DNA from: Barthelona sp. PAP020
Taxonomy: Eukaryota
Assembly (NCBI GenBank): GCA_040182905.1
Contig: JARQWU010000024.1
Span: 1-64,000, forward strand
DNA: 64,000 nt
Reading direction: 5' to 3'
Positions 1 to 64,000 of this stretch are shown here, piece by piece. The position numbers and the translations under genes are program-made. How positions within the stretch are numbered: position 1 is the stretch's first letter; every line of letters begins with the position of its first letter. The notes under the pieces are model-generated. The model did not search any database, was not told where the DNA came from, and saw only the letters and a list, made by a program, of their open reading frames with translations.

Positions 1-1
1 G

Positions 2-121
2 AAAGCTCCCAGTGAAATATTAAACAATTGGGGAGATCAAATTGAAGTTACAGTTGATTTATTAGGTAAAGCTTGTCATTTTATCAATGTAGAAAAAGCT
101 AGAACCAAAAGTAATCAATAA
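2..121 (+). CDS. PSMD12: 3' end of 26S proteasome lid subunit Rpn5/PSMD12 (partial)
   Basis: Frame 2 reads KAPSEILNNWGDQIEVTVDLLGKACHFINVEKARTKSNQ*, resembling the Rpn5 C-terminal helix (P..LLNDWS.....L..LV.KT.HLI.KE). Confidence 0.7.
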   Translation, partial: KAPSEILNNWGDQIEVTVDLLGKACHFINVEKARTKSNQ

Positions 122-314
122 TATTAAAAAAGTTAAGTAAATTGTGAGTATGATTTGTTATTTGTTGTGTTATTGAGGAATTTTTTGAAAAAATTCCTGC
201 ATAATTTAATCATATTTTTCAAAGGTTTATTATTAGATTACAAATACATATTTGACACAATTCGTGACACAACAATCTCTTTCAAATTTAATTTATTTTT
301 TTTTTTTCTCTCGA

Positions 315-2297
315 ATGGCATTAGAATTAGAACATATTATTGGAAATTGTGCTTCTATTTTCCCCAATTCATTAAGAATTTTAAATAGATATGGACCTGT
401 TCATTATCTTGTACCAGTTGGAAATTACATTATTCTTTCAAACATTGATGATATGCATGACCAGCAAATACTGCCTTCTTCAAAATTATCTCATGATATT
501 TCATGTTTGGATGTGAGTAGTGATGAACGTTTCCTTGTATGTGGTACTATTTCACATGATTATCCAAGATCTGGAAATAGCAATGTTTATTTAATTGATG
601 TTCAAACGAAAAAACTTGTTCAACATTTATGCACGTGTGAAAAGTCAGTAAAAGCTGTTTCTTTTTCATTTGATCGTAGATTTGTTGGAATATCCACTTC
701 TGACAATCGTTTTATTGTATTAGAAATAGATTATAGTGATAACTCTTCAAGAGTTATTGGTACTGTACAATCTCGTGAAGCTATTGAATTGATTCAATGG
801 GTTTATTCTGATGATAATCGTTTTGATGCTTCTCAATCTGTTTGGACCATTATCAATGGTGTTCCCACCAAAATTGAATTGATTTATTCACGCTCATTAT
901 TATCACATGAGTTAGTTGTTAAGCCCTCACAATTAGCCTCATCTGGCATTCATCGCCAATATATATCTGGTGTTGTTGATGGAAATGGTAATTTATACTC
1001 TGGTACTGCTTCTGGAGATGTTATTGTTATTACTTATGATGGTGTTTTCCGTGGTATAATCCCAGTTAGCATTTTAGGAATCAATAGTTTGTTCTTATTG
1101 CCAAATTCTCTATTGGTTGCTTTAGCAACTGATCACATATTTGTTATTGATTTAACTGTGCATGATTTTCCCAAGACTTTATCTATTGACTTGGAAATGG
1201 ATTGTCTATGTATGGCTAAATACTCAGAAGGAGCAATTGTTTCTTCAAAGTTTGGTCACATTCTCATTGTTAATTTCTCTTCAAAATCATTTGCCATTCA
1301 TTCTAATGCCTTTAATTCTGATGTTTTAGATGTTTCAACAAGTTCTTCATTTTCCTCTTCATTTACCACTGTTGAAGCTGGTGGATTAACTAAAATTTGG
1401 AGCTTGGAAGATTACAGTATTGGTGCAGTCTCTCGTCCTTTACATGATGCTGTAATGGTTGCAGCAAAACCCATGAGTGTTGCAATGGGGACCGAACATG
1501 TTGTTACTGGATGGTCTGCTGGATCTGTAAATATTCTAAAAGTTGAGTCCCAACATTTACAACCTGGTAAAAGATTAAAAATTCAACATATTGACCCAAC
1601 GTATGTATTACGTCATTCGAATTCTGATGTTGTATGTTGTGCCATAAGTGAGGATCAAAAGATTTTTGCCACAGCTGACAAGGAAGGATTTGTATCAGTT
1701 TGGAATCTTCTGTCAGGTCAATCATATGGTGTATTGAAGGCACATAATAAGAAAGTTACAGGTTTAAAAGTGCATACCATAAGTGAGCGTGTTATTAACG
1801 CTTCTTCAAATCCTTTTGTTTCTTCCAATGAAACTGTTCAAAAGGACAGTTCAATTTTCTATCATGTTGTTCATTCTGTTGGACAAGATGGCACTCTTTC
1901 ATCTTGGTTTGCAACAAAAGATCAACAACCTTTGATAAATCTTGGACATTCCACACCATTTTCATCGTTAGATGTGTTTTCTGATGATCAAGTAATTTCT
2001 GGTGATGAAACTGGACATATTATCTTTTGGGATATTAAGTATCGTCGTGGTGATCCTTGTTTAAAAATTTGTGATGAAGCATTAACTTGTGTAAAATTGA
2101 GTCCAAATAAACAATTTTTGGCCATGGGTGATAGGTCTGGATGTTTGTATATTTTGAAATTGGAAGATAATTCGTTAATTGCTAAAGTTGAAGCTCATAA
2201 AAAAGAAATTCGTTCTATATCTTGGACAATTGATGGTAGACAATTAATTTCGTCTGCAGAAGAAGGGGCTATTTTCATTTGGAATTGCTTTTTTTAA
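315..2297 (+). CDS. CFAP52: WD40-repeat protein, CFAP52/WDR16-like (flagellar microtubule inner protein)
   Basis: First ATG at 315 follows a T-tract. N-terminus MALELEHIIG and YSGTASGDV resemble CFAP52; many WD repeats (VSVWNL, IIFWDI, IFIWN). Confidence 0.7.
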   Translation: MALELEHIIGNCASIFPNSLRILNRYGPVHYLVPVGNYIILSNIDDMHDQQILPSSKLSHDISCLDVSSDERFLVCGTISHDYPRSGNSNVYLIDVQTKKLVQHLCTCEKSVKAVSFSFDRRFVGISTSDNRFIVLEIDYSDNSSRVIGTVQSREAIELIQWVYSDDNRFDASQSVWTIINGVPTKIELIYSRSLLSHELVVKPSQLASSGIHRQYISGVVDGNGNLYSGTASGDVIVITYDGVFRGIIPVSILGINSLFLLPNSLLVALATDHIFVIDLTVHDFPKTLSIDLEMDCLCMAKYSEGAIVSSKFGHILIVNFSSKSFAIHSNAFNSDVLDVSTSSSFSSSFTTVEAGGLTKIWSLEDYSIGAVSRPLHDAVMVAAKPMSVAMGTEHVVTGWSAGSVNILKVESQHLQPGKRLKIQHIDPTYVLRHSNSDVVCCAISEDQKIFATADKEGFVSVWNLLSGQSYGVLKAHNKKVTGLKVHTISERVINASSNPFVSSNETVQKDSSIFYHVVHSVGQDGTLSSWFATKDQQPLINLGHSTPFSSLDVFSDDQVISGDETGHIIFWDIKYRRGDPCLKICDEALTCVKLSPNKQFLAMGDRSGCLYILKLEDNSLIAKVEAHKKEIRSISWTIDGRQLISSAEEGAIFIWNCFF

Positions 2298-3139
2298 GAT
2301 TAACTATTTTTTCTTTGTTTTTCAAAGTTTGACTGGTTTTTCCCCTTTTTTTTGTATATCGTGTGGCACTCATGATTGCTTATTGAGATGTTAACATGTG
2401 TTTAGTGATAAATTTGTTGTTATTTTTTTTTTTTTTTTTGTTTTTTTATAAAGGATCATTTGCCTTGCGTTATTCAACAGTAGAACTAATTGGTTATTTA
2501 CAACAACTTTTCTTCAATGTTGATTTGCAATTCATTGAGAGTTTAACTACTTGGTCCAGTTGTAAACCACCTACGTTTATTCATAGGCAAAGTTGAAAAA
2601 CTCATTCAAGAAATTTTTCAGCAAAAAAGAAAAGAGTGGCCGAAATCCAATCTTGATGATCCAGTGTGAGAATTGTAAAAAAAATTTCTCAACCCTATTG
2701 CCCTTTGTATTTTATTGAATTTCTTCTTTAGAATGTGTTTCTTTGAAAAGAAACTTCTTCACAAAAGAAGACCATTGAACCAATTAACATTTGTAGAGTA
2801 GCTCTTTTGACCCAATTATCTCTGAACAGTAAAAAAAAAAAAAAGGAAGAACGATTCAGTAATGTTTATGATGATTTGAGTTTAATCAATTTCTGCCAAT
2901 TCAAAAAATATTATCAACAAGGAAAGACCGTAGATTTTCGGACAATGACAACATTAGACAATGTACTGATCTATTGTAGGGGGTAAATTGACCTTTCGTG
3001 CAGACCAGCTGCACCTCCACATTTATATTCCAAAAATTCAGACTTTTGTTATTGGAAAAGAACTGAGGAGTCTTCCTTGTTCAACAAATACAAAAAAAAA
3101 AAATTTCAATTTTTTTTTACAATTTTTCAACAAATATAA

Positions 3140-6100
3140 TCAGTCATTGTCAATGTTAATGCAAGTAATAGCTACAAGCAACTTCTCTCTTAAAATTTCC
3201 TTTGAAGAATAAGATGGTAAATTTAATCTGAAATAACAAGTACCAGCAGTGGGTAATCTGTTACCAGAACCACTCATAGACAAATGGAATTTGCTGGGGC
3301 AAGGTTTGGGAAGTCTGGATCTTCCCCAAACGAATCTCAAGAATTGAGCTCTAATCTCAGGATTGGCTTCCTTCAATACTTCCTTCAACCAAGTAACACA
3401 TTTGTCGGATGGAATACCATCACCAACAGTATCAAAGAGGTAGTCAACTTCATAATCGTTGCTACCACTAACCAAATACATCAAATCATTTTCACAAAGA
3501 TTGTTCAAGTGCTTGGCAGGAATGACATAATTGAACCCTTTTCTAACTTCATTTATGACTGATATCCATTGTTTGGGATATAATTCCAACAACATTGCAG
3601 CATAAACATCCTTGTTATCCCAAGAAAGTTTAATGCTTGAACCATTGGGAATTAAGTCGACTTCATTACCACTGATGTCAATGAAGGACATTGCTTGGTG
3701 TTGGATGAATGTATCGAAATTATCTTCTTTTAATTCAACTCCATTTGTATCATAACCCTTCAAAATTAAACTGACACGTTCATATAAACCATCATCCAAA
3801 AGTCTCAAATGCCTCAATTCAAAAGGAATATCCAATATCATTGAATAAAAGACACTTGACACAGGGAAATTAACGGGATGATTTCCACAAATCAATCCTC
3901 CCAACAACAAACCAAATGTGTACCAATCCACGTTTGATTGAACGATGGGATAAGGCATCATTGCATCACGATCAACACCATGATTACCAACATTGTTAGG
4001 AGTGGCAATAAACATAATACCATTTTCTCTCACTTGATCAAAGAGATGAGATAAAAGTTCGTTATAAGGTCCACCAGCATCAATGGAATGTTCTCCCTTG
4101 AAATTAGCTTTGAACATACGATTTCTGTTTCTCCAACAATCAATACTCATGTTGCTGCTGGCCTTACATAATTGATCAAAAATAGGCTCTGGTTCTTTAC
4201 CGTTCTCATGAATTCTGTTGAAATTAATGTCATGTACACCAGAGTTTGTCAATAAATTTTCAATTTGATCCTTAAATTGTTTGACTCTGATTTCAGCTGG
4301 AATTAAATTTCTCAATACTGTGTCAACTCTGAAGATATTTCTCAAAGATGCATCTTTTTCAGAAATCTTGGAAATAAAATTGAATATAAGGGGAAGAGAA
4401 GATCCAATTACCGTAGTAAATTGAATCAGATAATGTGCTTGTTGAACCGATAAGTCACATTGGTTGAATAATTCTTGATCAATGTTCAATTGTTTGTACA
4501 GAATATCAATGTTGTTACCCGTTAAAGTGCACTTGTCATAAGTAGGTAAATCATTTTTGTTGAACAAACCAATACGATAAGCATCAATTGCATCAATATT
4601 GTTTAAGATTCTCATAAACAAGTTTTGGAAGAAAGTATCACACATCAAACGATCAACATTTCGTTCAAAGAGCAAGAATTCATCATCGGTCATAAGGTTA
4701 TGAGTGATAGGCATTGGTTTTCCAAAAGGAATTAAGAGTGCTCTGACACCCCAATTGTTGCTCGAATTCATCCTCAAAGTCATTCGTTGACGATTGGTTT
4801 CAATTCGATAAATTTGGGAACAATCAGAAATTGTCTGATTTTTATAGCCTTCAACGGTAATGGTATGGTTAACAGATTCAGGATCAAACACCATAAAGTA
4901 TCCAAGTTCATTATTGGCAGGAATAGTCAAAACATATTCGTATGATCTGGCAGGATGATGTGTTTCAAATGGAATGGCTTGACCCAAATGAGAATGCTGA
5001 GGTGAGAAAATTGAATACAAGAACTCCCTTCTGAAATGTTTATTCTTAGCAAACGATTGAATTTCCATCAAGTGTCCATAATTGAATAAAGACAATGTGT
5101 TGAACAAAGTTTCATATTCATCAGCAACATGTAACGATTTGATGGAAGAATTGATCAAACTCAAGATCGATAATTCTTCAATGATAGGTTTGGAATTGGT
5201 ACTACGTGAATCAGACATCATATTATCAAGTTTTTGTTTGATGAACATCGGTAACTTATCAGTTGAACTCATACCCCAATTAAGGTTGGGGAATTGTTCC
5301 AATGCAACCAATTTCAACAACAATAATTTTGTTTCTTCACACAGTGTACTCAGTTCCTTTTCCAAACTAGTGTCATGTTGATTAACCCAAACATAATCAA
5401 TGAACAATTGGAAATAATAATTGAGGATATTTGAACATTCAATCACCTTGTTGCTTGTGAAATTGCTCAACTGTTCCTTCAAATCTTTCAATAACATCTT
5501 AATAACGTGAACAGAGAAAGGTAATTCGTATTTCACCAAATTTGCTTTAGGTTTAATGGTGAATCCAAATCCATATATCTTGTTGGTTTCATTATGTTCC
5601 CAAGTATATTTAAATTCGTTACATCTGATAATAAAGGGAGTTTTATCAAGACTACTATGTTCTCCAGTGAATTCTTTAATCTTGTGATTCTTATTGTCAT
5701 AGAATGTCAATTTAGCATTCTTTAAGTTAGTCTTATGATCCAAAGTGATTTCATATTCATCAACTTTAGAAATGAAGAAGCTAACAGGTTCTGATTCAAC
5801 ATCACTTGTGGGTAAAGGATGTTGTGATTCAATAAAGGAATCATTCAAACTGAAGAAATATTGTGAGAAATCAAAGATTGCACTTGTCAGCTCATCATTA
5901 GTTTCATCTAAAATTAAGTTATCAAAAATATGAACAATGACTGGTTGTAACATTCTTAAGTTTCTTAATTCATATTGACTTTCATCATTCATCAAATTAT
6001 TAGTAAACTCTAAGACTCCACTAATGTTATCATAACTTGCATTGATAATCTGATTCATCAATTTCTTAACCAAGGCAGAAGGATTAGGTAATCCTTGACT

Positions 6101-9100
6101 TTTACTCAATGAATTAACATCAGTTACACTGATAGCAAAATTACATAAATTGCGAATAATTAAATCTCTAAGATACATTTGCTGATATAAAGTATTAAAT
6201 AATATCATCTGATCAAAATAATTGATGAATAATAAAGTACCATTCTTATCATCATAATTAGAAATGTTTTGACCACTCAACAACGTGAAATCTAAGATTT
6301 CAGGAGATTTGACGCATAAAGCAAGATTATTCTTTAAATTGAACTTATAAGCACTTTGATCTTTCTTCTTATCAAACTTAACTTGATCAGTATTGGCTTC
6401 ACTATGAATTTGAATCTTATTCCATTCATTTTCATCCTTGAAATCAACATCAAGAATCTGTTCAAAGCGACAATATTCACCATTAAATTGATAAACTTCA
6501 TTAACATTGGTTTTTCTATTCATTAAAATAACAACTGGGATTTTCATTTCTTTAGTCTTGTTATAGATACCAAAGCAATTAATTATGTCCGTCTCAGAAG
6601 ATTCCATAAATTGAGTACGATTTAGTTCATCCTTTACTTTCAATTCACCAACTTCATACACAAATTCTAATTTCTTAGACTTCTTATTATATTTAATGTA
6701 GTCGTTTGATTGGAATCCTTTCAATAAATCACTTGTGGTATCCAAGAATTGCAACCAATTTGATGAAGCTGATTTTTTATCAACATAACATTTGTAAGTA
6801 ACTTCTCTAATGGTATTATCTCGACGACCAGTAGTCATTGCCAAAGAATTGAATAAATATGATAAATTTTTGATTTGTGATGAAGTATAACCACTAATAA
6901 ATGAAGGGAAGATAGGTAAACCATTTTCATCTTCATCTTTATTTAAGAATGGTTCAATTTCACCAGGTAACATCTTAAACATATTCAAAATAGTACTTAT
7001 GGGTAAAACCTTTTGGAAATCTTTTAAATCATTCTTATCAAATGTATTTACCAATAATCCTAAAGCATTAACTCTTGTTTTTACTAAACCTTCATACATT
7101 TGAATAACATTAGGAATATGGAATAATTTCTTTGTTGCTAAACTCTTTTTAGAACGATCCAAAGCTTGATCATAATCCCAACCTCTTCTTAAAATAAATA
7201 ATTGGTTAAATATTTCACTAATCAAAGGATAATCATCAAATGTAGAAATTTTTGGAATATCATTGTTCCATGTCACATTCAAAATATCTTTTTTATTAAT
7301 TTCAATGAATCCTCTCAATTCATGGAAAACAGTACATCCATCACACTTAAAATCACTATTTACCAATAAACCATCCAATTCTCTTGAATCAACATCATTA
7401 TTAGCTTTGAAATTGAAATGAACATGATCTCCAATGCAATAATCAATAGAATCAAAGCCTAATATATTAAATATAGAAGAAAGCTTATTTAAAGGTAATA
7501 ATGACACTTGAATACCATAATCAATGATTTGAGTACGTTTGTTATCAGGATCTTTGATAAATTTCATAAATTTATCATATGCAGTAAAATTAAAATCAGT
7601 AATAAATTCTGTAAATGTTTCATTAATTAAATTTTGAATGACTTTTTCCCATAAATTATTTTTATGCAAATTATCATTGATTTGTGCATTTGGCATGGTG
7701 AATTCTAATTGTTTCAATGCTTTTTGTTTCTTTTTGTATTCAACTGATTCAAAAGTCAATAAATATCTTAACAAAATTTGACTGTAATGTTGAACATTCT
7801 TACTATGAATGTAATTGACTGTTTCATTAAACTCCAACTTATTGTCTTTAAAGATGTTAGGCACAACAGCTCTAAATTTAAATAATTTCTCAAAATTATT
7901 AAATTTGCTGAAAGGTTTGGGATTTTCTCTGGAAATATTGTTACTGCAACTTAAACCAAACAATATATAAACAACATCTTTGATAAAATTGCTATCATTT
8001 TCTTTAATCACAGTTGAAATAGTCTTAAAACATTTCAATAATAACCTATATGATGAATATTGCATTGCTGCTGAACCATATGTCAAGAAAATAATCAATC
8101 CCGAAATTAATAAAGAAGGATTCATCAATTGTAAAGGATCAATGGTTAAAAAGTTCATAGCGTCTAATAAAATAATGACTTCTTCAAAATGTTCAATAAA
8201 CATAGGTAAAGCACTGACAGTTTCATTTTCAATCAATTCCCTAAAATGTTCAACATATAATGTGTTACTATTTTCATCATTCATGTTGATATCATCACAG
8301 ATAGAAAAGGATGGAACATCTAATTCATCATTATCTTCGATGCTAATCTCTTTATTACTGTCGAATAATTCATATAACATCTTTCCTAAAGGAGTCACTT
8401 TATTTTTATTCAAAATTGTTTCAATATTTTGCAATAATTTATCTTGCATCATACTCTTAGCAAAAGAAGCCAAGGTTTTTAATCCATTAGCAAGTACAAC
8501 TCTAGACATAGAAACAAAAGGCAATCTTAAATTTTCAGGGATATGTTGAGGATCCATATCTCTGATAATATTTTGATACAAAGTCATCAAATTTTCGGCA
8601 GAATTGGCAACAATGAAATATGGAATAAAATGTAACACGCTTTCATCATCCTTATCATCAAAATTCAAATTTTTTGTGATGATGAAACTGAACAATTCAT
8701 CATGAGAATCTGAAAGTGGTAAATTAATTTCAAACAATGAAATCAAACTTTCTTCATTCCAAAAATTCTTGTTGTCATTAAATCTAGTGATATTATTGAT
8801 ATTCACTATTTTAACATTTGTATTTAGAATGGATCTTAAAATATTACTGAAAGATAATCCACAACAATCATTATTATCCCAATTCTTAACATAATCACAA
8901 TAATCAGCAAAAATGCTATTAATTGCTCCAATTCTTGAAGCTCCACTCTCAATATAATTTTGGAAAATATGTATTTCAGATTCAGTCAACATCTTCAACA
9001 AATATTTGTTCAAAAACCTTTGTTTTAAAATAATTTCATCAATAACTAAATCATTATCAACACTAACAAGTTCTGCTTTGATTGAATTAGCATTTAATGT

Positions 9101-12100
9101 AGGACTTGGTGGACATAAAGCTGTCATACCAATTGTATTAGCTTTTAAAGGCATCTTTTTAAATTTCAAAGCAAAAGTCAATTTTTTTAATAGCAATTGA
9201 CTCAATTTTGGATAAATAATTCTATTTGTTCCATCAATATTATGTTTTGAACGATATTCATCATTCATATGACGTCTTAAACCTTCAATACCAACAGAGA
9301 TTTCATTAAATAAACGTTTTAACGTTTCAATAATTACATTTAAAATTGGATCATTAGTTTGACTATCATTTGATAAACAATCTACAACAGTAAATAAATC
9401 TCCAGCATTATGACATAAATGATATAACACCAAAATAACTAATGATAATTTTCCAATCAAGATTGGAATTCTTGCTGAAGGTTGAGTTCCTGGTCCAATT
9501 TCTGCTGCTAATTTTTCAATCAATTTAGTGATTACTGAATTTTGAGGTATTTCATACTTGAAAATTTTCCCTTTGAAATTTTCAACCAAATATTCAACAA
9601 ATTCATAAATCTCCATTAAAACAGGGGATAAATTATGTTCACTATCAACAGACTTTTCATCTCTTAGAGAATCAAACATTCCTGATTCAATAAATACATT
9701 GATGAAACTATTTCCTTGATTATTTTGAATATTCTTCACAATTAAGGCTTCACTATATTGCATAGATAAAATAAATCCAAAGAATTGACTGTAGACTTTC
9801 AAACAATAGTCAATTAAAGGGTTTTCATTATGATCAGATTCAATCAAATCAAAGATAATTTTGCTCATCTTTGAGGCAATTGAACGGCATAAACTTTCAT
9901 TACCATTAAATAAATCAGCTTTAATCAGGATTAAATTTAACAAAATTTTTGGCAATTGGAAAATAATGAAACTCTTTTCAAATCTTTCAATGTCATATAT
10001 ATGTGATACGTTAGCCATAGTTCTTTCAAGAATATGATCTATTTCCTTCAATAAGCACGTAACAATGACTTTGCTAGATGTTTCTTCAAAATTCTTATCT
10101 AAATAAACAAGAATATAGTCAATCAACATCAAATATTTCTCAAATAACATTAAAGTTAAAGGATTCTCATGATTAAGGATATCAGTAAAAGTTTCAAAAT
10201 TACGATTCATGAATATTTCAACATAATTCGGTATGTTTTCGGTAAATATTTCAAAAACATGGTAAAAATATTCAAGTTCAGTTGATTTTAATTCTTTTTT
10301 ACAAAATATGTCAATCAAATCAATGAAAATATCTTTTGATGTGAAATCCATCAGAGCAAAATAGTGAAAAGCAATTTTTTGTAAATTTCCTAAAATAAAT
10401 GAAATATCTAATCCAAATTCATCATTGTTAATCATATTCATCCTATTTAAATGTTCAATTATAAACTTTGTTAAACTTTGATAAAAAGTTTCAATCTTTT
10501 CAACTTCAACAATTTTTCTCAAATCAACTCCAATATAACTCAATTGTTGTATATTATTGTATAATATGTATAAACTGTGATGATAGATCTCAAAATATTT
10601 GTGTACATTGAATAAAGTTTTTTCAGTAGTATCATTTTGGTATTCTCTTAAAGATTCTTCAAACCAAGTATATGATACATCAGCTAAATGGAACAAATCA
10701 TAAAATACATCAAATGAAAAAATAACAGTATCTTTCACTTGATCAAAACTAGCAAGAATTCTAGAATAATGGGAATAATTACTGATATGACCAATATATT
10801 CAGCACTTCTAAAAAAACATCTGATGAAATCATTGTTTGTGATGTCTTCATGAATAACATTTCCATCAGCATCTTTTTTTATTTTTTTTGGAATATTGTA
10901 GGTGTCCATAATAACTCTTTTATTTAAAGAAATATGTTTTCCATAATGTAACGAATTCATCTTAATCGTAATTGTCTTATACTCAACTTCCTCCTTATTT
11001 TCTTGTTGAATAGGATAAAGGTAAACTAAATCACCATTAACAGGGTCTAAATATCCATTTACGGCACCAAGTTCATTCAATCTATTCTTTACATTGTTAA
11101 ATTCCCTCTTAATTTCTTCTGAAGAATTATCTTTTGAACTGGTAGAATCCCAATGAATACACCATTTTTTTGTTTCACTATTCAAATAGATATTCATGAT
11201 TTGATCCCTTCCATGAAAGATTACAATAGAAGAAAACTCAGAATTCTTCTCCATTCTGAATGAATCAACGGAATTTGATTTTTTAATCACTTTATTCTTG
11301 CAAATATCATATGCTCCCATCATATGTCCCATTCCACTGTTGTGAAGGAAAATAATCGAGTCATCAGATGTAATGTGAGTGACTTCTTTGAAGAAATTAC
11401 CCCTTCCAATTTTAAATGGCTTGAAAGTCTCTTCATTTCCAGTTTCCAAATCATGGTACGTAAACACCATTTTACCAACATCTTTACTCCTATTCAAAAA
11501 CACCAAACCGTTTCTGAAGCCACATACATGTGTGCCAGTTTTAATATTCATGAAATTATTGAAGCCTTTATCATTGACTTCATAAAGCTTCTTTTCTTTA
11601 TCCTTTTCTCCTCCAACAACACGATAACTGAATAATCTATTGTTTGCCTTGAAAAAAATGAATTTAGTCAAATCTTTTGGCATATTGACATTGAAAGTTC
11701 CCACTTTATTTTCATAAATACCTTGTAATGGACAAAAAGTGTAATTTTTCATTGGATAATCTCCAATATTTATCTCTTCATGAATTTTAACATATTGTAA
11801 CATGAAAAAATCAACTCTAGCTGAAATTACAACATTAGGGTATATCTCACGAATCTTTAATAATATATCAATAGTTAAGTTAAGTAAATTTGGACTTTTG
11901 CATCTGATCATTTCTTCACCAACGGAAATTACAATTTGATACAATACATCTGCTCTCCAATTCTTAATGCTTAATTCTTCATCATTGCTTTCAACAATAC
12001 TTTTTAAATTGTTTAAAGTCTTAAACTTTACTTTTTCATCATATTTCATCAGCATTTTGGAAGAAATTAAATATAATGCGCTTGTTAATCCATAAAATTC

Positions 12101-12502
12101 ATCTTCAGTATATCCAAAACATTCAAATAATCTTTTTTTGTCCTCAGATAAAGTATTAAAATCAACCAATTCAATTAATGCTTTCTTTTGTTCAATTTCC
12201 TTGAATAATAAATCACGTGTACCTTCACATAATGCTAATTGACGTTCTTGACTTTTAGAAGATTCATTCAAAAACTTAGAAATTTGAACAATAGTTTGAT
12301 GAATTTCTCTTTGAAACAAATCATCTTTTGATGAAAAATATTTAGATAAACTTGATTTGGCTTGCTCAAAAACAGTTTCTTCAGAAATTTCAGGATAAGT
12401 GATATATTTTGAAGCAATATCAGATGTATTCTCCTTAAAATTAATGAGATCGTGAGTATTAAAAGCAAGTAATTCTCTTGTTTCAATGTTAACAGTGGCC
12501 AT
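3140..12502 (-). CDS. Giant HECT-domain E3 ubiquitin ligase (HERC-type HECT)
   Basis: C-terminal FKGEHSIDAGGPYNE, FLRFVWGRSRLP and LPTAGTCYFRLNLPSYSSKEILREKL with the catalytic Cys; 3120 aa with no intron. Confidence 0.92.
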   Translation of the reverse strand: MATVNIETRELLAFNTHDLINFKENTSDIASKYITYPEISEETVFEQAKSSLSKYFSSKDDLFQREIHQTIVQISKFLNESSKSQERQLALCEGTRDLLFKEIEQKKALIELVDFNTLSEDKKRLFECFGYTEDEFYGLTSALYLISSKMLMKYDEKVKFKTLNNLKSIVESNDEELSIKNWRADVLYQIVISVGEEMIRCKSPNLLNLTIDILLKIREIYPNVVISARVDFFMLQYVKIHEEINIGDYPMKNYTFCPLQGIYENKVGTFNVNMPKDLTKFIFFKANNRLFSYRVVGGEKDKEKKLYEVNDKGFNNFMNIKTGTHVCGFRNGLVFLNRSKDVGKMVFTYHDLETGNEETFKPFKIGRGNFFKEVTHITSDDSIIFLHNSGMGHMMGAYDICKNKVIKKSNSVDSFRMEKNSEFSSIVIFHGRDQIMNIYLNSETKKWCIHWDSTSSKDNSSEEIKREFNNVKNRLNELGAVNGYLDPVNGDLVYLYPIQQENKEEVEYKTITIKMNSLHYGKHISLNKRVIMDTYNIPKKIKKDADGNVIHEDITNNDFIRCFFRSAEYIGHISNYSHYSRILASFDQVKDTVIFSFDVFYDLFHLADVSYTWFEESLREYQNDTTEKTLFNVHKYFEIYHHSLYILYNNIQQLSYIGVDLRKIVEVEKIETFYQSLTKFIIEHLNRMNMINNDEFGLDISFILGNLQKIAFHYFALMDFTSKDIFIDLIDIFCKKELKSTELEYFYHVFEIFTENIPNYVEIFMNRNFETFTDILNHENPLTLMLFEKYLMLIDYILVYLDKNFEETSSKVIVTCLLKEIDHILERTMANVSHIYDIERFEKSFIIFQLPKILLNLILIKADLFNGNESLCRSIASKMSKIIFDLIESDHNENPLIDYCLKVYSQFFGFILSMQYSEALIVKNIQNNQGNSFINVFIESGMFDSLRDEKSVDSEHNLSPVLMEIYEFVEYLVENFKGKIFKYEIPQNSVITKLIEKLAAEIGPGTQPSARIPILIGKLSLVILVLYHLCHNAGDLFTVVDCLSNDSQTNDPILNVIIETLKRLFNEISVGIEGLRRHMNDEYRSKHNIDGTNRIIYPKLSQLLLKKLTFALKFKKMPLKANTIGMTALCPPSPTLNANSIKAELVSVDNDLVIDEIILKQRFLNKYLLKMLTESEIHIFQNYIESGASRIGAINSIFADYCDYVKNWDNNDCCGLSFSNILRSILNTNVKIVNINNITRFNDNKNFWNEESLISLFEINLPLSDSHDELFSFIITKNLNFDDKDDESVLHFIPYFIVANSAENLMTLYQNIIRDMDPQHIPENLRLPFVSMSRVVLANGLKTLASFAKSMMQDKLLQNIETILNKNKVTPLGKMLYELFDSNKEISIEDNDELDVPSFSICDDINMNDENSNTLYVEHFRELIENETVSALPMFIEHFEEVIILLDAMNFLTIDPLQLMNPSLLISGLIIFLTYGSAAMQYSSYRLLLKCFKTISTVIKENDSNFIKDVVYILFGLSCSNNISRENPKPFSKFNNFEKLFKFRAVVPNIFKDNKLEFNETVNYIHSKNVQHYSQILLRYLLTFESVEYKKKQKALKQLEFTMPNAQINDNLHKNNLWEKVIQNLINETFTEFITDFNFTAYDKFMKFIKDPDNKRTQIIDYGIQVSLLPLNKLSSIFNILGFDSIDYCIGDHVHFNFKANNDVDSRELDGLLVNSDFKCDGCTVFHELRGFIEINKKDILNVTWNNDIPKISTFDDYPLISEIFNQLFILRRGWDYDQALDRSKKSLATKKLFHIPNVIQMYEGLVKTRVNALGLLVNTFDKNDLKDFQKVLPISTILNMFKMLPGEIEPFLNKDEDENGLPIFPSFISGYTSSQIKNLSYLFNSLAMTTGRRDNTIREVTYKCYVDKKSASSNWLQFLDTTSDLLKGFQSNDYIKYNKKSKKLEFVYEVGELKVKDELNRTQFMESSETDIINCFGIYNKTKEMKIPVVILMNRKTNVNEVYQFNGEYCRFEQILDVDFKDENEWNKIQIHSEANTDQVKFDKKKDQSAYKFNLKNNLALCVKSPEILDFTLLSGQNISNYDDKNGTLLFINYFDQMILFNTLYQQMYLRDLIIRNLCNFAISVTDVNSLSKSQGLPNPSALVKKLMNQIINASYDNISGVLEFTNNLMNDESQYELRNLRMLQPVIVHIFDNLILDETNDELTSAIFDFSQYFFSLNDSFIESQHPLPTSDVESEPVSFFISKVDEYEITLDHKTNLKNAKLTFYDNKNHKIKEFTGEHSSLDKTPFIIRCNEFKYTWEHNETNKIYGFGFTIKPKANLVKYELPFSVHVIKMLLKDLKEQLSNFTSNKVIECSNILNYYFQLFIDYVWVNQHDTSLEKELSTLCEETKLLLLKLVALEQFPNLNWGMSSTDKLPMFIKQKLDNMMSDSRSTNSKPIIEELSILSLINSSIKSLHVADEYETLFNTLSLFNYGHLMEIQSFAKNKHFRREFLYSIFSPQHSHLGQAIPFETHHPARSYEYVLTIPANNELGYFMVFDPESVNHTITVEGYKNQTISDCSQIYRIETNRQRMTLRMNSSNNWGVRALLIPFGKPMPITHNLMTDDEFLLFERNVDRLMCDTFFQNLFMRILNNIDAIDAYRIGLFNKNDLPTYDKCTLTGNNIDILYKQLNIDQELFNQCDLSVQQAHYLIQFTTVIGSSLPLIFNFISKISEKDASLRNIFRVDTVLRNLIPAEIRVKQFKDQIENLLTNSGVHDINFNRIHENGKEPEPIFDQLCKASSNMSIDCWRNRNRMFKANFKGEHSIDAGGPYNELLSHLFDQVRENGIMFIATPNNVGNHGVDRDAMMPYPIVQSNVDWYTFGLLLGGLICGNHPVNFPVSSVFYSMILDIPFELRHLRLLDDGLYERVSLILKGYDTNGVELKEDNFDTFIQHQAMSFIDISGNEVDLIPNGSSIKLSWDNKDVYAAMLLELYPKQWISVINEVRKGFNYVIPAKHLNNLCENDLMYLVSGSNDYEVDYLFDTVGDGIPSDKCVTWLKEVLKEANPEIRAQFLRFVWGRSRLPKPCPSKFHLSMSGSGNRLPTAGTCYFRLNLPSYSSKEILREKLLVAITCINIDND

Positions 12503-13281
12503 TATTGAAAAAGAAAAAGAAAAATAGAATTTTATCTACTGGTTCAATTACTGAATCCTTTCTTAGCGATCAAATTATTTCCTAAAATGTAATCTCTAAC
12601 ATGTTAAATTAACTTTATTCTTCTTTGAAAATATTTTTTAAACCTCCACACATATTTTTCAAAAAAAAAAAAATTCATCCTCCTCTCAATTTTTTTCAAA
12701 AAGCAAAAATATAAAAATGTTCAACAAAAAGAATTGGAGAAAAAAGGAAAATTTATTTTTTCATTTTTTCAACAAAAGATTATTCATATAATATTTAATG
12801 ATGATACTGATGCAATAAAATGAATAAATATCAAAGTAGAAAGAAAAAAAAAAATAAAGTGTTGTTATCAAAAAAAAAAAACAATTTTGAAAACATCTTT
12901 CTTTCAAATAATTTTGTTAGTTCTTTTATTCAAAGAAAGGAAAATTAGACTTCACCATTTTTTCTTTGTGAAATTGTTAATTTAAACATTTATCAAATTT
13001 TGCAGTAATTTCCATCAATCAAAAACAAAACAATGATTAATTCTTTCAAACATTATGTTTTTTCGTAGAACACAATGAATTTTGTTCTACAATAAATACC
13101 TATTTTAAAAGCCTTCTAATCCCCATAATAACAACAATTATTTTAAATAGAAATCTAACCTTACGTTAAAAGAGGCTTTTAACCATTTAAAATTCAATAA
13201 GGGATCCAAAATAAAAGACTTATTAATTTATATATTATAATCACAAACTTTTTAATTGTACACATACACATAAAAAAGAAT

Positions 13282-16200
13282 TTAATCTTCAAGATATTGA
13301 GAAACAACATTGATAAAACCAATAAGACTTGAATCATTTTTTAATTCATCCAAAACAATCTTTATTAGGTCAAAAATCTCGGATTGATGCTTATCCATGT
13401 CATCAGAAGAAATTTCTTGAACAGCGTAAATGTATTGTGAGGCAAAACTCAAAAGAATGTGTTGATCCATAAAAGGAACTGTTGCAAGTAATTGTTTAAG
13501 ATATTTGACAATATAATCTGCCAAATATGCAGGATTTTGTGTTTCTAAAACACTTCTTAATTTATCTTCAAAAAATGGAACAAACCATTCAATTTCAATT
13601 TCAAAATCATTTAGGGATGGAATATCTGCTGAAGAGTTTTCTTGACTTTTTAAGACTTCAATTTTTCTCTCTTGAATTTCAATTTTTGTTATCAACTCTC
13701 CATTTTGTTCTTCAATCTTTTGCAACTTGGTCTTTAAAGCTGAAATTTCAGTTTCAAAAGATGCAATTTTGGTTCTTTGTTCTTCATTTTTCTTGTTAAT
13801 CTTTGCAAATGCTCGAGGGATATTTCTGTAACCTTCCTTAATATCAAGGACCTCCTTTGACAATTTTTTAAAGGACTCGTTTGAGTTCAGATCAATTTCA
13901 GTCTTCGAAGATACTGAAGCCTCTCTTTGAAGCAATATGCTTAATTTGTTGCTAAGATCTTCAGTTTTCTTGAAAACCTCCATTAAAGGTTTATTTAATG
14001 AAAGAATAAGTTGCTCTGACAATTCATGAGGCATAACATAACCAACATCCTCTGGATTTTCAATTTGTGTCGGTATTGACATTTTGGTATATTCATCCCC
14101 TGATTCACTGGATTTTTCGGTTTTTTCAACTTGGGCTTGGGGTTCCTCATTTTTCCTTGATTTGAAAGATTTTTTGCTCTTTCTGCTGGGTGTAGCAACA
14201 TCGGACTTTTCAACAATAGATGGAATTGAATCCCCATGAGATGAAAAATCAGTTTTTGTTGAAACTTCTGAAAGTTTCTTTTTGCTTTCCTTTGTTTTAG
14301 TTTTGCTTTTTTTATCTTCAATCTTTTTAATGCCATCATTCTTCTTTACAAGTTTTTTTGCAGGTTTAACAATGATTTGATTATCTCCAAACAAAGCAAG
14401 TTCCATATCTTGTTGTTTTTCTGTACTTTCTTTAAAACTCTCCGTTTCATCTGAATAGTCAGAAAGATCTTTTTGTTTATTGATCTCAGAAGGTTCTTCA
14501 ATAATTTTTTCAATTGGTTCTTGAGCAACTGGTTCCTTAATAACTGGTTCCTTAATAACTGGTACCTCAACAACTGGCTCTTCAACAACTAGTTCTTCAA
14601 CAACTGGTTCCTTAATAACTGGTTCCTCAACAACTGGCTCTTCAACAACTGGTTCCTTAATAACTGGTTCCTCAACAACTGGTTCCTCAACAACTAGTTC
14701 TTCAACAACTGGTTCCTCAACTTTTTCAAAATTTCCTTCCTCTTTGGATGAAACGATTTGTTCAACTGATTTATTCTCAATAATGGATTCTGACAATTTT
14801 GTAATATTTTCAACGGATTCCAAAGATTTATCAACAAAAGGTCCAACAATTTTTTCGACAAATTCTTCAACTCTCTTGTCAGTAATTTCTGAAGTTGATT
14901 CAAGATTATCTATATTCTCTTCTTTTTCAACAACTTCCATTTTTTCAAAGTTTTCAGAAACTTCAACTTCCTTGGAAACTTCTTCAACAGTTTCAACAAC
15001 TTCTTTAACAACTTCAATAACTTCCTGAATTTTATCTTCATTTTCAATTGTACCAAGAACTTGAGGTTTTTGCTCAAGTTCAATTTCAAAGGATTCAACT
15101 TCTTCTTCTTCAAGTTCTCCTTGTTTAAGTTCTCCTTGTTCTCCTTGTTTTCTCAAATCCAAAACATCAGGTATATCTACTATTGTTTCCTTTTCAATTA
15201 TTCTTTCCGAAATGGTTTCTACAACGTTTTCAACATTCTTTTCAGAAATTACTTGAACTGGATGTGATTCGACAGGCATATTAATACTTATCTCTGTATT
15301 ATCAATTACAACATCAGTAATTTCCTTTGTATTATCTTCAAAATCTGGAATAACATTTTCAATGATTTCTTTTTCAATAATATCGACATCTTTAGTTTCT
15401 TCAATAGTTTCAACATTTTTGTTTTCTTTCAAAGATTCGGTGGATTCAATAATTGCATCAGTGGTTATTTTTGAATCGATAATTTCAGATAATTCTTCAA
15501 TTTCTTCAGCTGTTTCTATTTCTTCAGTGAATAAATTGTTTGATATAGTGTTAGATGTAAGGTCAAGTGGTCTTTCATTACTCAATTTAATTGAACCATG
15601 AACAAATTCAAGATCTCTGATGGTGTTTGGTTTATCAAATAATTGCATATTTGCTGAATATTTGTCCAAATCAAAATTTATTTCAAAAAAGTAAGGTTTA
15701 GCATTCTTTAAACAACCTTTTTGACAACCAATCAATTTCCATTTCACACTTGTATATTCAACCAATTCACAACTAATTTCAGCAATTTTTTCAATATCTA
15801 CGAAATCGAATGAATATGTAATAAAATCATTTGCAAAATCTAGCAAAAAAAATTTATTTTCAGCTAAAAGCCCAAAAAAATTGGAAAAATTACAAACATT
15901 TTCCTGTGAATATATATTAATCAATCGAGCAAAAGTCAAATCAATATCTTTCGGAATTTTATAAAGAGTTTTGATCTCAAATTTATTCGTTATCGACATA
16001 ACAGTGTGATTGTCTTTGTTAATAAACAAATATTCGGGAACATAACCTTGAACATCAGGTAAAAACATTTTCAATGAATTATCACATCTCTGAATATACC
16101 ATTCTACTTTTGAAGGAAACATTGGAAAACTAGTGGTCCCATATATATATTTGTTGCTTGCAAAATCAAAATGTGCCAATGCACATGTTTTCTGTATAGA

Positions 16201-16857
16201 AGAGAAAAAGAAAAAACGCTTATCTAACCAAATTGGTGGTAAAAAAAACAAGTTTCTGTGAGTACTTTGCAAACTATCAAATAAATTGACATGTGGCACT
16301 TCTTTGAAATTTTTTCTCAATTTAGTTCCCTCATTTAGATAAAATTCCTTCAAATTAACATGATATAATGTTTGATTCTTTGCAGAATACAATGAAACAC
16401 TTTGAATTGAAAATGAATTATTCTTCAAATCAGGCAACAATATTTTATCGAACATTTCACAAAATTCTTCAAGCAAATCAACTTCTCCGATCAATTCATT
16501 TGATATATCATCATAATGTAATATAGATCTGATTATGTTGAAGGATTTAGTGGTCAAAACATAAAATATTACAACAATTTGTGGAGTATTTTGTACATTT
16601 TCAATAAAAGAAAAATATTTCACATCATGAATTATTTCATCTTTCTCCAATAAAACAGTGTATATTTTCTTTCTTTCAACATCAACAAATGATATCTCTT
16701 GCTTTTCAGAAAAAAATAATTGCCATTGATGAACTTTCATTTCATTAATGTACCCATCATTCAAAGAATGATTTAAATCATCTTTGTACATGTCATAATA
16801 TTCTTCTCTCAAGTCATTCATCTCAGTGATATTCTCCAATTTTTCAATCTCACTCAT
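13282..16857 (-). CDS. Acidic coiled-coil protein with EEPVV repeats; possible divergent EDC4/Ge-1/Varicose
   Basis: Beta-rich N-terminal ~430 aa, acidic low-complexity linker, coiled coil. C-terminal VLETQNPAYL...PFMDQHILLSFASQ resembles the EDC4 PLSQ.VLLSL.QQL motif. Confidence 0.45.
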   Translation of the reverse strand: MSEIEKLENITEMNDLREEYYDMYKDDLNHSLNDGYINEMKVHQWQLFFSEKQEISFVDVERKKIYTVLLEKDEIIHDVKYFSFIENVQNTPQIVVIFYVLTTKSFNIIRSILHYDDISNELIGEVDLLEEFCEMFDKILLPDLKNNSFSIQSVSLYSAKNQTLYHVNLKEFYLNEGTKLRKNFKEVPHVNLFDSLQSTHRNLFFLPPIWLDKRFFFFSSIQKTCALAHFDFASNKYIYGTTSFPMFPSKVEWYIQRCDNSLKMFLPDVQGYVPEYLFINKDNHTVMSITNKFEIKTLYKIPKDIDLTFARLINIYSQENVCNFSNFFGLLAENKFFLLDFANDFITYSFDFVDIEKIAEISCELVEYTSVKWKLIGCQKGCLKNAKPYFFEINFDLDKYSANMQLFDKPNTIRDLEFVHGSIKLSNERPLDLTSNTISNNLFTEEIETAEEIEELSEIIDSKITTDAIIESTESLKENKNVETIEETKDVDIIEKEIIENVIPDFEDNTKEITDVVIDNTEISINMPVESHPVQVISEKNVENVVETISERIIEKETIVDIPDVLDLRKQGEQGELKQGELEEEEVESFEIELEQKPQVLGTIENEDKIQEVIEVVKEVVETVEEVSKEVEVSENFEKMEVVEKEENIDNLESTSEITDKRVEEFVEKIVGPFVDKSLESVENITKLSESIIENKSVEQIVSSKEEGNFEKVEEPVVEELVVEEPVVEEPVIKEPVVEEPVVEEPVIKEPVVEELVVEEPVVEVPVIKEPVIKEPVAQEPIEKIIEEPSEINKQKDLSDYSDETESFKESTEKQQDMELALFGDNQIIVKPAKKLVKKNDGIKKIEDKKSKTKTKESKKKLSEVSTKTDFSSHGDSIPSIVEKSDVATPSRKSKKSFKSRKNEEPQAQVEKTEKSSESGDEYTKMSIPTQIENPEDVGYVMPHELSEQLILSLNKPLMEVFKKTEDLSNKLSILLQREASVSSKTEIDLNSNESFKKLSKEVLDIKEGYRNIPRAFAKINKKNEEQRTKIASFETEISALKTKLQKIEEQNGELITKIEIQERKIEVLKSQENSSADIPSLNDFEIEIEWFVPFFEDKLRSVLETQNPAYLADYIVKYLKQLLATVPFMDQHILLSFASQYIYAVQEISSDDMDKHQSEIFDLIKIVLDELKNDSSLIGFINVVSQYLED
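14509..14718 (-). repeat. Coding tandem repeat, 14 x 15 nt encoding (E/K)EPV(V/I)
   Basis: Repeated aacaactggttcctc/aataactggttcctt units; protein EEPVV EELVV EEPVV EEPVI KEPVV... Confidence 0.95.
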
Positions 16858-17017
16858 TTTTGATTTGTGACAAAAAAATTGAAAATGAACAGATTTCTTT
16901 TTGTTACTTGGTTTTTCTTTTTCTTGCTCTTTCCTTTCAATTTCTCCATTTATTTACTTTCATTAAAAGGTATATCCAAAATAATCAAAAAAAAAAAATT
17001 ATTTTTAAAGATAACAT

Positions 17018-17560
17018 TTATTCACAATCTTCCTCAATTTCAATACCACCATCATTTTCAATGTTTAAATCAATATTTGACACAGGTGGACGAATAACTC
17101 CCAAATCAACTAGATAAGGTATTTCTGCAGCAAGCCAAGGGGCTAATCCTAACGCTAAAGCATGAGCAATTCCAAATTTAGGGGCATTTCTGGCCCATAA
17201 TGGCATAAAATGCTCAGTTAAACAAATTTTTCCTCCACGATACATCTTGACAGTTTTTCCATCTAATTCTGGTAAACACAAAGCTGGATTTGTTTTTGGA
17301 TAACCAACAGGTATATCAAATTCTAACCTAAATTCATATCTAATATTGTTGTAAAAAAACCAACAATTTCCAAACCATCTACTTCCTCCTTGATTCATTT
17401 CCAAATGAAACCAATCATGTCCATTTTCTTTATTAATTTTGACAAAAGCAATCAATGCTCTCAATTCTTCTTTTAATCTTTCAACCCATTTTTTTCCATC
17501 TCTTGGACCTGCATTTATTGTGCATAAGGGTATTCTTTCTATGATATCTCGACTTGTCAT
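17018..17560 (-). CDS. UFC1: UFM1-conjugating enzyme UFC1
   Basis: [65 protein letters not shown]; likely ATG at 17560. Confidence 0.97.
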
Positions 17561-17632
17561 GTTTAAAAAAAAAATAATAAATTGAGTTTTTTTTTCAATT
17601 TTTTTTGAGAAGTTATTGTGATTTAATTCGTA

Positions 17633-18025
17633 ATGGTGCAATCAAAGGATTTATTTAATTCCAACAAGGAAAAAAAACCAATATCAAAAGTCAAACAATC
17701 AAAACAAAAAAAATTATCCAAAAAAGGAGGTGCCAGGGAAGCTGGTAAGAGAAAAATTGTTAAAAAAACAAAATCTGAAATTAATAGACAGTTTGACAAG
17801 GCAATTACTGAACATATTGAACAGGAATTAATATCTCAAGTTTCAAGAAAAAGATTTTCTATTTATAAGGTTGATCCAAATCACGTTGTGAATCAAACCG
17901 ATAAAACCACAAAAAAATATAAAAAATCGAAAGCGAAAGTTCAAAATGAGCCAGAAGAAAAACAAAGAGTTGAGGAAGAAGAAGTTGTTTATAATAATGA
18001 TGAACCAGTATGGATGGATGATTAA
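17633..18025 (+). CDS. Small basic protein, UPF0390/C19orf53 (Leydig cell tumor 10 kDa)-like
   Basis: MVQ...F start, Lys-rich region, KKGG, then I...IEQEL pattern resembling the C19orf53 family. Confidence 0.55.
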
Positions 18026-18397
18026 AATTCATTATTTTACAATAAAAGTAGCGGCATAGTCTTTTGTTTCAAAATATAAATTTTCGGTTTTTTTTTTCTT
18101 GATTTTGAAAAACGATTTCCAAACATTTAAAAATTTGAGAATGGTACTTTAGATAATAAATGGATGAGAAACAAAGACTCTTTACAAGACTAAATGACAA
18201 ACATGAATTGATTGAGTTTTCACATTCTTTCAGTGGTTTATTTTTTATTCACAAGCCAAATTCTAAATAATCATTATGAAATTAAGTTAATTAGAAAAAA
18301 AACACAAAATTTTTTTTATTGGTTTGACAGTGATAAATCTTCACAATTTTACAATTGTATGTTATTCTTATTTGGTGATATTAGATAAAAAAAAACC

Positions 18398-21300
18398 TCA
18401 AATGATATAACTAGGAGAAGGAATGAATTCTTCAACAGCATGTCTTTTTTCCAAATCCATCTGACTCAATAATTCTGTCCAATCATCTGATAAGTTATGT
18501 CTCAATTGTTCAAAAGTATCAATGACTATACTCTTCAATTGTTTAAAATGTTTTCTTTGAATATCATTAGATATTTTAGTTGCCAAATTTGATGTAACAT
18601 TGACAAAACGATAAAGGATTTCAAAAATTTGATCACTGGTGAATAATGAAACGATATTAGCTGTGATACAAGACCCAATTGACAAGAATGCCCCTCTAAC
18701 AGCATTGAATTCAACCTTATCAGAATCATTCAAATAGGCTTCGATGACGTCAAAATCATAGTTTGTCTCTTTGATTAATTCACTAGGAGTTAATCTGTAA
18801 TACATCTTTTCAATTAATTTCAATGCACTTTCTCTAATATCAATATGTTGAGACAATAAAAATTTATTAAACATATTCACGTATAAAGTACCTTCAGGAA
18901 ATAGTGTATTTGGATCAATATTGGTCATACAAAACTCTAAAAACTTTAATTCAATGGAATAATGTAAAGACTTTTTTAGTAAAAATTTCTTCTCTCGGAA
19001 GATCAATTCACCTTTATCAATAACGTTAAACATATCAATAACTATTTTTGAAATTAAACCAGTTAAATAAGGTTCATTTGCATTCAAATCTAGCCCTCTT
19101 TGAAGAAAATCACTGGCATTTGCTGCAATGGGAACGCAACTATGATTTTGCAATATCAAAGCCAATTGAAACAATATAGAAACGTTTGTATTGAAAGAAC
19201 ATTGTATGGCATGTTCACAACTGCTAAAGATACCTGTAAAATAGCTAATGGTATTTGAATCGATTTCATCATCATTTTTACCAAAAATGCTTATTCCTTT
19301 AATGGCCATTTCTTCATATAATTTCAACAGAGAAGGGGGAATTTGACAATCTTTTAAGTCCAAATCAAATAAATCAACAACTTTTGTGACATAAAAATCA
19401 GAAGAAGAAATGGCTAAAGTAGATACAGATATGATATAACCCCGAGTAAATGCATTTCCATGTGCCAATATGTTGTTCAAAAGATCATATCCAAATGATT
19501 CAAAGAAATAGGTGCTATAACTTCTAATAAAAGAACAGAAATAAAAAGAAAAATATGTTGTATACAACTGTACATACAATTGATTCTTAGTTTCCTTGAC
19601 TAAACTCAAATAAAGATCAATAAATGGTTTAAAATGCCTAGGATCAGTAGGTAAAACATCCATCAAATTAATCCTGCTAAAACTTTGTACCAATTCATTA
19701 TGAAATTCTGTAATTACCAAATATTTCTTCAATAATGGTGTAAATATCTCAAAGAAACGTTTATAAGTGGAAAAATGCATATAAGGAATTCCAGAAACAA
19801 ATCCATGGAACATGGTGGCAAAAGCCATAGCTCTAGTCTCAATGACTATATCTTCATTATCAAAGAACTCCATACTATCATTAACAAGGTCTAAAAATGG
19901 TAATTGACCTAATCTAATCAAATGACTAAAAACACCACTTACAAATTTAATACCATTAGTTCTGTTGGCAAAATTTAAGAAGAATGTTTTCATTCCATCA
20001 GAATTTGACAAAATATCAATGATTACATGCCCAAATTTAGATAAATGAGCCTTTTCAAAAACTTCAAATTCCCCATTAAAAATACGAGGAAATTTAGTAT
20101 CCAAAGTACGGAAAAGATTTAATGCTGAATATGGTAATGAATGGTAGGTTCTAGCATTGTCAATTTTGCCAAAGAAATCAAATTCATTTACCCAATCATT
20201 AGGACTAATGAAAGGTTTTAAGTTTTCATATTCCATGAGTTCATAATTAGGCCAATAATTCATCATGATCTCCATCAATAATAAACTGATGAACAATACT
20301 GAATTTTCAAATACTCTTTCTGTTGAAATGAACTCTAAAACTAATTTGAAGAATTCAAACACATAATCAGGATTATTGGAAGTAAAATTTCCAATTATTA
20401 CTGGAATAGGTAACAATACTTCCATAAACATCAATTGTGCAATGAATAATTTTCTATATCCTAGCAAACCATTAAAATTATGCTTGATTTCAGGTATCAA
20501 TTCCAAAATGATTGCATCTCGACGTAAAGATTCCTTACTTTGAGCTAAAGTAATGGATTCAAGCATCTTACAATCCAAATAATCATCTCCAATCAAAACT
20601 TTCGTTCCATCATTCAATTTTTTATCTGTGATATTTCCAAAATTATTACTCTTTGTAAACGAATACAATGAAACCGTTTGTGTACTGATCTTTTCAATAT
20701 ATTTTTTTTCACTTGATTCTCCTTCCCATAATAATGGAATGACATCAACAATCTTATGAATTTTGTGAAATTCTAAAATTTCTTCAAACATGAAACCATA
20801 AACATTATACCTTCTCTTTGTTTCTCTACGATTTATAAAAGATATTAGTTGTTTATTGTAATGCTCATCTACCAATTCACTTTCAGTAGGATACATTAGT
20901 TTCAATGATCTTTGGAAAAAATTCCTTTCAAAATGTACATTATCCAGTGGTGGAATGAATATTGTTCCAGCAACACTAGTTGGATCAACATAACCAAAAA
21001 AATCGAATAGCAAGTCAAATTCAACCTTTTGAAATCGGTTTATGTTATTAACACTACAAATCAAAGTATATAAAGAACTGAAAGAATTCATTGCAAAATT
21101 GACAACACATGAAACTGACCAATTAGTAATGTTAAAAGGTAAAGTTTCTGAATGAACTGATAATGCTTTGATAGTAGGAGAATAGAAATTTTGTGCCACA
21201 CTACAAAACCAATCTTCTATTCCTGCCCAATTACCAAAGACAAAGGAAGTAAAAACATTCGATATTTGTGAAGATGCAAACAAATCGTAAATTTTTAATT

Positions 21301-23968
21301 GATCAATAATCAACTGCATCATTGAATAATAAAATTTAAAGAAACCAATGTTTTTTAAATGGGAATTTGTTGAAAATATTGTGTTGAAATTTTCCATCAT
21401 CTCCAACATCTTCAATTCACTTGGAATAGTACTTTTCACATCATCAAATTTGTTTGGAATAAACATTAAGGTAGGATATAACATGAAAAACCGAAATAAG
21501 TTTCTAACAACAATATCTATCGGTAAATCAGACAGATCTTTAATGTTTAACCTTTGTAAATCTTTTAAACCATTCAAATAAACAAAGGAACCCCATTCAA
21601 TTTCAATAGGGTCAAAAGATTCAACAAAATTCAACCAAAATTCTCCACCAATCATTTTAGAATTTACTTCATTGTCAATCAAATATTCTTTAGGATTCAA
21701 TAAAAAAATTACAGACTCAAGATATTTGCTAATAATGGTGAGAGCTAATCGATGTTGAAAATCACCAATCTTAGTCCAAGTTATTTCATAACTACCCAAA
21801 TCCAAGTTCAAAGGTGTATTTAAATGAGTGCGGACCGAGTTTTTAAAATATGGAAAATTTAATTGAGGGATTAACAAATGTGGAAGCAGAATTTCAAACC
21901 CCATACAACTATATCTAGAGATAACTGGCTTTTTATGTTCAAAAATATTGTTCAAAATAAAGAATAACTTGTTGATATTCTTTTCAGTGAAAGCTGTTGA
22001 AATGGAAAAACAACACAATTCTGCCAGACTGCTGATGTACATCAAAGTAGCATCACTTGTGGATTCTGATAAAAATTTCATACATTGATTTAATATAACA
22101 TCAACTAATTCTGGTGATATCCAAAGAACAGTTCGAACAATAGCATTCATTATTTCCCAATTTATTGTGCGAGAATCAGTCATTATAGCAGTAAGTAATC
22201 TTTTACTGAAAATCTTCCCTCGTTTAACACTAACGGATAAAATGAAATGAATCACCAATTTAGAAAACATTTTATGGTGTGAAGATCTCAAATCTAACAA
22301 AAAGGTAGCATAATCAATCAAATAATCTTCAAATTGAGGAATAAAAACTTCACTTAGATAACAATGCAATTGTTCTTCATTCTCAGACATATCTTCATAT
22401 TCAGAAACATCATCATTTATGATGAATTTGCTAAAAAAACTTATGAAAAAATATTGTACTTGCTTTTGTAAAGCAGCATTTGAAAAATGCCTAGACATTT
22501 CCATAACATTATTTATTTGAGTTACAATCTCATCAAAAGCTTCTATCTTCAACAAAGTGGGAATAATTGCAGTAAATAAGGGAACAGTAAGCATTTTCTT
22601 GAATGGTGTTGGAAAATTGTTGCAAGAATGAATTATCCCTTCAAATAGATCTTTGATAAGAGGCTCAACACAAGGTATCACTTGCAGAATCTTAATTGAA
22701 CCAAAAAAGGTTAAGGACTCAGAATATGTGATTCCTTGCTTGCAGATATCCAAAATTCCTTTGGCTAACCATTGAAAATCATCAGTTGTTAACATTTTAT
22801 TTGGATTCAGTAACCCTTCAAACTCATATGGAACCGTTTGAACATAATAACGCTTAACTAAAGCTTCTGAAATGGATTTCACAAATTGACCAAATGCTGC
22901 AGTGGCTGGATGTGCTTTTGATGCCAAAAAAGAAAATTGTTGAACCATACGTTCAATTGACTCTCTTAAAGTGTCTCTTTTTTCAATATAATGATGTATG
23001 CCTAAAAAGTCAAAAGTTTCAACATCATCTACAAAATTACTGTACAATGATTGAATGAAAGCATAACCTAAATTCTTATTTATCTTTAAACATGATTGAT
23101 CATCATCAAAAAACATCGTCAATACACACAATTGAGTTAATTCAGGATGATATAAGTTCGGAAAAAATGCAAATAGATTCGTCAACAAACAGGGTATTGT
23201 GGTATCAACTGCTGACATATCTGGATGTATCAGGATAGATCTAATCAATTTGACAACTATTGCGGGTAATTCCACAACGGTATAATTCTTCAAAGCATCA
23301 TTTATTCTTAAAATATAGCTTTTACCAAAATTTGCCTTTGATGCACTCCAGTATGTTGAAGGCTCATGCTCCAAATTCAAGATATTACTGAAGTTTATCA
23401 TTTTAGCAATAAATTCACATTCTTCTTGAAATGTATTGTCAACAGGATCATATATTTTAAAAATTTCTTCAATTAGATAAGTATATCCGGTGTCATTATT
23501 AACAGGATCGTAATAATAAGGGTTCAACAATTCAATAAATCTATAGGTTAACGCCTTTAAATCAATACCTCTATGAATAGATTCAACACTTCTTAATTGT
23601 TTTAACGATTCATAAACAGAACGTACATTAATTCGGATATCTAAAAAACCAGGAAACGCTTTTAAAATTCCTTTTGATAATTTTACCATACGTTGAACAA
23701 TAATAGCATCTAAAGATGTATAAAATAAGCATTGATAAGTTAGTTTAACAAATTTGGAATGAAATAAAAATAATTCATTTCCATAACACGCTTTTTCAAT
23801 ATATTCTAATGTATTTAAAATGTTTTCAAAAGAATAATCCTTCAAAAAATTGACCAAATCTTCAAATAATAAATTTAACAATGAAGATTTTTCCAAAACA
23901 AGATCATTTAACTCATCATTTAATAAAACTATTTCATTAAAATCAGTTACAGACTCAAATATATCCAT
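18398..23968 (-). CDS. PSME4: Proteasome activator PA200/Blm10 (PSME4)-like HEAT protein
   Basis: ~1850 aa helical protein. C-terminus TFEQLRHNLSDDWTE...FIPSPSYII resembles PA200 TLS.FRRTH.DNW...SP.YYA. First ATG at 23968 (the ORF track starts at TTG). Confidence 0.7.
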   Translation of the reverse strand: MDIFESVTDFNEIVLLNDELNDLVLEKSSLLNLLFEDLVNFLKDYSFENILNTLEYIEKACYGNELFLFHSKFVKLTYQCLFYTSLDAIIVQRMVKLSKGILKAFPGFLDIRINVRSVYESLKQLRSVESIHRGIDLKALTYRFIELLNPYYYDPVNNDTGYTYLIEEIFKIYDPVDNTFQEECEFIAKMINFSNILNLEHEPSTYWSASKANFGKSYILRINDALKNYTVVELPAIVVKLIRSILIHPDMSAVDTTIPCLLTNLFAFFPNLYHPELTQLCVLTMFFDDDQSCLKINKNLGYAFIQSLYSNFVDDVETFDFLGIHHYIEKRDTLRESIERMVQQFSFLASKAHPATAAFGQFVKSISEALVKRYYVQTVPYEFEGLLNPNKMLTTDDFQWLAKGILDICKQGITYSESLTFFGSIKILQVIPCVEPLIKDLFEGIIHSCNNFPTPFKKMLTVPLFTAIIPTLLKIEAFDEIVTQINNVMEMSRHFSNAALQKQVQYFFISFFSKFIINDDVSEYEDMSENEEQLHCYLSEVFIPQFEDYLIDYATFLLDLRSSHHKMFSKLVIHFILSVSVKRGKIFSKRLLTAIMTDSRTINWEIMNAIVRTVLWISPELVDVILNQCMKFLSESTSDATLMYISSLAELCCFSISTAFTEKNINKLFFILNNIFEHKKPVISRYSCMGFEILLPHLLIPQLNFPYFKNSVRTHLNTPLNLDLGSYEITWTKIGDFQHRLALTIISKYLESVIFLLNPKEYLIDNEVNSKMIGGEFWLNFVESFDPIEIEWGSFVYLNGLKDLQRLNIKDLSDLPIDIVVRNLFRFFMLYPTLMFIPNKFDDVKSTIPSELKMLEMMENFNTIFSTNSHLKNIGFFKFYYSMMQLIIDQLKIYDLFASSQISNVFTSFVFGNWAGIEDWFCSVAQNFYSPTIKALSVHSETLPFNITNWSVSCVVNFAMNSFSSLYTLICSVNNINRFQKVEFDLLFDFFGYVDPTSVAGTIFIPPLDNVHFERNFFQRSLKLMYPTESELVDEHYNKQLISFINRRETKRRYNVYGFMFEEILEFHKIHKIVDVIPLLWEGESSEKKYIEKISTQTVSLYSFTKSNNFGNITDKKLNDGTKVLIGDDYLDCKMLESITLAQSKESLRRDAIILELIPEIKHNFNGLLGYRKLFIAQLMFMEVLLPIPVIIGNFTSNNPDYVFEFFKLVLEFISTERVFENSVLFISLLLMEIMMNYWPNYELMEYENLKPFISPNDWVNEFDFFGKIDNARTYHSLPYSALNLFRTLDTKFPRIFNGEFEVFEKAHLSKFGHVIIDILSNSDGMKTFFLNFANRTNGIKFVSGVFSHLIRLGQLPFLDLVNDSMEFFDNEDIVIETRAMAFATMFHGFVSGIPYMHFSTYKRFFEIFTPLLKKYLVITEFHNELVQSFSRINLMDVLPTDPRHFKPFIDLYLSLVKETKNQLYVQLYTTYFSFYFCSFIRSYSTYFFESFGYDLLNNILAHGNAFTRGYIISVSTLAISSSDFYVTKVVDLFDLDLKDCQIPPSLLKLYEEMAIKGISIFGKNDDEIDSNTISYFTGIFSSCEHAIQCSFNTNVSILFQLALILQNHSCVPIAANASDFLQRGLDLNANEPYLTGLISKIVIDMFNVIDKGELIFREKKFLLKKSLHYSIELKFLEFCMTNIDPNTLFPEGTLYVNMFNKFLLSQHIDIRESALKLIEKMYYRLTPSELIKETNYDFDVIEAYLNDSDKVEFNAVRGAFLSIGSCITANIVSLFTSDQIFEILYRFVNVTSNLATKISNDIQRKHFKQLKSIVIDTFEQLRHNLSDDWTELLSQMDLEKRHAVEEFIPSPSYII

Positions 23969-24065
23969 AAAATTATTTAATAAAATGTTCAATGGGTAAA
24001 AAAACCTGTAGTCTTTGGGAGTTTAATTGAGATAACTTTTTTTTCCTTTGGATAATTATTTTACA

Positions 24066-25347
24066 ATGTCAAGCAAAAACACACAAGATCAAAACAAAGC
24101 AACAGACGAAAATTGGAAAGATTCAATTGATAGAAATCCTGTTGATGAACGCCCTCAAACTGAAGTAATTTTTCATTTATTTTTTCAAATAACTAACAAT
24201 TTAGGATGTAACTGCAACCAAAGGTTTATCATTTGCAGGTTGGAATTTAAAAAAAGAATTACAAATGGGAATTTATGCAAAAGGTTGGGATGAGCCTTCC
24301 CCTATTCAAGAAGAAGCAATTCCACAAATATTATTAGGTAATGATGTATTAGCTCGAGCCAAAAATGGTACTGGAAAAACTGCTGCTTTTTGTATTCCCG
24401 CTTTAGAACATATTAACACTACTTTAGATTTACCTCAAGTTATTATTATTGAGCCTACCAGAGAATTAGCATTTCAAACGTCTAAGGTGTTGGTTGATTT
24501 GGCAAAATATATGGAAGATACCAAAATTATGGTTACAACTGGTGGTACCAATGTTCAAGATGATCTTGAAAGATTGAAAAATCCTGTTCATATTATTGTT
24601 GGTACTCCTGGTAGATTGAAACATCTTTTTGAAGTTAAACGTCTAAGAGCAGACAATGTATCGATGTTTATTTTGGATGAAGCTGATGCTTTGTTAGGAG
24701 ACTCTTTTGTTGATGATATTGAAGTTATTATTAGGAAATTACCTCGTGAAAGGCAAATTCTATTGTTTTCAGCGACATTCCCTGTTTCTGTGGCAACATT
24801 TCAAGAAAAGTGGATGGATACAGACACTAGAACTGTAAAAACAATGAATGAATTAACCCTCATTGGAGTTGATCAATTTTATGCATATATTAACGAAGGT
24901 CAAAAGCTTTCTTTGTTGCGTCAAATTTTGACGGACATTCCTTTTAATCAATTGGTAATTTTTGTAGCATCTGCCAAGAGAAGTCAAGAATTGGCAATTT
25001 TAATGACAAATTGGGGTATTAGAACTCTATTTATTCATTCTTTCATTGAACAAGATGAGAGAAATCGTATTGTACATGATTTTCGTGAAGGTATATTCAG
25101 AATCTTAGTTTGTACTGATTTGTTTACTCGTGGTATTGATATTGCTGGTGTTGATTTAGTGATTAACTTTGATTTTCCCTCAAGTAAAATGGACAGACCC
25201 GGTTCAAAATATTTGCATAGAATTGGTCGTACCGGTAGGTATGGACATTTTGGGAAAGCTATCAGTTTCATTACTGATGATGATACCGCCAATTTATTTA
25301 AAGTTGAAAAACAGTTGGGAACAAAGATAGGACCTTTAAAGTTGTAA
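24066..25347 (+). CDS. DDX6: DEAD-box RNA helicase DDX6/Dhh1; exons 24066-24164 and 24205-25347
   Basis: Removing the 40-nt intron restores RPQTE|DVTATKG, typical of Dhh1. Motifs PSPIQEE, ARAKNGTGKT, DEAD, SAT, YLHRIGRTGRYGH. Confidence 0.93.
24165..24204 (+). other. Spliceosomal intron, 40 nt
   Basis: GTAATT...ACTAACAATTTAG; removal joins two ORFs in frame into a conserved Dhh1 motif. Confidence 0.93.
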
Positions 25348-25547
25348 AGACATCTGCTTTTATTTTATTTTATTTATATTAAAAACGATTAGATGCTAAT
25401 GATACCAAAACCAATATTTCCAAACTATTTAGGTCTTAAATGAAATACAAACTTTCCAAGAGAACATTTAATAAAACGAACTGAAGGTTCAAGAATTTAT
25501 TTACTTGTGAGTGGCAACTTCTAAACACTTTTTTATTTTTAGCCTCA

Positions 25548-26555
25548 ATGAAATATATCCATAGTCTAATAATATTATTGTTTATGAGTCTTTCTTTTGC
25601 ATATAGAAGCCAATATTTTTCTGATGAAGAGGCCGCAAAAGAATTTGATATTTTTTTAAACACTTTTCCTTCAAAAACTTATGCATCACCCGAAGAATTC
25701 GAATATAGATTTTCTGTTTTTAAAAAAAACCTTGATATTGCGTTTGAATTAAATGATATTGATACAGCTGAATTTGGTGTCACCATTTTTTCTGATTTAA
25801 CAGATGAAGAATTCGAAAATTACTTATCAATGAAAGATATTGAACTTATAGATACAGATTATACGCCATTGACATCCTCCATTGAAAATGATGAAATTCC
25901 GGATTTTATTGATTGGGCACAAAAAGGTAAGACCCCTCCAGTTAGAAATCAAGGTTCAAAATGTGGAAGTTGTTGGAGTATTTCCGCATGTGATGCAATT
26001 AGTTCTGCATATGCTATAAAAAATAACAATGAACCGCTGGTGTTATCACCTTCATTTTTGATTGACTGTGTTCCAAAGTATGGTTGTTCTGGTGGGTTTC
26101 CTCATGTAGCTTTTGAGTACCTTATTTCTAATAATCTTGGTTTACCTTTGGAAAAGAATTATCCTTATGTGCCTGCAGATCAAAGTTGCCCTTCTTTTGA
26201 GACTTTGACTTTTTTTGACCAACTTAAGTCATATGAATTGCTACCTGTTACCAAAGACTATGTTAATCTATACAAACAAAACGTTGCAAAAGGGCCTATT
26301 GCAATTGGTATTGCTAGCAAAAGCCTAAAATATTATAAAAGAGGTATAATTTCTAATCCCAGAGCTTGTTTGGGCAATTTAAATCATGCAGTTCTTATCG
26401 TTGGAATGTCATTCCAACAAAGTAATGGTGAGATTGCATATTGGAAAATTCAAAATAGTTGGGGTGAAGACTATGGAGAAAATGGGTTTATTAGAGTCGC
26501 AGTTAACAACAGCGTTTGTAAAATTGGTCAATATGCTGCAACTGTCACTGTGTAG
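25548..26555 (+). CDS. Papain-family (C1A) cysteine protease with signal peptide and I29 prodomain
   Basis: Signal peptide, EYRFSVFKKNL prodomain, QGSKCGSCW, NHAV, IQNSWG. Confidence 0.96.
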   Translation: MKYIHSLIILLFMSLSFAYRSQYFSDEEAAKEFDIFLNTFPSKTYASPEEFEYRFSVFKKNLDIAFELNDIDTAEFGVTIFSDLTDEEFENYLSMKDIELIDTDYTPLTSSIENDEIPDFIDWAQKGKTPPVRNQGSKCGSCWSISACDAISSAYAIKNNNEPLVLSPSFLIDCVPKYGCSGGFPHVAFEYLISNNLGLPLEKNYPYVPADQSCPSFETLTFFDQLKSYELLPVTKDYVNLYKQNVAKGPIAIGIASKSLKYYKRGIISNPRACLGNLNHAVLIVGMSFQQSNGEIAYWKIQNSWGEDYGENGFIRVAVNNSVCKIGQYAATVTV

Positions 26556-26716
26556 TTTGTTATTCCTTTTTGTATAAATTAAACCAGTTTTTTTATTCTT
26601 TCAACTTTTGTTTGATTTATTCATTGTTTGATCAAATGAAGATAAAACCAAAATAAATACCAAATAAATGATAATGAAAAAAAAATGACAAAATAATTTT
26701 ATTCAATATCGTTCAA

Positions 26717-27598
26717 ATGATTTTAACAAAAAAATTAGGTGAAGGAACATACGGTACTGTCTATGAAGCACATGATCCAGATAATATTGATGAAAAATTT
26801 GCAGTGAAAAGGATTGAACCAAAACACCCTGATCATGGAATGTCACCAACTGCTTTGAGGGAAATTGCAATATTAAGAGCATTACCACCTCATCCAAATA
26901 TTGTTACATTATATGAGGTTAAACATTGTGGAACGCATTTGGATTTAGTTTTTGAATTATGTGAATGTGATTTGCGACAATTAATGGAATCTAGAGAAAC
27001 TTTATTGGATTTTGAAGATATTGCACGTTTTACATATCAAATGCTTTTAGGAATTCAACATTGTCACAATCACCGAATGATTCATCGTGATTTAAAACCA
27101 AAAAACCTATTATTTAATGATGGAGTCTTAAAAATTGGTGATTTTGGTTTAGGAAGAATTTTTGACATTCCTTCTGAAATGTACACTCCTAACGTTGTGA
27201 CTCTATGGTATAAACCTCCTGAATTATTGCTGGGTTCTGATGTCTACACAAAATCTTTGGATGTGTGGGGAATTGGATGTATTTTTGCTGAAATGGTTCT
27301 TGGAAAACCATTATTCGGTGGACAACATCATTATCAGGTTTTGTTCATGCAATTTGAAAGATTAGGAACTCCTACACCTGCTACTTGGCCCAATATTACC
27401 AATTTGGAACATTATAATCCTGAATTTCCAAAATGGAACCCCAAACCTATCTCGGAAATGGAGGAAAGATTTCAACAACTTGGAAGAATTGGAACAGACT
27501 TGTTTTATCGATTTTTAACTCTTGATCCTTCTCAAAGAATTACAATAGATGATGCTTTAAAACATGAATTCTTTGTTCAATATGGATTAACAGAATGA
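26717..27598 (+). CDS. Cyclin-dependent kinase (CDK1/2/CDKB-like; SPTALRE)
   Basis: LGEGTYG, SPTALRE helix, HRDLKPKN, DFGLGR, YTPNVVTLWY. Confidence 0.93.
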   Translation: MILTKKLGEGTYGTVYEAHDPDNIDEKFAVKRIEPKHPDHGMSPTALREIAILRALPPHPNIVTLYEVKHCGTHLDLVFELCECDLRQLMESRETLLDFEDIARFTYQMLLGIQHCHNHRMIHRDLKPKNLLFNDGVLKIGDFGLGRIFDIPSEMYTPNVVTLWYKPPELLLGSDVYTKSLDVWGIGCIFAEMVLGKPLFGGQHHYQVLFMQFERLGTPTPATWPNITNLEHYNPEFPKWNPKPISEMEERFQQLGRIGTDLFYRFLTLDPSQRITIDDALKHEFFVQYGLTE

Positions 27599-27644
27599 AC
27601 AATGTAAATTTTTTCTTATCAATTTTTTTTTGTTTGTGTTAAAT

Positions 27645-28334
27645 ATGAGCGAAATTGTAGGTGATAATTTTTTTAATTTAATGTTCTAACCATAATAGTA
27701 TGAACAAATATTAACAGTTGTACCAAATGCAAAATTATACAAAGCTGGTCAAAGATCCAGTGCTCAAGGAGGATATCGTTGTTCAGAATGGACTGAGAAC
27801 GATTTCATTTCAAAGGCTAATGTTGATGTATTGGGAGTTGGTGAAAATGTGATCATCAAATTAACGGACCCTGACACTCAAACTTTAATTTGTAAATGTC
27901 CAATTAGGAACAATTTATCTGAAGTTGTTGAAAGAGCTATTGATTCTTCAAGATATTATGTTGTTGTTGCTGAAGATGATGAAACGGGAAGAAAGATGAA
28001 CGTTGGTTTGGGTTTTAACACCCGAAATGAATCTTTCAGCTTTTGGGCAGCAATTACTGATTATATTAAAAGAAGAACTGAAATTGAAAATGCAAAGAAT
28101 GAGGCTGAGACTAGTCAAAATGTTGATTTTTCTCTAAAAACTAATAAAAAAATATCATTAAATATCGGTTCGACTGTTAGTGCTGGTTCAACCCCCAAAA
28201 AAGCATCTGGAAAAAAACTTAGCAAATTAACTTTACGAAGTGGAAATCGAAGTATGAAAACTCGGACTACAATAGATGATAAGGAAGAACCTTCAAAAAA
28301 TCTTAGTAATGATATTGATTTGTTGAATTTATAA
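27645..28334 (+). CDS. NECAP: NECAP (adaptin ear-binding coat-associated protein); exons 27645-27656 and 27699-28334
   Basis: Spliced N-terminus MSEI|YEQILTVVPNAKLYK...GYRCSEW, then VERAIDSSRYYV and GLGFNTRNESFSF (PHear domain). Confidence 0.88.
27657..27698 (+). other. Spliceosomal intron, 42 nt
   Basis: GTAGGT...TTCTAACCATAATAG. It contains an in-frame TAA, so it must be removed to link ATG 27645 to the NECAP frame. Confidence 0.8.
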
Positions 28335-28370
28335 AACAGTGAAGTGTAAATATATATTCTAGAGTTTTAT

Positions 28371-28410
28371 TTTTGCCCTTTATGCAATTTGAAAAATTTG
28401 AAGGGCAAAA
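28371..28410. repeat. Perfect 10-bp inverted repeat with 20-nt spacer
   Basis: TTTTGCCCTT (28371-28380) and AAGGGCAAAA (28401-28410). Confidence 0.7.
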
Positions 28411-28472
28411 CTTTTGGAAACTTCAAAGAATATTATTCATTGATTGATAATTTTTTTTTTAATTTTCAAAAG

Positions 28473-28616
28473 GTATGTTTTGTGTGTTATTTTTCATGAT
28501 GAATATGTAGTCCGTGTTTCTGATGTTACCCATGAAGAGAAACATTACCACCTTTTGGTGTTCTGATTTTTTTATTTTTATTATTATATGTTTTTTTGAA
28601 TCTTTACTAATATTAG
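28473..28616 (+). other. Putative 144-nt snoRNA-hosting intron
   Basis: AG|GTATGT donor at 28473; TACTAATATTAG branch point/acceptor ending at 28616, in the same layout as the two other introns; brackets the snoRNA. Confidence 0.65.
28492..28570 (+). ncRNA. U18: Box C/D snoRNA, U18/snR18 orthologue
   Basis: C box ATGATGA 28496-28502; guide GTCCGTGTTT then D' CTGA 28520-28523; C' ATGAAGA 28532-28538; D CTGA 28563-28566. The guide is antisense to conserved LSU rRNA GAAACACGGAC. Confidence 0.9.
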
Positions 28617-28824
28617 TTATCATTATTTCTACAGTCTAAATTGTTTTGCAATCATAAAAATCAATGTTTGTGTTTTTGTTTAAAATAGGTGAATATTTTC
28701 TTTAGATTTGTTAATTTTTATTTTCAAAATAATTCAATCATTGCAACTATTTTTGCAAGTTTTTTTGGACAAATAAAGTATTTCATGTAGAAAAAAAGAA
28801 TTTTTTTTTCCATTGTAACGATTT

Positions 28825-29409
28825 ATGAGTCAAAATAAACGATCCTTGCAGTTTAAAATAGGATTATTGGGTAATATGCAAGCTGGAAAAACGACCCTAA
28901 TGGTTAAATATGTTCAAAACAGATTTGATTCTTCATACATTGCAACATTGGGTGTTAATTTTATGGAAAAAGCAGTTACTTTAAAAAATGCAGTTATTAA
29001 TTTCTCAATATGGGATTTAGGTGGATCAAAAGACTTTTCACAAATGTTGCCTTTGGTTGTATCTGAGGCACATGCTTTATTATTTCTATTTGATTTAACC
29101 AACAAAAGTTCACTATGGGCTATTAAAGAATGGTATTATCAAGCGAGAGGACATAATAGAACTGCTATACCCATATTAGTTGGTACCAAATATGATTTGT
29201 TTTGTGAATTATCTACAGAGGAACAAGCAGAAGTGACGACTTTAGCTAGAAAGTATGCAGCAGCAATGAAAGCACCAATTATTTTTTGTTCATCTGCAGT
29301 TGGTGTAAATGTAAATAAAATATTTAAAATAGCTTTATCGAAGGTCTTTCAAATTCCTATTAACGTTCCAAAAGTTTTAGAACCAGGTCAACCTATTATT
29401 GATTATTAA
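28825..29409 (+). CDS. TEM1: Tem1/Spg1 small GTPase
   Basis: KIGLLGNMQAGKTTLMVKYV, TLGVNFMEK, FSIWDLGG, MLPLV, IKEWY.QARG.N, VGTKYD, PIIDY C-terminus without CAAX. Confidence 0.93.
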   Translation: MSQNKRSLQFKIGLLGNMQAGKTTLMVKYVQNRFDSSYIATLGVNFMEKAVTLKNAVINFSIWDLGGSKDFSQMLPLVVSEAHALLFLFDLTNKSSLWAIKEWYYQARGHNRTAIPILVGTKYDLFCELSTEEQAEVTTLARKYAAAMKAPIIFCSSAVGVNVNKIFKIALSKVFQIPINVPKVLEPGQPIIDY

Positions 29410-29571
29410 TTGTTGAATAAATAAAATTTTTTCTTTTTTTCTTTGGTGATTCATTCTTTTGTCAAAACAAAAAAATCAAAAATTTGAAAACAAAAAGTGA
29501 AAAATAATTTACAAAAGAGTGAATATGATCAATTGGCTTCACACTATTTTCTTAATGAAAAAAAATATCAC

Positions 29572-30138
29572 TCAAGAATTATCTTGGGTATCTGTATCTG
29601 TTTCTGTTGTGACCGTTGAATTTGTTTCAGTTGGGACAGTTAAATCATTAGGTATCATTGAATTGAATAAATTTAAGATTCTTGAAAGACCTTCTGCAGG
29701 TTGAGCCTTTTGCATTGTAATTTTCACACCATATTTGCTTGTTTGATCTGTACTTCTTTCATGATTTGATGCAGAAGAAAATTGTGTATTAAATTCAACA
29801 TTAGACGTCTTTAATGATCCTTCAGAGGTTGAACTTGTCTTATAAGTCTCAGTTGTTGCAGAAGTTACTTCCATTTGAAAATCAACAGTAAGTTCATCGA
29901 TGCTTAATGTTGGAATGTTCACAAGAGCTGCTGCGGGAACTGCAAAACTTAAACCTTTTCCATTTGGCAATTTAATTTGAAAATTTTCAGTTGTTTTTGC
30001 AAGTTCTTGAACTATTGGAACACTTGCAAGGGCTAATTCATTTTGGGCTTCTGCGGCAGCCAACAACGGTGCAGAAAATAGCTGCTTCATTGTTGTTCCA
30101 AGAACACCTTCACTAGCTGTTGATACATTATTGGCCAT
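29572..30138 (-). CDS. DUF2589-like protein (standalone)
   Basis: LFSAPLLAAAEAQ, VP...LVNIPTLSIDELTVDFQMEV, Ser/Thr-rich hairpin, RSTDQTSKY.V......PAEGLSRIL: the pattern I recognise for DUF2589. Confidence 0.8.
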   Translation of the reverse strand: MANNVSTASEGVLGTTMKQLFSAPLLAAAEAQNELALASVPIVQELAKTTENFQIKLPNGKGLSFAVPAAALVNIPTLSIDELTVDFQMEVTSATTETYKTSSTSEGSLKTSNVEFNTQFSSASNHERSTDQTSKYGVKITMQKAQPAEGLSRILNLFNSMIPNDLTVPTETNSTVTTETDTDTQDNS

Positions 30139-30379
30139 TCGATTAATTAAAAGAAATAATTAAAATTGGATGAAAATGTCACAGAAAAAAAAAAATGGTT
30201 TGATAAACAAATACCAAAATTATACAAAATCACAACCAATTATTAATTTTATAAAGTACGCATACAAATTCAACAAAAACTATCAAATTGAAAAAAAAAT
30301 TAAGATTTTTGAACAAAGAAAAATTGACCATTTTATTCATAAAAATAACCAAAAAGAAAGAAACTAATAAGAAAAGACT

Positions 30380-33300
30380 TCAAAAACGATATTCTATCCA
30401 TTTTTTTAAGCCTTTAAACAATTCTTCTGGAGATAAAAACGCTAACAACCAAAAAAAAATTTTCGTAGACCAAAAATCCTTTGCCAACAAATCAAAGCTG
30501 TCTTCAAACAAAAATAGAGTATCATGACGCAATTGTTGAACAGATTCTGCGGTTAAATTGGATTTACGAATATGCAATATGAGAATACTTGAATCAGACT
30601 TTTTTTCTTGATCAAATTCCTGTTCTTCCCAAAATTGATATTTAATTTTCCAAAATTCAAGATAATAAGCCAAAAAATTGACTTGAAAAGAAGATAAAGA
30701 TGCTTTATGTATCAATACACAGTACAAAGGGATATTTATCAAACCATTTAAGGGATTTTGAAAGGAGAATTTTTGGGTTTGACTTTCTCCTTCTAGCATA
30801 AAGCTCAAATGTTGTAAAACATAATTTTCTTTTATCCACACATCTTTGGCGGCTTTATCACTTTCATAATGTGCGGGAAGAAGTGGAGAAGCATTTGGAA
30901 TTTCAAATTGTTTTTTTTTAAAAAAGAAGGAAGGTAGCTTTTTTCTGGAAATTGTTTCAGTTGTTGAGATAATGGTAAGATGAGAATCTGGAATATCAAA
31001 AGGATCTGCGGCTTCGAATAAAATATGAAAAATCACATCAACATTTAGCGAATCATTTTTTTCAATTTCGTTCAACTCAACATCAAACAAACCACCATCT
31101 ACAGTTGAGCAAATATCGATAAGTAAACTTAAAAAATGATATAAAGTATTGAAATTAAACTTCAACTGAATGTTATACGCATCCATTGTTGGAAAAAATG
31201 TCGTTAAAAAATACAAATTCATAGCTTTGAAAATATTTTCAAATAGAACACCTGAATCGATTCTGATGACATCTGAGTAGTGCCAATTTGAAAGGGTTCT
31301 CAAAGTCTCTATGAGTTCATATGCCTTTTCAACAGTGAAACGCACAAACTTCCCTTCAATTTGATTACTTTGGTTTAAAAGAGATGATTGGAGATTCATG
31401 TGTTTATTCATTTTGATAGACAACGAATCGAATATATTATAGAGAGAATTGGTCAAAAAATTGAAATTATTCTGACAATCCTCTGGTAAAACAAGCACAT
31501 ACAGAATAGTGGGGTCCAAAGGGTTCAAATAACAAACAATACTAATGTCAAATGGCAAAATATTCTGATATAAGGATGAAACATGAATTCTTGGGGGTAA
31601 ATGGTCAGTTGAAGCCTTTGAACTTATTTCTGCCAGTTTTTTTTCAATGAAAGTCTTTTTTTGTAATAGAAAAGGAATATCCAATTTTAGAATAACATCT
31701 TGTAAATCTAACCATTGATTTGAGGGAATGCTGCATTTTTCGGTGATTTTACCAGAACTGTAGAACAAATAAGGCTCTTTGTTCAAATCAATAGAAATCA
31801 ATGAACAATATCCCTGATAGAATAAAGCTTTAAAACTTTCAAACTGTCGAGTTAGAATATCATGATTCACTTGCAATTCAGAGGCAGGAATCAACATAGC
31901 ATCTAATCTTTCTATGAAATAATAGCCCGACTCTTCATCATAAAATCGCTCAACTTCAAACTCCATTTGATATGCTCCTTGACGAGTTTGAACAATTAAC
32001 GTTGTATTTTCAGGGTTTTGATTTATAGTTCCTTCCATTAAATAAGCCTCCAAACGAATCTGTGTTTCAGGCAAAAAGTTCTCAAGAAAATCCTCTAAGA
32101 TCATCTTTTCGAGTTCAGCAGACGTTCCGTTGCTATTGAACATGTTGGTTTCAACCATTCCTGAATTCGCCAAATAAGTGAACGTGTACCCATCATAGGT
32201 TTCGGAGATTCGACTTAAATCTAAGAAATTATCTATCTTATTGGGCATTCCAATAATAGGTGTACCCAATCTCATTTGGTTGGATTTGAATTGTTTCAAA
32301 GATTTTCCAATTGTTGCGATGAGATTCAGCAGGTCATGACTATCATCACCCTTTAGAGAAGAACTTTTCAACTCAATGTTCCAAAAAACAAAGAATGAGC
32401 CACGATTCTGAAAGGGAATTATTACATACCATGACCTTTCCTTATTTTCGTTTTTGCTACGTACAAATTCATGTGATTGAACGCATATAATATTGCGGTC
32501 TTGAACCAATACTTTTTGAACAGATTTTTGTTCAATAGGCACTAATTGATAGCGTTCCAAACGATCATCCATTTTAATTACAAAAGAATTTCCAAAATTA
32601 CCAATTTTTGCAACTAACACATTCATTTCATTAATGTCCTCAAAATAATAGGGACAATTATCCTCTTCTGCACCAAAATAGAAATAGTTAATCCCATTTT
32701 TGGACCAACTCGTTGTAACTTCAGTATCAACTTCAGTGACGTCACTTGAAGAGAATTCTGAAGAAATGGATCGTCTACCTTTGCGTTCACCATTATTAAC
32801 AACGCTAGAACCAGAATGGAAACAAACTTTGATCTTTTGATGAAAACCAGTGGCAAAGACATCCAAAAATAGATTTGCTAATCTTTGAACGTGATCATGT
32901 ATACTCATGTTCTCAGAAATGAAGGTTCCTAAGAATTTCACCAAATGAGCTACAAACAATTGAGAATTCTTCTTCTTTCTTCCATTTACATCAACAAAAC
33001 ACACAAAGATATTACTATTTAATTCATTTTGATAATAACGTTGAAACATATACAATTTAATTTTCTTCAATCCATTAATGTGGGAACTCAAAAGAGAAGG
33101 TGTGGTTGTCTTACCCAAAGTACTCATTGAACTAGCATTTGAATCATCCGATATATCAACTATCTCATAAAATTCTTCCCCACACATTTGAAATTCATCG
33201 ATATCTGTTGCTGTACTATTTTTGTCTGCAAATTCTTGAACAATCTTTTCGTGCTCATTTTTTCGTGAGTCCCACAACAAAGGTTTCAAAGAATTTTCAA

Positions 33301-34345
33301 TATGCTTGTAATTTTCCAAATAACTTCTCAATTCGACGTCATAAATTGCATAAGATACTCCAGTTTTGGTTAATACTTCATAAATCATTGGATCAAACAT
33401 ATCTAAAGGTTTTAGAGTATTTCTTAAAAAAATAAAACCATGAAAAATCAAGCTTACACATACAACAAGTATAGTTATCAATATTGCTAGAATTAAATCA
33501 ACATTTTGCTGTAAGGTTGTGTTTGGATCAACTAAAGGACCAAATGTTTTCAATAAAGTCAACAGAGTTTCTATATCTTCAGAAGTAGAGATAAATTGTA
33601 ATGTGGATGAATAACTAAACATTAAATGTTCCTTCAGATCTCTGTTAGCAACTATTTCTTCATTTGCGAGCATCAACAGTGGACTTACACCAAAAGCTGT
33701 TGAATGACGAGTGGAAAATTCAAACTCATGATAAACTGAATACTCACCAATTGAATCAAAAAAAAGGCAATATTGTAACGAATTAACCAACAAATAATCA
33801 CATGCCAACCCTTTGGCAAAATGATCGATAGAATTCTCAATAGTTTGAAAATATAACACATTCTTAAATCTAGCAGAAGATGTAGAATTCAATAACGTAT
33901 CTAAATAAGTATAAACAAAATGAGATTCAATACAATAGCATAAAATACTTTCTTCAATACTCTTTGATTCTTGATATAATAATACAGGTGTTATCATCGA
34001 AATTTTATCCACATTTGTTGAACAATGACCAAAAGATTGATTGTAATTGATCATCAAATACTTATTATATGCAAAAGCTTCATTATTTAAATAATACATT
34101 AACTCTAATGGAGTGCCTATAATAATATTCTTCCCAGTAACAAGGGTTTGATTTGTAATATCAATATATTCACAAGAAAATGTTGTTTCTTCATCAAAAG
34201 TATTAAATATATTTGAAAATGTGTCAATGTTAATGTCTCTATACTCGTAATTATTAGATATCAAAATATCATATTCCTTTGTTAAAATTACACTCAATAA
34301 AATGGTAAATATAACATTATGTAATTTTAATTTAATAAAATTCAT
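30380..34345 (-). CDS. Single-pass membrane receptor-like protein with degenerate histidine-kinase/receiver-like C-terminus
   Basis: N-terminal signal peptide; one TM (LILAILITILVVCVSLIFHGFIF); C-terminal LYHFLSLLIDIC....GGLFDV, KFSFQNPL and CVLIH...FLAYYLEFW. Confidence 0.45.
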   Translation of the reverse strand: MNFIKLKLHNVIFTILLSVILTKEYDILISNNYEYRDINIDTFSNIFNTFDEETTFSCEYIDITNQTLVTGKNIIIGTPLELMYYLNNEAFAYNKYLMINYNQSFGHCSTNVDKISMITPVLLYQESKSIEESILCYCIESHFVYTYLDTLLNSTSSARFKNVLYFQTIENSIDHFAKGLACDYLLVNSLQYCLFFDSIGEYSVYHEFEFSTRHSTAFGVSPLLMLANEEIVANRDLKEHLMFSYSSTLQFISTSEDIETLLTLLKTFGPLVDPNTTLQQNVDLILAILITILVVCVSLIFHGFIFLRNTLKPLDMFDPMIYEVLTKTGVSYAIYDVELRSYLENYKHIENSLKPLLWDSRKNEHEKIVQEFADKNSTATDIDEFQMCGEEFYEIVDISDDSNASSMSTLGKTTTPSLLSSHINGLKKIKLYMFQRYYQNELNSNIFVCFVDVNGRKKKNSQLFVAHLVKFLGTFISENMSIHDHVQRLANLFLDVFATGFHQKIKVCFHSGSSVVNNGERKGRRSISSEFSSSDVTEVDTEVTTSWSKNGINYFYFGAEEDNCPYYFEDINEMNVLVAKIGNFGNSFVIKMDDRLERYQLVPIEQKSVQKVLVQDRNIICVQSHEFVRSKNENKERSWYVIIPFQNRGSFFVFWNIELKSSSLKGDDSHDLLNLIATIGKSLKQFKSNQMRLGTPIIGMPNKIDNFLDLSRISETYDGYTFTYLANSGMVETNMFNSNGTSAELEKMILEDFLENFLPETQIRLEAYLMEGTINQNPENTTLIVQTRQGAYQMEFEVERFYDEESGYYFIERLDAMLIPASELQVNHDILTRQFESFKALFYQGYCSLISIDLNKEPYLFYSSGKITEKCSIPSNQWLDLQDVILKLDIPFLLQKKTFIEKKLAEISSKASTDHLPPRIHVSSLYQNILPFDISIVCYLNPLDPTILYVLVLPEDCQNNFNFLTNSLYNIFDSLSIKMNKHMNLQSSLLNQSNQIEGKFVRFTVEKAYELIETLRTLSNWHYSDVIRIDSGVLFENIFKAMNLYFLTTFFPTMDAYNIQLKFNFNTLYHFLSLLIDICSTVDGGLFDVELNEIEKNDSLNVDVIFHILFEAADPFDIPDSHLTIISTTETISRKKLPSFFFKKKQFEIPNASPLLPAHYESDKAAKDVWIKENYVLQHLSFMLEGESQTQKFSFQNPLNGLINIPLYCVLIHKASLSSFQVNFLAYYLEFWKIKYQFWEEQEFDQEKKSDSSILILHIRKSNLTAESVQQLRHDTLFLFEDSFDLLAKDFWSTKIFFWLLAFLSPEELFKGLKKWIEYRF

Positions 34346-34627
34346 TATTCATGCTAATGAACAAAAAAAAGATCAGTTGAACAATTTTTTTCAGTTTTTT
34401 ATTCTTTCAAAAATCTTGTTTCAACATCTTTAAAATTCATTCAACATATTTATTTTCTTTTAAAAATTATATATTTAAAATCTTACATTGAAATAATGAA
34501 ACATAAGGAAGATCTCCCAGATACTGACTCAAATTCACTTCATCCTTACCTTTCTTCAAAACCAATTGTTCATATTAACTAAAAGAAACTTTCAAATACA
34601 GATTATAAAAACAAATACATGACATTT

Positions 34628-35503
34628 TTACAAATAATATGAAGATTTGTTTGACGATGCAAAACGAGGTTTTCTGAAAGGTGATGATGAAACAAAAGAA
34701 TATTCACTAAAGTTACAATTTGAAGGTTCAGTCCATTCAGGAATTGAGGAAATATCTCCAATAACATGTTCAGGATGTAGTTGACAAAAAGATGCCAATC
34801 CTCCTTTCAATATCGCTACTCTCATAAAACCTTGATCAAATAACCAATTTGCCATCTCTATTGCGTCATTATTATATATTTCATAAATAACAACAATACC
34901 ATCACCTTCTGAATCACAGCGCTCCTTGAATTTATACAATTCATTTGTCAGCGCGTTTTGGGCTCTTGACATTCTACTCTTTGGGAAACATCTTGAACTA
35001 ATAATGTGACAACTTTGCCATTCAGCAGGAGAACGAATGTCCAATAAAATATATTTACATTTATTGAGTCTTTCTAGCTCTAAATCATCCGAAATAATTT
35101 TTGTTTCATCATTAGTGTGTGAAATAGATACATCTGAAAAATTAATCGAAGATGAATGCATTTTCACACGATTTTTTTGCATCGCATTACCTTCAATTTT
35201 ATTTGAAGGTTCAAAACTATGTTTTACTAAATTTTTTTGTGAGGCTTTCTTATATTTTTTAGGTAAGGGTGCATCTACATCTAAAGGTCTTTCTTCAGCT
35301 TCAATATTGATCCAATCACTCAAAATTGATTCATTCAGTGTCTTATACTTTAATTGTTGTTTTTTTACAACATTTCGGCGATGTTCAGGATTATTCTCAT
35401 AAAAACTACGTTTTGATGCGCCAGTATCAATTTTTGATCGTATTTTAGAAAAAGGTTTAGATTTTGGAAGTTTTCCATAGCTATTTGACGTCAAAAACGA
35501 CAT
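34628..35503 (-). CDS. CEP41: Rhodanese-domain centrosomal protein CEP41-like
   Basis: KIRSKIDTGAS; YILLDIR...WQSCHIISS...MSRAQN...ELYKFK...IVVIY...GF..VAILKGGL. Confidence 0.75.
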   Translation of the reverse strand: MSFLTSNSYGKLPKSKPFSKIRSKIDTGASKRSFYENNPEHRRNVVKKQQLKYKTLNESILSDWINIEAEERPLDVDAPLPKKYKKASQKNLVKHSFEPSNKIEGNAMQKNRVKMHSSSINFSDVSISHTNDETKIISDDLELERLNKCKYILLDIRSPAEWQSCHIISSRCFPKSRMSRAQNALTNELYKFKERCDSEGDGIVVIYEIYNNDAIEMANWLFDQGFMRVAILKGGLASFCQLHPEHVIGDISSIPEWTEPSNCNFSEYSFVSSSPFRKPRFASSNKSSYYL

Positions 35504-35674
35504 AGTTTTAAAGAAAAAAAAAAGGGGACTTTTTTCATTGTCGAAAATAATTACTTTCTATCATTTCAACAGGGCAAAATTGTTATGAATAACAAAGTCG
35601 AACATTAAAAACAAAAATTAACTATCAAAGTTTATCTGTAGGTAAAAAGGAAAACATACAATTCAAGCAAGATT

Positions 35675-37543
35675 TTATTGTGAACAAGCTTCTTCTCTCA
35701 TTTCTTGAATTTCTTTTTGATATATGTGTTCCAAAACTCTTCTTCTCTTCTTTTGAGTAGCTGTTAATTCCCCATTATCAGCACTTAACTCCCTTGTTTT
35801 GATACGTATCACACTAATACGTTCATAACTTTTCAATTCTTTTTCTTTCCAAACTCTGTTCAATTCAGCTAATATCTCCTCTTCTGTTGGTGTACCAATA
35901 CACCATACAAAAGCTCCTAAAGCAGAACCCAAGCACAAGATCCAAATATCCAATATTGAAGAAACATTCTTGTAAACATTCTCCAAATGGGCTGGATGAA
36001 TGTATTCTCCTTGGGAGTTCTTTATTATGCCACTCTTTCGATCGATAATCTTGATACTACCAGAGGGTAACAATTCAACAATATCATTGGTTTTAAACCA
36101 GCCTTCGTCATCTAGAACTTCTTTAGTCTTTTCGGGAAGGTTCCAATAACCTTTAAAGATGGTAGGACCTCGTACAACAAATTCACCCCTAGGATTAGGC
36201 TTATCCAAAGGAGAATAACCAAATTCTGGGACTTCATCAAGCCTATATTCTAATTCTTCATAAACAGGACCAATAGTACCAGTTTCTAATGAATTAGGGA
36301 ACTGTGCACTCAAACATGAGCAATTTTCAGACATTCCATATCCTTCAATAACATCAAATCCTAATATACCAGTACAAAAACGACGAACTTCAGGTGATAA
36401 AGAAGCACTCCCACTAAACAAACAACGAATTCTTCCTCCAAAAGCTTCACGAATTTTCTCAAAAATAATCTTATCCCAAATAGGGGTTGACCTTAAATGG
36501 CCTGTTGTGGAATCATTTTTAGAGTTCTTAGCCCAGTTGAACAACCATCTGGTTATCATACCTTTAGATTGGATTGTGTCCAGAACATTTGCTTGGAATT
36601 TCTCCAACACTCGAGGAACAGCAATCATGAACGAAGGATGAAGTGTCTGTAGATCACTGGCTAGCATTGTAATCGAACCAGAAAAGAAACCAATCAAATG
36701 GCCATGTGCGATCACCAAATGCATGGCAGTTCTTTCAAAAACATGAGCCATAGGTAGATATGAATAATAGATATCTCTTTTGAATTCGGGAGGAAATGGA
36801 ACCAATCTTGAATTCAAAATACATAACGCAGATAACAAGTTTCGATGGGTGATCATTGCCCCTTTCGGCGATCCGGTCGTTCCTGATGTATAAACCAATG
36901 TACAAATGTCATCAGAATCAGCAAGATCAGGAAGTCCCATCAGAAGATTCTCATGCTCTTGTGACATTTCAATTAATTCGGAAACAAGGGAATCATAATT
37001 TAGCCCAGTTGCAGAAACCAATAAACTCTCCCAAGGATAAATGTCCATCACGAATATCTTTTCTAAAGTTGAAAGGGTAGGAAAAACAGTATTACAAAGT
37101 TCCAATTTTTTAGGAGAACAAAAAATAAATTTAGCTCCTGAATCTTGTAAAATAAATTGAACAGCATCAGCGTTGATATTTGTATAAATAGGTACTGTAA
37201 TCACACCCAATCTTTGACATGCCAGATCGACAATGACCCAAAAATAAGAATTAGTGCTCAAAATTGCCACACGATCCCCCTTAACAAGACCAAGCTTTTC
37301 CAATGATAAACTGAGACTTCCAACATCACATAAAACTTGTTTGAAGGACAAAAATTCATATTCTCCATATTCATCATCCTCGTGCATTCTAGTTCGCCAT
37401 CCCATAAATGGATTATCAAGTAAGTCATGACATGTATAGGAAAATGAACTATATAAAGTTCTTCGGTGTTCTAAAACATGTAAACATGATCCATTCTCAG
37501 GAAAATCCTTCGTATGGCATTGTAAGCAATCAAGATGCGCCAT
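35675..37543 (-). CDS. Long-chain acyl-CoA synthetase (ACSL)
   Basis: YTSGTTGSPKG, YSYLPMAHVFER, EGYGMSE, RGPTIFKGYW, IIDRK. Likely ATG at 37543 after a T-tract. Confidence 0.95.
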   Translation of the reverse strand: MAHLDCLQCHTKDFPENGSCLHVLEHRRTLYSSFSYTCHDLLDNPFMGWRTRMHEDDEYGEYEFLSFKQVLCDVGSLSLSLEKLGLVKGDRVAILSTNSYFWVIVDLACQRLGVITVPIYTNINADAVQFILQDSGAKFIFCSPKKLELCNTVFPTLSTLEKIFVMDIYPWESLLVSATGLNYDSLVSELIEMSQEHENLLMGLPDLADSDDICTLVYTSGTTGSPKGAMITHRNLLSALCILNSRLVPFPPEFKRDIYYSYLPMAHVFERTAMHLVIAHGHLIGFFSGSITMLASDLQTLHPSFMIAVPRVLEKFQANVLDTIQSKGMITRWLFNWAKNSKNDSTTGHLRSTPIWDKIIFEKIREAFGGRIRCLFSGSASLSPEVRRFCTGILGFDVIEGYGMSENCSCLSAQFPNSLETGTIGPVYEELEYRLDEVPEFGYSPLDKPNPRGEFVVRGPTIFKGYWNLPEKTKEVLDDEGWFKTNDIVELLPSGSIKIIDRKSGIIKNSQGEYIHPAHLENVYKNVSSILDIWILCLGSALGAFVWCIGTPTEEEILAELNRVWKEKELKSYERISVIRIKTRELSADNGELTATQKKRRRVLEHIYQKEIQEMREEACSQ

Positions 37544-37681
37544 CAAAAAAAAAAAATTAAAATAAGGCATATATTTAATTTTGATTGATTTTTTTTCTCT
37601 TTCTTTGTTTTGAGATAAAAATTGAAGAACTTTACCATTATTTTCATATAAAGATGAAGAATTAAACATAAAAAGAAAAAT

Positions 37682-38698
37682 TTATATTTTTACCCAAATT
37701 GCATCCACCTCATCAGTGCGATATCTTTGTGTAACAGTAATATCAGAAACGGTTTCACATTTAATATCCTTTTCAAACATCAATAATCCATTATAAGCAA
37801 TCATTGCTCCATTATCAATACAAAAACGATCATCCATTGTTCCAATGGTAATACCTCGATCTTCAGCCATTAAACTCATCATTTCTTGAAGTCTTAAATT
37901 GCATCCTACACCTCCTACAATCAAGACACTGTCTGCATTAATATGTGAAATAGCTCTCTCAGTAACCTCAATTAACATTGCAAACATGGTCTCCTGCATT
38001 GACATGCATAAATCTTCCCTTGTTATTTCTCCATTTCTGTATTCTTTTGAATCAATATATGTTTGTGCTGTTGCTAGTTGACCTCCAAACGCCAGATCCA
38101 TACCCTTTACCGAATATGGAAATTTCAAAAAACGTTTTCCATTCTTTGCCAATTGTTCAATATTATAACCAGGTGTTGGATCATTGGAAATATCAACAAT
38201 ACGAGCAAATTTATCCAAAGTATTTCCAATTGCAACGTCAATAGTCTCCCCAAAAATCCTGTATCTTCCATTTGCAAAGCTAATCACTTGTGTATTTCCT
38301 CCAGAAACATACAAACAGACAGGATTTTTAACTAAAGTACATAATTTCCCCATTTCCACATGAGCAATGCAATGATTAACAGGAATTGCAGGAATATTCC
38401 AAAGTTGGGATAACATCCGAACAACAACTGCTGTAACATGCAAACAACTACCCATACCTGGTCCTTTGGTGTAGGCAATGGCATCTAGTTGTTCTGGTGT
38501 TACCTTTGCTTCTTTCATGGATTGTTCTAAAATAGTAAAAATATAATTTCGATGGTGTAAAGCAGTATCTATTGGAATAAAACCATGTCCTTTAGGTGGA
38601 ATATAAGTTTTTCGAACATTGGACAAAATATTACCTTTTTCATCAACAATTCCTATTCCAATTTTGTTTGCACTACTTTCAAATCCAATTACTAACAT
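37682..38698 (-). CDS. KAE1: tRNA N6-threonylcarbamoyltransferase Kae1/OSGEP
   Basis: GFESSANKIGIG, YTKGPGMG, VNHCIAHVEMG, LYVSGGNTQ, IDNGAMIA, TQRYRTDEV. Confidence 0.97.
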   Translation of the reverse strand: MLVIGFESSANKIGIGIVDEKGNILSNVRKTYIPPKGHGFIPIDTALHHRNYIFTILEQSMKEAKVTPEQLDAIAYTKGPGMGSCLHVTAVVVRMLSQLWNIPAIPVNHCIAHVEMGKLCTLVKNPVCLYVSGGNTQVISFANGRYRIFGETIDVAIGNTLDKFARIVDISNDPTPGYNIEQLAKNGKRFLKFPYSVKGMDLAFGGQLATAQTYIDSKEYRNGEITREDLCMSMQETMFAMLIEVTERAISHINADSVLIVGGVGCNLRLQEMMSLMAEDRGITIGTMDDRFCIDNGAMIAYNGLLMFEKDIKCETVSDITVTQRYRTDEVDAIWVKI

Positions 38699-38745
38699 AT
38701 CAAGTAAAAAAAATGAAAAATTTCGATCCAATACTTTTGTTTTTT

Positions 38746-40362
38746 ATGAAATTTGTTGCATTGGTTAGTGGAGGAAAAGATAGTCTATTTGCAATATTTA
38801 AAGCAATTGAAGCTGGAAATGAATTAGTTTGTTTGGCGAATATTCATCCAGAAGAAGATATTGATGAATTGGACAGCTGGATGTATCAATCAGTTGGTTG
38901 GAATTGTATTGATTATATTGCAGAAGCTCTAGATTGTCCTTTATATACCATTACAACCAAAGGAAAAGCCATATGTGGACACAATGAATATGTACCTAAA
39001 AGTGGTGATGAAATTGAAGATATGTATGAGTTAATAAAAGTTTGTTTGTTAAATCATCCTGAAATCAATTCTGTATGCGCAGGACCCGTTATATCACATT
39101 ATCAACGATTGAGGGTTGAAAATATTGCAGCTAGATTAAATTTGGTACCTTTAGCTTATTTATGGGAATATGATCAGACCAAATTGTTGGAGGAAATGTT
39201 TGAGACTGGTCATGAAAGCTTATTGATAAAATTAGGATCTGCTGGATTTAAAAGCAGGCATTTAGGACAAACATTATCTCAATCTTTTCCTTTATTAAAA
39301 AAATTGCAAAAGCAATGGGGAATGCAAATATCCGGTGAAGGTGGTGAATATGAAACACTGTGCATACAAAGTCCTTTGTTCAACAAATATTTACATTTGA
39401 AAGCCTATGAAACAATAGTAACAGCTGAGGATGACTTGACTTGTACTGCATTCATGAAAATTACAGATTGTGGATTGGAATCCCATTCAAATGAAGTTTT
39501 GTGTTCAAAGAACGATAGCTTACACATAGGGGTTAATCATAACCTTTATGTTAATAACAGTGTTCTTGAAGGATTTAAACTCTGTGAAAATTGTTCTAAA
39601 AACCGAATTGAATTGGATATTGAACAGTGTGAGGATAAACTAGCAGTCATGATTCCCATTTTTTTGCCTTGTGAAAAATGCAAAGTCAAGTGTCTCAAAT
39701 TTTTAAATTCTGTCTTTGGTGATGTTGACTTTGATAATGATGCGATTGGATTATTTTGCGGTCTATTGACATTTAGAAATTCCACGTTGGAAACTCCAAT
39801 GTTTTCTAAGTTCATTCTGCCCAATTTAACACAATTTTCAAAATTAAATCTAGTCTACAACCTTTTCTTTCCAACTCAACCTCCTGCAAGAGCTTGTGTT
39901 GGTATTTCCAATAAAGATAAAAAAGAAATTTCTTTAAAACTGATCATTTCTCCCCATAAAAGAAGAGTGTTACATGTCCAGTCTATATCACATTGGGCAC
40001 CAGCATGTATTGGCCCCTATGCTCAATCAAACTACACTGATGATTTTGCAATTATTTCCGGTCAAATTGGTCTTGTTCCTGGAACAATGACCTTGGCTTC
40101 TTCAATTGAACAACAAATATCTCAAGCATTTGAAAACGTAAAAGCAGTCATGAAAAGCATAAATGTTGATGAGACTCAACTTATTCTTCTTAACATATAT
40201 TATACTGAAGATGAAGTCTTTCAATTGATCAGTAATAGGTTTGATCATCTCAATCCAAACTTTATTAAAGTAAATCAACTGCCTATCAATGCCAAAGTTG
40301 AAATTGAAACTTGGTTTTCGAAAGAAAGTTTAAATGAAAAATTAGTCAATCTATTCAAATAA
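38746..40362 (+). CDS. DPH6: Diphthine-ammonia ligase Dph6 with C-terminal RidA/YjgF domains
   Basis: MKFVALVSGGKDS, ELDSWMYQSVG, YQRLRVE, GEGGEYET, LHVQSISHWAPACIGPYAQ, ISGQIGL. Confidence 0.95.
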   Translation: MKFVALVSGGKDSLFAIFKAIEAGNELVCLANIHPEEDIDELDSWMYQSVGWNCIDYIAEALDCPLYTITTKGKAICGHNEYVPKSGDEIEDMYELIKVCLLNHPEINSVCAGPVISHYQRLRVENIAARLNLVPLAYLWEYDQTKLLEEMFETGHESLLIKLGSAGFKSRHLGQTLSQSFPLLKKLQKQWGMQISGEGGEYETLCIQSPLFNKYLHLKAYETIVTAEDDLTCTAFMKITDCGLESHSNEVLCSKNDSLHIGVNHNLYVNNSVLEGFKLCENCSKNRIELDIEQCEDKLAVMIPIFLPCEKCKVKCLKFLNSVFGDVDFDNDAIGLFCGLLTFRNSTLETPMFSKFILPNLTQFSKLNLVYNLFFPTQPPARACVGISNKDKKEISLKLIISPHKRRVLHVQSISHWAPACIGPYAQSNYTDDFAIISGQIGLVPGTMTLASSIEQQISQAFENVKAVMKSINVDETQLILLNIYYTEDEVFQLISNRFDHLNPNFIKVNQLPINAKVEIETWFSKESLNEKLVNLFK

Positions 40363-40817
40363 ATCATTTATGAAAATATAATTTTTTATTGAATCAAACA
40401 TTTTTCCCTTACATCTAAAAAAAAACAAGAAAGTGAAGGGTGAGGGTTGAAAACTTTTTCTGATAAAAATCTTCCAATTTATCACAATGTGAACCCAAAA
40501 AGAGAAATGAAACAAAAACAAAAATTCTTTTCAAAAGAAAATTTTCAATGTGTTAGAATCTTGTTTCTTTTGAAAAAAAAATTCTATTTTTTAATCTCAA
40601 TGAAATTGAAATTGTATGTGCAAATCCACAAAAAGAGAATTCTCCAAACTTCCAATTGAAAAAATTTTTTCTTATTTTTTGTTTATCTTGATTTTATGAA
40701 TATCTAAAAAATTTTTAAATGATTCATAAGTTGATGAAAATATATATCTGAAATAGGAGAAAAAAAAAAATTTATCTCCTGTAAAAATTTTTATCATTTC
40801 GTTTTACATATTTTCAA

Positions 40818-43409
40818 ATGTCCAGTGGTTCATTTGGCCGTTTAGCTGCTTCTCGTTCTAAGATTAGAGGACCTTCTCCTGGTTCTCTGAGTGCTTCACC
40901 TATCCTTGCCCAAGAATTGATGCAAAAGGAATCTTTTTCTCAAAAATCCGATATTCAAAAGTTATTTACCTATAACTTGAAGTATATTTTAAATCGTGAT
41001 GCTGATTCATTGGATAATTGGGCTGCTTTTATGGCAACTGCTTTTGCAGTTCGTACTAGGTTACTTGATGATTGGAATAGAACCCAAAAAGCCATTGAAA
41101 AGAAGAAAGCTAAAACTATCAATTATTTATCATTAGAATGGTTAATGGGGCGTGCACTTCAAAACAGTTTATTAAACACTGAACTTTTGCCTAAATTCAG
41201 AACCGCTCTCATGGACTTTTCATGTGATTTGGAAAGAATTGCTGATGAAGAACATGATGCTGCTTTAGGTAATGGTGGTCTTGGACGTCTTGCTGCCTGT
41301 TTCATTGATTCTATGGCCACACTTTCTTTGCCTGCTTGGGGTTATGGTCTTCGTTACACATATGGTATGTTCCGTCAAAAAATTGAAAATGGTTATCAAA
41401 TTGAAATCCCCGAATATTGGTTAACATATGGTAATCCTTGGGAAGTTAAGCGTCTTGATGTTAGTTACACAATTTCTTTTGGTGGTCATGTTACTCGCAC
41501 AATGAATGCTGATGGAAAGTGGAAATTCAGTTGGGAAGGAACTGATCAAGTCACAGCTGTTGCTTATGATACTCTTGTTCCTGGTTATAAGACTGGATGC
41601 TGTTTAAATATTCGTCTTTGGGCTGCTAGACCCGTAAAAGAGTTTGATTTACAATCTTTCTCTCAAGGAGACTACTATGCTCAAGTAGCTTTACGTCAAG
41701 ATTCTGAAAATCTTACTTCTGTTCTTTATCCCAACGATAACACATATGCCGGTAAGTGTTTGCGTTTGAAACAAGAATATTTCTTTGTTTCTGCTACTCT
41801 TCGTGATATTCTTGATCGGTTCAAAAAGGTTAACGCTCCTATTACTGATCTTCATAAGTTCCAAACCATTCAACTTAACGATACTCATCCTGCATTGGGT
41901 GTTCCTGAACTTATGCGTATTCTTCTTGATGAGATGAATTTAGAATGGTCTGTTGCTTGGGATATCACTAAGAAAACTTTCAATTACACAAATCATACAG
42001 TTCTTCCTGAAGCTCTTGAAAAATGGCCTGTTCCTATGTTTGAACAAATCTTACCTCGTCATTTAGAAATCATTTACGAAATTAACCATCAACACCTTCA
42101 ACAAGTTCGTGCATTGTATTCTGATAATCTTTCAAAACTCCGTTCATTATCTATTATTGATGAAAGTGGTCCTCGTTATGTACGTATGGGACATTTGAGT
42201 TGTGTTGGTTCTTCTCATATCAATGGTGTTGCTGCTATTCACACTGAAATTGTTAAATCTCGTGTTTTTGCTGATTTCTATCAAATGGATCCTGAAAAAT
42301 TCCAAAATAAAACTAACGGTGTTACTCCTAGAAGATGGGTTAAGCTTTCTAACCCCAGATTGAGTGCTGTTTTGACTCGTAAGTTAGGTTCTAACTCATG
42401 GATTAAAGATTTGTCTTTAATTAAAAAATTAGAAAAATTCGCTGATGATGCTGAAACTCAAAATATCTTCAGAATGGTCAAAAAGGATAACAAGGATCGT
42501 TTAGCTGCTTATATTAAAGCTAATCTTGACATTGATGTCAATCCTGAATCTCTCTTTGATATTCAAGTTAAGCGTATTCACGAATACAAGCGTCAACTCT
42601 TAAATTGTTTAGGTACTATTCATCAATATCTTTCTATTAAGGGTATGACTGCTGAACAAAAGAAAAATGTCGTTCCTCGTGTTACTATCATTGGTGGTAA
42701 AGCTGCATCAGGTTATGATATGGCCAAACGTATCATCAAATTGATTAATTCGATTGCTGAAGTCGTTAATGTTGACCCTGATGTTGGTGACCTTTTAAAG
42801 GTTGTGTACATTCCCAACTATTGTGTTTCAAATGCTGAGCTTATTATTCCTGCTTCTGATATTTCTGAACACATTTCTTTAGCTGGTACTGAGGCTTCTG
42901 GTACTGGTAACATGAAATTCGTCATGAACGGAGGTCTTCTTTGTGGTACTGATGATGGGGCTAATATTGAAATTTGTGAAGAGTGTGATTATTCAAATCA
43001 TTTTATCTTTGGTTTAAGAACTGATGAAATTGATGACGCTTTCCATAGACAAGCTATTGGAGAAATTCCCACTGATCCTAGACTTCAAAAAGTCTTTGAT
43101 GCTGTACTTTCAGGAATGTTTGGTCATGTTGACGTTTTTGCCCCTATTATTGCTGCTATTACTGGTGCTGAAGACAGATATCTTGTGAAAGCTGATTTCC
43201 CCGCCTATTTAGAAATTTGGGATCAAATTGATTCTTCTTATAGAAATCAAGCAGAATGGGCCAAAAAGTGTATTTTGTCTGTTGCCAGAATGAGCAAATT
43301 CTCTTCTGATCGTACCATTAGTGAGTATGCACAAGATATTTGGGCCATTGAACCTGTTGATGTTCCTACCGATGATATCAAGGATGTTGCTGTTTCTCCT
43401 TCTTCTTAA
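40818..43409 (+). CDS. Glycogen/starch phosphorylase
   Basis: DAALGNGGLGRLAACF, IQLNDTHP, YTNHTVLPEALE, KTNGVTPRRW, EASGTGNMKF (PLP lysine), FSSDRTI. Confidence 0.98.
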   Translation: MSSGSFGRLAASRSKIRGPSPGSLSASPILAQELMQKESFSQKSDIQKLFTYNLKYILNRDADSLDNWAAFMATAFAVRTRLLDDWNRTQKAIEKKKAKTINYLSLEWLMGRALQNSLLNTELLPKFRTALMDFSCDLERIADEEHDAALGNGGLGRLAACFIDSMATLSLPAWGYGLRYTYGMFRQKIENGYQIEIPEYWLTYGNPWEVKRLDVSYTISFGGHVTRTMNADGKWKFSWEGTDQVTAVAYDTLVPGYKTGCCLNIRLWAARPVKEFDLQSFSQGDYYAQVALRQDSENLTSVLYPNDNTYAGKCLRLKQEYFFVSATLRDILDRFKKVNAPITDLHKFQTIQLNDTHPALGVPELMRILLDEMNLEWSVAWDITKKTFNYTNHTVLPEALEKWPVPMFEQILPRHLEIIYEINHQHLQQVRALYSDNLSKLRSLSIIDESGPRYVRMGHLSCVGSSHINGVAAIHTEIVKSRVFADFYQMDPEKFQNKTNGVTPRRWVKLSNPRLSAVLTRKLGSNSWIKDLSLIKKLEKFADDAETQNIFRMVKKDNKDRLAAYIKANLDIDVNPESLFDIQVKRIHEYKRQLLNCLGTIHQYLSIKGMTAEQKKNVVPRVTIIGGKAASGYDMAKRIIKLINSIAEVVNVDPDVGDLLKVVYIPNYCVSNAELIIPASDISEHISLAGTEASGTGNMKFVMNGGLLCGTDDGANIEICEECDYSNHFIFGLRTDEIDDAFHRQAIGEIPTDPRLQKVFDAVLSGMFGHVDVFAPIIAAITGAEDRYLVKADFPAYLEIWDQIDSSYRNQAEWAKKCILSVARMSKFSSDRTISEYAQDIWAIEPVDVPTDDIKDVAVSPSS

Positions 43410-43504
43410 ATATTCCTTTTGCGTTGTTGAACTTTTTTACAGAAAATAAATAGTTATTTGCTTAAATTTTGGTTAAAATAAAAGAATTATTTTTTTATTT
43501 AATA

Positions 43505-46500
43505 TCAGTCACTTACTTTAGCGACCAATTTTTGTTCCAATCTGGCTAACCCTTCACTTGGTTCTTGAGCTTTGAATCCAATATGAATTTTAGTTGACCT
43601 TGAATCCTTTCCTTCATATTGAGAAGAATTTTGAATATCCACTCCCAAAGAATAACTTTCCTCTCCCTCTTTTGTTTTTTGATATCTACCACTAGATAGG
43701 GCCATTTGCAAATCCAATTCAACTTCATCAACAACCAAATTCTTGTTTGATACCATTGACATCAAAGGAACATTGATTTGACGATTCTCAAGACTAAAAT
43801 CATCAGTATCTGCATTTCTATTTGCTTGATCAACACTTAAAGATACTTGTTTTGGTCTGTAAGCAACAACATCGGTTAATTCCCACTTTTCTAATTGTTC
43901 TTCTGACATTCTATCCATCAAAGAAATCATTCTTTCCAAATTAGACAGCTGAGCTGACCGTTGACTATCCAATACTGATTGATAGATAGCTGTCAACATA
44001 CCATCAAAAGCAGAAATTGGTTGAATTTGTTCGATTGAATCAGATTCAACAACAACATCTTTTTTATTGGCATTTGTGAAAGAATCAAGCATATTATCCA
44101 CACTATTTTGGACATTATCAACATCAAATTCATTTTTCTTCTCTTTAACTTCTTCTTCCTTCTTTTCAAGAACATCTTTGTTAATTTTTTCAATAAAACT
44201 AATTGTTACACCATAAAGATTATTATTGAAAGAATTGGATATTGCCACAATCCATGAGAGAATATACATCAATAATACAATATAAAAATATGCTCTACTG
44301 ATAGTTTGGAAATTTTCTCCATATTGTTCTGAAGTTAAATAAATAGATGAAGGGTTTAAATAAGTATCTTGAGATTTGACCAAAAACAACGTCCCAACAA
44401 ATTCACTAATGAAGGTTATAGTCATGGTTATAACGTAAGCTGTTTTATCAGTTAAGACGATACCTAATATGAATGAAACAATGTACAACAAAGTGGCAAT
44501 ACCTCTAATTATTGTACCAAAAGACATATAGAGTCCTAAATCCATGTTCAAAAAGAAAGAAGTAAACACAAAAGGCAGTAAGCCCGTAAATCCTTTGATG
44601 AACAAAAAGAAGACAGAAGCAAAGGATTGAGATTGTTTTATAGAATGAATAGTGTTTACCAAATGAGGTTGGTCAAAATATGATATTCCAAACAAAATCT
44701 TATATGTCGAATTCATCAATTCATAATCCTGATCATGTTTCCTTGCTTTAAAATTATCAAAATTACTTTCATTTTCAAGATCTGGTGATAAACAATTATA
44801 TGAAGGAACAAAGAAAATCAAGGCAACGGCTTGAATGATCAAATATATTAACTGAAGAATATTATCAATCTTGTAATAACGGACATCGCTCAAACATTGA
44901 GCATCTCCCGAATCCAAAGAACTTAAAGATAACAGGAGGGTAATCATAACCAAGAAGAAAGTCAAAATAAAAGCAGATCTGAACAGTAATACTCTTTGTT
45001 CTTTATTCAATATCGCCTTTTCCCATTCTTTATCCAAAAATTTAACAGTAGTTCGTTGTTCCTCAAATATATATTTTTGTTTCTCAAAATCACGAATCAA
45101 TGTGGAGAGACATAAATCCCTCGAATATTTATCCAAAATATTACAATTCCAAGTGTCAACTAAATACTTTTCATATTCTTTCAAAGTTTCCAAATCATTA
45201 TCTTCGTATATGATTTTATGACTGGCTTTATCTTCAGCACTGTACAAAACTTGGTTTGTCCTTTCAATACTGACCCAATGTCTAACTTTATCCAACTTTT
45301 GTCCATATATATTACTAATTCTATAATCAGCAACAGTATGTCTAACGCTAGAATTCAATTCTTCCACAAAAAGCTTTTCTCCTAACATATGCAAATTAGT
45401 CTCGGGACATTTATACATGAAAATTAAATCATGCTCAGATAAATTGAATGAAGGGTCTTTTTTCTTTGCTTTGATCAAATCTTTTTGGAATTCCTTCGTT
45501 TTTAAAAGATCTTGTAAGGCCTTTTCATAATACTTTTTGAACTCTGGTGACATTTCTTCATATGATAGCAATTTATCAGCAAATTCTCTCATACTCTTCA
45601 AATCTTGTTGATATATATTGTCATCACTGTATGTTCTTTCATATCCTTGGAAGATTTCACCCAAAATAACCTTTAATATTTCATTTTTATTATAAATATT
45701 GATTTGTGAAACTATTCCTTCCTCATACTTTCCAATTAACTCATTTAATTCGTGAGTTTCATTGTGAATCGATTCAATCTGCCCATATTCATAAAATCTG
45801 AGTATCATGCGCAGATAACGCTCTAATTCATTAACTTCATTGAATCTATTTCCTAATTGACTTAAAAGGTCATCAAGTTCAAATATGTTTTCATTCGCTG
45901 AATCTAAATTTTCAGATTTCAAATGCAACAATCCTTGATGTTTTAAATACTTGCTGAACGTGTCATAAAACATATCCATGTATTCTATTCTATTTAATAA
46001 TGTGAAAGAATGGTCACTTTTCAATAATGAAAAGAATTCAAGATAATTTCTCAAACTTCTGAGCATCAAAGGACACTTGGCAAAATAAGTGTTAAATATT
46101 TTATTCTTATCATACAAACGGAAAAAGAAATCTCGCAAATTTTCTTTTTCTTCATCGTTCATTTCTTCAGTCATTCTCATCAATTCAATTCTAACACAAC
46201 CATTCTCATCCAATCCATCAGGAATCAAATATCTATCAGCCAAGTGCAACACGTTATCTATTGTAATAAGTGCATCCAACTTTCCTTGATAGTGAAACAA
46301 CAAATCAGTGAACATATGAGATAATACATTACCCAAGTAAGTATCTTCATCGTTATCAACAGAACCAATATTATCTATCAATCTGGAACGAATCAATTGC
46401 AGTTCAGCAAGAGAGAGTTCTTCCATATCTGCTAAACATGATTTGATTTCATCCAACACATCAATTTTGAAATGATTCACAGAATTTAAATCTCCTTTTT

Positions 46501-48607
46501 TCGTTTGAGACATTTTGGTGATAAATTCCTCAATAGTCAAATCTGTTCCATCATTTGTAACATACAAACTAACAATGTCCTTGACTAATTGAATGGGGGA
46601 ATCAATAGCCATCTTTTCTTTGATAAATTGCTGAATTTCAACATTATATCCTTCTGTATATAACAACAAATACATATCATCAACAAAATCACTGATGAAT
46701 TCTGTTCTTTTAACATTGTCCTTCATAAATCTGACATCTTCATAGAAAAATAAACATTCATGCAATAAATCAAAGATATGAATTTCAACTTCATCATTCA
46801 TAATGTCCAACATGTTGCTCTTAATGTTATTATACAAATCATCAACACATTTAAACTTCATGCGATCGTCTGTTCCGTCTGCACTAACATTAAAGAAAAA
46901 ATAGTGCAAAATGTGCTTAACCAAGAATTCAGTAAACAGTTGTTTTTGCTCATTCACTTGTTTTGACAAAGCAGAAGGAAAATGCAACAAATTCAAATTC
47001 TGATGATTCAAATCTTGGAATTTTTCTTGATAATACATGAATTTATGGAAAATTTTACTGAATATCTCATTCATACGCTGTTTTTCAAGGGAAATTTGTC
47101 GTTCTGCAAGAACACCTTCTCTATATATAGTTTCAACATATCTGTAACTGGATATATAAGGAATTGTACCTAAAAGTCCAAACAACGCTCCAGACACTTG
47201 TAAAAACAACCTGATCATGTTAAACATGGTAATGGGACATGATGAATTAACTCCAAAGAAGTCAAAAATTGCAACAAATAAAATTAAAAAATTAACAATT
47301 ATCAACAGATAAGATTGATAATGGCTATCCTTTATTTGACACCTGAATGGAACAACGTGATTTTCACTAAATGTTGAGTGCAATTCTAACAATAACTCTT
47401 GTAATTCTGAACTTGAAAAAACAGAAAAACCAAAAAGGTTGTTAACACTGATTGGTGGAATTTTATAAGGAGTATCTGCCTTACAATATACCAATTGAGC
47501 GATAAACTCTTCATCAGATCTAAATTTAGACTTAGTTTCAAACTTTTTGGCACCTGGATAATTATACAATCCAACAACAACAATAGCGTCAATAGAATTT
47601 TCTTCATCACCATTTATATCATTAGCAGTATAACCAATCAATCTTGACTTAATACCAGATCTCAAATAATTGATAAAACCAATCATGAAAACAAAAAGCA
47701 GGAAAAAAGTGAACACAGTGAAAAACCAGCTTGAGTTAAGGCTACTTAAAGAAAAATCTGTTGCTTTATCATAAATATCAAACCCATTTTTGGCACAAGT
47801 GAGAACCAAAAAGAAAAATGCAGTGAATAATGAATATTTAAATATTTTGACGTGTAAAATCAGATCGTAGTACGACTTTAATATCAGACAATCAGGAGGT
47901 GATAAAACAGAATTAGTTTGAAACTTGTTCTTCAAACATTGCCTGTAATTAGGCCTTCTATTGGCAACAGGTACAGGATTTAAATCATCTGTGCTTGTTT
48001 CTTCCTCACTTTGAGATATATTACTGTCATTGTCCCCTCTTTCTTGTTTAAAATAATCAGTATCTTTATTTTGGGCAACATCATCAAACTCTACAGGTAA
48101 AACATCCATAGGTTCCGATGGTAGAATACCAAAGAGTGAAACAGCCATACCTAAAAATAAACAGAATAAATATCCAAGAAAAAATATATGAGAATAACCT
48201 AAATCAGAAAAATTGACAAGATATTGTTCTATTTGTGTCATACATACAAATAAACTTAAGACAAAAACGATTAACATAAATCCAGGTGACTTTTTCAATC
48301 TTTCACGTTTATCACTAATATTAAAAACATCACTTTCATCATCTCCACATATATATCCAAAATTTAGATCTTTTCTCAACTTAAACGAATATTTTAACTT
48401 AAATCCATCCGAAATAGCCGCTTTAGTCATTTCGGATTCCTCAAATTTTTTCCTTTTTTTAAAATATGAACTAACATATTCATCAAAGTCCAATTCTTTT
48501 TTCATAGTCGCAACACTTTGGTTTTTGAGTGATGATTGGGCAGTTTGCATCATAATACTTTGTTGCCGAAACATACCTTGTCTCTGCTCCGATTCAGGAG
48601 AAGACAT
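43505..48607 (-). CDS. Polytopic membrane protein with C-terminal DUF2589-like domain
   Basis: Two clusters of hydrophobic helices flank a ~700-aa helical region. The last ~170 aa read FDGMLTAIYQSVLDSQ...VPLMSMV...L.VDEVELDLQM...KIHIGFKAQEPSEGLARL. Confidence 0.75.
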   Translation of the reverse strand: MSSPESEQRQGMFRQQSIMMQTAQSSLKNQSVATMKKELDFDEYVSSYFKKRKKFEESEMTKAAISDGFKLKYSFKLRKDLNFGYICGDDESDVFNISDKRERLKKSPGFMLIVFVLSLFVCMTQIEQYLVNFSDLGYSHIFFLGYLFCLFLGMAVSLFGILPSEPMDVLPVEFDDVAQNKDTDYFKQERGDNDSNISQSEEETSTDDLNPVPVANRRPNYRQCLKNKFQTNSVLSPPDCLILKSYYDLILHVKIFKYSLFTAFFFLVLTCAKNGFDIYDKATDFSLSSLNSSWFFTVFTFFLLFVFMIGFINYLRSGIKSRLIGYTANDINGDEENSIDAIVVVGLYNYPGAKKFETKSKFRSDEEFIAQLVYCKADTPYKIPPISVNNLFGFSVFSSSELQELLLELHSTFSENHVVPFRCQIKDSHYQSYLLIIVNFLILFVAIFDFFGVNSSCPITMFNMIRLFLQVSGALFGLLGTIPYISSYRYVETIYREGVLAERQISLEKQRMNEIFSKIFHKFMYYQEKFQDLNHQNLNLLHFPSALSKQVNEQKQLFTEFLVKHILHYFFFNVSADGTDDRMKFKCVDDLYNNIKSNMLDIMNDEVEIHIFDLLHECLFFYEDVRFMKDNVKRTEFISDFVDDMYLLLYTEGYNVEIQQFIKEKMAIDSPIQLVKDIVSLYVTNDGTDLTIEEFITKMSQTKKGDLNSVNHFKIDVLDEIKSCLADMEELSLAELQLIRSRLIDNIGSVDNDEDTYLGNVLSHMFTDLLFHYQGKLDALITIDNVLHLADRYLIPDGLDENGCVRIELMRMTEEMNDEEKENLRDFFFRLYDKNKIFNTYFAKCPLMLRSLRNYLEFFSLLKSDHSFTLLNRIEYMDMFYDTFSKYLKHQGLLHLKSENLDSANENIFELDDLLSQLGNRFNEVNELERYLRMILRFYEYGQIESIHNETHELNELIGKYEEGIVSQINIYNKNEILKVILGEIFQGYERTYSDDNIYQQDLKSMREFADKLLSYEEMSPEFKKYYEKALQDLLKTKEFQKDLIKAKKKDPSFNLSEHDLIFMYKCPETNLHMLGEKLFVEELNSSVRHTVADYRISNIYGQKLDKVRHWVSIERTNQVLYSAEDKASHKIIYEDNDLETLKEYEKYLVDTWNCNILDKYSRDLCLSTLIRDFEKQKYIFEEQRTTVKFLDKEWEKAILNKEQRVLLFRSAFILTFFLVMITLLLSLSSLDSGDAQCLSDVRYYKIDNILQLIYLIIQAVALIFFVPSYNCLSPDLENESNFDNFKARKHDQDYELMNSTYKILFGISYFDQPHLVNTIHSIKQSQSFASVFFLFIKGFTGLLPFVFTSFFLNMDLGLYMSFGTIIRGIATLLYIVSFILGIVLTDKTAYVITMTITFISEFVGTLFLVKSQDTYLNPSSIYLTSEQYGENFQTISRAYFYIVLLMYILSWIVAISNSFNNNLYGVTISFIEKINKDVLEKKEEEVKEKKNEFDVDNVQNSVDNMLDSFTNANKKDVVVESDSIEQIQPISAFDGMLTAIYQSVLDSQRSAQLSNLERMISLMDRMSEEQLEKWELTDVVAYRPKQVSLSVDQANRNADTDDFSLENRQINVPLMSMVSNKNLVVDEVELDLQMALSSGRYQKTKEGEESYSLGVDIQNSSQYEGKDSRSTKIHIGFKAQEPSEGLARLEQKLVAKVSD

Positions 48608-48657
48608 GACAAATATAAATGAGAAACAAAAATGGTTAATTTTTTAACTTTTTTTCA

Positions 48658-49494
48658 ATGTTTGTATTGGTTGTTGGACACACAAAATCAGATGAATTTC
48701 TTAAAACGTTACAATTGGCTGCATATTTACAGCCAATAGGGTTATTTGATTTTGAGTTTTTACTTTCTGAACCTGATAAGTATGAAAATTTGTTAAAATC
48801 ATTTACTACTAAGAGCGCTGAATGCTTTATTCAGATAGAAATGATCAATACATACACCTTTGCAGAGTTTTATTTGTATGTGGAAGAATTAATGAAACAA
48901 CCAATTGACGAATCAGTATCTGACATTTCAAATGTCGCAAAATTTGTTTCAAACATTTCTTTTTCAACTAAAAAACACGTTCTTTCTGATGAATTGTTCA
49001 ACACAAGTCATGCTTTTTTGAATGATGCAAATTCTGCTGTTAGAGAAATTCAAGATGTTACAACCCGTTTTCAAACACTTTTAAACAATCCATATGAATT
49101 GATTCATTCAGACAAATTATCTCGTGCCAATTTTCCTAATATATTGAAATTGAAAGAGGATTTTGATAAATTAACGATGAACACTTGTAGCGTATGTAGA
49201 ACATATTATGAAGATTCTCAAGTTTTAGGCTCTGATTCTCGTATCGATAAATTTTTGGAGATGTTTTTCAAAACACAAGATTATCACATCGATAATTTTG
49301 AAGGACATTCTTCAGTTTTACAAATTTTCCAAGTGATAAATATGTTTAAAGAATATTTATCCAATGTATGCAATGATTCAAAAGTTTTCAATGGAAGGTG
49401 TAAAAAAGTTAAAGATTTGATTGATTCTGGAAAGATAACCACTTTTCCTAAGCTTTGCTCATATTGGGATGTTCTTATTATTCTTGTAAACTGA
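48658..49494 (+). CDS. Hypothetical protein; N-terminus weakly like the MDH1B/PPIL6 N-terminal domain
   Basis: 278-aa ORF with an ATG after a T-tract; VLVVG....EF.K...LA.YL...P..YE..L pattern. Confidence 0.5.
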   Translation: MFVLVVGHTKSDEFLKTLQLAAYLQPIGLFDFEFLLSEPDKYENLLKSFTTKSAECFIQIEMINTYTFAEFYLYVEELMKQPIDESVSDISNVAKFVSNISFSTKKHVLSDELFNTSHAFLNDANSAVREIQDVTTRFQTLLNNPYELIHSDKLSRANFPNILKLKEDFDKLTMNTCSVCRTYYEDSQVLGSDSRIDKFLEMFFKTQDYHIDNFEGHSSVLQIFQVINMFKEYLSNVCNDSKVFNGRCKKVKDLIDSGKITTFPKLCSYWDVLIILVN

Positions 49495-49693
49495 TAAATA
49501 TTTTGTGTATTTATTTATTTATTTTTTCAATGAGTATTTTTGGATTGAATAGTAAAGCTTCTCATTAATAAAATAAGTGTAAGTAGTTTTAATTGCCTTG
49601 TTGGAAAAGAAAATGAAAGAAGATCTTAAGTTAGCAACATTTACGAAGTTGGTATTGAAGCATAGTACTATTCCTTATTTCTCTTTTTTATTA

Positions 49694-49927
49694 ATGGTTC
49701 TTTTTGGTTCATTGATAATAATATTAATAATAGCAATAGTAATTATTGTTCTATACAAAGCAAAAAAAAGGTCATCAAATGATCAAACACCAAAAATTCA
49801 TTTGGAAACTGTCAAATATCAAGGAAAAGAAGAAAAAGTAATATTTGGAAAAGAGCTAAAATCATTTGAAAAGACTTCTCCCAAACAACATAATATCATT
49901 AAAATAGATATATCTAACATTGTGTAA
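49694..49927 (+). CDS. Small single-TM protein
   Basis: MVLFGSLIIILIIAIVIIVLYKAKKR: hydrophobic anchor plus basic stop-transfer; ATG at 49694 after a T-rich tract. Confidence 0.5.
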   Translation: MVLFGSLIIILIIAIVIIVLYKAKKRSSNDQTPKIHLETVKYQGKEEKVIFGKELKSFEKTSPKQHNIIKIDISNIV

Positions 49928-49976
49928 AACAACGAAATTCAAGAACAAAATAAAAATAAACGAAAATATTAAACAT

Positions 49977-50645
49977 TTATATGGCAGCATCATCTAATCC
50001 ATGGAATAATTCAGCCACCAAATCTGGTTGAATTTTCTTCAAAGTTAACAATAATTTTTCTTGTAAAGTATTATTGAAACTAATCTTACGATCAGAACAA
50101 AAAACAATTACACCACCAAAAGCTTGACGATTCAAACGATTATTTTCAATGATACAACACTTAATCAATTCTATTCCAGTAATTTCCATATATTTTTCTT
50201 TCAAACGTTCAATGAATTCATCATTGATAATACTCACATCTTCTTCAGCAATTAATAATTCATATTTATCTTCTAATAAGGCAATCATTCCTTCCAAAAT
50301 AAAATTGAACAAAATTTCTTCTTTTTTATCATTATAAGCAACAATCATATCACTATGTGCCTTTTTTAACATTTCATCAAGAGCTTCTTGTTTTGATTTC
50401 AAATAAAGCAGATTAGAATTAATTTTTAGATTGGATTTCAAAATTCTTTCTTGATTTGACAAATCCTTTTTCTTTTTTTCATAATATTCATCAATTAATG
50501 TTTTTTCTTTTCCAATTTGCGTTTGTTTCAATTTTTCGGCTTCTTTTTTTGAAGTAAACTTGATTTCATTCGCTTGTTCACGAGCTTCAGCATCAATAAA
50601 TTGCACCATACGTTGTATGGCCTGCTCAGTTGCAGTGTTATTCAT
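49977..50645 (-). CDS. ATP6V1E: V-type ATPase subunit E
   Basis: IQRMVQFIDAEAREQANEI, YYEKKKK, GGVIV...KISFNNTLQEKL, LF near the C-terminus. Confidence 0.9.
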   Translation of the reverse strand: MNNTATEQAIQRMVQFIDAEAREQANEIKFTSKKEAEKLKQTQIGKEKTLIDEYYEKKKKDLSNQERILKSNLKINSNLLYLKSKQEALDEMLKKAHSDMIVAYNDKKEEILFNFILEGMIALLEDKYELLIAEEDVSIINDEFIERLKEKYMEITGIELIKCCIIENNRLNRQAFGGVIVFCSDRKISFNNTLQEKLLLTLKKIQPDLVAELFHGLDDAAI

Positions 50646-50743
50646 TGGTTATCGGAAAAAAAAAAGATAAAACATTTTTTTTTGTTGGCATCAATTAAAT
50701 TTTTTTTTTCTTTTTTGAATTATTAAGAATTACGTGTGATTAA

Positions 50744-53314
50744 ATGGATGGCACTACGATTCCATCTCATGTATTTGATACTTCCACTTCATTTGAAAAT
50801 AGTACAACCAATAGTTCATCATTGTTGACTGCTTTTATCAAACAACATGGATTGGATAATTTATCTGGTCAAAAGTTGTTAGAAACATACGAAAGTTTTG
50901 TTGGTGATGCTTCTATTGTTAAATTAGTTCAACAATTGGAAGCACAACGCGAGGAAACTTTGATTTCTTTGGATTTAAGCAGTGCACAAATTAATAAAAA
51001 TAATTTAGAGCCTTTATTAAAGGCCTTACAGGTTGTTCCTTGTGTTACTTCATTAAACATGTCAGATAATGATTTAGGAGATTATGGAGTCTCGGATCTA
51101 ATGGAAACTGTAGTCTATTTAGGTTGTTTGGAAGAATTAATTCTTGAAAGTGTTGGATTAACGGATAATGGAATTGTTGCTATTGGAAATTATTTAAAGA
51201 ATGGTCCACATCTCAGGGTATTGAAATTGGGTAAGAATAAAATCCAAGGGAATGGATTAACGTCATTTGTTGATACTTTGGTGAATGCAAAGAAATTAGA
51301 GACTTTATCTTTGAATTCAAATCAAATTGATGACAGAGGAACTCAGTTGTTGTGTAAAGCTTTAAAATATCAATCTTCCATTGCATTTTTAGATTTGAGC
51401 AACAACAAACTTGGATTTAGATCTGGTGAATTTTTACAATCTCTTGTTAGCGAGAATTCTGTTTTAAAAACTGTTAATATTGACTATAACAACGTAGCAA
51501 ATTATCAAAAAACGGCTATTCAAAATGCACTCAATGCTACACCATTAGAAACGCTAAGCATCACACCTATAAGTTCAATAACTCAAAAAACAGAAAAGTT
51601 TGAAAGTTTTGAGAAAAATTCTGATTTGCCTCTCTCCAATACTTTTGAAACCCTTTTGAAACCTTCTTCATTCAGTCCTTATAATTCTTCTTCAGTATTT
51701 AATACATCTAGTCACTCAAATAGTAATACTCCTTTGACAAAAACGACGACTTTTGATGAAATCAATGATATGACAATGGATCCCATGACATTTAACATGG
51801 ACAAAGATCATAGACAGAATGAATTGTTTTCAACAGAGCAATTTAAAGAATCTCCATTAACTATTAATTCCAATTTAATGTTTTCAACCACTGTTGAACA
51901 ACTTACCAATATTCCTGTTCCTGAACCTTTAGATCTGAGTGGTTATCAATATCAAGATTTAAATAACAGATTAAATGGATTGATTCATAATGAACAAGTT
52001 CCTTTGGACCGAAAGATTCCTGAAATTGTTGGAATTTTTTATGATGTCACTGATCGTTTAAATAATTTGGCCAAGGAGGCTTCATCTCATAATTTAGAGT
52101 TGAATGACACAAGAATGGGGATAGCTTCGATAACTCAAGTTGTTGATTCTTTCCAATCAACAATAGAACGATTAAATATGAGTTATACTATTCGTTTGAA
52201 GGAACTGAAGAAGAAAAATGAGCATATTAGTGAAATTGAGAATGAATTGAGTATATTAAGACAAGAAAACAATAAAATGAAGATTCCTAAGACACCAAAG
52301 ACTCTTTCCAGAGGTTCTAAACTTTCTGAGGAAGTTACTAATGATTTAAAGAAAGAAAAGGGTATATTAATTAAAAAGTTGAATAAACGTACTGAAGAAT
52401 TGAAGAAATCAACGGATTCAGTTGAAGAAATGAAAGCATTGATTGAAAAACAAAATAAAGAATTGAAAAGAATCAAAGATATTAATGAAAAGATACGCAA
52501 TAGATTTGAACATAAAAAGACCAAATTAGATGAAGCAAATGAAACCATAAAACGATTAAATAATGAATTTAATTTGTATAAAGAACAAACTGATCATGTT
52601 ATTGATAATACTAAATTGAAATTGTTAAATACCACAACTGAATTAGAAACTTTGAAAAAAGAATTGATAGAAGCCAAACAAGCTAACGAAGAGTTTGATT
52701 CAATTAATACTATATTGAAAGAAGATTGGGAGACTTTAAAAAATTCAAATTCTTTGTTGACGAAAGATTTTGAAGATTTGAAAGATAAGTATTCAGTATT
52801 AAAGAGGGATTATGATAATATTTTCGATAAGAATGAAAAGATTGAGTTGAATTTGAAAGATATTACAAAAGAATATGAAATATACAGAAAGGAAACTGGA
52901 ACGAGGCAAGAAAATCTTTTAAATGAGATGAACAATGTAACTTCAGCAGCTTCAAGAGCAACTGCTATTGAAAATGAAAATAAAGTTCTGATTGAAAAGA
53001 ATAAGAAATTGTTGGATGAAACTAATGAATTACAAGAAGAGAATATGAAGCTTAGAACTGAAAATAACCATTTAACAAGAGACTTAAGGTCGACCAAGGA
53101 AGATTTTGAATTTGATATCAAACAATTAAAAAAGAAAATTAATGTGGCTGAAAATGAAGTGAAAAATCAAGAACAAATTAATTTACAATTGTTGAAATCT
53201 GCTAAACGTGCAGAAAGTCTCTCTGACGAATTAGTTCAAACAAAGAAACAATTGGATGAATGTTATTCAATTTTAGCATCGTTTGATGTTGGTTTTGGTG
53301 CAGATGATGAATAA
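50744..53314 (+). CDS. RNI-type LRR protein with long C-terminal coiled coil
   Basis: LxxLxLxxNxI/L repeats (LNMSDNDLGD, LSLNSNQIDD, LDLSNNKLG), then a heptad-rich K/E region. Confidence 0.85.
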   Translation: MDGTTIPSHVFDTSTSFENSTTNSSSLLTAFIKQHGLDNLSGQKLLETYESFVGDASIVKLVQQLEAQREETLISLDLSSAQINKNNLEPLLKALQVVPCVTSLNMSDNDLGDYGVSDLMETVVYLGCLEELILESVGLTDNGIVAIGNYLKNGPHLRVLKLGKNKIQGNGLTSFVDTLVNAKKLETLSLNSNQIDDRGTQLLCKALKYQSSIAFLDLSNNKLGFRSGEFLQSLVSENSVLKTVNIDYNNVANYQKTAIQNALNATPLETLSITPISSITQKTEKFESFEKNSDLPLSNTFETLLKPSSFSPYNSSSVFNTSSHSNSNTPLTKTTTFDEINDMTMDPMTFNMDKDHRQNELFSTEQFKESPLTINSNLMFSTTVEQLTNIPVPEPLDLSGYQYQDLNNRLNGLIHNEQVPLDRKIPEIVGIFYDVTDRLNNLAKEASSHNLELNDTRMGIASITQVVDSFQSTIERLNMSYTIRLKELKKKNEHISEIENELSILRQENNKMKIPKTPKTLSRGSKLSEEVTNDLKKEKGILIKKLNKRTEELKKSTDSVEEMKALIEKQNKELKRIKDINEKIRNRFEHKKTKLDEANETIKRLNNEFNLYKEQTDHVIDNTKLKLLNTTTELETLKKELIEAKQANEEFDSINTILKEDWETLKNSNSLLTKDFEDLKDKYSVLKRDYDNIFDKNEKIELNLKDITKEYEIYRKETGTRQENLLNEMNNVTSAASRATAIENENKVLIEKNKKLLDETNELQEENMKLRTENNHLTRDLRSTKEDFEFDIKQLKKKINVAENEVKNQEQINLQLLKSAKRAESLSDELVQTKKQLDECYSILASFDVGFGADDE

Positions 53315-53455
53315 CCATGTAAATTTTTATACTTTAAATATTATTTTTGTTCTTCTCAAATTGAAACTTAGTAATGTTATCAGGTTTCAAATTTCAAAAA
53401 AGCCAAAAATGGAAAGGGAAGCAATTGATTTTTATCGGCATATTGTAAGATAGAA

Positions 53456-54664
53456 ATGTCTATTGAATTGAATAATCCCACAGAGAAGAATATTTATGAT
53501 ACAATTCCATGGAAAATTAATGAGAGTGGTGAAAGAACAATAGAAGGGAAAGTTCCGGGACTTTTAATGGATTGCGCATATTCCTTAGATGGCAAATATT
53601 TGATATTTGCAGGTGAAGATGGATATGTATTTGTTATTGATATGGATGTTGAAAAATTATTTTGTACTTTGAAAGATCATTCAAGTAATGTTTTTGGAAT
53701 TGCCTTTTCCCAAGATGGACAAAAATTCGCCACAAGTTCGCATGATAAAACCATTATTATTTATGATGTAAAGGATTTTTCTGTTTTGGATAAAATAACA
53801 CACTATCATGGTATTTTTGGTATTTGTTTTTCCCCTTGCTGTAATTATATATATTTTGGTGATGAAGAGGGATATCTTATAAAAAAAAACATTAAAACTG
53901 GTGATATTATGATGCAATCAAAGATGCATTGTGATTACACTTGGAGAGTTAGACTTTCATCAAATGGAAGACATATTCTGACTGCAGGATTCGATTATTG
54001 TGCTAAGTTATTGGATGCTAATGATTTTTCTGTAATTCATGAGTTTTCTCATGATACTTATGTTTTGGATGTTGACTTTCACCCATCAAAAAATATTATT
54101 GCAACTGGAGATAGATTAAACAAAGTACACCTTTGGGATATGGATGATGGATCTTTGCTTCATGTGTTTGATCTCAATGGAGAAGCATGGTATCTTCGTT
54201 TTTTAACTTCTAATATCCTTGTTATTATGTCTGGTGATGGATACATCACGTTGTATGAACTGGATAGTTTTCAGCCAATTCAAAAGATTTTCTGTGATTG
54301 TGAAACTTTCTATTTTTCATTTGCTATATCACCTGATATGAAACGATTAATATGTGGAATATCTAAAGATGAAGTGATTAAAGTATACCCCATTGTGCGA
54401 TTTTGTAATGATCAGCTTTTGTTGAAACTTATTGAATTATCGAAAAGTGATGCTACTGTGCTATCTAATATTATTAAAATGAATATTGATAATTCTGTTG
54501 TCCGACAATTGGTTAGTGGAGGTATTGACATGAGTGAGGATGAATATAATATTATTATTGACAGATGTTGGGATTTGGTTGATATTAATGAAAAAAATGG
54601 TGGTAATATGCATGAGTTTGTGAACAAAAAAGGTGATGAACTTAGTGATAATGATGATGATTGA
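53456..54664 (+). CDS. WD40-repeat protein with short helical/acidic C-terminal extension
   Basis: DHSSNVFGIAFSQDGQKFATSSHDKTIIIYD, VDFHPSKNIIATGD..NKVHLWD. Confidence 0.88.
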   Translation: MSIELNNPTEKNIYDTIPWKINESGERTIEGKVPGLLMDCAYSLDGKYLIFAGEDGYVFVIDMDVEKLFCTLKDHSSNVFGIAFSQDGQKFATSSHDKTIIIYDVKDFSVLDKITHYHGIFGICFSPCCNYIYFGDEEGYLIKKNIKTGDIMMQSKMHCDYTWRVRLSSNGRHILTAGFDYCAKLLDANDFSVIHEFSHDTYVLDVDFHPSKNIIATGDRLNKVHLWDMDDGSLLHVFDLNGEAWYLRFLTSNILVIMSGDGYITLYELDSFQPIQKIFCDCETFYFSFAISPDMKRLICGISKDEVIKVYPIVRFCNDQLLLKLIELSKSDATVLSNIIKMNIDNSVVRQLVSGGIDMSEDEYNIIIDRCWDLVDINEKNGGNMHEFVNKKGDELSDNDDD

Positions 54665-55107
54665 GCCAACTGGAATTGAAGGCTTAGAAAGATTATCTCA
54701 ATGTCGACATTTCTTTCATCGAACAGATCTCTTGATTTCATGTGCGAATCAACGGATTGTTTATTGATTTGAAGAATTGGTAATCAACAAATTGAGAAAT
54801 TTTCTTGTCTGAAACCATGAATATTATAAATATGCATAATTAATTTATTTTTTATTCTTTTTTTCTTTGATCGAAGCGTTCAATAAATTTAACTGTCAAA
54901 ATACAGGAAAATCCTATTAATCTTTGAATTTACCAGTCAAAGGATTCTGTGTAAATTTCTTCAACTTGGTTCTTTGTAAATTGAATAACTCAATTTCTGG
55001 GAGGCACTGTGGTCTATAAACTTTGTAAAAAGAACAAATAACAAAATAATATGACTATTTATAAATGCTATGAAAAGAAAAACCAATTCTTGAGAAAAAT
55101 ACAAGAA

Positions 55108-58100
55108 TTATCTTTTGTTCAAAGCTTTGAGTTTATCCAAGAAACCTTTTGCTTTTGATTTTTGATCAAAATCTCTTCTTTGTTGGATAATTTTAATCTC
55201 TTTGATCAAATTATTAAAGAACATATTTTTTGAACTGTTGTCATTCAAATGATGAATGTCAAAACTGTCAATGTCATCCAATATTTCTTTTAATTCAAAC
55301 GACACTAAAATCCATTTATTTTGCTGAGGTGAAATAATTATTGGTGGATCTTTTTGAGGATCAAATAATCTGATAAATTTATCCAAAACCTCAGAATTGA
55401 CCTTATTGCAAATGTTTGAAAGAGGGTATTTTTTCATCAAATTTACAGAAGAAATTCCAAGACCTTTTAAAGTTAAATCTAAATACTTTAACATAGGATG
55501 AGTTCCATTGAATAAATACTCTTGTAATACTGAATCAATAAGATTATTTGAGGTATTTTTGTATTCTTTATTTTTTTGTGATTGTATATCAATAGATTCA
55601 TTAAAATTGTTTGAATTAATAATGTTATTTCTTTGAATAATGTTTTGAGTTTGATTTGGAATGTACAAAATGTAATTATCTTGTTGTGTTAAACCGTTAC
55701 TTTCTCTTAATGTTTGACACAATATTGAGTCTGAATCAAGCAGATAAGATAAAATTGCTGAAGCCCAAACATAATTTTCAATAAGAATATTATCTTCATA
55801 AGGTGATTCATTAAAAATAATCCTTTTTTGAATTGTTTTCAATTTATTTTCTGTAAAAATTCCATCAATATCATTAGCTTCCATTAATAATGATTCTTTT
55901 ACAGCTAATTCCTTTGATTTTTGAATATTTTCTAACTCTTGCAAAATCATTTGACCAACAGAATCAAAAATTTGTCGATTTTTCATCTCATCTTTCAAAT
56001 CAAAAGGTAAAGCTTCTAAAATGGGTTTCAATGATTTAGGCTTGTTTGAATATTCAAAATTTTTCGTTTCAATTGCATCATAATAACTATTAATTTCACA
56101 GAAGTTGGAATCTTCATTCCTCGTCTTTTTATTTGACAATATTGTTTGACATTTGTTTTTAATATTTGGTGAAAAAGATATTGGCAATAAATCTTTTCTT
56201 TTTGAACTTATTGTTTCAGAAAAGGGTTCAGGTGATTCAACAGGAGAAGATAATCTACTATCATGATTTGTAAAAGTCATTTCATTGAAAATTTCATCAT
56301 TCTGGGTGACAAAAAACATTTCATGCTGCAAAAATTCTCTTGTTGAATTACTTTCATGTTCTTCATTTCTTTGATTTTTAGAATTTGCTAACTTGATTTG
56401 ACTTCCAATCACATTTATTTTAGGATCGTAATGCTTTGGAAGGTTTACAACAGGAAAACTTTCAATTTTTTCTTTAAAAATAGAATTTCTTTCTTCAAAA
56501 TCATCATATTTTGATGATAATGGTGTTGATTGCAACTGAAAGCTTAATTTTTCATTCATAATTTTTCTTTCATCTTTTTTTGTCTTATATTGATTTCCTG
56601 TCAATTCAAATTCGGCACCCATTGAATTATTTCGTTTATGAGTTGATTTCATTTCAACACGTTCATTTTTTACAATCTTAGGTGTTTTGGAACTTGAAAC
56701 TACTTTGTCATTTGCTGGACTTAAATTTTTATGGCTAACGCTGTTTGCACTATTTAATCTAGAACGAAATGGTGTTGACATTGGTTTATTTTGAATTACA
56801 AATTCATTTGAAATTGAATTTGAAGTAATTTTGTTGCTAATTAGTGAAGGTATTGAATTGGAAGTGGAACATATTGATAAAGAGCTTGTAGGACGCTTTC
56901 TGGCTGTTTTAACAGTTTCAATTTCACTTTGTTCAAAATCTTCATTATCATCATTATTTATTAAAAAATCGCCATTTATTCTCATAAAATTGTTGTTTTG
57001 ATCATATCTTTCATGTACCCTGTCCTTTAATAGGGTACTTTGCGTACCTTTAGCATATTTTCTACTGATTCTAATTGGACCTTTATTTTTTGTCAATTCA
57101 ATTCTTTTTTTAACTTCATCATCAGTAGCAGTTTCCAAAGCAATTTCTAAACGTTTCCTTTCTTCATTTAAAATGTGCAAATGAATATCAGTAAATGAAG
57201 GTTTTCTATCGATTTCATTTTTTTCAAAAACAAATAAATGTACGGGATTTTTAGCTCTCTTTTTTAATTCATGATCATCCATGACAGCCAATATATCAAA
57301 AGCTTGATCTAAAGGTAAAGAATCTTTTGAAATTGTTTTATTTAACAATCTCTTTCTTTTTTCAATTTCTTTTTCCAATTCTTTTGAATATTCATCAGTA
57401 AATGATGAGATATTTGCTAATCCTTCCCTCATTTTCCTCTTCTTTTCATTTCGCCTTTCCGCTTCTTCTTTAGCTATTCTCTTTCTTTCAAATAATTTTC
57501 CAAATTCTTGTGGTCCAAAACTCTTTGAAGCCAATAATTTTTTTTCTATATTTGGAAAATTTTGAAACTTTTCATTTGATTTTTGATGTGTATCAGGAAT
57601 TTCAGTTTCAGTATCTATCAAACGTAATGGCATTTCTAATTTCTTGTACCAATCAATTAAGTCACGTCTTCGTTCATCAGATCTTTTCAATCCACCAATA
57701 TCATATGGAATCATTGAAGGTCTGCGCTTACTTTCATATTTTTTGAGAGTTTCTTCATCTAACTTAGATTTGAAATAATTTTGAGTATTTAAATCAAATT
57801 CTACGGAAAAAGGCAAATCAATGCGAAAGATTTCTACACCATCAAAATCAATTAAACCATATGGTACGTTGTGACGAAATAAATAATCGAAAACTTTTGT
57901 AATCTTCTTGCGATATTCTGTAATATTAACGCTTTTGTTCATTTCATTGTCCACTTTAATTTGATTATCTTTTTCATAATCTTGATCTTTCCTCAACATA
58001 ATCCTTACTAAAGTCAAGTACAAACGAACAATTTTATCAACACTCTCTTTACTTGGTTTGTATAATATTCTTTCCTTTTTTATTTGTATTTCTTGTGGGA

Positions 58101-61100
58101 TGTTATTCTTTTTGATCACTTCAAGACTACGACTTTGTGGTATAATGATATTTAATGAAGATTTTGCACTTTGGTTCTCTTCTTCTTTCACCCTACCTTT
58201 TGATTTTTTAATGACTGCATTTTTTTCATTAATATTAAGATTTAATGTTGCATTTTTGTCCTTTAAAACATTTACACTATCTCGCCTTTTTTGATCAATA
58301 GTTTCAATTTGTATTTTTGTTATCATCTCAAAAGAATCAACAAAATCATCATCATCCACAGGATTTTCATTCGGTAATGTTAATTTTGCCATTCTTTTGT
58401 CTTCATCACTAACATAACCTGTAATATCTATTGATTGAGATGATAAAAATCCAGTTTCAACATCATTTGTCACAGTAACAGGTACCACCTCCGTATTTTC
58501 AAGTTCTCTCATCATGGTAGCATTTTTTTCCTCATCAGAATCCAATGAATCTTCTTTTATCTCAGAAGAGAACATATCTTTGGCATTTAATTTATTTGTT
58601 TGAACAGCATCAATACCATAAGGTGATGACTGGTTTAGAACAGTATCAGGTAAACTTTCAATGTCAATAGATGTGTCTACAATTGATTGACTTGTCAAAA
58701 TTTCAGAATCATTCAAAGAATTGACATTTTTATTGCTTAAAAATGAATTATCAGTTAACTTCGATGAATCTGCTTCTTTAACCTCATGTTGTTCCATTCT
58801 ATCATTTTCTGGATGGTAATCTGAATTTATTCGTCTATTTACATCATTTTTGCTATCAACAAACGTATTTGAAGTTTCAAAATTATCAACAACTGGAGAA
58901 ACTAGCTCTGAAGTATTATATTCATTTTCAGCATTTTCATAAATAACATCAAATGAAAACTCAGTTATATCAATGTTTGCAGGAGGAAACTGACTAGATT
59001 TCCTTAGTTCTTCAATATCAATGGTAATATCAAAGTCATCTCCACCATCATCTCTAATTTTGACGTTGGCTACTTCTTCCATCAAATCATCAATGATTGG
59101 TTCAACAACACCTTCAAATATTTGAGGTTCATAATTGTATATTTCATCAGAAACCGCAATGGATTTTCTTCGATATTTCATTTTTTGGATATAATTTAGT
59201 TCAACAGAGCTACTATTGGAAGTTGTGCTTCGATGTGAAGGAATAATACCATTGGGTATTTCACTGGGGAGATCAACAAGATTATCATAATCAATTGTGT
59301 CATTTTCATCATCCACTTCAATAACACTTTGAAAATTTGAATTTTCATTGTTTTGAAATGTTTTTGAATTTGATCTTTTCTTATTAACATCTTTTTTAGG
59401 TGATTTGTAATTCATTTGTTTAATTTTTCTGGCAGACTTTAAACCTGGTCTTTTTGAACGTAAATATCTAACATCTTCATCTTTTTTCTTTCCTTTCTTT
59501 TTTCGAGGTTTATTTTTAATCAATTCTACCTGTTTTTTCTTTTCTTTTAGCTCTTCTAATTCTTTTGTTTTTCTAGCAAGATCAATATCTTTTTTAATTT
59601 TTTCTAGTTCTTTATCCCTTCTTTGCTTTGCTTCAATTTCTCGATAATTCATGAAATTATCATTCTTTTTAACAAAAGAACCATATAAATCATCGTCTTT
59701 TGTTTCCAAAGTCAATTCAACGATACTCTTCCTTCTTTTAGCTTTTTTATCAATCTGTTGCACCCTTTGTTGAACAATCAAATTAGCAATCTTCTTTTCA
59801 ACATATATAAAAGTTTCTTCAAGTGTTTCATTCACAACGTTCAAAAACACAGAATCTACCAATCTTTTAATTTCGTTCTCCATTCTGTGTTGTTTCATTT
59901 CTTCTTCTTCTCTCAATTTCATTTCCATTTCAAGTACATATTTATCGTGATTTTCTCGTTTTTGACTCCATAATTCTGCTTCTTCCATCATTACCATCTC
60001 TTCACCTTCCATTCTTTCAATCATTAATTTTTGTTCTTCTTTTAAATACTGTTGATTTTCGAATTCAATTTGCTTTTCAATGAGTTTTTTTCGGTATTCA
60101 TAAGCAAACTGAAAAATAGCATCCTCAATAACAACACCAATTATCTCTTCTGTAACCTTATCTATAGAAGTAGAGATCGTTTTATTCCTAACTCTTTGAA
60201 ATAATGAAAACTTTTCATCATCACTCAATTCAAACATTTTTCTTCTAATTTCTTCTTCTTCTTCCTTTTGTTTCTTTTCCATTTCTTTTTGTTGTTCCTG
60301 TTGTTCTTTTTCTTCTTCTTCCGCAAGTTTATCTTCTTCTTTCTTTATTCTAAATAATTCTTTCTTTTCATTTTCTTTCATTTTCTTCAACAGTCGTAAA
60401 TTATTTTCCTTCTTTAACATGATTTCTTTTTCTCTAATCAATTTAAGTTGTTCTTCTTCAAATTTCTTTTGAAATAACAATTGTTTCTCATGATTTTCTC
60501 TCTTTTTAGAAAATTCTTCAGCCTTTTCCATTTCAAGACGCTCCATTTCTTCCTGTTTTCTCATTTTAGCTAAATGTTTTGCTTCTGCATCCTTCAATAA
60601 TTTTGATACATGTGTACTAGTTGTTCGAAAGTCACTCAAAGAAACATTAAATTTTTTCACAAAATCTTTATTTTCTGTTAATTCTGTTGTTGTTAAAACA
60701 TTTTCAATACCAATTGCATTATTTTCATCTTTTATAATACATATATTTTCATCTTTAATAACATCTTGAACAATGTTAACATTGATTTCAGGCTGTTCAA
60801 CTGTGTAATCCTTGTCAAAAATGTTAATATTATTTGTCAATGTGTTATCACTCTTTGAACGATTATGAAATTTTGAATTGATTAAATTATTATTTGAATT
60901 CATTCCATCAATTTCAAATAATTCATGTTCAGCAAAAGAAGGTAAAGAAAAATTTGCATTTAATTGATTTAATTTTCTTGCTTGAGCAACTGTAATTACT
61001 TTTACTAATTTTTCTTTGTTTGAATTGATATATTTAGCAATAAATTCCTCATTTGCTAAACAAACATTCTTAAAAATTCCATTTATTGTGTTATTTTTTA

Positions 61101-62952
61101 ATAAAGATGCATTCTTTTCTCTAGTAATTTCAAGAAATTGTTGTCTTCTTAAATTCATTGTGATATCATTGTTAATATCTCTTAAATCTTGTTTTTTAAA
61201 ATTGTCAGACAATTTTTGATCAATTCTTTCAGCAAATAAATTACCACGTTGTACATATCTCAAATGAAAATAGATAACAAATCGAAAATTATGTTCCAAA
61301 TTAAATTCTCTTTTAAATTCTTCCAATTGATTTTCATTTAAACGTTTACATTGTCTTAAAGGTTGAGAAAAAGGGATATCATAATTAATGTATTTAATTA
61401 AACTTTCAGAAGCTCTTTTATGTTTCCAAGAAATTAAAATATTCTTCAAAAACATTTTCTTTTCTTGAAAATAATAACTTTTAAATGATCTAATTTTCAT
61501 TGTATATTTTTTTAATAATTTAAAAGGTTTATAAAGATAATCACCAACAGGAAACTCATTGGTAGATTTAGGGAAAATCAAACTGACAATTATGGTCATC
61601 AATAAACGTTGTTTATAATTGTTCTCACTATTTATTGAAATTAATTTCCATTTTAACAATTCATTATGATCATTTTTCATCTGTTTTAACATTGTGAATG
61701 CTTTTTTAGCATAAATTTTATTGGTATGAAAATCTAATCGCATTTTGATAAATTTTAATTTTTTGTTCAATATATAAGTGTTATGCCAGTTCTTTAAACA
61801 TTCTAAATATTGTTTATGTTGATATTCTTCAATATTAAATTTTGAAATAAACAAATAATAATATTTCCGAAGAAATTTGGTACGTAAAAATGTGTTTAAT
61901 TTTATTGTATTTTCTTTGTCAATTATTTTTCTCCGAAAAATGTAATACCAACTATCAAAACATCCTCTTAATGGCCAACGATATCTGATGATATAATTTA
62001 AGCTCTTATTAAATTCATTATGTCTTTTGATGCTGTTCAAATAATTATCCCATTCAATAATAGGTTTCCAAGATGTTGGAGGTAACTCTCCTTTTAATGA
62101 ACTACGATTAAATATCATCATACGATACCACATTGTCAAAGATAATTGAACAGTTTTTCTAAATTCACAATATCTTTTGTATTTTGCTTCTTTTATTAAA
62201 TTAGCCATGTGTTTTGAATATGCTAACCAAGATCTAAAATTATCATAACATTCTGTTTTAAAGTTCTTTTCTTTAAGATAATTGGTTAATTTTATATATT
62301 TATGTTGCATTACCCAATGATTGAAAAATGTTTTTACCTTACTGGAAAATGAACATCGTTTATAATATGTGTAAGCTCTCCATTCTCTCAAATATCTTAT
62401 ACATTGTTCACCATCTGTTCTAATGACAATAATTGGATTATTTATTTCTTCATAAAGTTTTCTTTTTTCATCATAAATATCATTCTCAATGGGTAATTCT
62501 TCCATGTTTACTAATTTGGTTAAAGGCGTTTCTTGCTTCTTTTTTAGTTTAGAAACATTGCGTGAGAAAGTGTTTAAAACATGTGAAGGCGTTAAACTCA
62601 ATGATACATCATCATGTAAATTTTTTGTTGAACCAAAACTTGTGGAAGGAGGTGTTAATTCAATGGAATAATTAGGAATCGGTTTGTAATCAAATGGTTC
62701 AACATTTGTTAATTGAATATTATTATATTCGACTGAAGGAATTTCTCGTTTGGGAGTTTCAATAAATTTTTCATTAATTTTTGGTTTATTGTATTTAATT
62801 TTCTTCACTTTTTGTTTCAATTCTTGTTTATCGGTTACATCTTTATTCTCTTTGGTTTGAAAAGTTACAGTAATTGATGGATAAGGTAGAATGTCTTTTT
62901 CATAATTCTGCTTTTTATTTGGGGTTTTTAATGTACGTAAAGGTGTATTCAT
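55108..62952 (-). CDS. Very large coiled-coil protein with N-terminal Sfi1-like Trp repeats
   Basis: Periodic F..W motifs (KTFFNHW, DNFRSW, RGCFDSW, ECLKNW, NILISW) in a basic helix, then K/E coiled coil and low-complexity sequence. Confidence 0.55.
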   Translation of the reverse strand: MNTPLRTLKTPNKKQNYEKDILPYPSITVTFQTKENKDVTDKQELKQKVKKIKYNKPKINEKFIETPKREIPSVEYNNIQLTNVEPFDYKPIPNYSIELTPPSTSFGSTKNLHDDVSLSLTPSHVLNTFSRNVSKLKKKQETPLTKLVNMEELPIENDIYDEKRKLYEEINNPIIVIRTDGEQCIRYLREWRAYTYYKRCSFSSKVKTFFNHWVMQHKYIKLTNYLKEKNFKTECYDNFRSWLAYSKHMANLIKEAKYKRYCEFRKTVQLSLTMWYRMMIFNRSSLKGELPPTSWKPIIEWDNYLNSIKRHNEFNKSLNYIIRYRWPLRGCFDSWYYIFRRKIIDKENTIKLNTFLRTKFLRKYYYLFISKFNIEEYQHKQYLECLKNWHNTYILNKKLKFIKMRLDFHTNKIYAKKAFTMLKQMKNDHNELLKWKLISINSENNYKQRLLMTIIVSLIFPKSTNEFPVGDYLYKPFKLLKKYTMKIRSFKSYYFQEKKMFLKNILISWKHKRASESLIKYINYDIPFSQPLRQCKRLNENQLEEFKREFNLEHNFRFVIYFHLRYVQRGNLFAERIDQKLSDNFKKQDLRDINNDITMNLRRQQFLEITREKNASLLKNNTINGIFKNVCLANEEFIAKYINSNKEKLVKVITVAQARKLNQLNANFSLPSFAEHELFEIDGMNSNNNLINSKFHNRSKSDNTLTNNINIFDKDYTVEQPEINVNIVQDVIKDENICIIKDENNAIGIENVLTTTELTENKDFVKKFNVSLSDFRTTSTHVSKLLKDAEAKHLAKMRKQEEMERLEMEKAEEFSKKRENHEKQLLFQKKFEEEQLKLIREKEIMLKKENNLRLLKKMKENEKKELFRIKKEEDKLAEEEEKEQQEQQKEMEKKQKEEEEEIRRKMFELSDDEKFSLFQRVRNKTISTSIDKVTEEIIGVVIEDAIFQFAYEYRKKLIEKQIEFENQQYLKEEQKLMIERMEGEEMVMMEEAELWSQKRENHDKYVLEMEMKLREEEEMKQHRMENEIKRLVDSVFLNVVNETLEETFIYVEKKIANLIVQQRVQQIDKKAKRRKSIVELTLETKDDDLYGSFVKKNDNFMNYREIEAKQRRDKELEKIKKDIDLARKTKELEELKEKKKQVELIKNKPRKKKGKKKDEDVRYLRSKRPGLKSARKIKQMNYKSPKKDVNKKRSNSKTFQNNENSNFQSVIEVDDENDTIDYDNLVDLPSEIPNGIIPSHRSTTSNSSSVELNYIQKMKYRRKSIAVSDEIYNYEPQIFEGVVEPIIDDLMEEVANVKIRDDGGDDFDITIDIEELRKSSQFPPANIDITEFSFDVIYENAENEYNTSELVSPVVDNFETSNTFVDSKNDVNRRINSDYHPENDRMEQHEVKEADSSKLTDNSFLSNKNVNSLNDSEILTSQSIVDTSIDIESLPDTVLNQSSPYGIDAVQTNKLNAKDMFSSEIKEDSLDSDEEKNATMMRELENTEVVPVTVTNDVETGFLSSQSIDITGYVSDEDKRMAKLTLPNENPVDDDDFVDSFEMITKIQIETIDQKRRDSVNVLKDKNATLNLNINEKNAVIKKSKGRVKEEENQSAKSSLNIIIPQSRSLEVIKKNNIPQEIQIKKERILYKPSKESVDKIVRLYLTLVRIMLRKDQDYEKDNQIKVDNEMNKSVNITEYRKKITKVFDYLFRHNVPYGLIDFDGVEIFRIDLPFSVEFDLNTQNYFKSKLDEETLKKYESKRRPSMIPYDIGGLKRSDERRRDLIDWYKKLEMPLRLIDTETEIPDTHQKSNEKFQNFPNIEKKLLASKSFGPQEFGKLFERKRIAKEEAERRNEKKRKMREGLANISSFTDEYSKELEKEIEKRKRLLNKTISKDSLPLDQAFDILAVMDDHELKKRAKNPVHLFVFEKNEIDRKPSFTDIHLHILNEERKRLEIALETATDDEVKKRIELTKNKGPIRISRKYAKGTQSTLLKDRVHERYDQNNNFMRINGDFLINNDDNEDFEQSEIETVKTARKRPTSSLSICSTSNSIPSLISNKITSNSISNEFVIQNKPMSTPFRSRLNSANSVSHKNLSPANDKVVSSSKTPKIVKNERVEMKSTHKRNNSMGAEFELTGNQYKTKKDERKIMNEKLSFQLQSTPLSSKYDDFEERNSIFKEKIESFPVVNLPKHYDPKINVIGSQIKLANSKNQRNEEHESNSTREFLQHEMFFVTQNDEIFNEMTFTNHDSRLSSPVESPEPFSETISSKRKDLLPISFSPNIKNKCQTILSNKKTRNEDSNFCEINSYYDAIETKNFEYSNKPKSLKPILEALPFDLKDEMKNRQIFDSVGQMILQELENIQKSKELAVKESLLMEANDIDGIFTENKLKTIQKRIIFNESPYEDNILIENYVWASAILSYLLDSDSILCQTLRESNGLTQQDNYILYIPNQTQNIIQRNNIINSNNFNESIDIQSQKNKEYKNTSNNLIDSVLQEYLFNGTHPMLKYLDLTLKGLGISSVNLMKKYPLSNICNKVNSEVLDKFIRLFDPQKDPPIIISPQQNKWILVSFELKEILDDIDSFDIHHLNDNSSKNMFFNNLIKEIKIIQQRRDFDQKSKAKGFLDKLKALNKR

Positions 62953-63040
62953 TTGTTTAAATGTTGAAAATTTTCGAAATTATTAAAAATCATTCCATTG
63001 TCAATAAAAAAAATGAAATTTTTTTTTGTATTTGTGGTGC

Positions 63041-63868
63041 ATGGTTTCAAAAAATCAAGCCAAAAAACTATTACAAAAGAATATTAAATCTATTAGGGAA
63101 GAGTATAATGCGAAAATCAAACGTGCAAAAACAAATCGCAATTTAAAAAGAGATTTAACAGATGAACGTGACGAAAAGATAGCAATTTTAGAACAAGAAT
63201 TTATTGATAAGTATGAAAACACTGAAGATATTGAAGAGGAAGATGAAAATGAAATTGATTCTGAAGACCCCTTTTTTACAAGCAAAGAAAACATGAAGAA
63301 ATCTTCCAGAAAACAAAAACGTATGGAAAAGAAAGAAATTGAAGAGCAACAAAGATTAGAAGAAATGGCCAAAATCGCCGCTGAACAGGGTCCATCAAAA
63401 AGAACCATTGAACTGAATAAATTGACCCCAATTTTACAACGTCGTAATTTAATAATGACTGATGTTCCAGCAACTGGATCTTGTTTGTTTGAATCTGTTT
63501 CTCGTTCTGCCATTCCATGTTCAAAGGATGCTTTTGATTTAAGAGTTGAAGCTGTGGAATATATTTCCGAGCATTGGGAAGATTTTGCTCCATTCATGGA
63601 AATGAATAAGGATGAATATGTTAAACAAATGTCTAAAATCAGTGTTTGGGGAGGTCATCCTGAAATTATGGCATTAACTCATGTTTTAAAAAGACCAATT
63701 ATTATTTTACAGGCTGATCAACCCAATGAAATGACTTTTGGTAATGAATATGTCACTGATGATTTTTTAAAATCTCCTGTTGAGATTGTTTTTTTGAAAC
63801 ATTTCATTTCTACGGGAGAACATTACAATGCAACAGGACCTTCCTCAATGAATTATAACATTATTTAA
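63041..63868 (+). CDS. OTU deubiquitinase, OTUD6/Otu2-like
   Basis: Coiled-coil N-terminus, VPATGSCLF, WGGHPEIMAL, GEHYN; ATG at 63041. Confidence 0.88.
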   Translation: MVSKNQAKKLLQKNIKSIREEYNAKIKRAKTNRNLKRDLTDERDEKIAILEQEFIDKYENTEDIEEEDENEIDSEDPFFTSKENMKKSSRKQKRMEKKEIEEQQRLEEMAKIAAEQGPSKRTIELNKLTPILQRRNLIMTDVPATGSCLFESVSRSAIPCSKDAFDLRVEAVEYISEHWEDFAPFMEMNKDEYVKQMSKISVWGGHPEIMALTHVLKRPIIILQADQPNEMTFGNEYVTDDFLKSPVEIVFLKHFISTGEHYNATGPSSMNYNII

Positions 63869-63939
63869 TTCATTTCATCACTGCATATGACAGTTCAGTA
63901 AATCCATGGAATATTATTTTATAAATATGAATATGAGTT

Positions 63940-63999
63940 TTATTTTGGTGGGAATTGTTCAATGAAATGTGTACTATTTGAAAACAATCCAATAGTTAA
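63940..63999 (-). CDS. Possible 3' end of a gene continuing beyond the window
   Basis: Open minus frame LTIGLFSNSTHFIEQFPPK* from the window edge, converging on the OTU gene; very short. Confidence 0.3.
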   Translation of the reverse strand, partial: LTIGLFSNSTHFIEQFPPK

Positions 64000-64000
64000 T

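What the first reader, a model, noticed from the sequence alone, without database searches (positions are those of the whole stretch)
28473..28616. U18/snR18 snoRNA nested in an intron of a non-coding or 5'UTR host
A complete C/D'/C'/D snoRNA (boxes 28496-28566) carries the guide GTCCGTGTTT before D'. By the D+5 rule it would methylate the A in LSU rRNA AAAC[A]CGGAC, the site guided by yeast snR18 and vertebrate U18. It is bracketed by AG|GTATGT and TACTAATATTAG, giving a 144-nt intron versus 40-42 nt for the other two. The flanking exons show no evident ORF, so the host is either a non-coding RNA or the Tem1 5'UTR. Known U18 hosts are protein-coding introns (yeast EFB1, human RPL4).
Basis: partly seen in the sequence, partly recalled or inferred. 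Interest (0 to 1): 0.7.

Follow-up and report, generated by a model that had tools for sequence, protein, structure and literature searches.

The report
Intron-encoded U18 snoRNA in a metamonad
An anaerobic protist with very few introns carries a standard ribosome-maturation guide RNA (U18) between splice-site motifs, so it is likely cut out of an intron of a short, likely non-coding transcript, a layout common in fungi and animals but not reported from its probable relatives Giardia and Trichomonas.

Summary
The sequence features are all there. Boxes C/D'/C'/D (28496-28566) and the D' guide make a U18/SNORD18 snoRNA. Rfam scores it 30.8 bits, under the family cut-off of 41, but a profile of 36 other U18s finds it at E 8e-7 (next hit 4.2). 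The guide pairs 10 bp with an LSU site present in 49 of 49 eukaryotic rDNAs; this organism's own rRNA was not available. Donor and branch/acceptor motifs bracket it (chance about 4e-4 to 9e-4) and resemble the window's two 40-42-nt introns, though the branch-to-AG spacing is shorter. No RNA reads were available, so splicing is inferred. The host is probably a short non-coding RNA; Tem1 has its own initiator-like T-tract. What is new is the lineage: one gene tree groups the organism with Barthelona and Chilomastix, and Giardia snoRNAs are intergenic. An upstream H/ACA-like hairpin is a weak lead only. Verdict: real, a new member of a known kind, moderate interest.

The parts
28491..28570 (+). 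U18/SNORD18 box C/D snoRNA (Rfam match limits; mature ends not mapped)
   Evidence: 30.8 bits, below gathering 41; leave-one-out E 8.4e-7
28496..28502 (+). box C
28510..28519 (+). D' antisense guide; T28515 is the D'+5 base; the base before it (28509) is A where 76 of 80 fetched matches have G
28520..28523 (+). box D'
28532..28538 (+). box C'
28545..28560 (+). small hairpin (28549-28552 with 28557-28560) before box D; also a possible second antisense element to LSU about 170 nt downstream of the U18 site, fitting only 1 of 37 rRNAs
28563..28566 (+). box D
28473..28616 (+). predicted 144-nt spliceosomal intron
   Evidence: not seen in RNA
28473..28478 (+). 5' splice site motif GTATGT
   Evidence: matches Giardia and S. 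salmonicida donors in PMC6679479
28605..28616 (+). branch motif TACTAAT (predicted branch A 28610) fused to acceptor TAG; 28607-28618 is also a perfect palindrome
28632..28634 (+). alternative acceptor CAG after a pyrimidine run (would give a 162-nt intron)
   Evidence: inference
28451..28472 (+). T-tract plus TTTTCAA, like the sequence just before many start codons here: predicted transcription start region and very short exon 1
   Evidence: inference
28362..28430 (+). strong hairpin with internal loop and an H-box-like AAAGAA (28425-28430); H/ACA-like, role unknown
28617..28660 (+). predicted exon 2, no ORF; 3' end not mapped; ACA at 28631-28633
27645..28334 (+). upstream DUF1681 gene (NECAP-like, name recalled) with a 42-nt intron 27657-27698: control intron and rival host
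28825..29409 (+). downstream Tem1/Spg1 GTPase gene, complete as read: rival host
24165..24204 (+). 40-nt intron of a DEAD-box helicase gene: control intron

Best explanation
This is a U18/SNORD18 box C/D snoRNA gene lying between a donor motif and a branch/acceptor motif, likely spliced out as a 144-nt intron from a short, likely non-coding transcript, and predicted to guide 2'-O-methylation of the conserved LSU adenosine that U18 marks in yeast, plants and humans. Shown: boxes, guide, family match, splice motifs, no ORF in the flanks. Inferred: transcription starts near the T-tract at 28451-28469, giving an exon 1 of a few bases; the spliceosome removes 28473-28616; the lariat is debranched and trimmed to about 28491-28570 under the C/D proteins; the spliced exons are a by-product; fibrillarin methylates the A paired to T28515.
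For: Family. Target site in 49 of 49 eukaryotic LSU stretches; U18 targets Am647/Am660/Am1313 in PMC3511168. Splice motifs: joint chance 4e-4 to 9e-4; TACTAAY occurs once in 6,365 non-coding bases on both strands; two same-style introns restore frames. Box D to branch motif is 40 nt here, against 45-61 nt in 7 fetched U18 loci where both could be read (10 examined). Both flanks are U-rich, with no terminal stem. Non-coding host: no ORF over the junction; in 23 of 25 genes a T-tract ends 0-46 nt before the ATG, Tem1's ends 15 nt before its ATG, and another ends 12 nt before the donor; the DUF1681 stop is followed by TGTAAA at 28345, a motif type seen after 11 of 26 stops. Precedent for a 12-nt first exon in Spironucleus.
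Against: No junction read and no own rRNA. Rfam score is under the cut-off. The branch motif ends in T where both controls have C, and branch-to-AG is 3 nt against 5 and 6 nt; known species range from 2 to 4 nt. Donor to box C is 23 nt, against 40-107 nt in 7 of the 8 loci with a readable donor and mostly 41-60 nt in Neurospora. The splice model rests on two control introns. By duplex energy alone the 10-bp guide is no better than shuffles (16 of 40). T-tracts and TAAA motifs discriminate poorly: T5+ tracts follow 18 of 26 stops, and the WRTAAA motif also precedes 7 of 26 starts.
Confidence: 0.55

Rival explanations
1. The snoRNA is transcribed on its own, as in Giardia, from the T-tract just upstream, and the splice-like motifs are chance, a dead intron or a 3'-processing signal.
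For: Giardia snoRNAs are intergenic with AT-rich upstream elements. 28600-28611 resembles the Giardia 12-nt processing motif at 10 of 12 positions (compared by eye). The branch/acceptor is part of a palindrome. Spacings differ from the control introns.
Against: Joint chance of both motifs is under 1e-3. The Giardia motif lies at or a few bases from the mature end, here 34 nt away, and two positions that its consensus fixes are broken.
Confidence: 0.2
2. The intron is real but lies in the 5'UTR of the Tem1 mRNA, tying U18 output to a cell-cycle GTPase.
For: Same strand, 208 nt upstream of the ATG; a 5'UTR snoRNA intron is known in Candida and a 5'UTR intron in Spironucleus.
Against: Tem1 has its own T-tract 15 nt before the ATG, and a copy of the 15-nt upstream element at 28715-28729; the spliced leader would hold two out-of-frame ATGs after the junction.
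Confidence: 0.1
3. The intron lies in an extended 3'UTR of the upstream DUF1681 mRNA.
For: Same strand, donor 138 nt after the stop; 3'UTR snoRNA introns are known in Candida; no promoter is proven.
Against: A poly(A)-signal-like TGTAAA lies 11 nt after the stop, and neighbouring genes here are often only 50-300 nt apart.
Confidence: 0.07
4. The host is itself a guide RNA: the upstream hairpin is the first half of an H/ACA snoRNA whose second hairpin and ACA box are joined only by removal of the U18 intron, and it would pseudouridylate SSU U1495 (E. coli numbering; yeast U1758).
For: Hairpin z -3.4, 0 of 200 shuffles. An ANANNA box lies 14 nt from the pocket top. Of 603 conserved U columns only that decoding-site U fits, in 8 of 8 SSUs; shuffled pockets find some site in 41 of 1000 trials. 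The spliced length to ACA+3 is 132 nt.
Against: No Rfam H/ACA match (16.4 bits, E 3.3). In any longer transcript the pocket strand pairs instead with 28463-28472 (P 0.72-0.97). The second hairpin is weak (z -1.4, 4 of 60; 26 of 500), has no pocket and ends 8 nt before ACA. With H and ACA forced unpaired the first hairpin's lower stem still does not form. The SSU set was cut at a motif that includes the target, which favours it. No pseudouridine at that site turned up (listing only). AT-rich hairpins of similar energy occur in other gaps.
Confidence: 0.08

Closest known systems
U18 / snR18 / SNORD18 (Rfam RF00093, clan CL00047 with plant snoU18 RF01159)
   Same: Box order and spacing, identical 10-nt guide plus D', same predicted LSU adenosine.
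   Different: Guide position 11 is A rather than G; a longer C'-D segment with a small hairpin (a similar segment is seen in fungal-type loci L004, L032, L078); score below the gathering cut-off; host is not RPL4 or EF1-beta.
Mono- and polycistronic non-coding snoRNA host transcripts of Candida and Neurospora (PMC5033589, PMC2780460); UHG/GAS5 type in animals
   Same: One C/D snoRNA in a spliceosomal intron of a transcript with no coding potential.
   Different: Here in a probable metamonad with 3 introns in about 26 genes; very compact (23 nt from donor to box C); splicing not shown; U18 rather than snR50 and the like.
Giardia and Trichomonas snoRNA genes and introns (PMC11427974, PMC3228867, PMC6679479)
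   Same: Intergenic position, AT-rich upstream element, GTATGT donor, branch fused to acceptor, 40-42-nt short introns.
   Different: Giardia snoRNAs are described as intergenic, and intronic ones are called highly unlikely in both species; no U18 homologue is named in the Giardia table read.

Membership tests
Box C/D snoRNA | RUGAUGA box C and CUGA box D at the ends, internal C'/D' | tested here: met
Box C/D snoRNA | 10-21-nt antisense element ending at D or D' | tested here: met
   10 Watson-Crick pairs to a site in 49 of 49 LSU stretches of other eukaryotes
Box C/D snoRNA | expressed, bound by fibrillarin/Nop56/Nop58/Snu13, directs methylation | not testable with these tools
   no run listed
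U18/SNORD18 | Rfam RF00093 score at or above gathering 41 | tested here: not met
   30.8 bits, E 0.00083 locally and 0.097 window-wide. Several fetched U18-pattern loci also miss it (SNORD18 passed at 10 of 20 loci), so the cut-off is strict for divergent members
U18/SNORD18 | homology to other U18 sequences | tested here: met
   profile of 36 others, E 8.4e-7 against 4.2 for the next hit; those 36 were picked by a pattern taken from the window, so the test is only partly independent
U18/SNORD18 | target adenosine present in the organism's own LSU rRNA | not testable with these tools
   no genome held
U2-type spliceosomal intron | GT donor, WCTRAY branch, YAG acceptor like the organism's other introns | tested here: met
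   branch-to-AG 3 nt against 5 and 6
U2-type spliceosomal intron | removed from RNA | not testable with these tools
Non-coding snoRNA host gene | exons without coding potential | tested here: met
Non-coding snoRNA host gene | transcript separate from the neighbouring mRNAs | tested here: inconclusive
   motif evidence only
Long metamonad introns shortened by base pairing (PMC6679479) | internal helix that brings the splice sites to 35-45 nt | tested here: inconclusive
   A helix 28493-28511 with 28583-28600 leaves about 36 nt; 1 of 200 shuffled flanks but 23 of 163 real U-rich flanks do as well, and it is not the best fold at 25 C
Box H/ACA snoRNA (upstream element) | first hairpin with pocket 14-16 nt before an ANANNA box | tested here: inconclusive
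   met in isolation (P 0.99), lost in longer transcripts (P 0.02-0.27)
Box H/ACA snoRNA (upstream element) | second pocket hairpin followed by ACA | tested here: not met
Box H/ACA snoRNA (upstream element) | rRNA target at a known pseudouridine | tested here: inconclusive
   one conserved U fits (p about 0.04); no report found

The most novel reading that the evidence does not exclude
A nested pair of guide RNAs: an H/ACA snoRNA split by a spliceosomal intron that itself holds U18, so that one splicing event matures both, with the H/ACA RNA aimed at an undescribed pseudouridine in the decoding site (U1495/U1758), in a lineage thought to lack intronic snoRNAs.
Probability: 0.07. Interest if true: 0.8.

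Novelty: new member of a known kind. Interest (0 to 1): 0.4.

Why it matters
If spliced, it shows that intron-encoded snoRNA production, even from a host with no protein, exists in an intron-poor metamonad, where the literature I could search describes only intergenic snoRNAs. It would be a clean test of the idea that the few introns kept in stripped genomes are kept for their RNA cargo (PMC8476143), add an excavate data point for a LECA-age snoRNA family that changes hosts (PMC3511168), and imply lariat debranching and trimming in this lineage. Gene annotation would miss such hosts entirely.

Tried and rejected
No RNA holder was listed for 26600-30200; this is no evidence either way, and without run ids no reads could be laid. 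No genome is held, so the organism's rRNA, snRNAs and other snoRNA introns were out of reach. Viral-contig scans gave one hit each, both taken as chance (L001 by eye; L002 no Rfam match). No close relative of Tem1 exists in the protein collection (best about 60%), so a related-locus scan was not spent. Second (D) guide: 14 pairs only with the LSU variant found in 1 of 37 rRNAs, the D+5 base sits at the helix end, and shuffles did as well against L161 in 9 of 40; left open. Seven other pocket geometries gave no conserved site. U3, U5 or U6 as host: considered by eye from recalled motifs, no Rfam support. A coding exon joined to Tem1: no in-frame ATG, a stop at 28816, and homologues cover 92-100% of the protein in 119 of 120 rows. 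Mitrovich 2010 was not held. PMC5824354, PMC8860606 and the barthelonid genome preprint gave nothing usable in the passages seen. A search for an H/ACA RNA split by an intron found 0 papers, but its terms were narrow. No supplements were read; the snoRNA tables in those of PMC5033589 and PMC5824354 may list U18 in non-coding hosts.

Full report
Setting. The window is 29.8% G+C and gene-dense, with about 26 genes and three intron-like stretches. No genome is held. The glycogen phosphorylase (40818-43409) has Barthelona sp. PCE as its third-ranked hit of 120 listed, at 53%. In a quick tree of 57 rows (56 of those 120 hits plus the window) it groups with Barthelona (SH-aLRT 98) and then Chilomastix (98). 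This is one gene with long branches and no metamonad-wide sampling, and neither Tem1 nor the DUF2589 protein listed a barthelonid. I therefore call the organism a probable metamonad.

The snoRNA. Boxes and guide are at the stated places. Rfam gives no hit at gathering level. SNORD18 is the top match at 30.8 bits both locally (E 0.00083) and across the window (E 0.097). A metagenome scan with a box C + guide + D' pattern returned 128 stretches (scan truncated), with 141 matches, 80 of them distinct and followed by a D box. I aligned 36 of these 80 with the window. A profile of the 36 alone finds 28495-28567 at E 8.4e-7, next hit 4.2; the 36 were chosen by a window-derived pattern, so this is only partly independent. 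The 14-mer guide + D' is expected 1.4e-4 times by composition.

The target. Eukaryotic rDNA was taken from 49 contaminating contigs (two checked by Rfam). All 49 carry AAACACGGAC followed by C, although the pattern allowed T; the site was the search motif, so this shows that it is widespread, not that it is universal. T28515, five bases before D', faces the second A block's lone A, the position tabulated as Am647 (yeast), Am660 (Arabidopsis) and Am1313 (human) in PMC3511168 (passages). The base before the guide is A here and G in 76 of 80 fetched matches, so pairing is 10 bp unless this organism's rRNA has changed. On energy alone a 10-bp duplex is not special (16 of 40 shuffles); the case rests on family identity. 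The segment before box D folds as a 4-bp hairpin. It can also form 14 pairs with an LSU variant seen in 1 of 37 rRNAs. Extra pairing is known for yeast U18, though next to the target site (PMC3116282, passages). This stays open.

The intron. Two short introns are secure by frame: 24165-24204 joins an ATG at 24066 to the helicase frame, and 27657-27698 joins an ATG at 27645 to the DUF1681 frame. A scan of 6,365 non-coding bases on both strands found 7 branch+AG motifs; only those two and 28605-28616 had a donor of the expected type at a plausible place, and one more had a weak donor. With the three introns masked, the chance of a donor within 60 nt upstream and a branch+AG within 100 nt downstream is 4e-4 (GTAWGT) to 9e-4 (four donor types). 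Against this: the branch ends in T, not C; branch-to-AG is 3 nt against 5 and 6, while Yarrowia has 2 and Giardia and Trichomonas 4 (PMC2483917, passages); and the motif is part of a palindrome. Box D to branch is 40 nt, against 45-61 nt in 7 of 10 loci examined; donor to box C is 23 nt, against 40-107 nt in 7 of the 8 with a readable donor. Long metamonad introns fold to an effective 35-45 nt (PMC6679479, section 8). A helix here would leave about 36 nt, but 23 of 163 real U-rich flanks do as well, so I do not count it. No RNA run was listed. I put the intron at about 0.75.

The host. No ATG-led frame crosses either candidate junction. In 23 of 25 genes a T-tract ends 0-46 nt before the ATG. 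Tem1's ends at 15 nt, and another ends 12 nt before the donor, inside a 15-nt element repeated at 28715. The upstream gene has TGTAAA 11 nt after its stop. These motifs are weak in an AT-rich genome, but together they favour a separate short transcript with a tiny first exon; a Spironucleus mRNA starts 12 nt before a 5'UTR intron (PMC6679479, passages).

Host comparison. Of 52 loci with at least 1 kb of DNA, shared frames grouped 10 with RPL4, 7 with EF1-beta and 3 with RPL37. Pfam on 80 selected frames confirmed RPL4 at 7 loci, EF1-beta at 6, RPL37 at 2 and an EF-Tu-family gene at 1. Of 20 loci scanned by Rfam, 9 held other snoRNA families beside U18, and L016 held several U18 copies; whether those clusters lie in introns was not determined. 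So U18 moves between hosts, as PMC3511168 argues for snoRNAs in general (passages). Non-coding intron hosts, 5'UTR and 3'UTR hosts, and transcripts with both exonic and intronic snoRNAs are documented in Candida (PMC5033589, passages), Neurospora (PMC2780460, passages and section 7) and other fungi (PMC3596301, passages).

What is not in print, as far as searched. Giardia snoRNAs are described as intergenic (PMC11427974, passages and section 6), and intronic snoRNAs as highly unlikely in Giardia and Trichomonas (PMC3228867, passages). Searches (listings only) showed no paper on intronic snoRNAs in other metamonads; only 1 of 30 listed papers (113 matched) held the word snoRNA. The library lacks most subscription papers. 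Two earlier notes of this scan describe non-coding intronic snoRNA hosts in other protists (unchecked), which makes the layout look widespread.

The upstream hairpin. 28362-28423 folds into a stem-loop-stem (z -3.4) with AAAGAA 14 nt from the top of the internal loop. That loop pairs 6+4 bases around one of 603 conserved uridines, in SSU helix 44, in 8 of 8 SSUs; 41 of 1000 shuffled pockets and 33 of 1000 random pairs also find a site (first run, 0 of 60). The numbering U1495 = U1758 is from PMC5754804 (one passage); placing the site there is my recall of the 16S sequence. After splicing, an 11-bp stem can span the junction and an ACA follows. But that stem is weak, a competing hairpin takes the pocket strand in longer RNAs, Rfam gives nothing, and among 990 non-coding windows two other regions fold as strongly. 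It is a lead, at about 0.07.

Verdict. A real U18 (about 0.95), likely intronic (about 0.75), likely in a stand-alone non-coding host (0.55 overall). The mechanism is ordinary; the interest lies in the lineage. New member of a known kind, interest 0.4.

Noticed in passing
window 2298-3139: An 840-nt gap with no long ORF and two well-folding minus-strand segments (about 2480-2620 and 2960-3085), the second with an Sm-site-like AATTTTTGG (3030-3038, minus) followed by a GC-rich stem-loop; no Rfam match of note. Possibly an unknown non-coding RNA or a frameshifted gene.
   Followed up: partly
window 29572-30138 (-) and the C-terminus of 43505-48607 (-): Two DUF2589 domains; the first has only 3 homologues at 34-36%, one named as a Sphaerochaetaceae bacterium. 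Likely acquired from bacteria; the second is fused to a large membrane protein.
   Followed up: partly
window 24165-24204 and 27657-27698: Both short introns lie near the start codon and have non-standard donors (GTAATT, GTAGGT); their 40-42-nt length equals that of short Spironucleus vortens introns.
   Followed up: partly
window 28457-28471 and 28715-28729: A 15-nt direct repeat (93%), a possible initiator element; the second copy is 95 nt before Tem1 and is followed by a small TTGCAA palindrome pair.
   Followed up: partly
window 141-220, 13021-13180, 40511-40590: AT-rich inverted repeats in other intergenic gaps.
   Followed up: no
window 17633-18025 (+) and 49613-49927 (+): Short ORFs (130 and 104 aa) that fill apparent gaps; the second has a hydrophobic stretch.
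   Followed up: no
L048, L063 (RPL37), L005 (EF-Tu family), L016 (tandem copies): U18 hosts other than RPL4 and EF1-beta.
   Followed up: partly
L022:657-732 and L071:969-1038: EF1-beta-hosted U18 copies with T at guide position 11, so loss of the eleventh pair is tolerated elsewhere.
   Followed up: no
L131-L179: 49 contigs of prokaryote genome records carry a eukaryotic LSU motif; L161 and L171 are confirmed eukaryotic rDNA. Contamination.
   Followed up: partly

Follow-up and report, generated by a model that had tools for sequence, protein, structure and literature searches.

A candidate two-part DUF2589 membrane system in the protist Barthelona sp. PAP020

Has a two-part DUF2589 module been recruited to the membranes of a eukaryote, and do its two parts still work together there? 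The question is raised by a 64-kb stretch of DNA (the window) from Barthelona sp. PAP020, a free-living, anaerobic, bacteria-eating metamonad protist. A preliminary description proposed that a 188-aa ORF (subtype A) and the tail of a 1700-aa membrane protein (subtype B) are complementary DUF2589 domains, kept about 13 kb apart on one strand among ordinary eukaryotic genes and forming a heteromeric scaffold, filament or pore. DUF2589 is patchily distributed across bacteria, archaea and phages, and database searches found it otherwise only in prokaryotes and viruses. Literature and structure searches turned up neither a solved structure nor a fold match for the family, and no paper on its function.

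The two DUF2589 genes of the locus

Both ORFs occur as described, on the minus strand (Table 1), and their translations contain the motifs named for them (LLAAAEAQ and YQSVLDSQ; KAQPAEGLSRI and KAQEPSEGLARL). Pfam PF11655, with a curated cut-off of 23 bits, identifies both the 188-aa protein and the tail of the 1700-aa protein as DUF2589. The resemblance between the two regions was also confirmed, by direct BLASTP (26% over 88 aa, E 3e-7), by a similarity score with z = 7.4 that was reached in 0/300 local shuffles, and by profile–profile comparison of the subtype alignments (probability 98.5, E 3e-15, 168 columns). Profiles, alignments and trees assign one gene to each subtype; the A protein scores 139.6 bits against the A profile versus 42.4 against the B profile, with the window proteins included in both profiles. 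No further DUF2589 copy is present in the window. The gap between the genes is 13,367 bp and holds six genes, encoding an unknown 1321-aa membrane protein, a rhodanese-domain protein, an AMP-binding enzyme, Kae1/TsaD, a diphthamide synthase and a glycogen phosphorylase. Pfam gives eukaryote-type names to the genes around A and B, in keeping with the surroundings first described.

Table 1. Features of the DUF2589 locus, in window coordinates
Feature	Position	Strand	Evidence
DUF2589 subtype A, free 188-aa protein	29572..30138	-	Pfam PF11655, 76.5 bits over aa 17-160; exact sequence in EukProt
Ser/Thr-rich beta-hairpin of A, aa 92-127, 36 residues	29758..29865	-	AlphaFold; length and hydrophobicity versus 62 other A proteins
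Six intervening host genes, outside the module	30380..43409		ORFs, translations, Pfam
Polytopic membrane protein, 1700 aa, with subtype B tail	43505..48607	-	ORF; transcript protein P0006
Subtype B domain, aa 1544-1695	43523..43978	-	Pfam PF11655, 41.7 bits over aa 1544-1695; AlphaFold; loop-length alternation
Second block, six predicted membrane helices, aa 1213-1457	44237..44971	-	Hydropathy
Inter-block domain, ~730 aa, aa 483-1212	44972..47161	-	No family match; model
First block, six predicted membrane helices, aa 108-482	47162..48286	-	Hydropathy

The A protein is intact and the alignment shows that near-invariant family residues are kept, e.g. P24, Q32, P68, P76 and F87. In the tree it nests among prokaryotic A sequences on a long branch, and its closest relative is only 35–38% identical. 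Hydropathy indicates neither a signal peptide nor a membrane helix. Most prokaryotic A proteins have an amphipathic hairpin with a conserved length of 40–46 residues and an aromatic tip. The protist hairpin, with AlphaFold strands at residues 82–102 and 123–143 and a tip modelled at low confidence, is shorter, lacks the aromatic tip and keeps the alternating hydrophobic face on its second strand only. Its lipid-facing hydrophobicity (0.94, versus a median of 2.42) is the fifth-lowest in 63 rows, and the four rows below it are the closest relatives of the protist A. Because the protist A and its branch lack the hydrophobic tip, a free pore is less likely, which weakens the pore among the three architectures first proposed. 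AlphaFold gives the A monomer an extended shape (pTM 0.41), in agreement with an oligomer subunit.

The B half is membrane-tethered, as the preliminary description held: it is fused to a polytopic protein with twelve hydrophobic segments ahead of the B tail, arranged 6 + 6, and the complete transcript protein P0006 reproduces the fusion at 99.8% identity. Short loops (10–28 aa) are interleaved with largely long loops in this protein, a pattern that places the N- and C-termini on the same side. The B tail is likely on the side of the N-terminus and, by this predicted topology, cytosolic. Since A has no signal peptide and both termini of the membrane protein are one-sided, both parts would share the cytosol. 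N-glycosylation sequons (2 in outer loops, 11 in inner) were left out of the topology evidence. The B domain was modelled with pLDDT mostly 82–90 across most of its length, and the fold predicted for the pair is an extended one of helix, long beta-hairpin and helix.

The modelled part of the inter-block domain (aa 990 on) is helical, and aa 483–1212 had no match in Pfam, NCBIfam, PHROG or PADLOC. The twelve-helix part matched no channel or transporter family in Pfam, NCBIfam or PHROG, and an Atlas search with aa 1180–1500 had no match. A low-confidence model of helices 7–12 recovered generic bundles only (best Z 9.4, rmsd 4.1, 108 aligned), and no internal repeat between the membrane blocks was detected (z = −0.5). 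A phmmer search with aa 501–1700 against 1.84 billion representatives gave 2 matches, both from the same species.

Prokaryotic cassettes and protist paralogues

Neighboring pairs of the two subtypes, named in the preliminary description as a frequent prokaryotic arrangement, proved common among the 169 prokaryotic and viral loci fetched (80 GTDB, 46 metagenome, 43 viral). A and B lie ≤3 kb apart in 151 of them (77/80, 34/46 and 40/43, respectively), always on one strand (151/151); the remaining 18 are cut by contig ends, with a gene within 665 bp of the locus end. Every complete locus fetched, prokaryotic or viral, has both subtypes. An even sample of Pseudomonadota had matches in 10/401 genomes, 9 of the 10 with at least two adjacent matches. 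B is upstream of A in 96/151 loci, as in the protist, and these include the nearest complete loci (L106, L108, L151 and L152). The prokaryotic layout of short stand-alone ORFs is not found in the protist, where B is fused and distant from A; of 168 B ORFs from prokaryotes and viruses, the longest of 358 aa, none has a membrane helix.

A third small gene, C, accompanies the pair in 78/80 GTDB loci and 0/43 viral loci. Marine phage-like contigs carry the pair without it, so A and B are the minimal unit. A cell-wall hydrolase or peptidoglycan-binding enzyme, from six families, adjoins the pair in 61/80 GTDB loci, and 0/62 of these neighboring enzymes have a hydrophobic N-terminus. Together with the amphipathic A hairpin, these neighbors suggest a membrane-breaching prokaryotic ring. 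Neither gene C nor a cell-wall hydrolase was found in the protist window. Three other associations were rejected: reb genes, indicative of R-bodies, flank the Vibrio aquimaris pair (L001) and are absent from the 45 widest neighbor clusters; PADLOC returned 0 matches to anti-phage defence for 6 proteins; and PHROG had no phage structural match for A or B.

The B tree does not group the protist B domains with the B proteins of the nearest-A loci; the B partners of tip-less prokaryotic A proteins lie outside the sample. Grouping protist B with the B of those nearest-A loci is not rejected (AU p = 0.25), and the quick tree and the 38-row tree disagree on B placement.

The protist also has a second, divergent and unlinked membrane-plus-B protein, P0014 (PF11655, 33.8 bits). 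Its B domain is sister to that of the window protein (support 100/99), yet only 30% identical. That so divergent a protein shares the fusion indicates that the membrane-plus-B architecture is old and has been kept. The P0014 membrane block is colinear with the aa 1213–1457 block, at a non-significant z = 1.1 against shuffles. Another protein, P0005, differs from the window protein in the first 259 aa (49/52 sites). The protist thus has at least two B fusions, perhaps three, and one known A. When 7,991 scored candidates were screened for longer B fusions, only an isoform of the protein itself emerged, a weak result as the known P0014 was missed. With 1–3 B copies on 13.2 Mb, A and B would lie this close by chance in 0.2–0.6% of cases, and with 5 A and 10 B copies in ~10%. 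The proximity is therefore improbable by chance if copies are few, but the existence of one or more unlinked paralogues with the membrane-plus-B build means that A could be partnered with a fusion other than its neighbor.

Readings of the protist pair

Structure searches matched the DUF2589 pair to no known fold. Foldseek against the PDB at E 0.001 gave no match for the A model or the aa 990–1700 model. Weak rows for A came from ring-forming proteins with long hairpins (phage collars, FliF, aerolysin, lysenin), a likeness that reflects the hairpin only; against the aerolysin-type fold there were non-significant hairpin matches only (E ≥0.45, TM-score <0.2). VIA searches with both models gave nothing above background, the best for A being an unrelated helical protein (Z 4.1, rmsd 3.2, 55 aligned). 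A viral structure search gave two significant rows, neither with a name, and PDB sequence searches gave 0, 0 and 1 matches, the one irrelevant. A complex prediction for A with the B tail, run with no alignments and no folded controls, scored 0.07 against a mark of 0.34 and was counted for neither side.

We tentatively favor a laterally acquired A/B pair that has been reused as a cytosolic ring clustering membrane proteins. The prokaryotic pair likely entered the protist by lateral transfer. Free A and the B tails of the multi-pass proteins likely form a common ring at the cytosolic surface of the membrane, a structure that would cluster or brace these proteins, not pierce the membrane. Prokaryotic gene pairing suggests the heteromeric A–B assembly; the mixed ring may have a beta-barrel wall. 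A and B could have arrived in a single transfer from an ancestor with a membrane-breaching role, the 13-kb spacing perhaps being a remnant of its B-then-A operon. Counted for the ring are the intact subtypes, host-like codon use (GC3 0.18 and 0.27, with 22 ORFs spanning 0.18–0.27), the gene order and the recurrent old fusion. Counted against it are the six-gene gap of 13.4 kb, the missing gene C and hydrolase, the B-tree placement away from the partners of the nearest-A loci, the non-significant homology of the membrane parts and the long A branch. B tails could also self-pair, making A dispensable.

Self-pairing leads to the strongest rival, less probable than the ring and on balance doubtful, in which A and B have parted ways: the B tail self-associates membrane proteins, A acts alone or is a relic, and the spacing reflects a shared insertion site or chance. 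The excess of B fusions over A, the intervening genes, the conflicting B placements, the reduced hairpin and the long A branch all suit such a separation. Against it, complete prokaryotic and viral loci never carry a lone subtype, and A, present in EukProt, retains its near-invariant residues.

A more ambitious reading, which we consider unlikely, turns a two-part phage and bacterial membrane-breaching module into a new eukaryotic membrane complex. A cytosolic beta-barrel collar of DUF2589, with free A as an obligate subunit, would assemble and perhaps gate an orphan polytopic family. If so, the fusion would be a natural link of DUF2589 to membranes. Slightly less likely again is a tethered two-part pore, in which the B tail recruits soluble A and the hairpins open a membrane (e.g. 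of food vacuoles) or gate a channel that the twelve helices would form. The amphipathic, aromatic-tipped hairpins of most prokaryotic A proteins and the adjoining cell-wall enzymes favor a pore, and an excerpt of PMC11169675 offers a precedent in CDCL toxins for a platform subunit recruiting a pore subunit; the short, tip-less protist hairpin, with its one alternating strand, and the hydrolase-free window oppose it. Contamination with bacterial DNA, a chimeric assembly or a spurious gene fusion, suggested by a family that these searches found elsewhere only in prokaryotes and viruses, is very improbable given the eukaryote-type neighbors, matching GC and codon use, a window free of any N, the transcript-level fusion, a second paralogue built alike and an A protein so distant from its closest relative.

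The first reading of the locus as a two-part system is thus partly supported. A protist with both partners, and with B joined to membrane proteins twice, offers independent evolutionary support for a membrane role of DUF2589, and retention of A and B also supports joint working of the subtypes. Were the clustering ring correct, it would represent a new assembly route for eukaryotic membrane proteins, derived from a laterally acquired lysis-associated module.

Comparison with known systems

Unlike aerolysin-type toxins, the protist A lacks a membrane-spanning amphipathic hairpin. Holins carry a membrane helix, and metamonads are not known to have peptidoglycan. DUF2589 A and B are without a membrane helix and the protist locus is without a hydrolase, unlike holin systems; the prokaryotic pair nevertheless has cell-wall hydrolases beside it that lack a signal and come from six interchangeable families, a likeness to the holin–peptidoglycan hydrolase cassettes and type 10 secretion outlined in an excerpt of PMC13284979. 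CDCL-L and CDCL-S are two-component CDC-like toxins in the same partial source as above (PMC11169675). DUF2589 differs in its size of ~160 aa, and neither protist protein has a CDC or MACPF Pfam match or, as a pair, an export signal; the anchor is a polytopic protein of the same cell and the A hairpin is not membrane-like.

The SPFH membrane rings (HflK–HflC, flotillins and prohibitins) are sketched in extracts of 10.1101/2025.04.21.649849 and PMC12005517. By analogy, both systems would have two paralogous subunits in a membrane-apposed ring that organizes membrane proteins. However, neither A nor the 1700-aa protein has an SPFH/Band 7 Pfam match, and no SPFH protein is among the fold-search rows; on present evidence the protist pair lies outside that family.

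The nearest comparison is with DUF2589 pairs themselves, exemplified in portions of PMC3949148 (Archaeoglobus fulgidus AF0414–AF0417) and PMC11402942 (Bacteroides fragilis BF9343_2744). The host here is a eukaryote, and its two genes lie 13.4 kb apart in a window that contains neither gene C nor a hydrolase; B forms the tails of membrane proteins of 1700 and 703 aa, and A is tip-less. The protist nevertheless shares with these pairs both subtypes on one strand, B upstream, the core motifs and the predicted fold, and so offers a natural contrast between tipped prokaryotic pairs and a tip-less, tethered one.

DUF2589 genes among ordinary eukaryotic neighbors

Both ORFs proposed in the preliminary description are real (table), and their proteins are members of DUF2589. 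The short protein (A, subtype A) scored 76.5 bits and the tail of the long protein (B, subtype B; residues 1544–1695) 41.7 bits, against a Pfam cut-off of 23. The likeness reported between the two regions is beyond chance in direct comparison, with 0 of 300 local shuffles as high, and the subtype profiles align over 168 columns with a probability of 98.5. The spacing, put at about 13 kb, is a 13,367-bp gap containing six genes, and the surroundings are ordinary eukaryotic ones, as described: the window encodes a HECT ligase, UFC1, a DEAD-box helicase, a papain, a protein kinase, a Ras-family GTPase and V-ATPase E. It is gene-dense, with a GC content of about 30%, and in GC3 and codon adaptation both genes fall inside the range of 22 window ORFs. 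EukProt holds a letter-for-letter copy of the short protein. In EukProt, two transcript proteins named Barthelona sp. PAP020 share a cluster with the long protein: P0006 (99.8% identity over 1700 aa) and P0005 (marked complete ORF, 96.8%). Contamination or false gene fusion is unlikely. P0005, perhaps a second allele or else a recent third copy, differs from the window at 52 sites, 49 in the first 259 aa and 3 after, which suggests that its N-terminal part was swapped. Passages of PMC11316075 describe the organism as an anaerobic, bacterivorous, free-living metamonad.

Features by coordinate
Locus	Coordinates (strand)	Feature
Window	18398–23968 (−)	long orphan ORF, 1856 aa, no Pfam match
Window	29572–30138 (−)	A, 188 aa
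Window	30380–34345 (−)	orphan, 1321 aa, no Pfam match, EukProt entry, directly upstream of A gene
Window	43505–48607 (−)	long membrane protein with B tail, 1700 aa
Window	55108–62952 (−)	long orphan ORF, 2614 aa, no Pfam match
L001 (Vibrio aquimaris)	2676–12337	A–B pair within R-body cluster
L008 (Lachnoclostridium)	4973–6496	TcdA/TcdB-type glycosyltransferase-domain protein, 508 aa
L038	6028–6300	gene C (example), about 90 aa
L074	5876–6373	third A copy
L141	3767–4360	third A copy
L175 (phage)	5679–7202	pair flanked by two small hydrophobic proteins
L187 (phage)	4065–7174	pair flanked by two small hydrophobic proteins

Twelve predicted membrane helices (6 + 6) flank a domain of about 730 aa in the long protein. 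Loops on one side measure 10–28 aa and those on the opposite side, both termini included, mostly 60–730 aa; this pattern and the lack of a signal peptide predict a cytosolic B tail, in the same compartment as the short protein. The membrane and middle parts gave no family match, and phmmer with residues 501–1700 against 1.84 billion representatives returned two proteins. One is the isoform; the other, P0014, is a 703-aa protein from the same species that carries the same tail and, by the same scan, seven hydrophobic segments. The tails of P0014 and the long protein group as sisters (100/99) and share 30% identity; the membrane parts of the two proteins are colinear, with no significant likeness (z = 1.1). 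The 1321-aa orphan has an N-terminal hydrophobic segment and one more membrane helix near aa 290–310, and by eye its end resembles what we take to be a worn receiver-type domain.

The prokaryotic and viral A–B module

Profile scans yielded GTDB loci (the best 80 of 122, biased toward the query's relatives), at least 46 metagenome loci and 43 viral loci. The two genes are no more than 3 kb apart in 77 of these best 80 GTDB loci, 34 of the 46 metagenome loci listed and 40 of the 43 viral loci; in each of the remaining 18, the gene present is within 665 bp of a locus end. An earlier, smaller profile found the pair in 76 of the same best 80 of 122. Among loci listed, the two genes share a strand in each of the 151 pairs, and B comes first in 96. 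The spread is patchy, with DUF2589 in 4 of 401 Bacillota, 5 of 301 Desulfobacterota-side and 10 of 401 Pseudomonadota genomes (centre genome counted each time), and no match in these three surveys has an open frame above 314 aa. No membrane helix was predicted in 168 B ORFs (longest 358 aa) or 201 A ORFs of the loci listed, overlapping loci being counted repeatedly.

Gene C, a small, strongly conserved third gene that matches neither Pfam nor NCBIfam, occurs with the pair in most bacterial loci (78 of the best 80 of 122 GTDB loci, 3 of 46 metagenome loci listed, 0 of 43 viral). A cell-wall hydrolase or peptidoglycan-binding enzyme adjoins the pair in 61 of the best 80 of 122 GTDB loci, 56 from three sequence clusters (GH19, GH108, PG-binding; one member scanned per cluster) and five (amidase, muramidase, lysozyme) from the other 24 loci, where 45 of 83 candidate ORFs were scanned. 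None of the 62 hydrolase ORFs beside the pair, with mechanically called starts, has a hydrophobic N-terminal stretch.

The Vibrio R-body cluster includes five RebB-domain matches, two PatG-domain proteins, an eCIS-core protein, an AAA ATPase and an AraC-type regulator. The Lachnoclostridium glycosyltransferase-domain protein, between the A gene and gene C with an amidase adjoining, looks like toxin-type cargo of the cassette. Marine phage-like contigs (L114, L120, L142, L146 and many of the viral loci L157–L174) carry the pair without gene C, directly after genes judged by eye to be ribonucleotide-reductase-like. The flanked phage pairs are lysis-cassette-like, L187 with a lysozyme nearby. Third A copies, shortened or broken, lie ahead of the pair in two loci, one from Phascolarctobacterium.

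The A hairpin and the origin of the protist pair

In the AlphaFold model of A (pLDDT 66, pTM 0.41), a long helix is followed by a short hairpin and two long strands, and a second helix closes the chain; the hairpin tip is under 50. The model of the B tail shares this outline, with pLDDT mostly 82–90, and has its hairpin region folded back. Confidence is low for the membrane part of the long protein. The long hairpin of prokaryotic and phage A, mostly 40–46 residues, has an alternating hydrophobic face and an aromatic tip (e.g. GWGPF), the pattern of membrane-spanning hairpins in beta pore formers. That of protist A has 36 residues, no aromatic tip and a hydrophobicity of 0.94 versus a median of 2.42, fifth-lowest among 63 rows (11 of 74 dropped, pattern not parsed). 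The four lower rows, P0002, P0003 (named as a Sphaerochaetaceae protein), P0004 and L107, are also its nearest relatives, so the tip was probably lost before transfer. Together with protist A they fall inside an 8-row branch (98/93) of the 67-row tree and, in a tree of 40 hand-picked rows built without the hairpin, form a 5-row branch (96/89).

Protist A sits on a long branch nested within the prokaryotic rows. The position of the protist B domains differs between two trees, and a topology that joins them to the B partners from the loci closest to A was not rejected (AU p = 0.25); a single transfer of both halves is possible. On a 13.2-Mb genome, which serves only as a scale and is the named species' value in PMC11316075 table 1, a gap this small has a chance of 0.2% with a single copy of each gene, 0.6% with three B and 10% with 5 by 10 copies. 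Strand and order in the window match the commonest prokaryotic order (B first), a weak sign alone.

Proposed working and comparison with known systems

In the best-supported reading, which we hold tentatively, the prokaryotic pair would form a mixed A–B ring whose A hairpins could enter the membrane from the cytoplasm, acting in step with the signal-less cell-wall hydrolases. The protist would reuse a tip-less version as a cytosolic ring, anchored at the membrane by the fused helices, that may cluster or brace these orphan membrane proteins. We infer the ring and the A–B partnership from gene pairing, retention and shape. Independent roles for the two halves are less likely, and a tethered two-part pore is less likely still. 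An artefact, with EukProt counterparts for both proteins, is highly improbable.

Within the main text of openly available articles, DUF2589 appears in passing mentions in expression data only, and PF11655 is not mentioned; the passages covered of one Barthelona paper do not mention DUF2589. The window locus departs from the prokaryotic DUF2589 cassette in adjacency, in lacking a stand-alone B and in the hairpin tip. The protist pair may work as SPFH rings do, without membership in that family; working similar to CDCL platform-and-pore pairs, again without membership, is less likely. The protist pair is a real, new form within an uncharacterised family.

Follow-up and report, generated by a model that had tools for sequence, protein, structure and literature searches.

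Among described systems, one close parallel to the proteins reported here is Pepco (Trypco1/2), which a preprint describes as SDS-resistant 9–10-mer beta-barrels that become active once cleaved after an Ile (bioRxiv 10.1101/2025.11.14.688446). DUF2589 proteins have the same predicted order of an N-terminal helix followed by a long hairpin, match the Trypco2 profile weakly over the hairpin, and carry a conserved Ile before a charged tail. In contrast to Pepco/Trypco2, they are longer (about 170–200 aa versus about 100–117 aa), carry an insert behind helix 1 as well as a C-terminal helix, occur as two types and, in the flanks scanned, are not regularly accompanied by a trypsin-protease gene. Holin–endolysin lysis cassettes and type 10 secretion are further comparison systems; prokaryotic DUF2589 genes likewise often lie beside peptidoglycan hydrolases, whereas the eukaryotic protein described below (P0001) lacks transmembrane (TM) helices, and its window showed no hydrolase partner. 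In aerolysin-family toxins, Ser/Thr-rich tracts flank the hairpin, which is a likeness to DUF2589, although DUF2589 lacks a secretion signal and is a two-type system. Lateral transfer of aerolysin-family toxins to eukaryotes has been reported (PMC3424411), and the theme here is the same, i.e. a bacterial beta-hairpin protein acquired by a eukaryote.

In the open full-text literature, DUF2589 has only passing mentions in prokaryotes, with no function and no eukaryotic description, and neither PF11655 nor IPR024510 is mentioned there. The supplementary files of PMC11316075 with readable text contain neither DUF2589 nor PF11655. Here we describe a DUF2589 gene in the window, i.e. the whole 64,000-nt stretch of contig JARQWU010000024.1 that was analysed, from the free-living anaerobic protist Barthelona sp. 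PAP020. Judged from sequence, the gene is likely one of at least eight related genes taken from prokaryotes, and its product belongs to a known family without assigned function, here in a new arrangement.

DUF2589 genes form A and B pairs in prokaryotes

Across 62 prokaryotic loci, chosen with B-like patterns, 52 carried two or three adjacent DUF2589 ORFs and 10 carried one intact gene. An even sample of 401 genomes from one phylum contained DUF2589 in 10, one of them the seed genome, and nine of the 10 had at least two adjacent copies. The upstream genes (A) and downstream genes (B) of the pairs formed two groups, which are homologous to each other (hhalign 97.8%). Atlas clusters of DUF2589 were 64–89% bacterial. 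Peptidoglycan hydrolases adjoined the pairs in five of 10 Pseudomonadota genomes (GH19 twice, GH24, an amidase and GH25; 13 chosen neighbour proteins scanned), and at other loci the pairs lay upstream of EEP, GIY-YIG, endonuclease, DUF261 or cyclase-like genes. Scans of 52 and 13 flanking proteins at prokaryotic loci revealed no trypsin domain, and none of 27 proteins matched the PADLOC anti-phage models at E 0.01 (2023 library). NCBIfam and PHROGs gave no meaningful match for 10 proteins each, annotated phages gave no match, and annotated plasmids gave one weak match.

Some loci had further neighbours or domains. A bacterial A protein with an N-terminal LamG domain was found in Burkholderiaceae (L055:3123-6369), which indicates that A tolerates N-terminal cargo; this LamG-DUF2589-A fusion is followed by B and then by a protein with an Anthrax_toxA domain (E 3.3e-21), an order that resembles a binary toxin made up of a binding, a pore and an enzyme component. 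An unannotated family of 200–250 aa recurs directly downstream, and sometimes upstream, of Bacteroidota pairs (after B in L002, L010-L013, L017, L021, L027, L039, L043-L045, L047, L048, L050, L051 and L057), with no Pfam or PADLOC match in the members scanned. The Treponema loci (L005, L006, L016, L025, L030-L032, L036, L037, L041, L046 and L049) carry A+B+B′, then DUF261 and often a 320-aa membrane protein, which by eye has the look of a pentameric ligand-gated channel and has no Pfam match. In a single case, in Phocaeicola plebeius (L038:5938-8021), a DUF2589-B gene immediately precedes a phage tail sheath gene. At L029:2327-5726, a tip-less B gene has only a remnant of an A partner, and two large ORFs upstream of the B gene contain YVDD motifs, which by eye suggest reverse transcriptases. 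The B proteins P0039, P0092, P0111, P0115, P0123, P0124, P0136 and P0146 have C-terminal extensions of ~200 aa, with no Pfam match there.

A type-B DUF2589 gene lies among eukaryotic genes

The gene and its direct neighbours are:
29572..30138, minus strand: type-B DUF2589 gene P0001 (Pfam, B profile score, exact sequence in EukProt, hydropathy scan)
28825..29409, plus strand: Ras-family GTPase, convergent neighbour (Pfam; exact protein in EukProt)
30380..34345, minus strand: 1,321-aa orphan, upstream neighbour (exact protein in EukProt)

The P0001 ORF is unbroken and encodes 188 aa. Its product is a member of Pfam DUF2589 (PF11655; E 3.7e-21, 76.5 bits against a gathering cut-off of 23 bits) and is of type B, since it scored 111.9 bits to the B profile versus 52.3 to the A profile. 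In agreement, P0001 fell on the B side of an A/B tree with support of 99/98 (IQ-TREE; 49 rows, with 20 A and 27 B kept after identity and length filters). Neither a signal peptide nor a TM helix was evident in a hydropathy scan (N-terminal hydropathy at most 1.83).

The flanks are eukaryotic, with Pfam matches to a Ras-family GTPase (which we take to be Spg1/Tem1-like), a protein kinase, a papain and a HECT ligase; both the family and the eukaryotic surroundings were therefore as the original prediction had them. The papain gene lies 3 kb from the P0001 gene, with no sign of a link. The 1,321-aa orphan has a hydrophobic N-terminus and one TM-like stretch near residues 290–310, with no Pfam match. 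Host-like composition, also claimed beforehand, was confirmed: the GC3s (0.158) and codon adaptation (0.704) of P0001 lie within the ranges of the other 23 window genes (0.13–0.245 and 0.65–0.76). The intronless state and the T-rich upstream tract had been counted as evidence as well. However, none of the 24 long window ORFs examined is interrupted and T/A-rich upstream DNA is similar in most, so these two features carry no weight. Very long unbroken ORFs at 3140-12502 (a 3,120-aa HECT ligase) and 18398-23968 (a 1,856-aa protein, presumably PA200-like) point to a compact, almost intron-free genome. A DUF1681 ORF at 27600-28334 (which we assume to be NECAP-like) matches profile positions 99–158 only; an intron or upstream exon is therefore likely, among the few possible introns in the window.

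A type-A DUF2589 domain ends a predicted 12-TM protein

P0001 had been taken for a standalone gene. This was not the case, because a second DUF2589 domain ends the ORF at 43505-48607 and seven more paralogues occur in the same organism. The features of this second protein are:
43505..48607, minus strand: 1,700-aa orphan, the putative partner, predicted to have 12 TM helices and ending in a type-A DUF2589 domain (Pfam, TM scan, transcript match)
43523..43978, minus strand: type-A DUF2589 domain, fusion residues 1544–1695 (PF11655, A profile, tree)
47162..48298, minus strand: predicted TM helices 1–6 of the fusion (hydropathy)
44225..44998, minus strand: predicted TM helices 7–12 of the fusion (hydropathy)

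PF11655 matched the fusion at E 2e-10 for the whole protein and 1.5e-12 for the domain alone (41.7–48.5 bits; cut-off 23). The domain scored as type A by a margin of only 16 bits (52.2 bits to A versus 36.2 to B) and fell on the A side of the tree (99/97, IQ-TREE) on a long branch (2.67). A tree with P0001 and the fused A domain as one clade, which involves this long branch, was rejected (AU test, p 0.023), and both DUF2589 types were thus likely acquired. By hydropathy, the 12 TM helices fall into two sets of six, separated by a 720-aa domain. Their connecting loops are alternately long and short, which places the A domain on the side of the fusion N-terminus; going by hydropathy only, for location as for topology, the A domain would face the cytosol.

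The fusion is 99.8% identical (1697/1700) to P0007, a Trinity protein of Barthelona sp. PAP020. A Trinity isoform, P0006, is 81% identical to the window fusion over the first 260 aa and matches beyond, a divergence that suggests a second gene copy or allele elsewhere, there being no second copy inside the window. P0006 was the only longer A-type fusion among 7,990 candidates scored, which is weak evidence of absence. For fusion residues 1–1500 only the protein's own cluster was found, the Atlas gave no usable match for residues 1180–1700, and the fusion had no internal repeat.

The fusion and P0001 genes are on the same strand with A upstream of B, and are separated by 13.4 kb and six genes; they are thus not in tandem and their linkage is loose. 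The A-then-B order is possibly the relic of an operon. Compared with the prokaryotic A+B (and A+B+B′) pairs, the host has the same PF11655 membership, both types in the window, a Ser/Thr-rich hairpin region, no export signal, and an A protein with an N-terminal fusion, as in L055. In contrast to these pairs, the host is eukaryotic, the genes are non-adjacent, B is present in at least eight copies, A sits on a 12-TM protein and the hairpins are mostly polar; furthermore, no cell-wall hydrolase or toxin-like gene was noticed among the window ORFs.

B paralogues and a probable prokaryotic origin

A phmmer search with P0001 returned 303 matches at E 0.001, of which 150 were listed, and all matches listed score as type B. 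Twenty of the 149 listed non-self matches were traced, namely 13 environmental or archive records and seven Trinity proteins in EukProt:
Seven Barthelona PAP020 B paralogues: P0017, P0020, P0021, P0043, P0044, P0046 and P0065

The eight host B proteins share 25–48% pairwise identity. Identity to prokaryotic relatives is only 26–41% and the trees single out no donor; a metagenome scan with P0001 gave one bacterial-type pair (34%) and no close relative. FastTree placed the eight host proteins in one group with support of 0.93 (176 rows, domains of at least 125 aa). In a more careful tree, the seven paralogues grouped together (81/84) and P0001 stood apart, beside spirochaete and Bacteroidota B proteins (85/90). 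The tree that unites all eight nevertheless exceeded the free search by 12.3 lnL (p-AU 0.69), which makes a single acquisition followed by expansion the preferred, if tentative, history. A spirochaete donor, hinted at by some trees, was dropped since the tree uniting all eight paralogues was better. We infer a single transfer of a prokaryotic A+B pair, with expansion afterwards.

The lateral acquisition originally proposed is supported by the prokaryotic A and B types, by the host paralogues, which nest among environmental and prokaryotic B proteins, and by the taxonomic distribution, as every named eukaryotic match among the 20 traced is Barthelona PAP020. Vertical descent from ancient eukaryotes with wide loss would suit the low identity to prokaryotic relatives and the absence of a clear donor, and 20 of 149 matches is the share traced to source. 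However, the seven named eukaryotic matches all come from one organism, and the Atlas clusters are mostly bacterial with the host proteins nested as above, making vertical descent very unlikely. Even less likely is a contaminant of bacterial origin or a chimeric assembly. Barthelona PAP020 is grown in culture with bacteria, and its first RNA-seq run used poly-A libraries (PMC7542792). Against contamination or chimerism, codon use is host-like, the gaps from the gene to its eukaryotic neighbours are just 162 nt and 241 nt, no Shine-Dalgarno-like stretch was visible upstream by eye, and the exact sequences of P0001 and both neighbour proteins are present in EukProt. The seven divergent paralogues and the A domain on a membrane protein of host style, for which a full-length twin exists among the transcripts, argue in the same direction, and the earlier view that contamination is unlikely was upheld. 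We are confident that P0001 is a host gene of prokaryotic origin.

The Ser/Thr-rich segment of P0001 is polar

The predicted parts of P0001 are:
29992..30090, minus strand: long N-terminal helix, predicted, residues 17–49 (AlphaFold2, block pLDDT 56–79)
29875..29907, minus strand: beta-strand 78–88 (LSIDELTVDFQ), predicted, corresponding to the first strand of the Trypco2-like stretch (AlphaFold2 and profile alignment)
29749..29868, minus strand: Ser/Thr-rich segment, residues 91–130, a putative long beta-hairpin with a polar, non-aromatic tip (composition, face hydropathy, pLDDT <50)
29707..29736, minus strand: beta-strand 135–144, predicted, closing the hairpin region (AlphaFold2)
29575..29658, minus strand: C-terminal 28 residues, a conserved Ile(-Pro), then an acidic Thr-rich tail (eight-paralogue alignment, composition)

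In residues 91–130, 19 of 40 positions are Ser or Thr; of the 17,795 40-aa windows that 23 other proteins of the stretch provide, two reach this content. From the conserved F to the conserved Y, the Ser/Thr fraction (0.49) exceeds that of all 80 prokaryotic relatives scored (median 0.36). The AlphaFold2 model of P0001 has a mean pLDDT of 56.7 and predicts, at low confidence, a conserved DUF2589 core of a long helix plus strands. Residues 93–133 are below 50 and are flanked by strands 78–88 and 135–144, so the model neither shows nor refutes a hairpin. Of the Ser/Thr-rich beta-hairpin originally predicted, the composition thus stands, as a family trait, and the structure was not displayed by the model. 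Foldseek with the low-confidence B model gave no matches at E 0.001, and the best VIA Z scores (4.2 for the B model and 5.9 for the A model) covered helical fragments only; with models this poor (pLDDT 56.7 and 50.9), fold searches carry no evidence on the fold. An aerolysin fold with an insertion loop was looked for in the same P0001 model, where the hairpin is below pLDDT 50, and neither aerolysin nor ETX/MTX2 was among the 25 most-matched Pfam families of 71 B or 47 A proteins. Sequence searches of the PDB returned nothing significant; a TssB match (E 0.34) was not accepted.

An aromatic tip and a hydrophobic face are traits of membrane-crossing hairpins. Among long prokaryotic B hairpins, 56 of 64 bear two or more aromatics at the tip, and the face is hydrophobic (median 2.3; four B rows were skipped in the scoring). 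The P0001 hairpin has one aromatic near the tip and a face hydropathy of 0.94, against a bacterial median of 2.19; it departs from the canonical type-B hairpin, resembles the tip-less third genes of spirochaete operons and is a poor candidate for a membrane-inserting part. Seven of the eight host paralogues have a polar hairpin face (−0.58 to 0.94) and P0020 has a hydrophobic one (2.26); aromatic tips, with 2–5 aromatics, are kept in four. The Ile before the variable tail is kept in all eight host proteins in the alignment, which is a lead only.

Trypco2 (PF19631) was weakly matched by 13 of 71 B proteins (best E 0.0011, below the family cut-off) and P0001 had no PF19631 match. By hhalign, an alignment of 11 Trypco2 sequences matched B with a probability of 30–33% over about 40 columns. 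The score was 27.6; 180 column shuffles reached no more than 20.4, and reversal gave 20.6. Type A gave no match (probability 0.3–1.6%). When the Trypco2 profile was run over 1,521 ORFs (135 of them DUF2589), the top 40 were all DUF2589, many of them interrelated. In these profile comparisons, DUF2589-B appears to resemble Pepco/Trypco2 beta-barrel pores weakly but reproducibly; Ser/Thr-rich hairpins of the two families can also be alike through convergence. The earlier reading of P0001 as a beta-pore-forming or polymerising protein therefore has some basis at the level of the family, in this likeness and in the aromatic-tipped amphipathic hairpins, but not in the polar hairpin of P0001 itself.

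A possible membrane-tethered barrel

Because the type-A partner is fused to a predicted membrane protein, the proteins together would likely form a barrel anchored in the membrane. Our best explanation, which we hold tentatively, is that P0001 is a polar wall subunit of a beta-barrel ring on the type-A domain of the 12-TM protein. Of its parts, co-assembly of A and B is somewhat probable, and the ring being of barrel type falls a little short of an even chance. A prokaryotic A+B pair would have arrived in one transfer, B being copied into at least eight paralogues, and the fusion of A to the 12-TM protein would fix the site, e.g. a vacuolar membrane. The B subunits, including P0001, would bind the A domain, both at the cytosolic face, and long hairpins, one from each subunit, would make up a Pepco-like barrel; in this barrel, polar hairpins would serve as wall or vestibule and would not pierce the bilayer. 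Since most host hairpins are polar, such a ring would be a membrane-tethered collar or channel extension and not a self-inserting toxin. PAP020 is described as marked by large, mostly fluid-filled food vacuoles (PMC13087550), a site for the barrel that is tempting, on correlation only. More doubtful is the full picture, in which a metamonad domesticated a two-component beta-barrel system, with A on a 12-TM protein and at least eight B variants, as a combinatorial, membrane-nucleated barrel, possibly of food vacuoles and as a eukaryotic offshoot of Pepco-like pores.

A self-inserting pore of bacterial origin, directed against prey or rivals, would also use mixed B subunits in a Pepco-like barrel, perhaps once the acidic tail that follows the Ile has been cleaved off. 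The hydrolases beside Pseudomonadota pairs, the nuclease- or cyclase-like genes downstream at other loci, the four host paralogues with aromatic tips and the hydrophobic face of P0020 all fit such a pore, as do the invariant Ile, after which Pepco is cleaved (bioRxiv 10.1101/2025.11.14.688446), and the bacterivorous habit reported for Barthelona PAP020 with its vacuoles (PMC13087550). We nevertheless consider it unlikely, because seven of eight host hairpin faces are polar against a bacterial median of 2.19, no signal peptide is evident and a route to prey is not apparent, and the conserved Ile comes after an extra helix that is absent from the Trypco2 alignment. On a par with this pore in its improbability is a non-barrel structural polymer of A and B (a filament, lattice or coat), tethered to the membrane via the fusion: numerous divergent paralogues with polar hairpins fit a heteropolymer, as does the helix-plus-strand core, but the one characterised family to which the sequences are linked forms barrel-shaped rings. 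Still less probable is that the A fusion and the B family were co-acquired and are now independent, with B homo-oligomeric or acting alone. The fused A domain is highly diverged and non-adjacent to the B gene, and single intact genes do occur at 10 of the 62 prokaryotic loci; yet pairing is the rule in prokaryotes, both types have open frames in the host and the fusion has full-length transcript-derived twins.

Meaning for the family and the host

A membrane-anchored DUF2589 barrel in eukaryotes likely has no earlier description. A eukaryote with both subunit types, one fused to a membrane protein and the other expanded, is a natural experiment, suggesting that A is the anchor at the membrane and B the building block that varies. 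It offers concrete proteins for purification and allows a connection of DUF2589 with the newly characterised Pepco pores to be tested. For the organism, it means that a compact anaerobic protist devotes at least nine genes to a borrowed system.

Follow-up and report, generated by a model that had tools for sequence, protein, structure and literature searches.

In the flagellate Barthelona sp. PAP020, a DUF2589 domain forms the C-terminal 10% of a 1700-residue protein (P0001) with 12 predicted transmembrane (TM) helices, rather than the short soluble protein in which this domain usually occurs, and the evidence supports this fusion as genuine and as transcribed in one frame. A soluble DUF2589 protein (P0004) is encoded nearby, and the reading favoured here, to which a probability of roughly 0.4 is given, is that the P0001 tail would lie in the cytosol and dock P0004 onto the membrane. 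Barthelona is a deep-branching, anaerobic, bacterivorous flagellate that belongs to a little-studied metamonad lineage.

The window (the whole stretch of DNA that was analysed, 64,000 nucleotides of contig JARQWU010000024.1) has a G+C content of about 30% and carries long, densely packed open reading frames (ORFs). The families that Pfam recognises in them are eukaryotic: HECT ligase, UFC1, Ras/Rab GTPase, V-ATPase subunit E, papain-type protease, protein kinase, glycogen phosphorylase and WD40 proteins. A six-frame scan of the window found DUF2589 in P0001 and P0004 only. The features on which the argument depends are the following; the U and D types are defined below.

43505..48607, minus strand: whole P0001 ORF, 1700 codons from ATG plus a TGA stop
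48287..48607, minus strand: N-terminal soluble region (residues 1-107), without a hydrophobic segment; K+R 20%, net charge +4
47162..48286, minus strand: TM cluster 1 (residues 108-482), six helices predicted by hydropathy scan; loops 93 and 122 residues long
44972..47161, minus strand: central soluble insert (residues 483-1212), likely helical, acidic and low in proline and glycine, no family match
44237..44971, minus strand: TM cluster 2 (residues 1213-1457), predicted to have six helices; its final four are conserved in the paralogue P0009
44018..44236, minus strand: charged, acidic, predicted helical linker (residues 1458-1530); D+E 23%, K+R 13%
43508..44017, minus strand: DUF2589 domain, probably U-like (residues 1531-1700); Pfam 41.7 bits, U profile 69.9 bits versus D profile 36.0 bits
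29572..30138, minus strand: P0004, soluble DUF2589 protein scoring as D type, the proposed partner; 188 aa, Pfam 76.5 bits

Reading frame and transcript support

The frame of P0001 is free of stops across all 1700 codons, with a divergent gene beginning 50 bp upstream of it and a convergent phosphorylase gene terminating 95 bp downstream. The original prediction had described an ORF that runs without a break through an acidic linker into a DUF2589-like tail, and had proposed that transcripts be inspected for two separate genes. A single 1700-aa frame was found, and the junction with the tail is covered by transcript-derived (Trinity) ORFs. The sole full-length relative of P0001 found by a word-based search of an index of 5.8 billion proteins is one of these, a Trinity ORF of 1694 aa (P0002), whose 90% cluster also contains a 1700-aa Trinity isoform (P0008); both are named in EukProt as Barthelona sp. 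PAP020. P0008 departs from P0001 at three residues (967, 977 and 1129) over 1700 aa, and P0002 shares those three differences, its others being confined to residues 1-259. Assemblies derived from RNA of PAP020 or of a very close strain therefore read the full P0001 frame, tail junction included, though an internal start may be used in addition. The GC content at third codon positions (GC3) of the P0001 tail, 0.24, is like that of the neighbouring genes (0.18-0.26), so that the DUF2589 domain is neither a recent import nor a contaminant.

Membrane clusters, insert and predicted topology

The TM helices were predicted with a 19-residue Kyte-Doolittle scan, a crude method, which identified hydrophobic segments at residues 108-126, 141-159, 253-271, 294-312, 435-453 and 464-482 (cluster 1) and at 1213-1231, 1250-1268, 1329-1347, 1366-1384, 1392-1410 and 1439-1457 (cluster 2). 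The expectation of roughly a dozen hydrophobic segments, in two clusters on either side of a soluble region of about 700 residues, is thus borne out: there are 12, arranged 6 + 6 around a 730-residue stretch. That stretch, the insert, contains 1.0% proline and 2.6% glycine, is rich in leucine, glutamate, lysine and aspartate, and carries a net charge of -39. It had been called helical at the outset; its composition fits a helical soluble domain and makes that description likely, short of proof, the structural modelling otherwise being of low confidence.

Downstream of the twelfth helix, D+E amounts to 23% within residues 1461-1530. A model of residues 1204-1700, built from a 12-row alignment (pLDDT 50.1) and used for secondary structure only, contains the helices of TM cluster 2 and renders the linker, at low pLDDT, as helices continuing from the twelfth TM helix. 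Lysine and arginine residues adjoining the helix ends number 18 in the even loops of P0001 and 6 in the odd loops; by the positive-inside rule this bias places the N-terminus, the insert and the tail on the cytosolic side, a topology that is predicted from a crude hydropathy scan and that rule.

The original prediction had also proposed that the TM hairpins are internally repeated modules. The five peptide strings quoted in its support are all present (P0001 residues 151-164, 468-484, 1257-1270, 247-261 and 1295-1311), but local alignment scores between the proposed modules do not rise above shuffled controls, and the idea of a repeat was not upheld. Alignment of TM cluster 1 with TM cluster 2 gives a score of 44, against a shuffle mean of 44.6, and 144 of 300 shuffles score as high or higher; among the 15 pairs that can be drawn from the six hairpins, the best has a z of 2.74, and since 6 of 200 shuffles attain its score it falls short of significance once 15 tests are allowed for. 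BLASTP of P0001 against the window's ORFs returned no second self-match at E <= 1, and a search of the insert for an internal repeat in 120-residue windows had a top score of 49, against a 99th percentile of 50 in the null distribution. The likenesses among the hairpins are those of any hydrophobic helices.

A diverged paralogue with the same fusion

A phmmer search with residues 501-1700 against 1.84 billion representative proteins (E <= 0.001) returned two proteins: P0002, which is P0001's own transcript, and P0009 (E 8.6e-11), a 703-aa Trinity ORF from the same organism (EukProt Barthelona sp. PAP020). P0009 aligns with P0001 by BLASTP (E 1e-23, 24% identity) over residues 1330-1691, which take in the linker and tail as well as the last four TM helices, and itself contains a DUF2589 match of 33.8 bits, above the 23-bit cut-off. 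The two proteins thus have in common the last four TM helices, a charged linker and a probably U-like DUF2589 tail; they differ in that P0009 has about eight predicted helices (2 + 6) and an insert of about 110 residues, whereas P0001 has 6 + 6 and an insert of about 730. That the membrane-linker-DUF2589 arrangement is kept in two diverged paralogues points to selection acting on the fusion and speaks against an artefact of gene modelling.

Family and fold searches

The match of P0001 to DUF2589 (PF11655) spans residues 1544-1695 (41.7 bits, E 2e-10; gathering cut-off 23 bits). By these sequence comparisons the domain is a member of PF11655, and the whole protein falls in no described family: the remainder of P0001 has no match in Pfam (E <= 1), NCBIfam, PADLOC, the sequences of the PDB or the ESM Atlas (queried with residues 1-1470 and 486-1210). 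The fusion had been put forward as one that was not recognised, with a match to a TM family already described with this tail as a finding that would speak against it, and that assessment holds across these five collections. Against Tetraspanin (PF00335, cut-off 32.1 bits), P0009 reaches only 18 bits (E 0.0024) and P0001 has no match at E <= 1. PHROGs, for which the tail and P0004 were the only queries, returned nothing; the P0001 tail alone found no match in the word-based protein search; and no kinship was seen with the neighbouring 1321-aa ORF upstream of P0004 (best E 1.8).

The same fusion, which the original prediction had proposed to look for in related protists, was not found in other protists in the 5.8-billion-protein index, the 1.84 billion representatives or metagenome contigs. 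In these contig scans, an alignment of P0001 with P0009 marked 592 metagenome stretches, none of which was confirmed, and the U-like alignment marked 107 pattern stretches in genome contigs, again with none confirmed.

A model of the tail, based on a 149-row alignment (pLDDT 69.6, pTM 0.52), has, besides a long helix and a C-terminal one, four long strands and a disordered loop (model residues 120-148). Foldseek comparison with the PDB gave no match at E <= 0.001 among 83 (best E 1.8), and a wide VIA-align search gave a best Z of 3.9, over the first long helix only. Against BFVD there were likewise none at E <= 0.001, the best being a 178-aa viral protein (E 9.1e-3). Since the tail model has no match among solved structures, its fold offers no functional lead.

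Bacterial DUF2589 pairs and the typing of the protist proteins

A profile of the three protist DUF2589 domains found nine DUF2589 proteins of prokaryotes or metagenomes; among those that carry a name, the best comes from a Sphaerochaetaceae metagenome-assembled genome. An alignment of those proteins was then used to retrieve 70 bacterial loci (L001-L070), whose gene order was established by ORF and HMM analysis, and the types U (upstream) and D (downstream) were defined by gene position. The order is UD at 41 of the 70 loci, UDD at 20, D only at 8 (at least 2 of them cut by contig ends) and DD at 1, so that 61 of 70 carry a co-oriented pair of U followed by D. The gap between first and second gene has a median of 21 bp and is 60 bp or less in 49 of the 61. 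A downstream gene of about 91 aa is common to 28 loci. Pfam matches in the seven bacterial neighbours scanned were an AraC HTH domain, DUF261, a further DUF2589 domain or nothing, and no bacterial neighbour gene resembles the non-tail part of P0001.

Profiles for the two types were built from the first (U) and second (D) genes of the 42 two-gene bacterial loci, with no protist sequences included. The P0001 tail scores 69.9 bits with U and 36.0 with D, the P0009 tail 40.6 and 21.7, and P0004 56.2 and 99.2. A quick maximum-likelihood tree of 74 rows was drawn from every second locus with two or more matches, leaving out single-hit loci, L005, L067 and ORFs longer than 300 aa. One branch of this tree parts the first from the later genes (SH-aLRT 100); the P0001 and P0009 tails are sisters (99) on long branches, inside a group of 29 first genes and P0016 (100), and P0004 lies on the opposite side, adjoining later genes of Sphaerochaeta and Bacteroides. 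An AU test did not reject a tree that joins the tails to the D genes (p 0.438, log-likelihood difference 1.67), a single-sequence phmmer search with the P0001 tail brings up proteins of both types, and only four alignment columns discriminate between the types; at these the tails agree with U in 2 and 3 cases and with D in 0. Taken from bacterial-only profiles and the tree, a U-like identity for both tails is probable, not certain, and P0004 scores as D type. This typing of tail and P0004 lends indirect support to the idea, already raised in the original prediction, that the P0001 tail may have a soluble partner.

In a 59-row U alignment, P95 and R170 (P0001-tail numbering) are invariant and E166 is nearly so; the 149-row alignment likewise shows no variation at P95. 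A membrane anchor was seen in none of the 62 bacterial U-type proteins that were examined. D-type proteins have a conserved hydrophobic hairpin, and in 11 of 42 bacterial D proteins it was counted as a hydrophobic segment.

The stand-alone DUF2589 protein

P0004, whose exact sequence is contained in EukProt, has neither a hydrophobic N-terminus nor a signal peptide, and matches the P0001 tail by BLASTP (E 2e-6). Its gene shares a strand with that of P0001 and is separated from it by 13.4 kb, in which six ORFs of at least 100 aa are found; P0001 is not immediately upstream of a D-type gene, as bacterial U genes are. PMC11316075 puts the draft genome of an organism so named at 13.2 Mbp, with 30.5% GC, and by simple arithmetic with that genome size, assuming three DUF2589 genes, a pair would fall this close in about 0.6% of random placements. 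Under the same assumption of three genes, this proximity, being unlikely by chance, hints at a common local origin of P0001 and P0004, for example in a transferred U-D operon that was later separated.

A proposed model for docking at the membrane, and its alternatives

The favoured reading can be laid out as a series of steps. Bacterial gene transfer would have brought a DUF2589 module into the lineage, and its U half would have become fused to membrane scaffolds in two paralogues, P0001 and P0009, so as to present a U-like domain at the cytosolic face on a flexible charged stalk. The tail would then bind the soluble, D-type P0004, by analogy with adjacent, co-oriented bacterial genes, whose products often bind one another, and P0001 may thereby fix or nucleate a U-D assembly at the membrane. 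The bacterial U proteins examined being free of anchors, the membrane link would be an innovation of this lineage. Observations that run counter to docking include the lack of any precedent among the 62 bacterial U-type proteins for a role at membranes, and the position of the gene of the partner, P0004, which is not adjacent to that of P0001. The wider proposition, that a flagellate captured a bacterial two-protein DUF2589 module and twice welded its U half to polytopic scaffolds that template assembly of the D half, is offered tentatively and is less likely than not to hold.

An unlikely alternative makes P0001 an autonomous channel, transporter or receptor, with the tail as a self-association or regulatory domain and P0004 uninvolved. 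Its 6 + 6 helices and two large soluble parts resemble transporters and membrane cyclases in topology, and the fact that P0009 keeps the tail along with the last four helices suggests that the tail works with the membrane part; set against this are the searches above, in which no family of transporters, channels or receptors was matched, the two halves that are not detectably duplicated, and the retention by the organism of a separate D-type protein, of a kind that accompanies U in 61 of 70 bacterial loci. It is more doubtful still that the protein is a domesticated bacterial or phage device that damages the membranes of prey, with its tail facing the lumen of the food vacuole. The hydrophobic hairpin of the D type, scored as a hydrophobic segment in about a quarter of the bacterial D proteins, would suit such a role, but P0004 lacks a signal peptide, the positive-inside count places the tail in the cytosol, and a lysin-like gene stands beside none of the seven bacterial neighbours scanned; nor is there a lysin family among the 24 neighbours in the window, which do include a papain-family cysteine protease (25548-26555).

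The notion that the fusion is an artefact, whether two genes read as one or a chance DUF2589 match in a fast-evolving orphan, has been largely refuted and now seems very improbable. Isoform P0002 shows that variants were merged by Trinity, which is the one point in its favour; the stop-free frame, the transcript ORFs that span it, the same fusion in the independent paralogue P0009, Pfam scores above the cut-off in both proteins and the presence in the tail of the family's conserved proline, glutamate (nearly invariant) and arginine all argue against it.

If the proposed capture of a bacterial module and its twofold fusion to membrane scaffolds is correct, it would represent the first eukaryotic and the first membrane-anchored form of a DUF2589 system, and a natural 'fusion clue' that the DUF2589 pairs of prokaryotes and phages are membrane-proximal, heteromeric assemblies. 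A eukaryote that has both halves, one of them fused twice to membrane proteins, suggests a hypothesis for the whole family, namely that the halves bind each other and act at the membrane. It would also be a further instance in which genes of bacterial origin became part of new membrane architectures in eukaryotes.

Comparison with known systems

Membrane adenylyl cyclases and full-length ABC transporters are pseudo-dimeric proteins of the form 6TM-soluble-6TM-soluble. P0001 is like them in topology only, in that a large soluble part comes after each of its two six-helix clusters, both parts being predicted to lie on one side of the membrane. It is unlike them in having no cyclase, ATPase or nucleotide-binding domain (Pfam E <= 1) and no detectable similarity between its halves; membership in these 6TM + 6TM families was accordingly rejected, the catalytic domains being absent and the halves not duplicated.

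Bacteria, archaea and phages widely carry DUF2589 pairs. In the full text of main articles, 'DUF2589' appears in two papers only, among passing expression hits, and 'PF11655' nowhere, with no function described. The P0001 tail resembles PF11655 proteins in its N-terminal helix with a conserved glutamine, its 'VP...' strand and its C-terminal 'P-x-E-G/A-x-x-R' helix. Like the bacteria that carry the pair (for example Sphaerochaetaceae, Treponema, Pseudomonas and Cystobacter), PAP020 has a U-like and a D-like member. The bacterial DUF2589 proteins sampled are mostly of 145-270 aa (up to 378) and soluble, with their genes side by side, whereas in PAP020 the U-like domain forms the end of eukaryotic polytopic membrane proteins of 1700 aa and 703 aa.

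Transcript and paralogue of the membrane protein

Two Trinity transcript ORFs correspond to P0001, the 1700-residue window protein that joins twelve predicted transmembrane helices to a C-terminal DUF2589 tail. The first of these, P0002, differs from P0001 at 56 alignment columns, all of which lie inside residues 1-259 (window positions 48607-47830); past residue 259 the two differ by only three changed residues, and the same three are altered in the second transcript ORF, P0008. The divergence at the 5' end of P0002 suggests that it comes from a second allele or from a paralogue of recent origin whose 5' part has diverged, or that the transcript was assembled as a chimera.

A 703-residue paralogue of P0001 from the same organism, P0009, which is encoded outside the window, displays a weak match to Tetraspanin across residues 340-483 (18 bits, below the cut-off of 32.1), spanning its last four transmembrane helices. 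No such match was found in P0001.

Other reading frames in the window

Five further reading frames are considered here:

18398-23992, minus strand, giant ORF of 1864 aa, no Pfam or NCBIfam family
30380-34345, minus strand, ORF of 1321 aa, no Pfam or NCBIfam family
37682-38731, minus strand, Kae1/TsaD-like ORF
38596-40362, plus strand, diphthamide-synthase/L-PSP ORF, called from GTG
55108-62952, minus strand, giant ORF of 2614 aa, no Pfam or NCBIfam family

As listed, the Kae1/TsaD-like and diphthamide-synthase/L-PSP frames overlap by 136 bp on opposite strands. Because the latter was called from a GTG codon, its real start is probably an ATG further downstream; TTG starts were used for several more ORFs in the same list. 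The 1321-residue ORF, which displays a hydrophobic N-terminus and a single central hydrophobic helix, has no similarity to P0001 and lies directly upstream, on the same strand, of the gene for P0004, the soluble DUF2589 protein.

Comparison with bacterial loci

Among the 70 bacterial DUF2589 loci (L001-L070), the pair formed by an upstream-type (U) and a downstream-type (D) gene is followed in 28, mostly proteobacterial and all within L029-L070, by a conserved gene of approximately 91 codons that belongs to no Pfam family. An AraC-type regulator lies upstream of the pair in 12 loci, from Pseudomonas and some other proteobacteria, and a DUF261 gene lies downstream in some Treponema loci. Spirochaete loci (L001, L002, L003, L007, L010, L022 and others) harbor three DUF2589 genes in the order U-D-D, with a longer U protein of about 200-330 aa, and the nearest neighbours of P0004 in the tree are the third genes of such loci in Sphaerochaeta.
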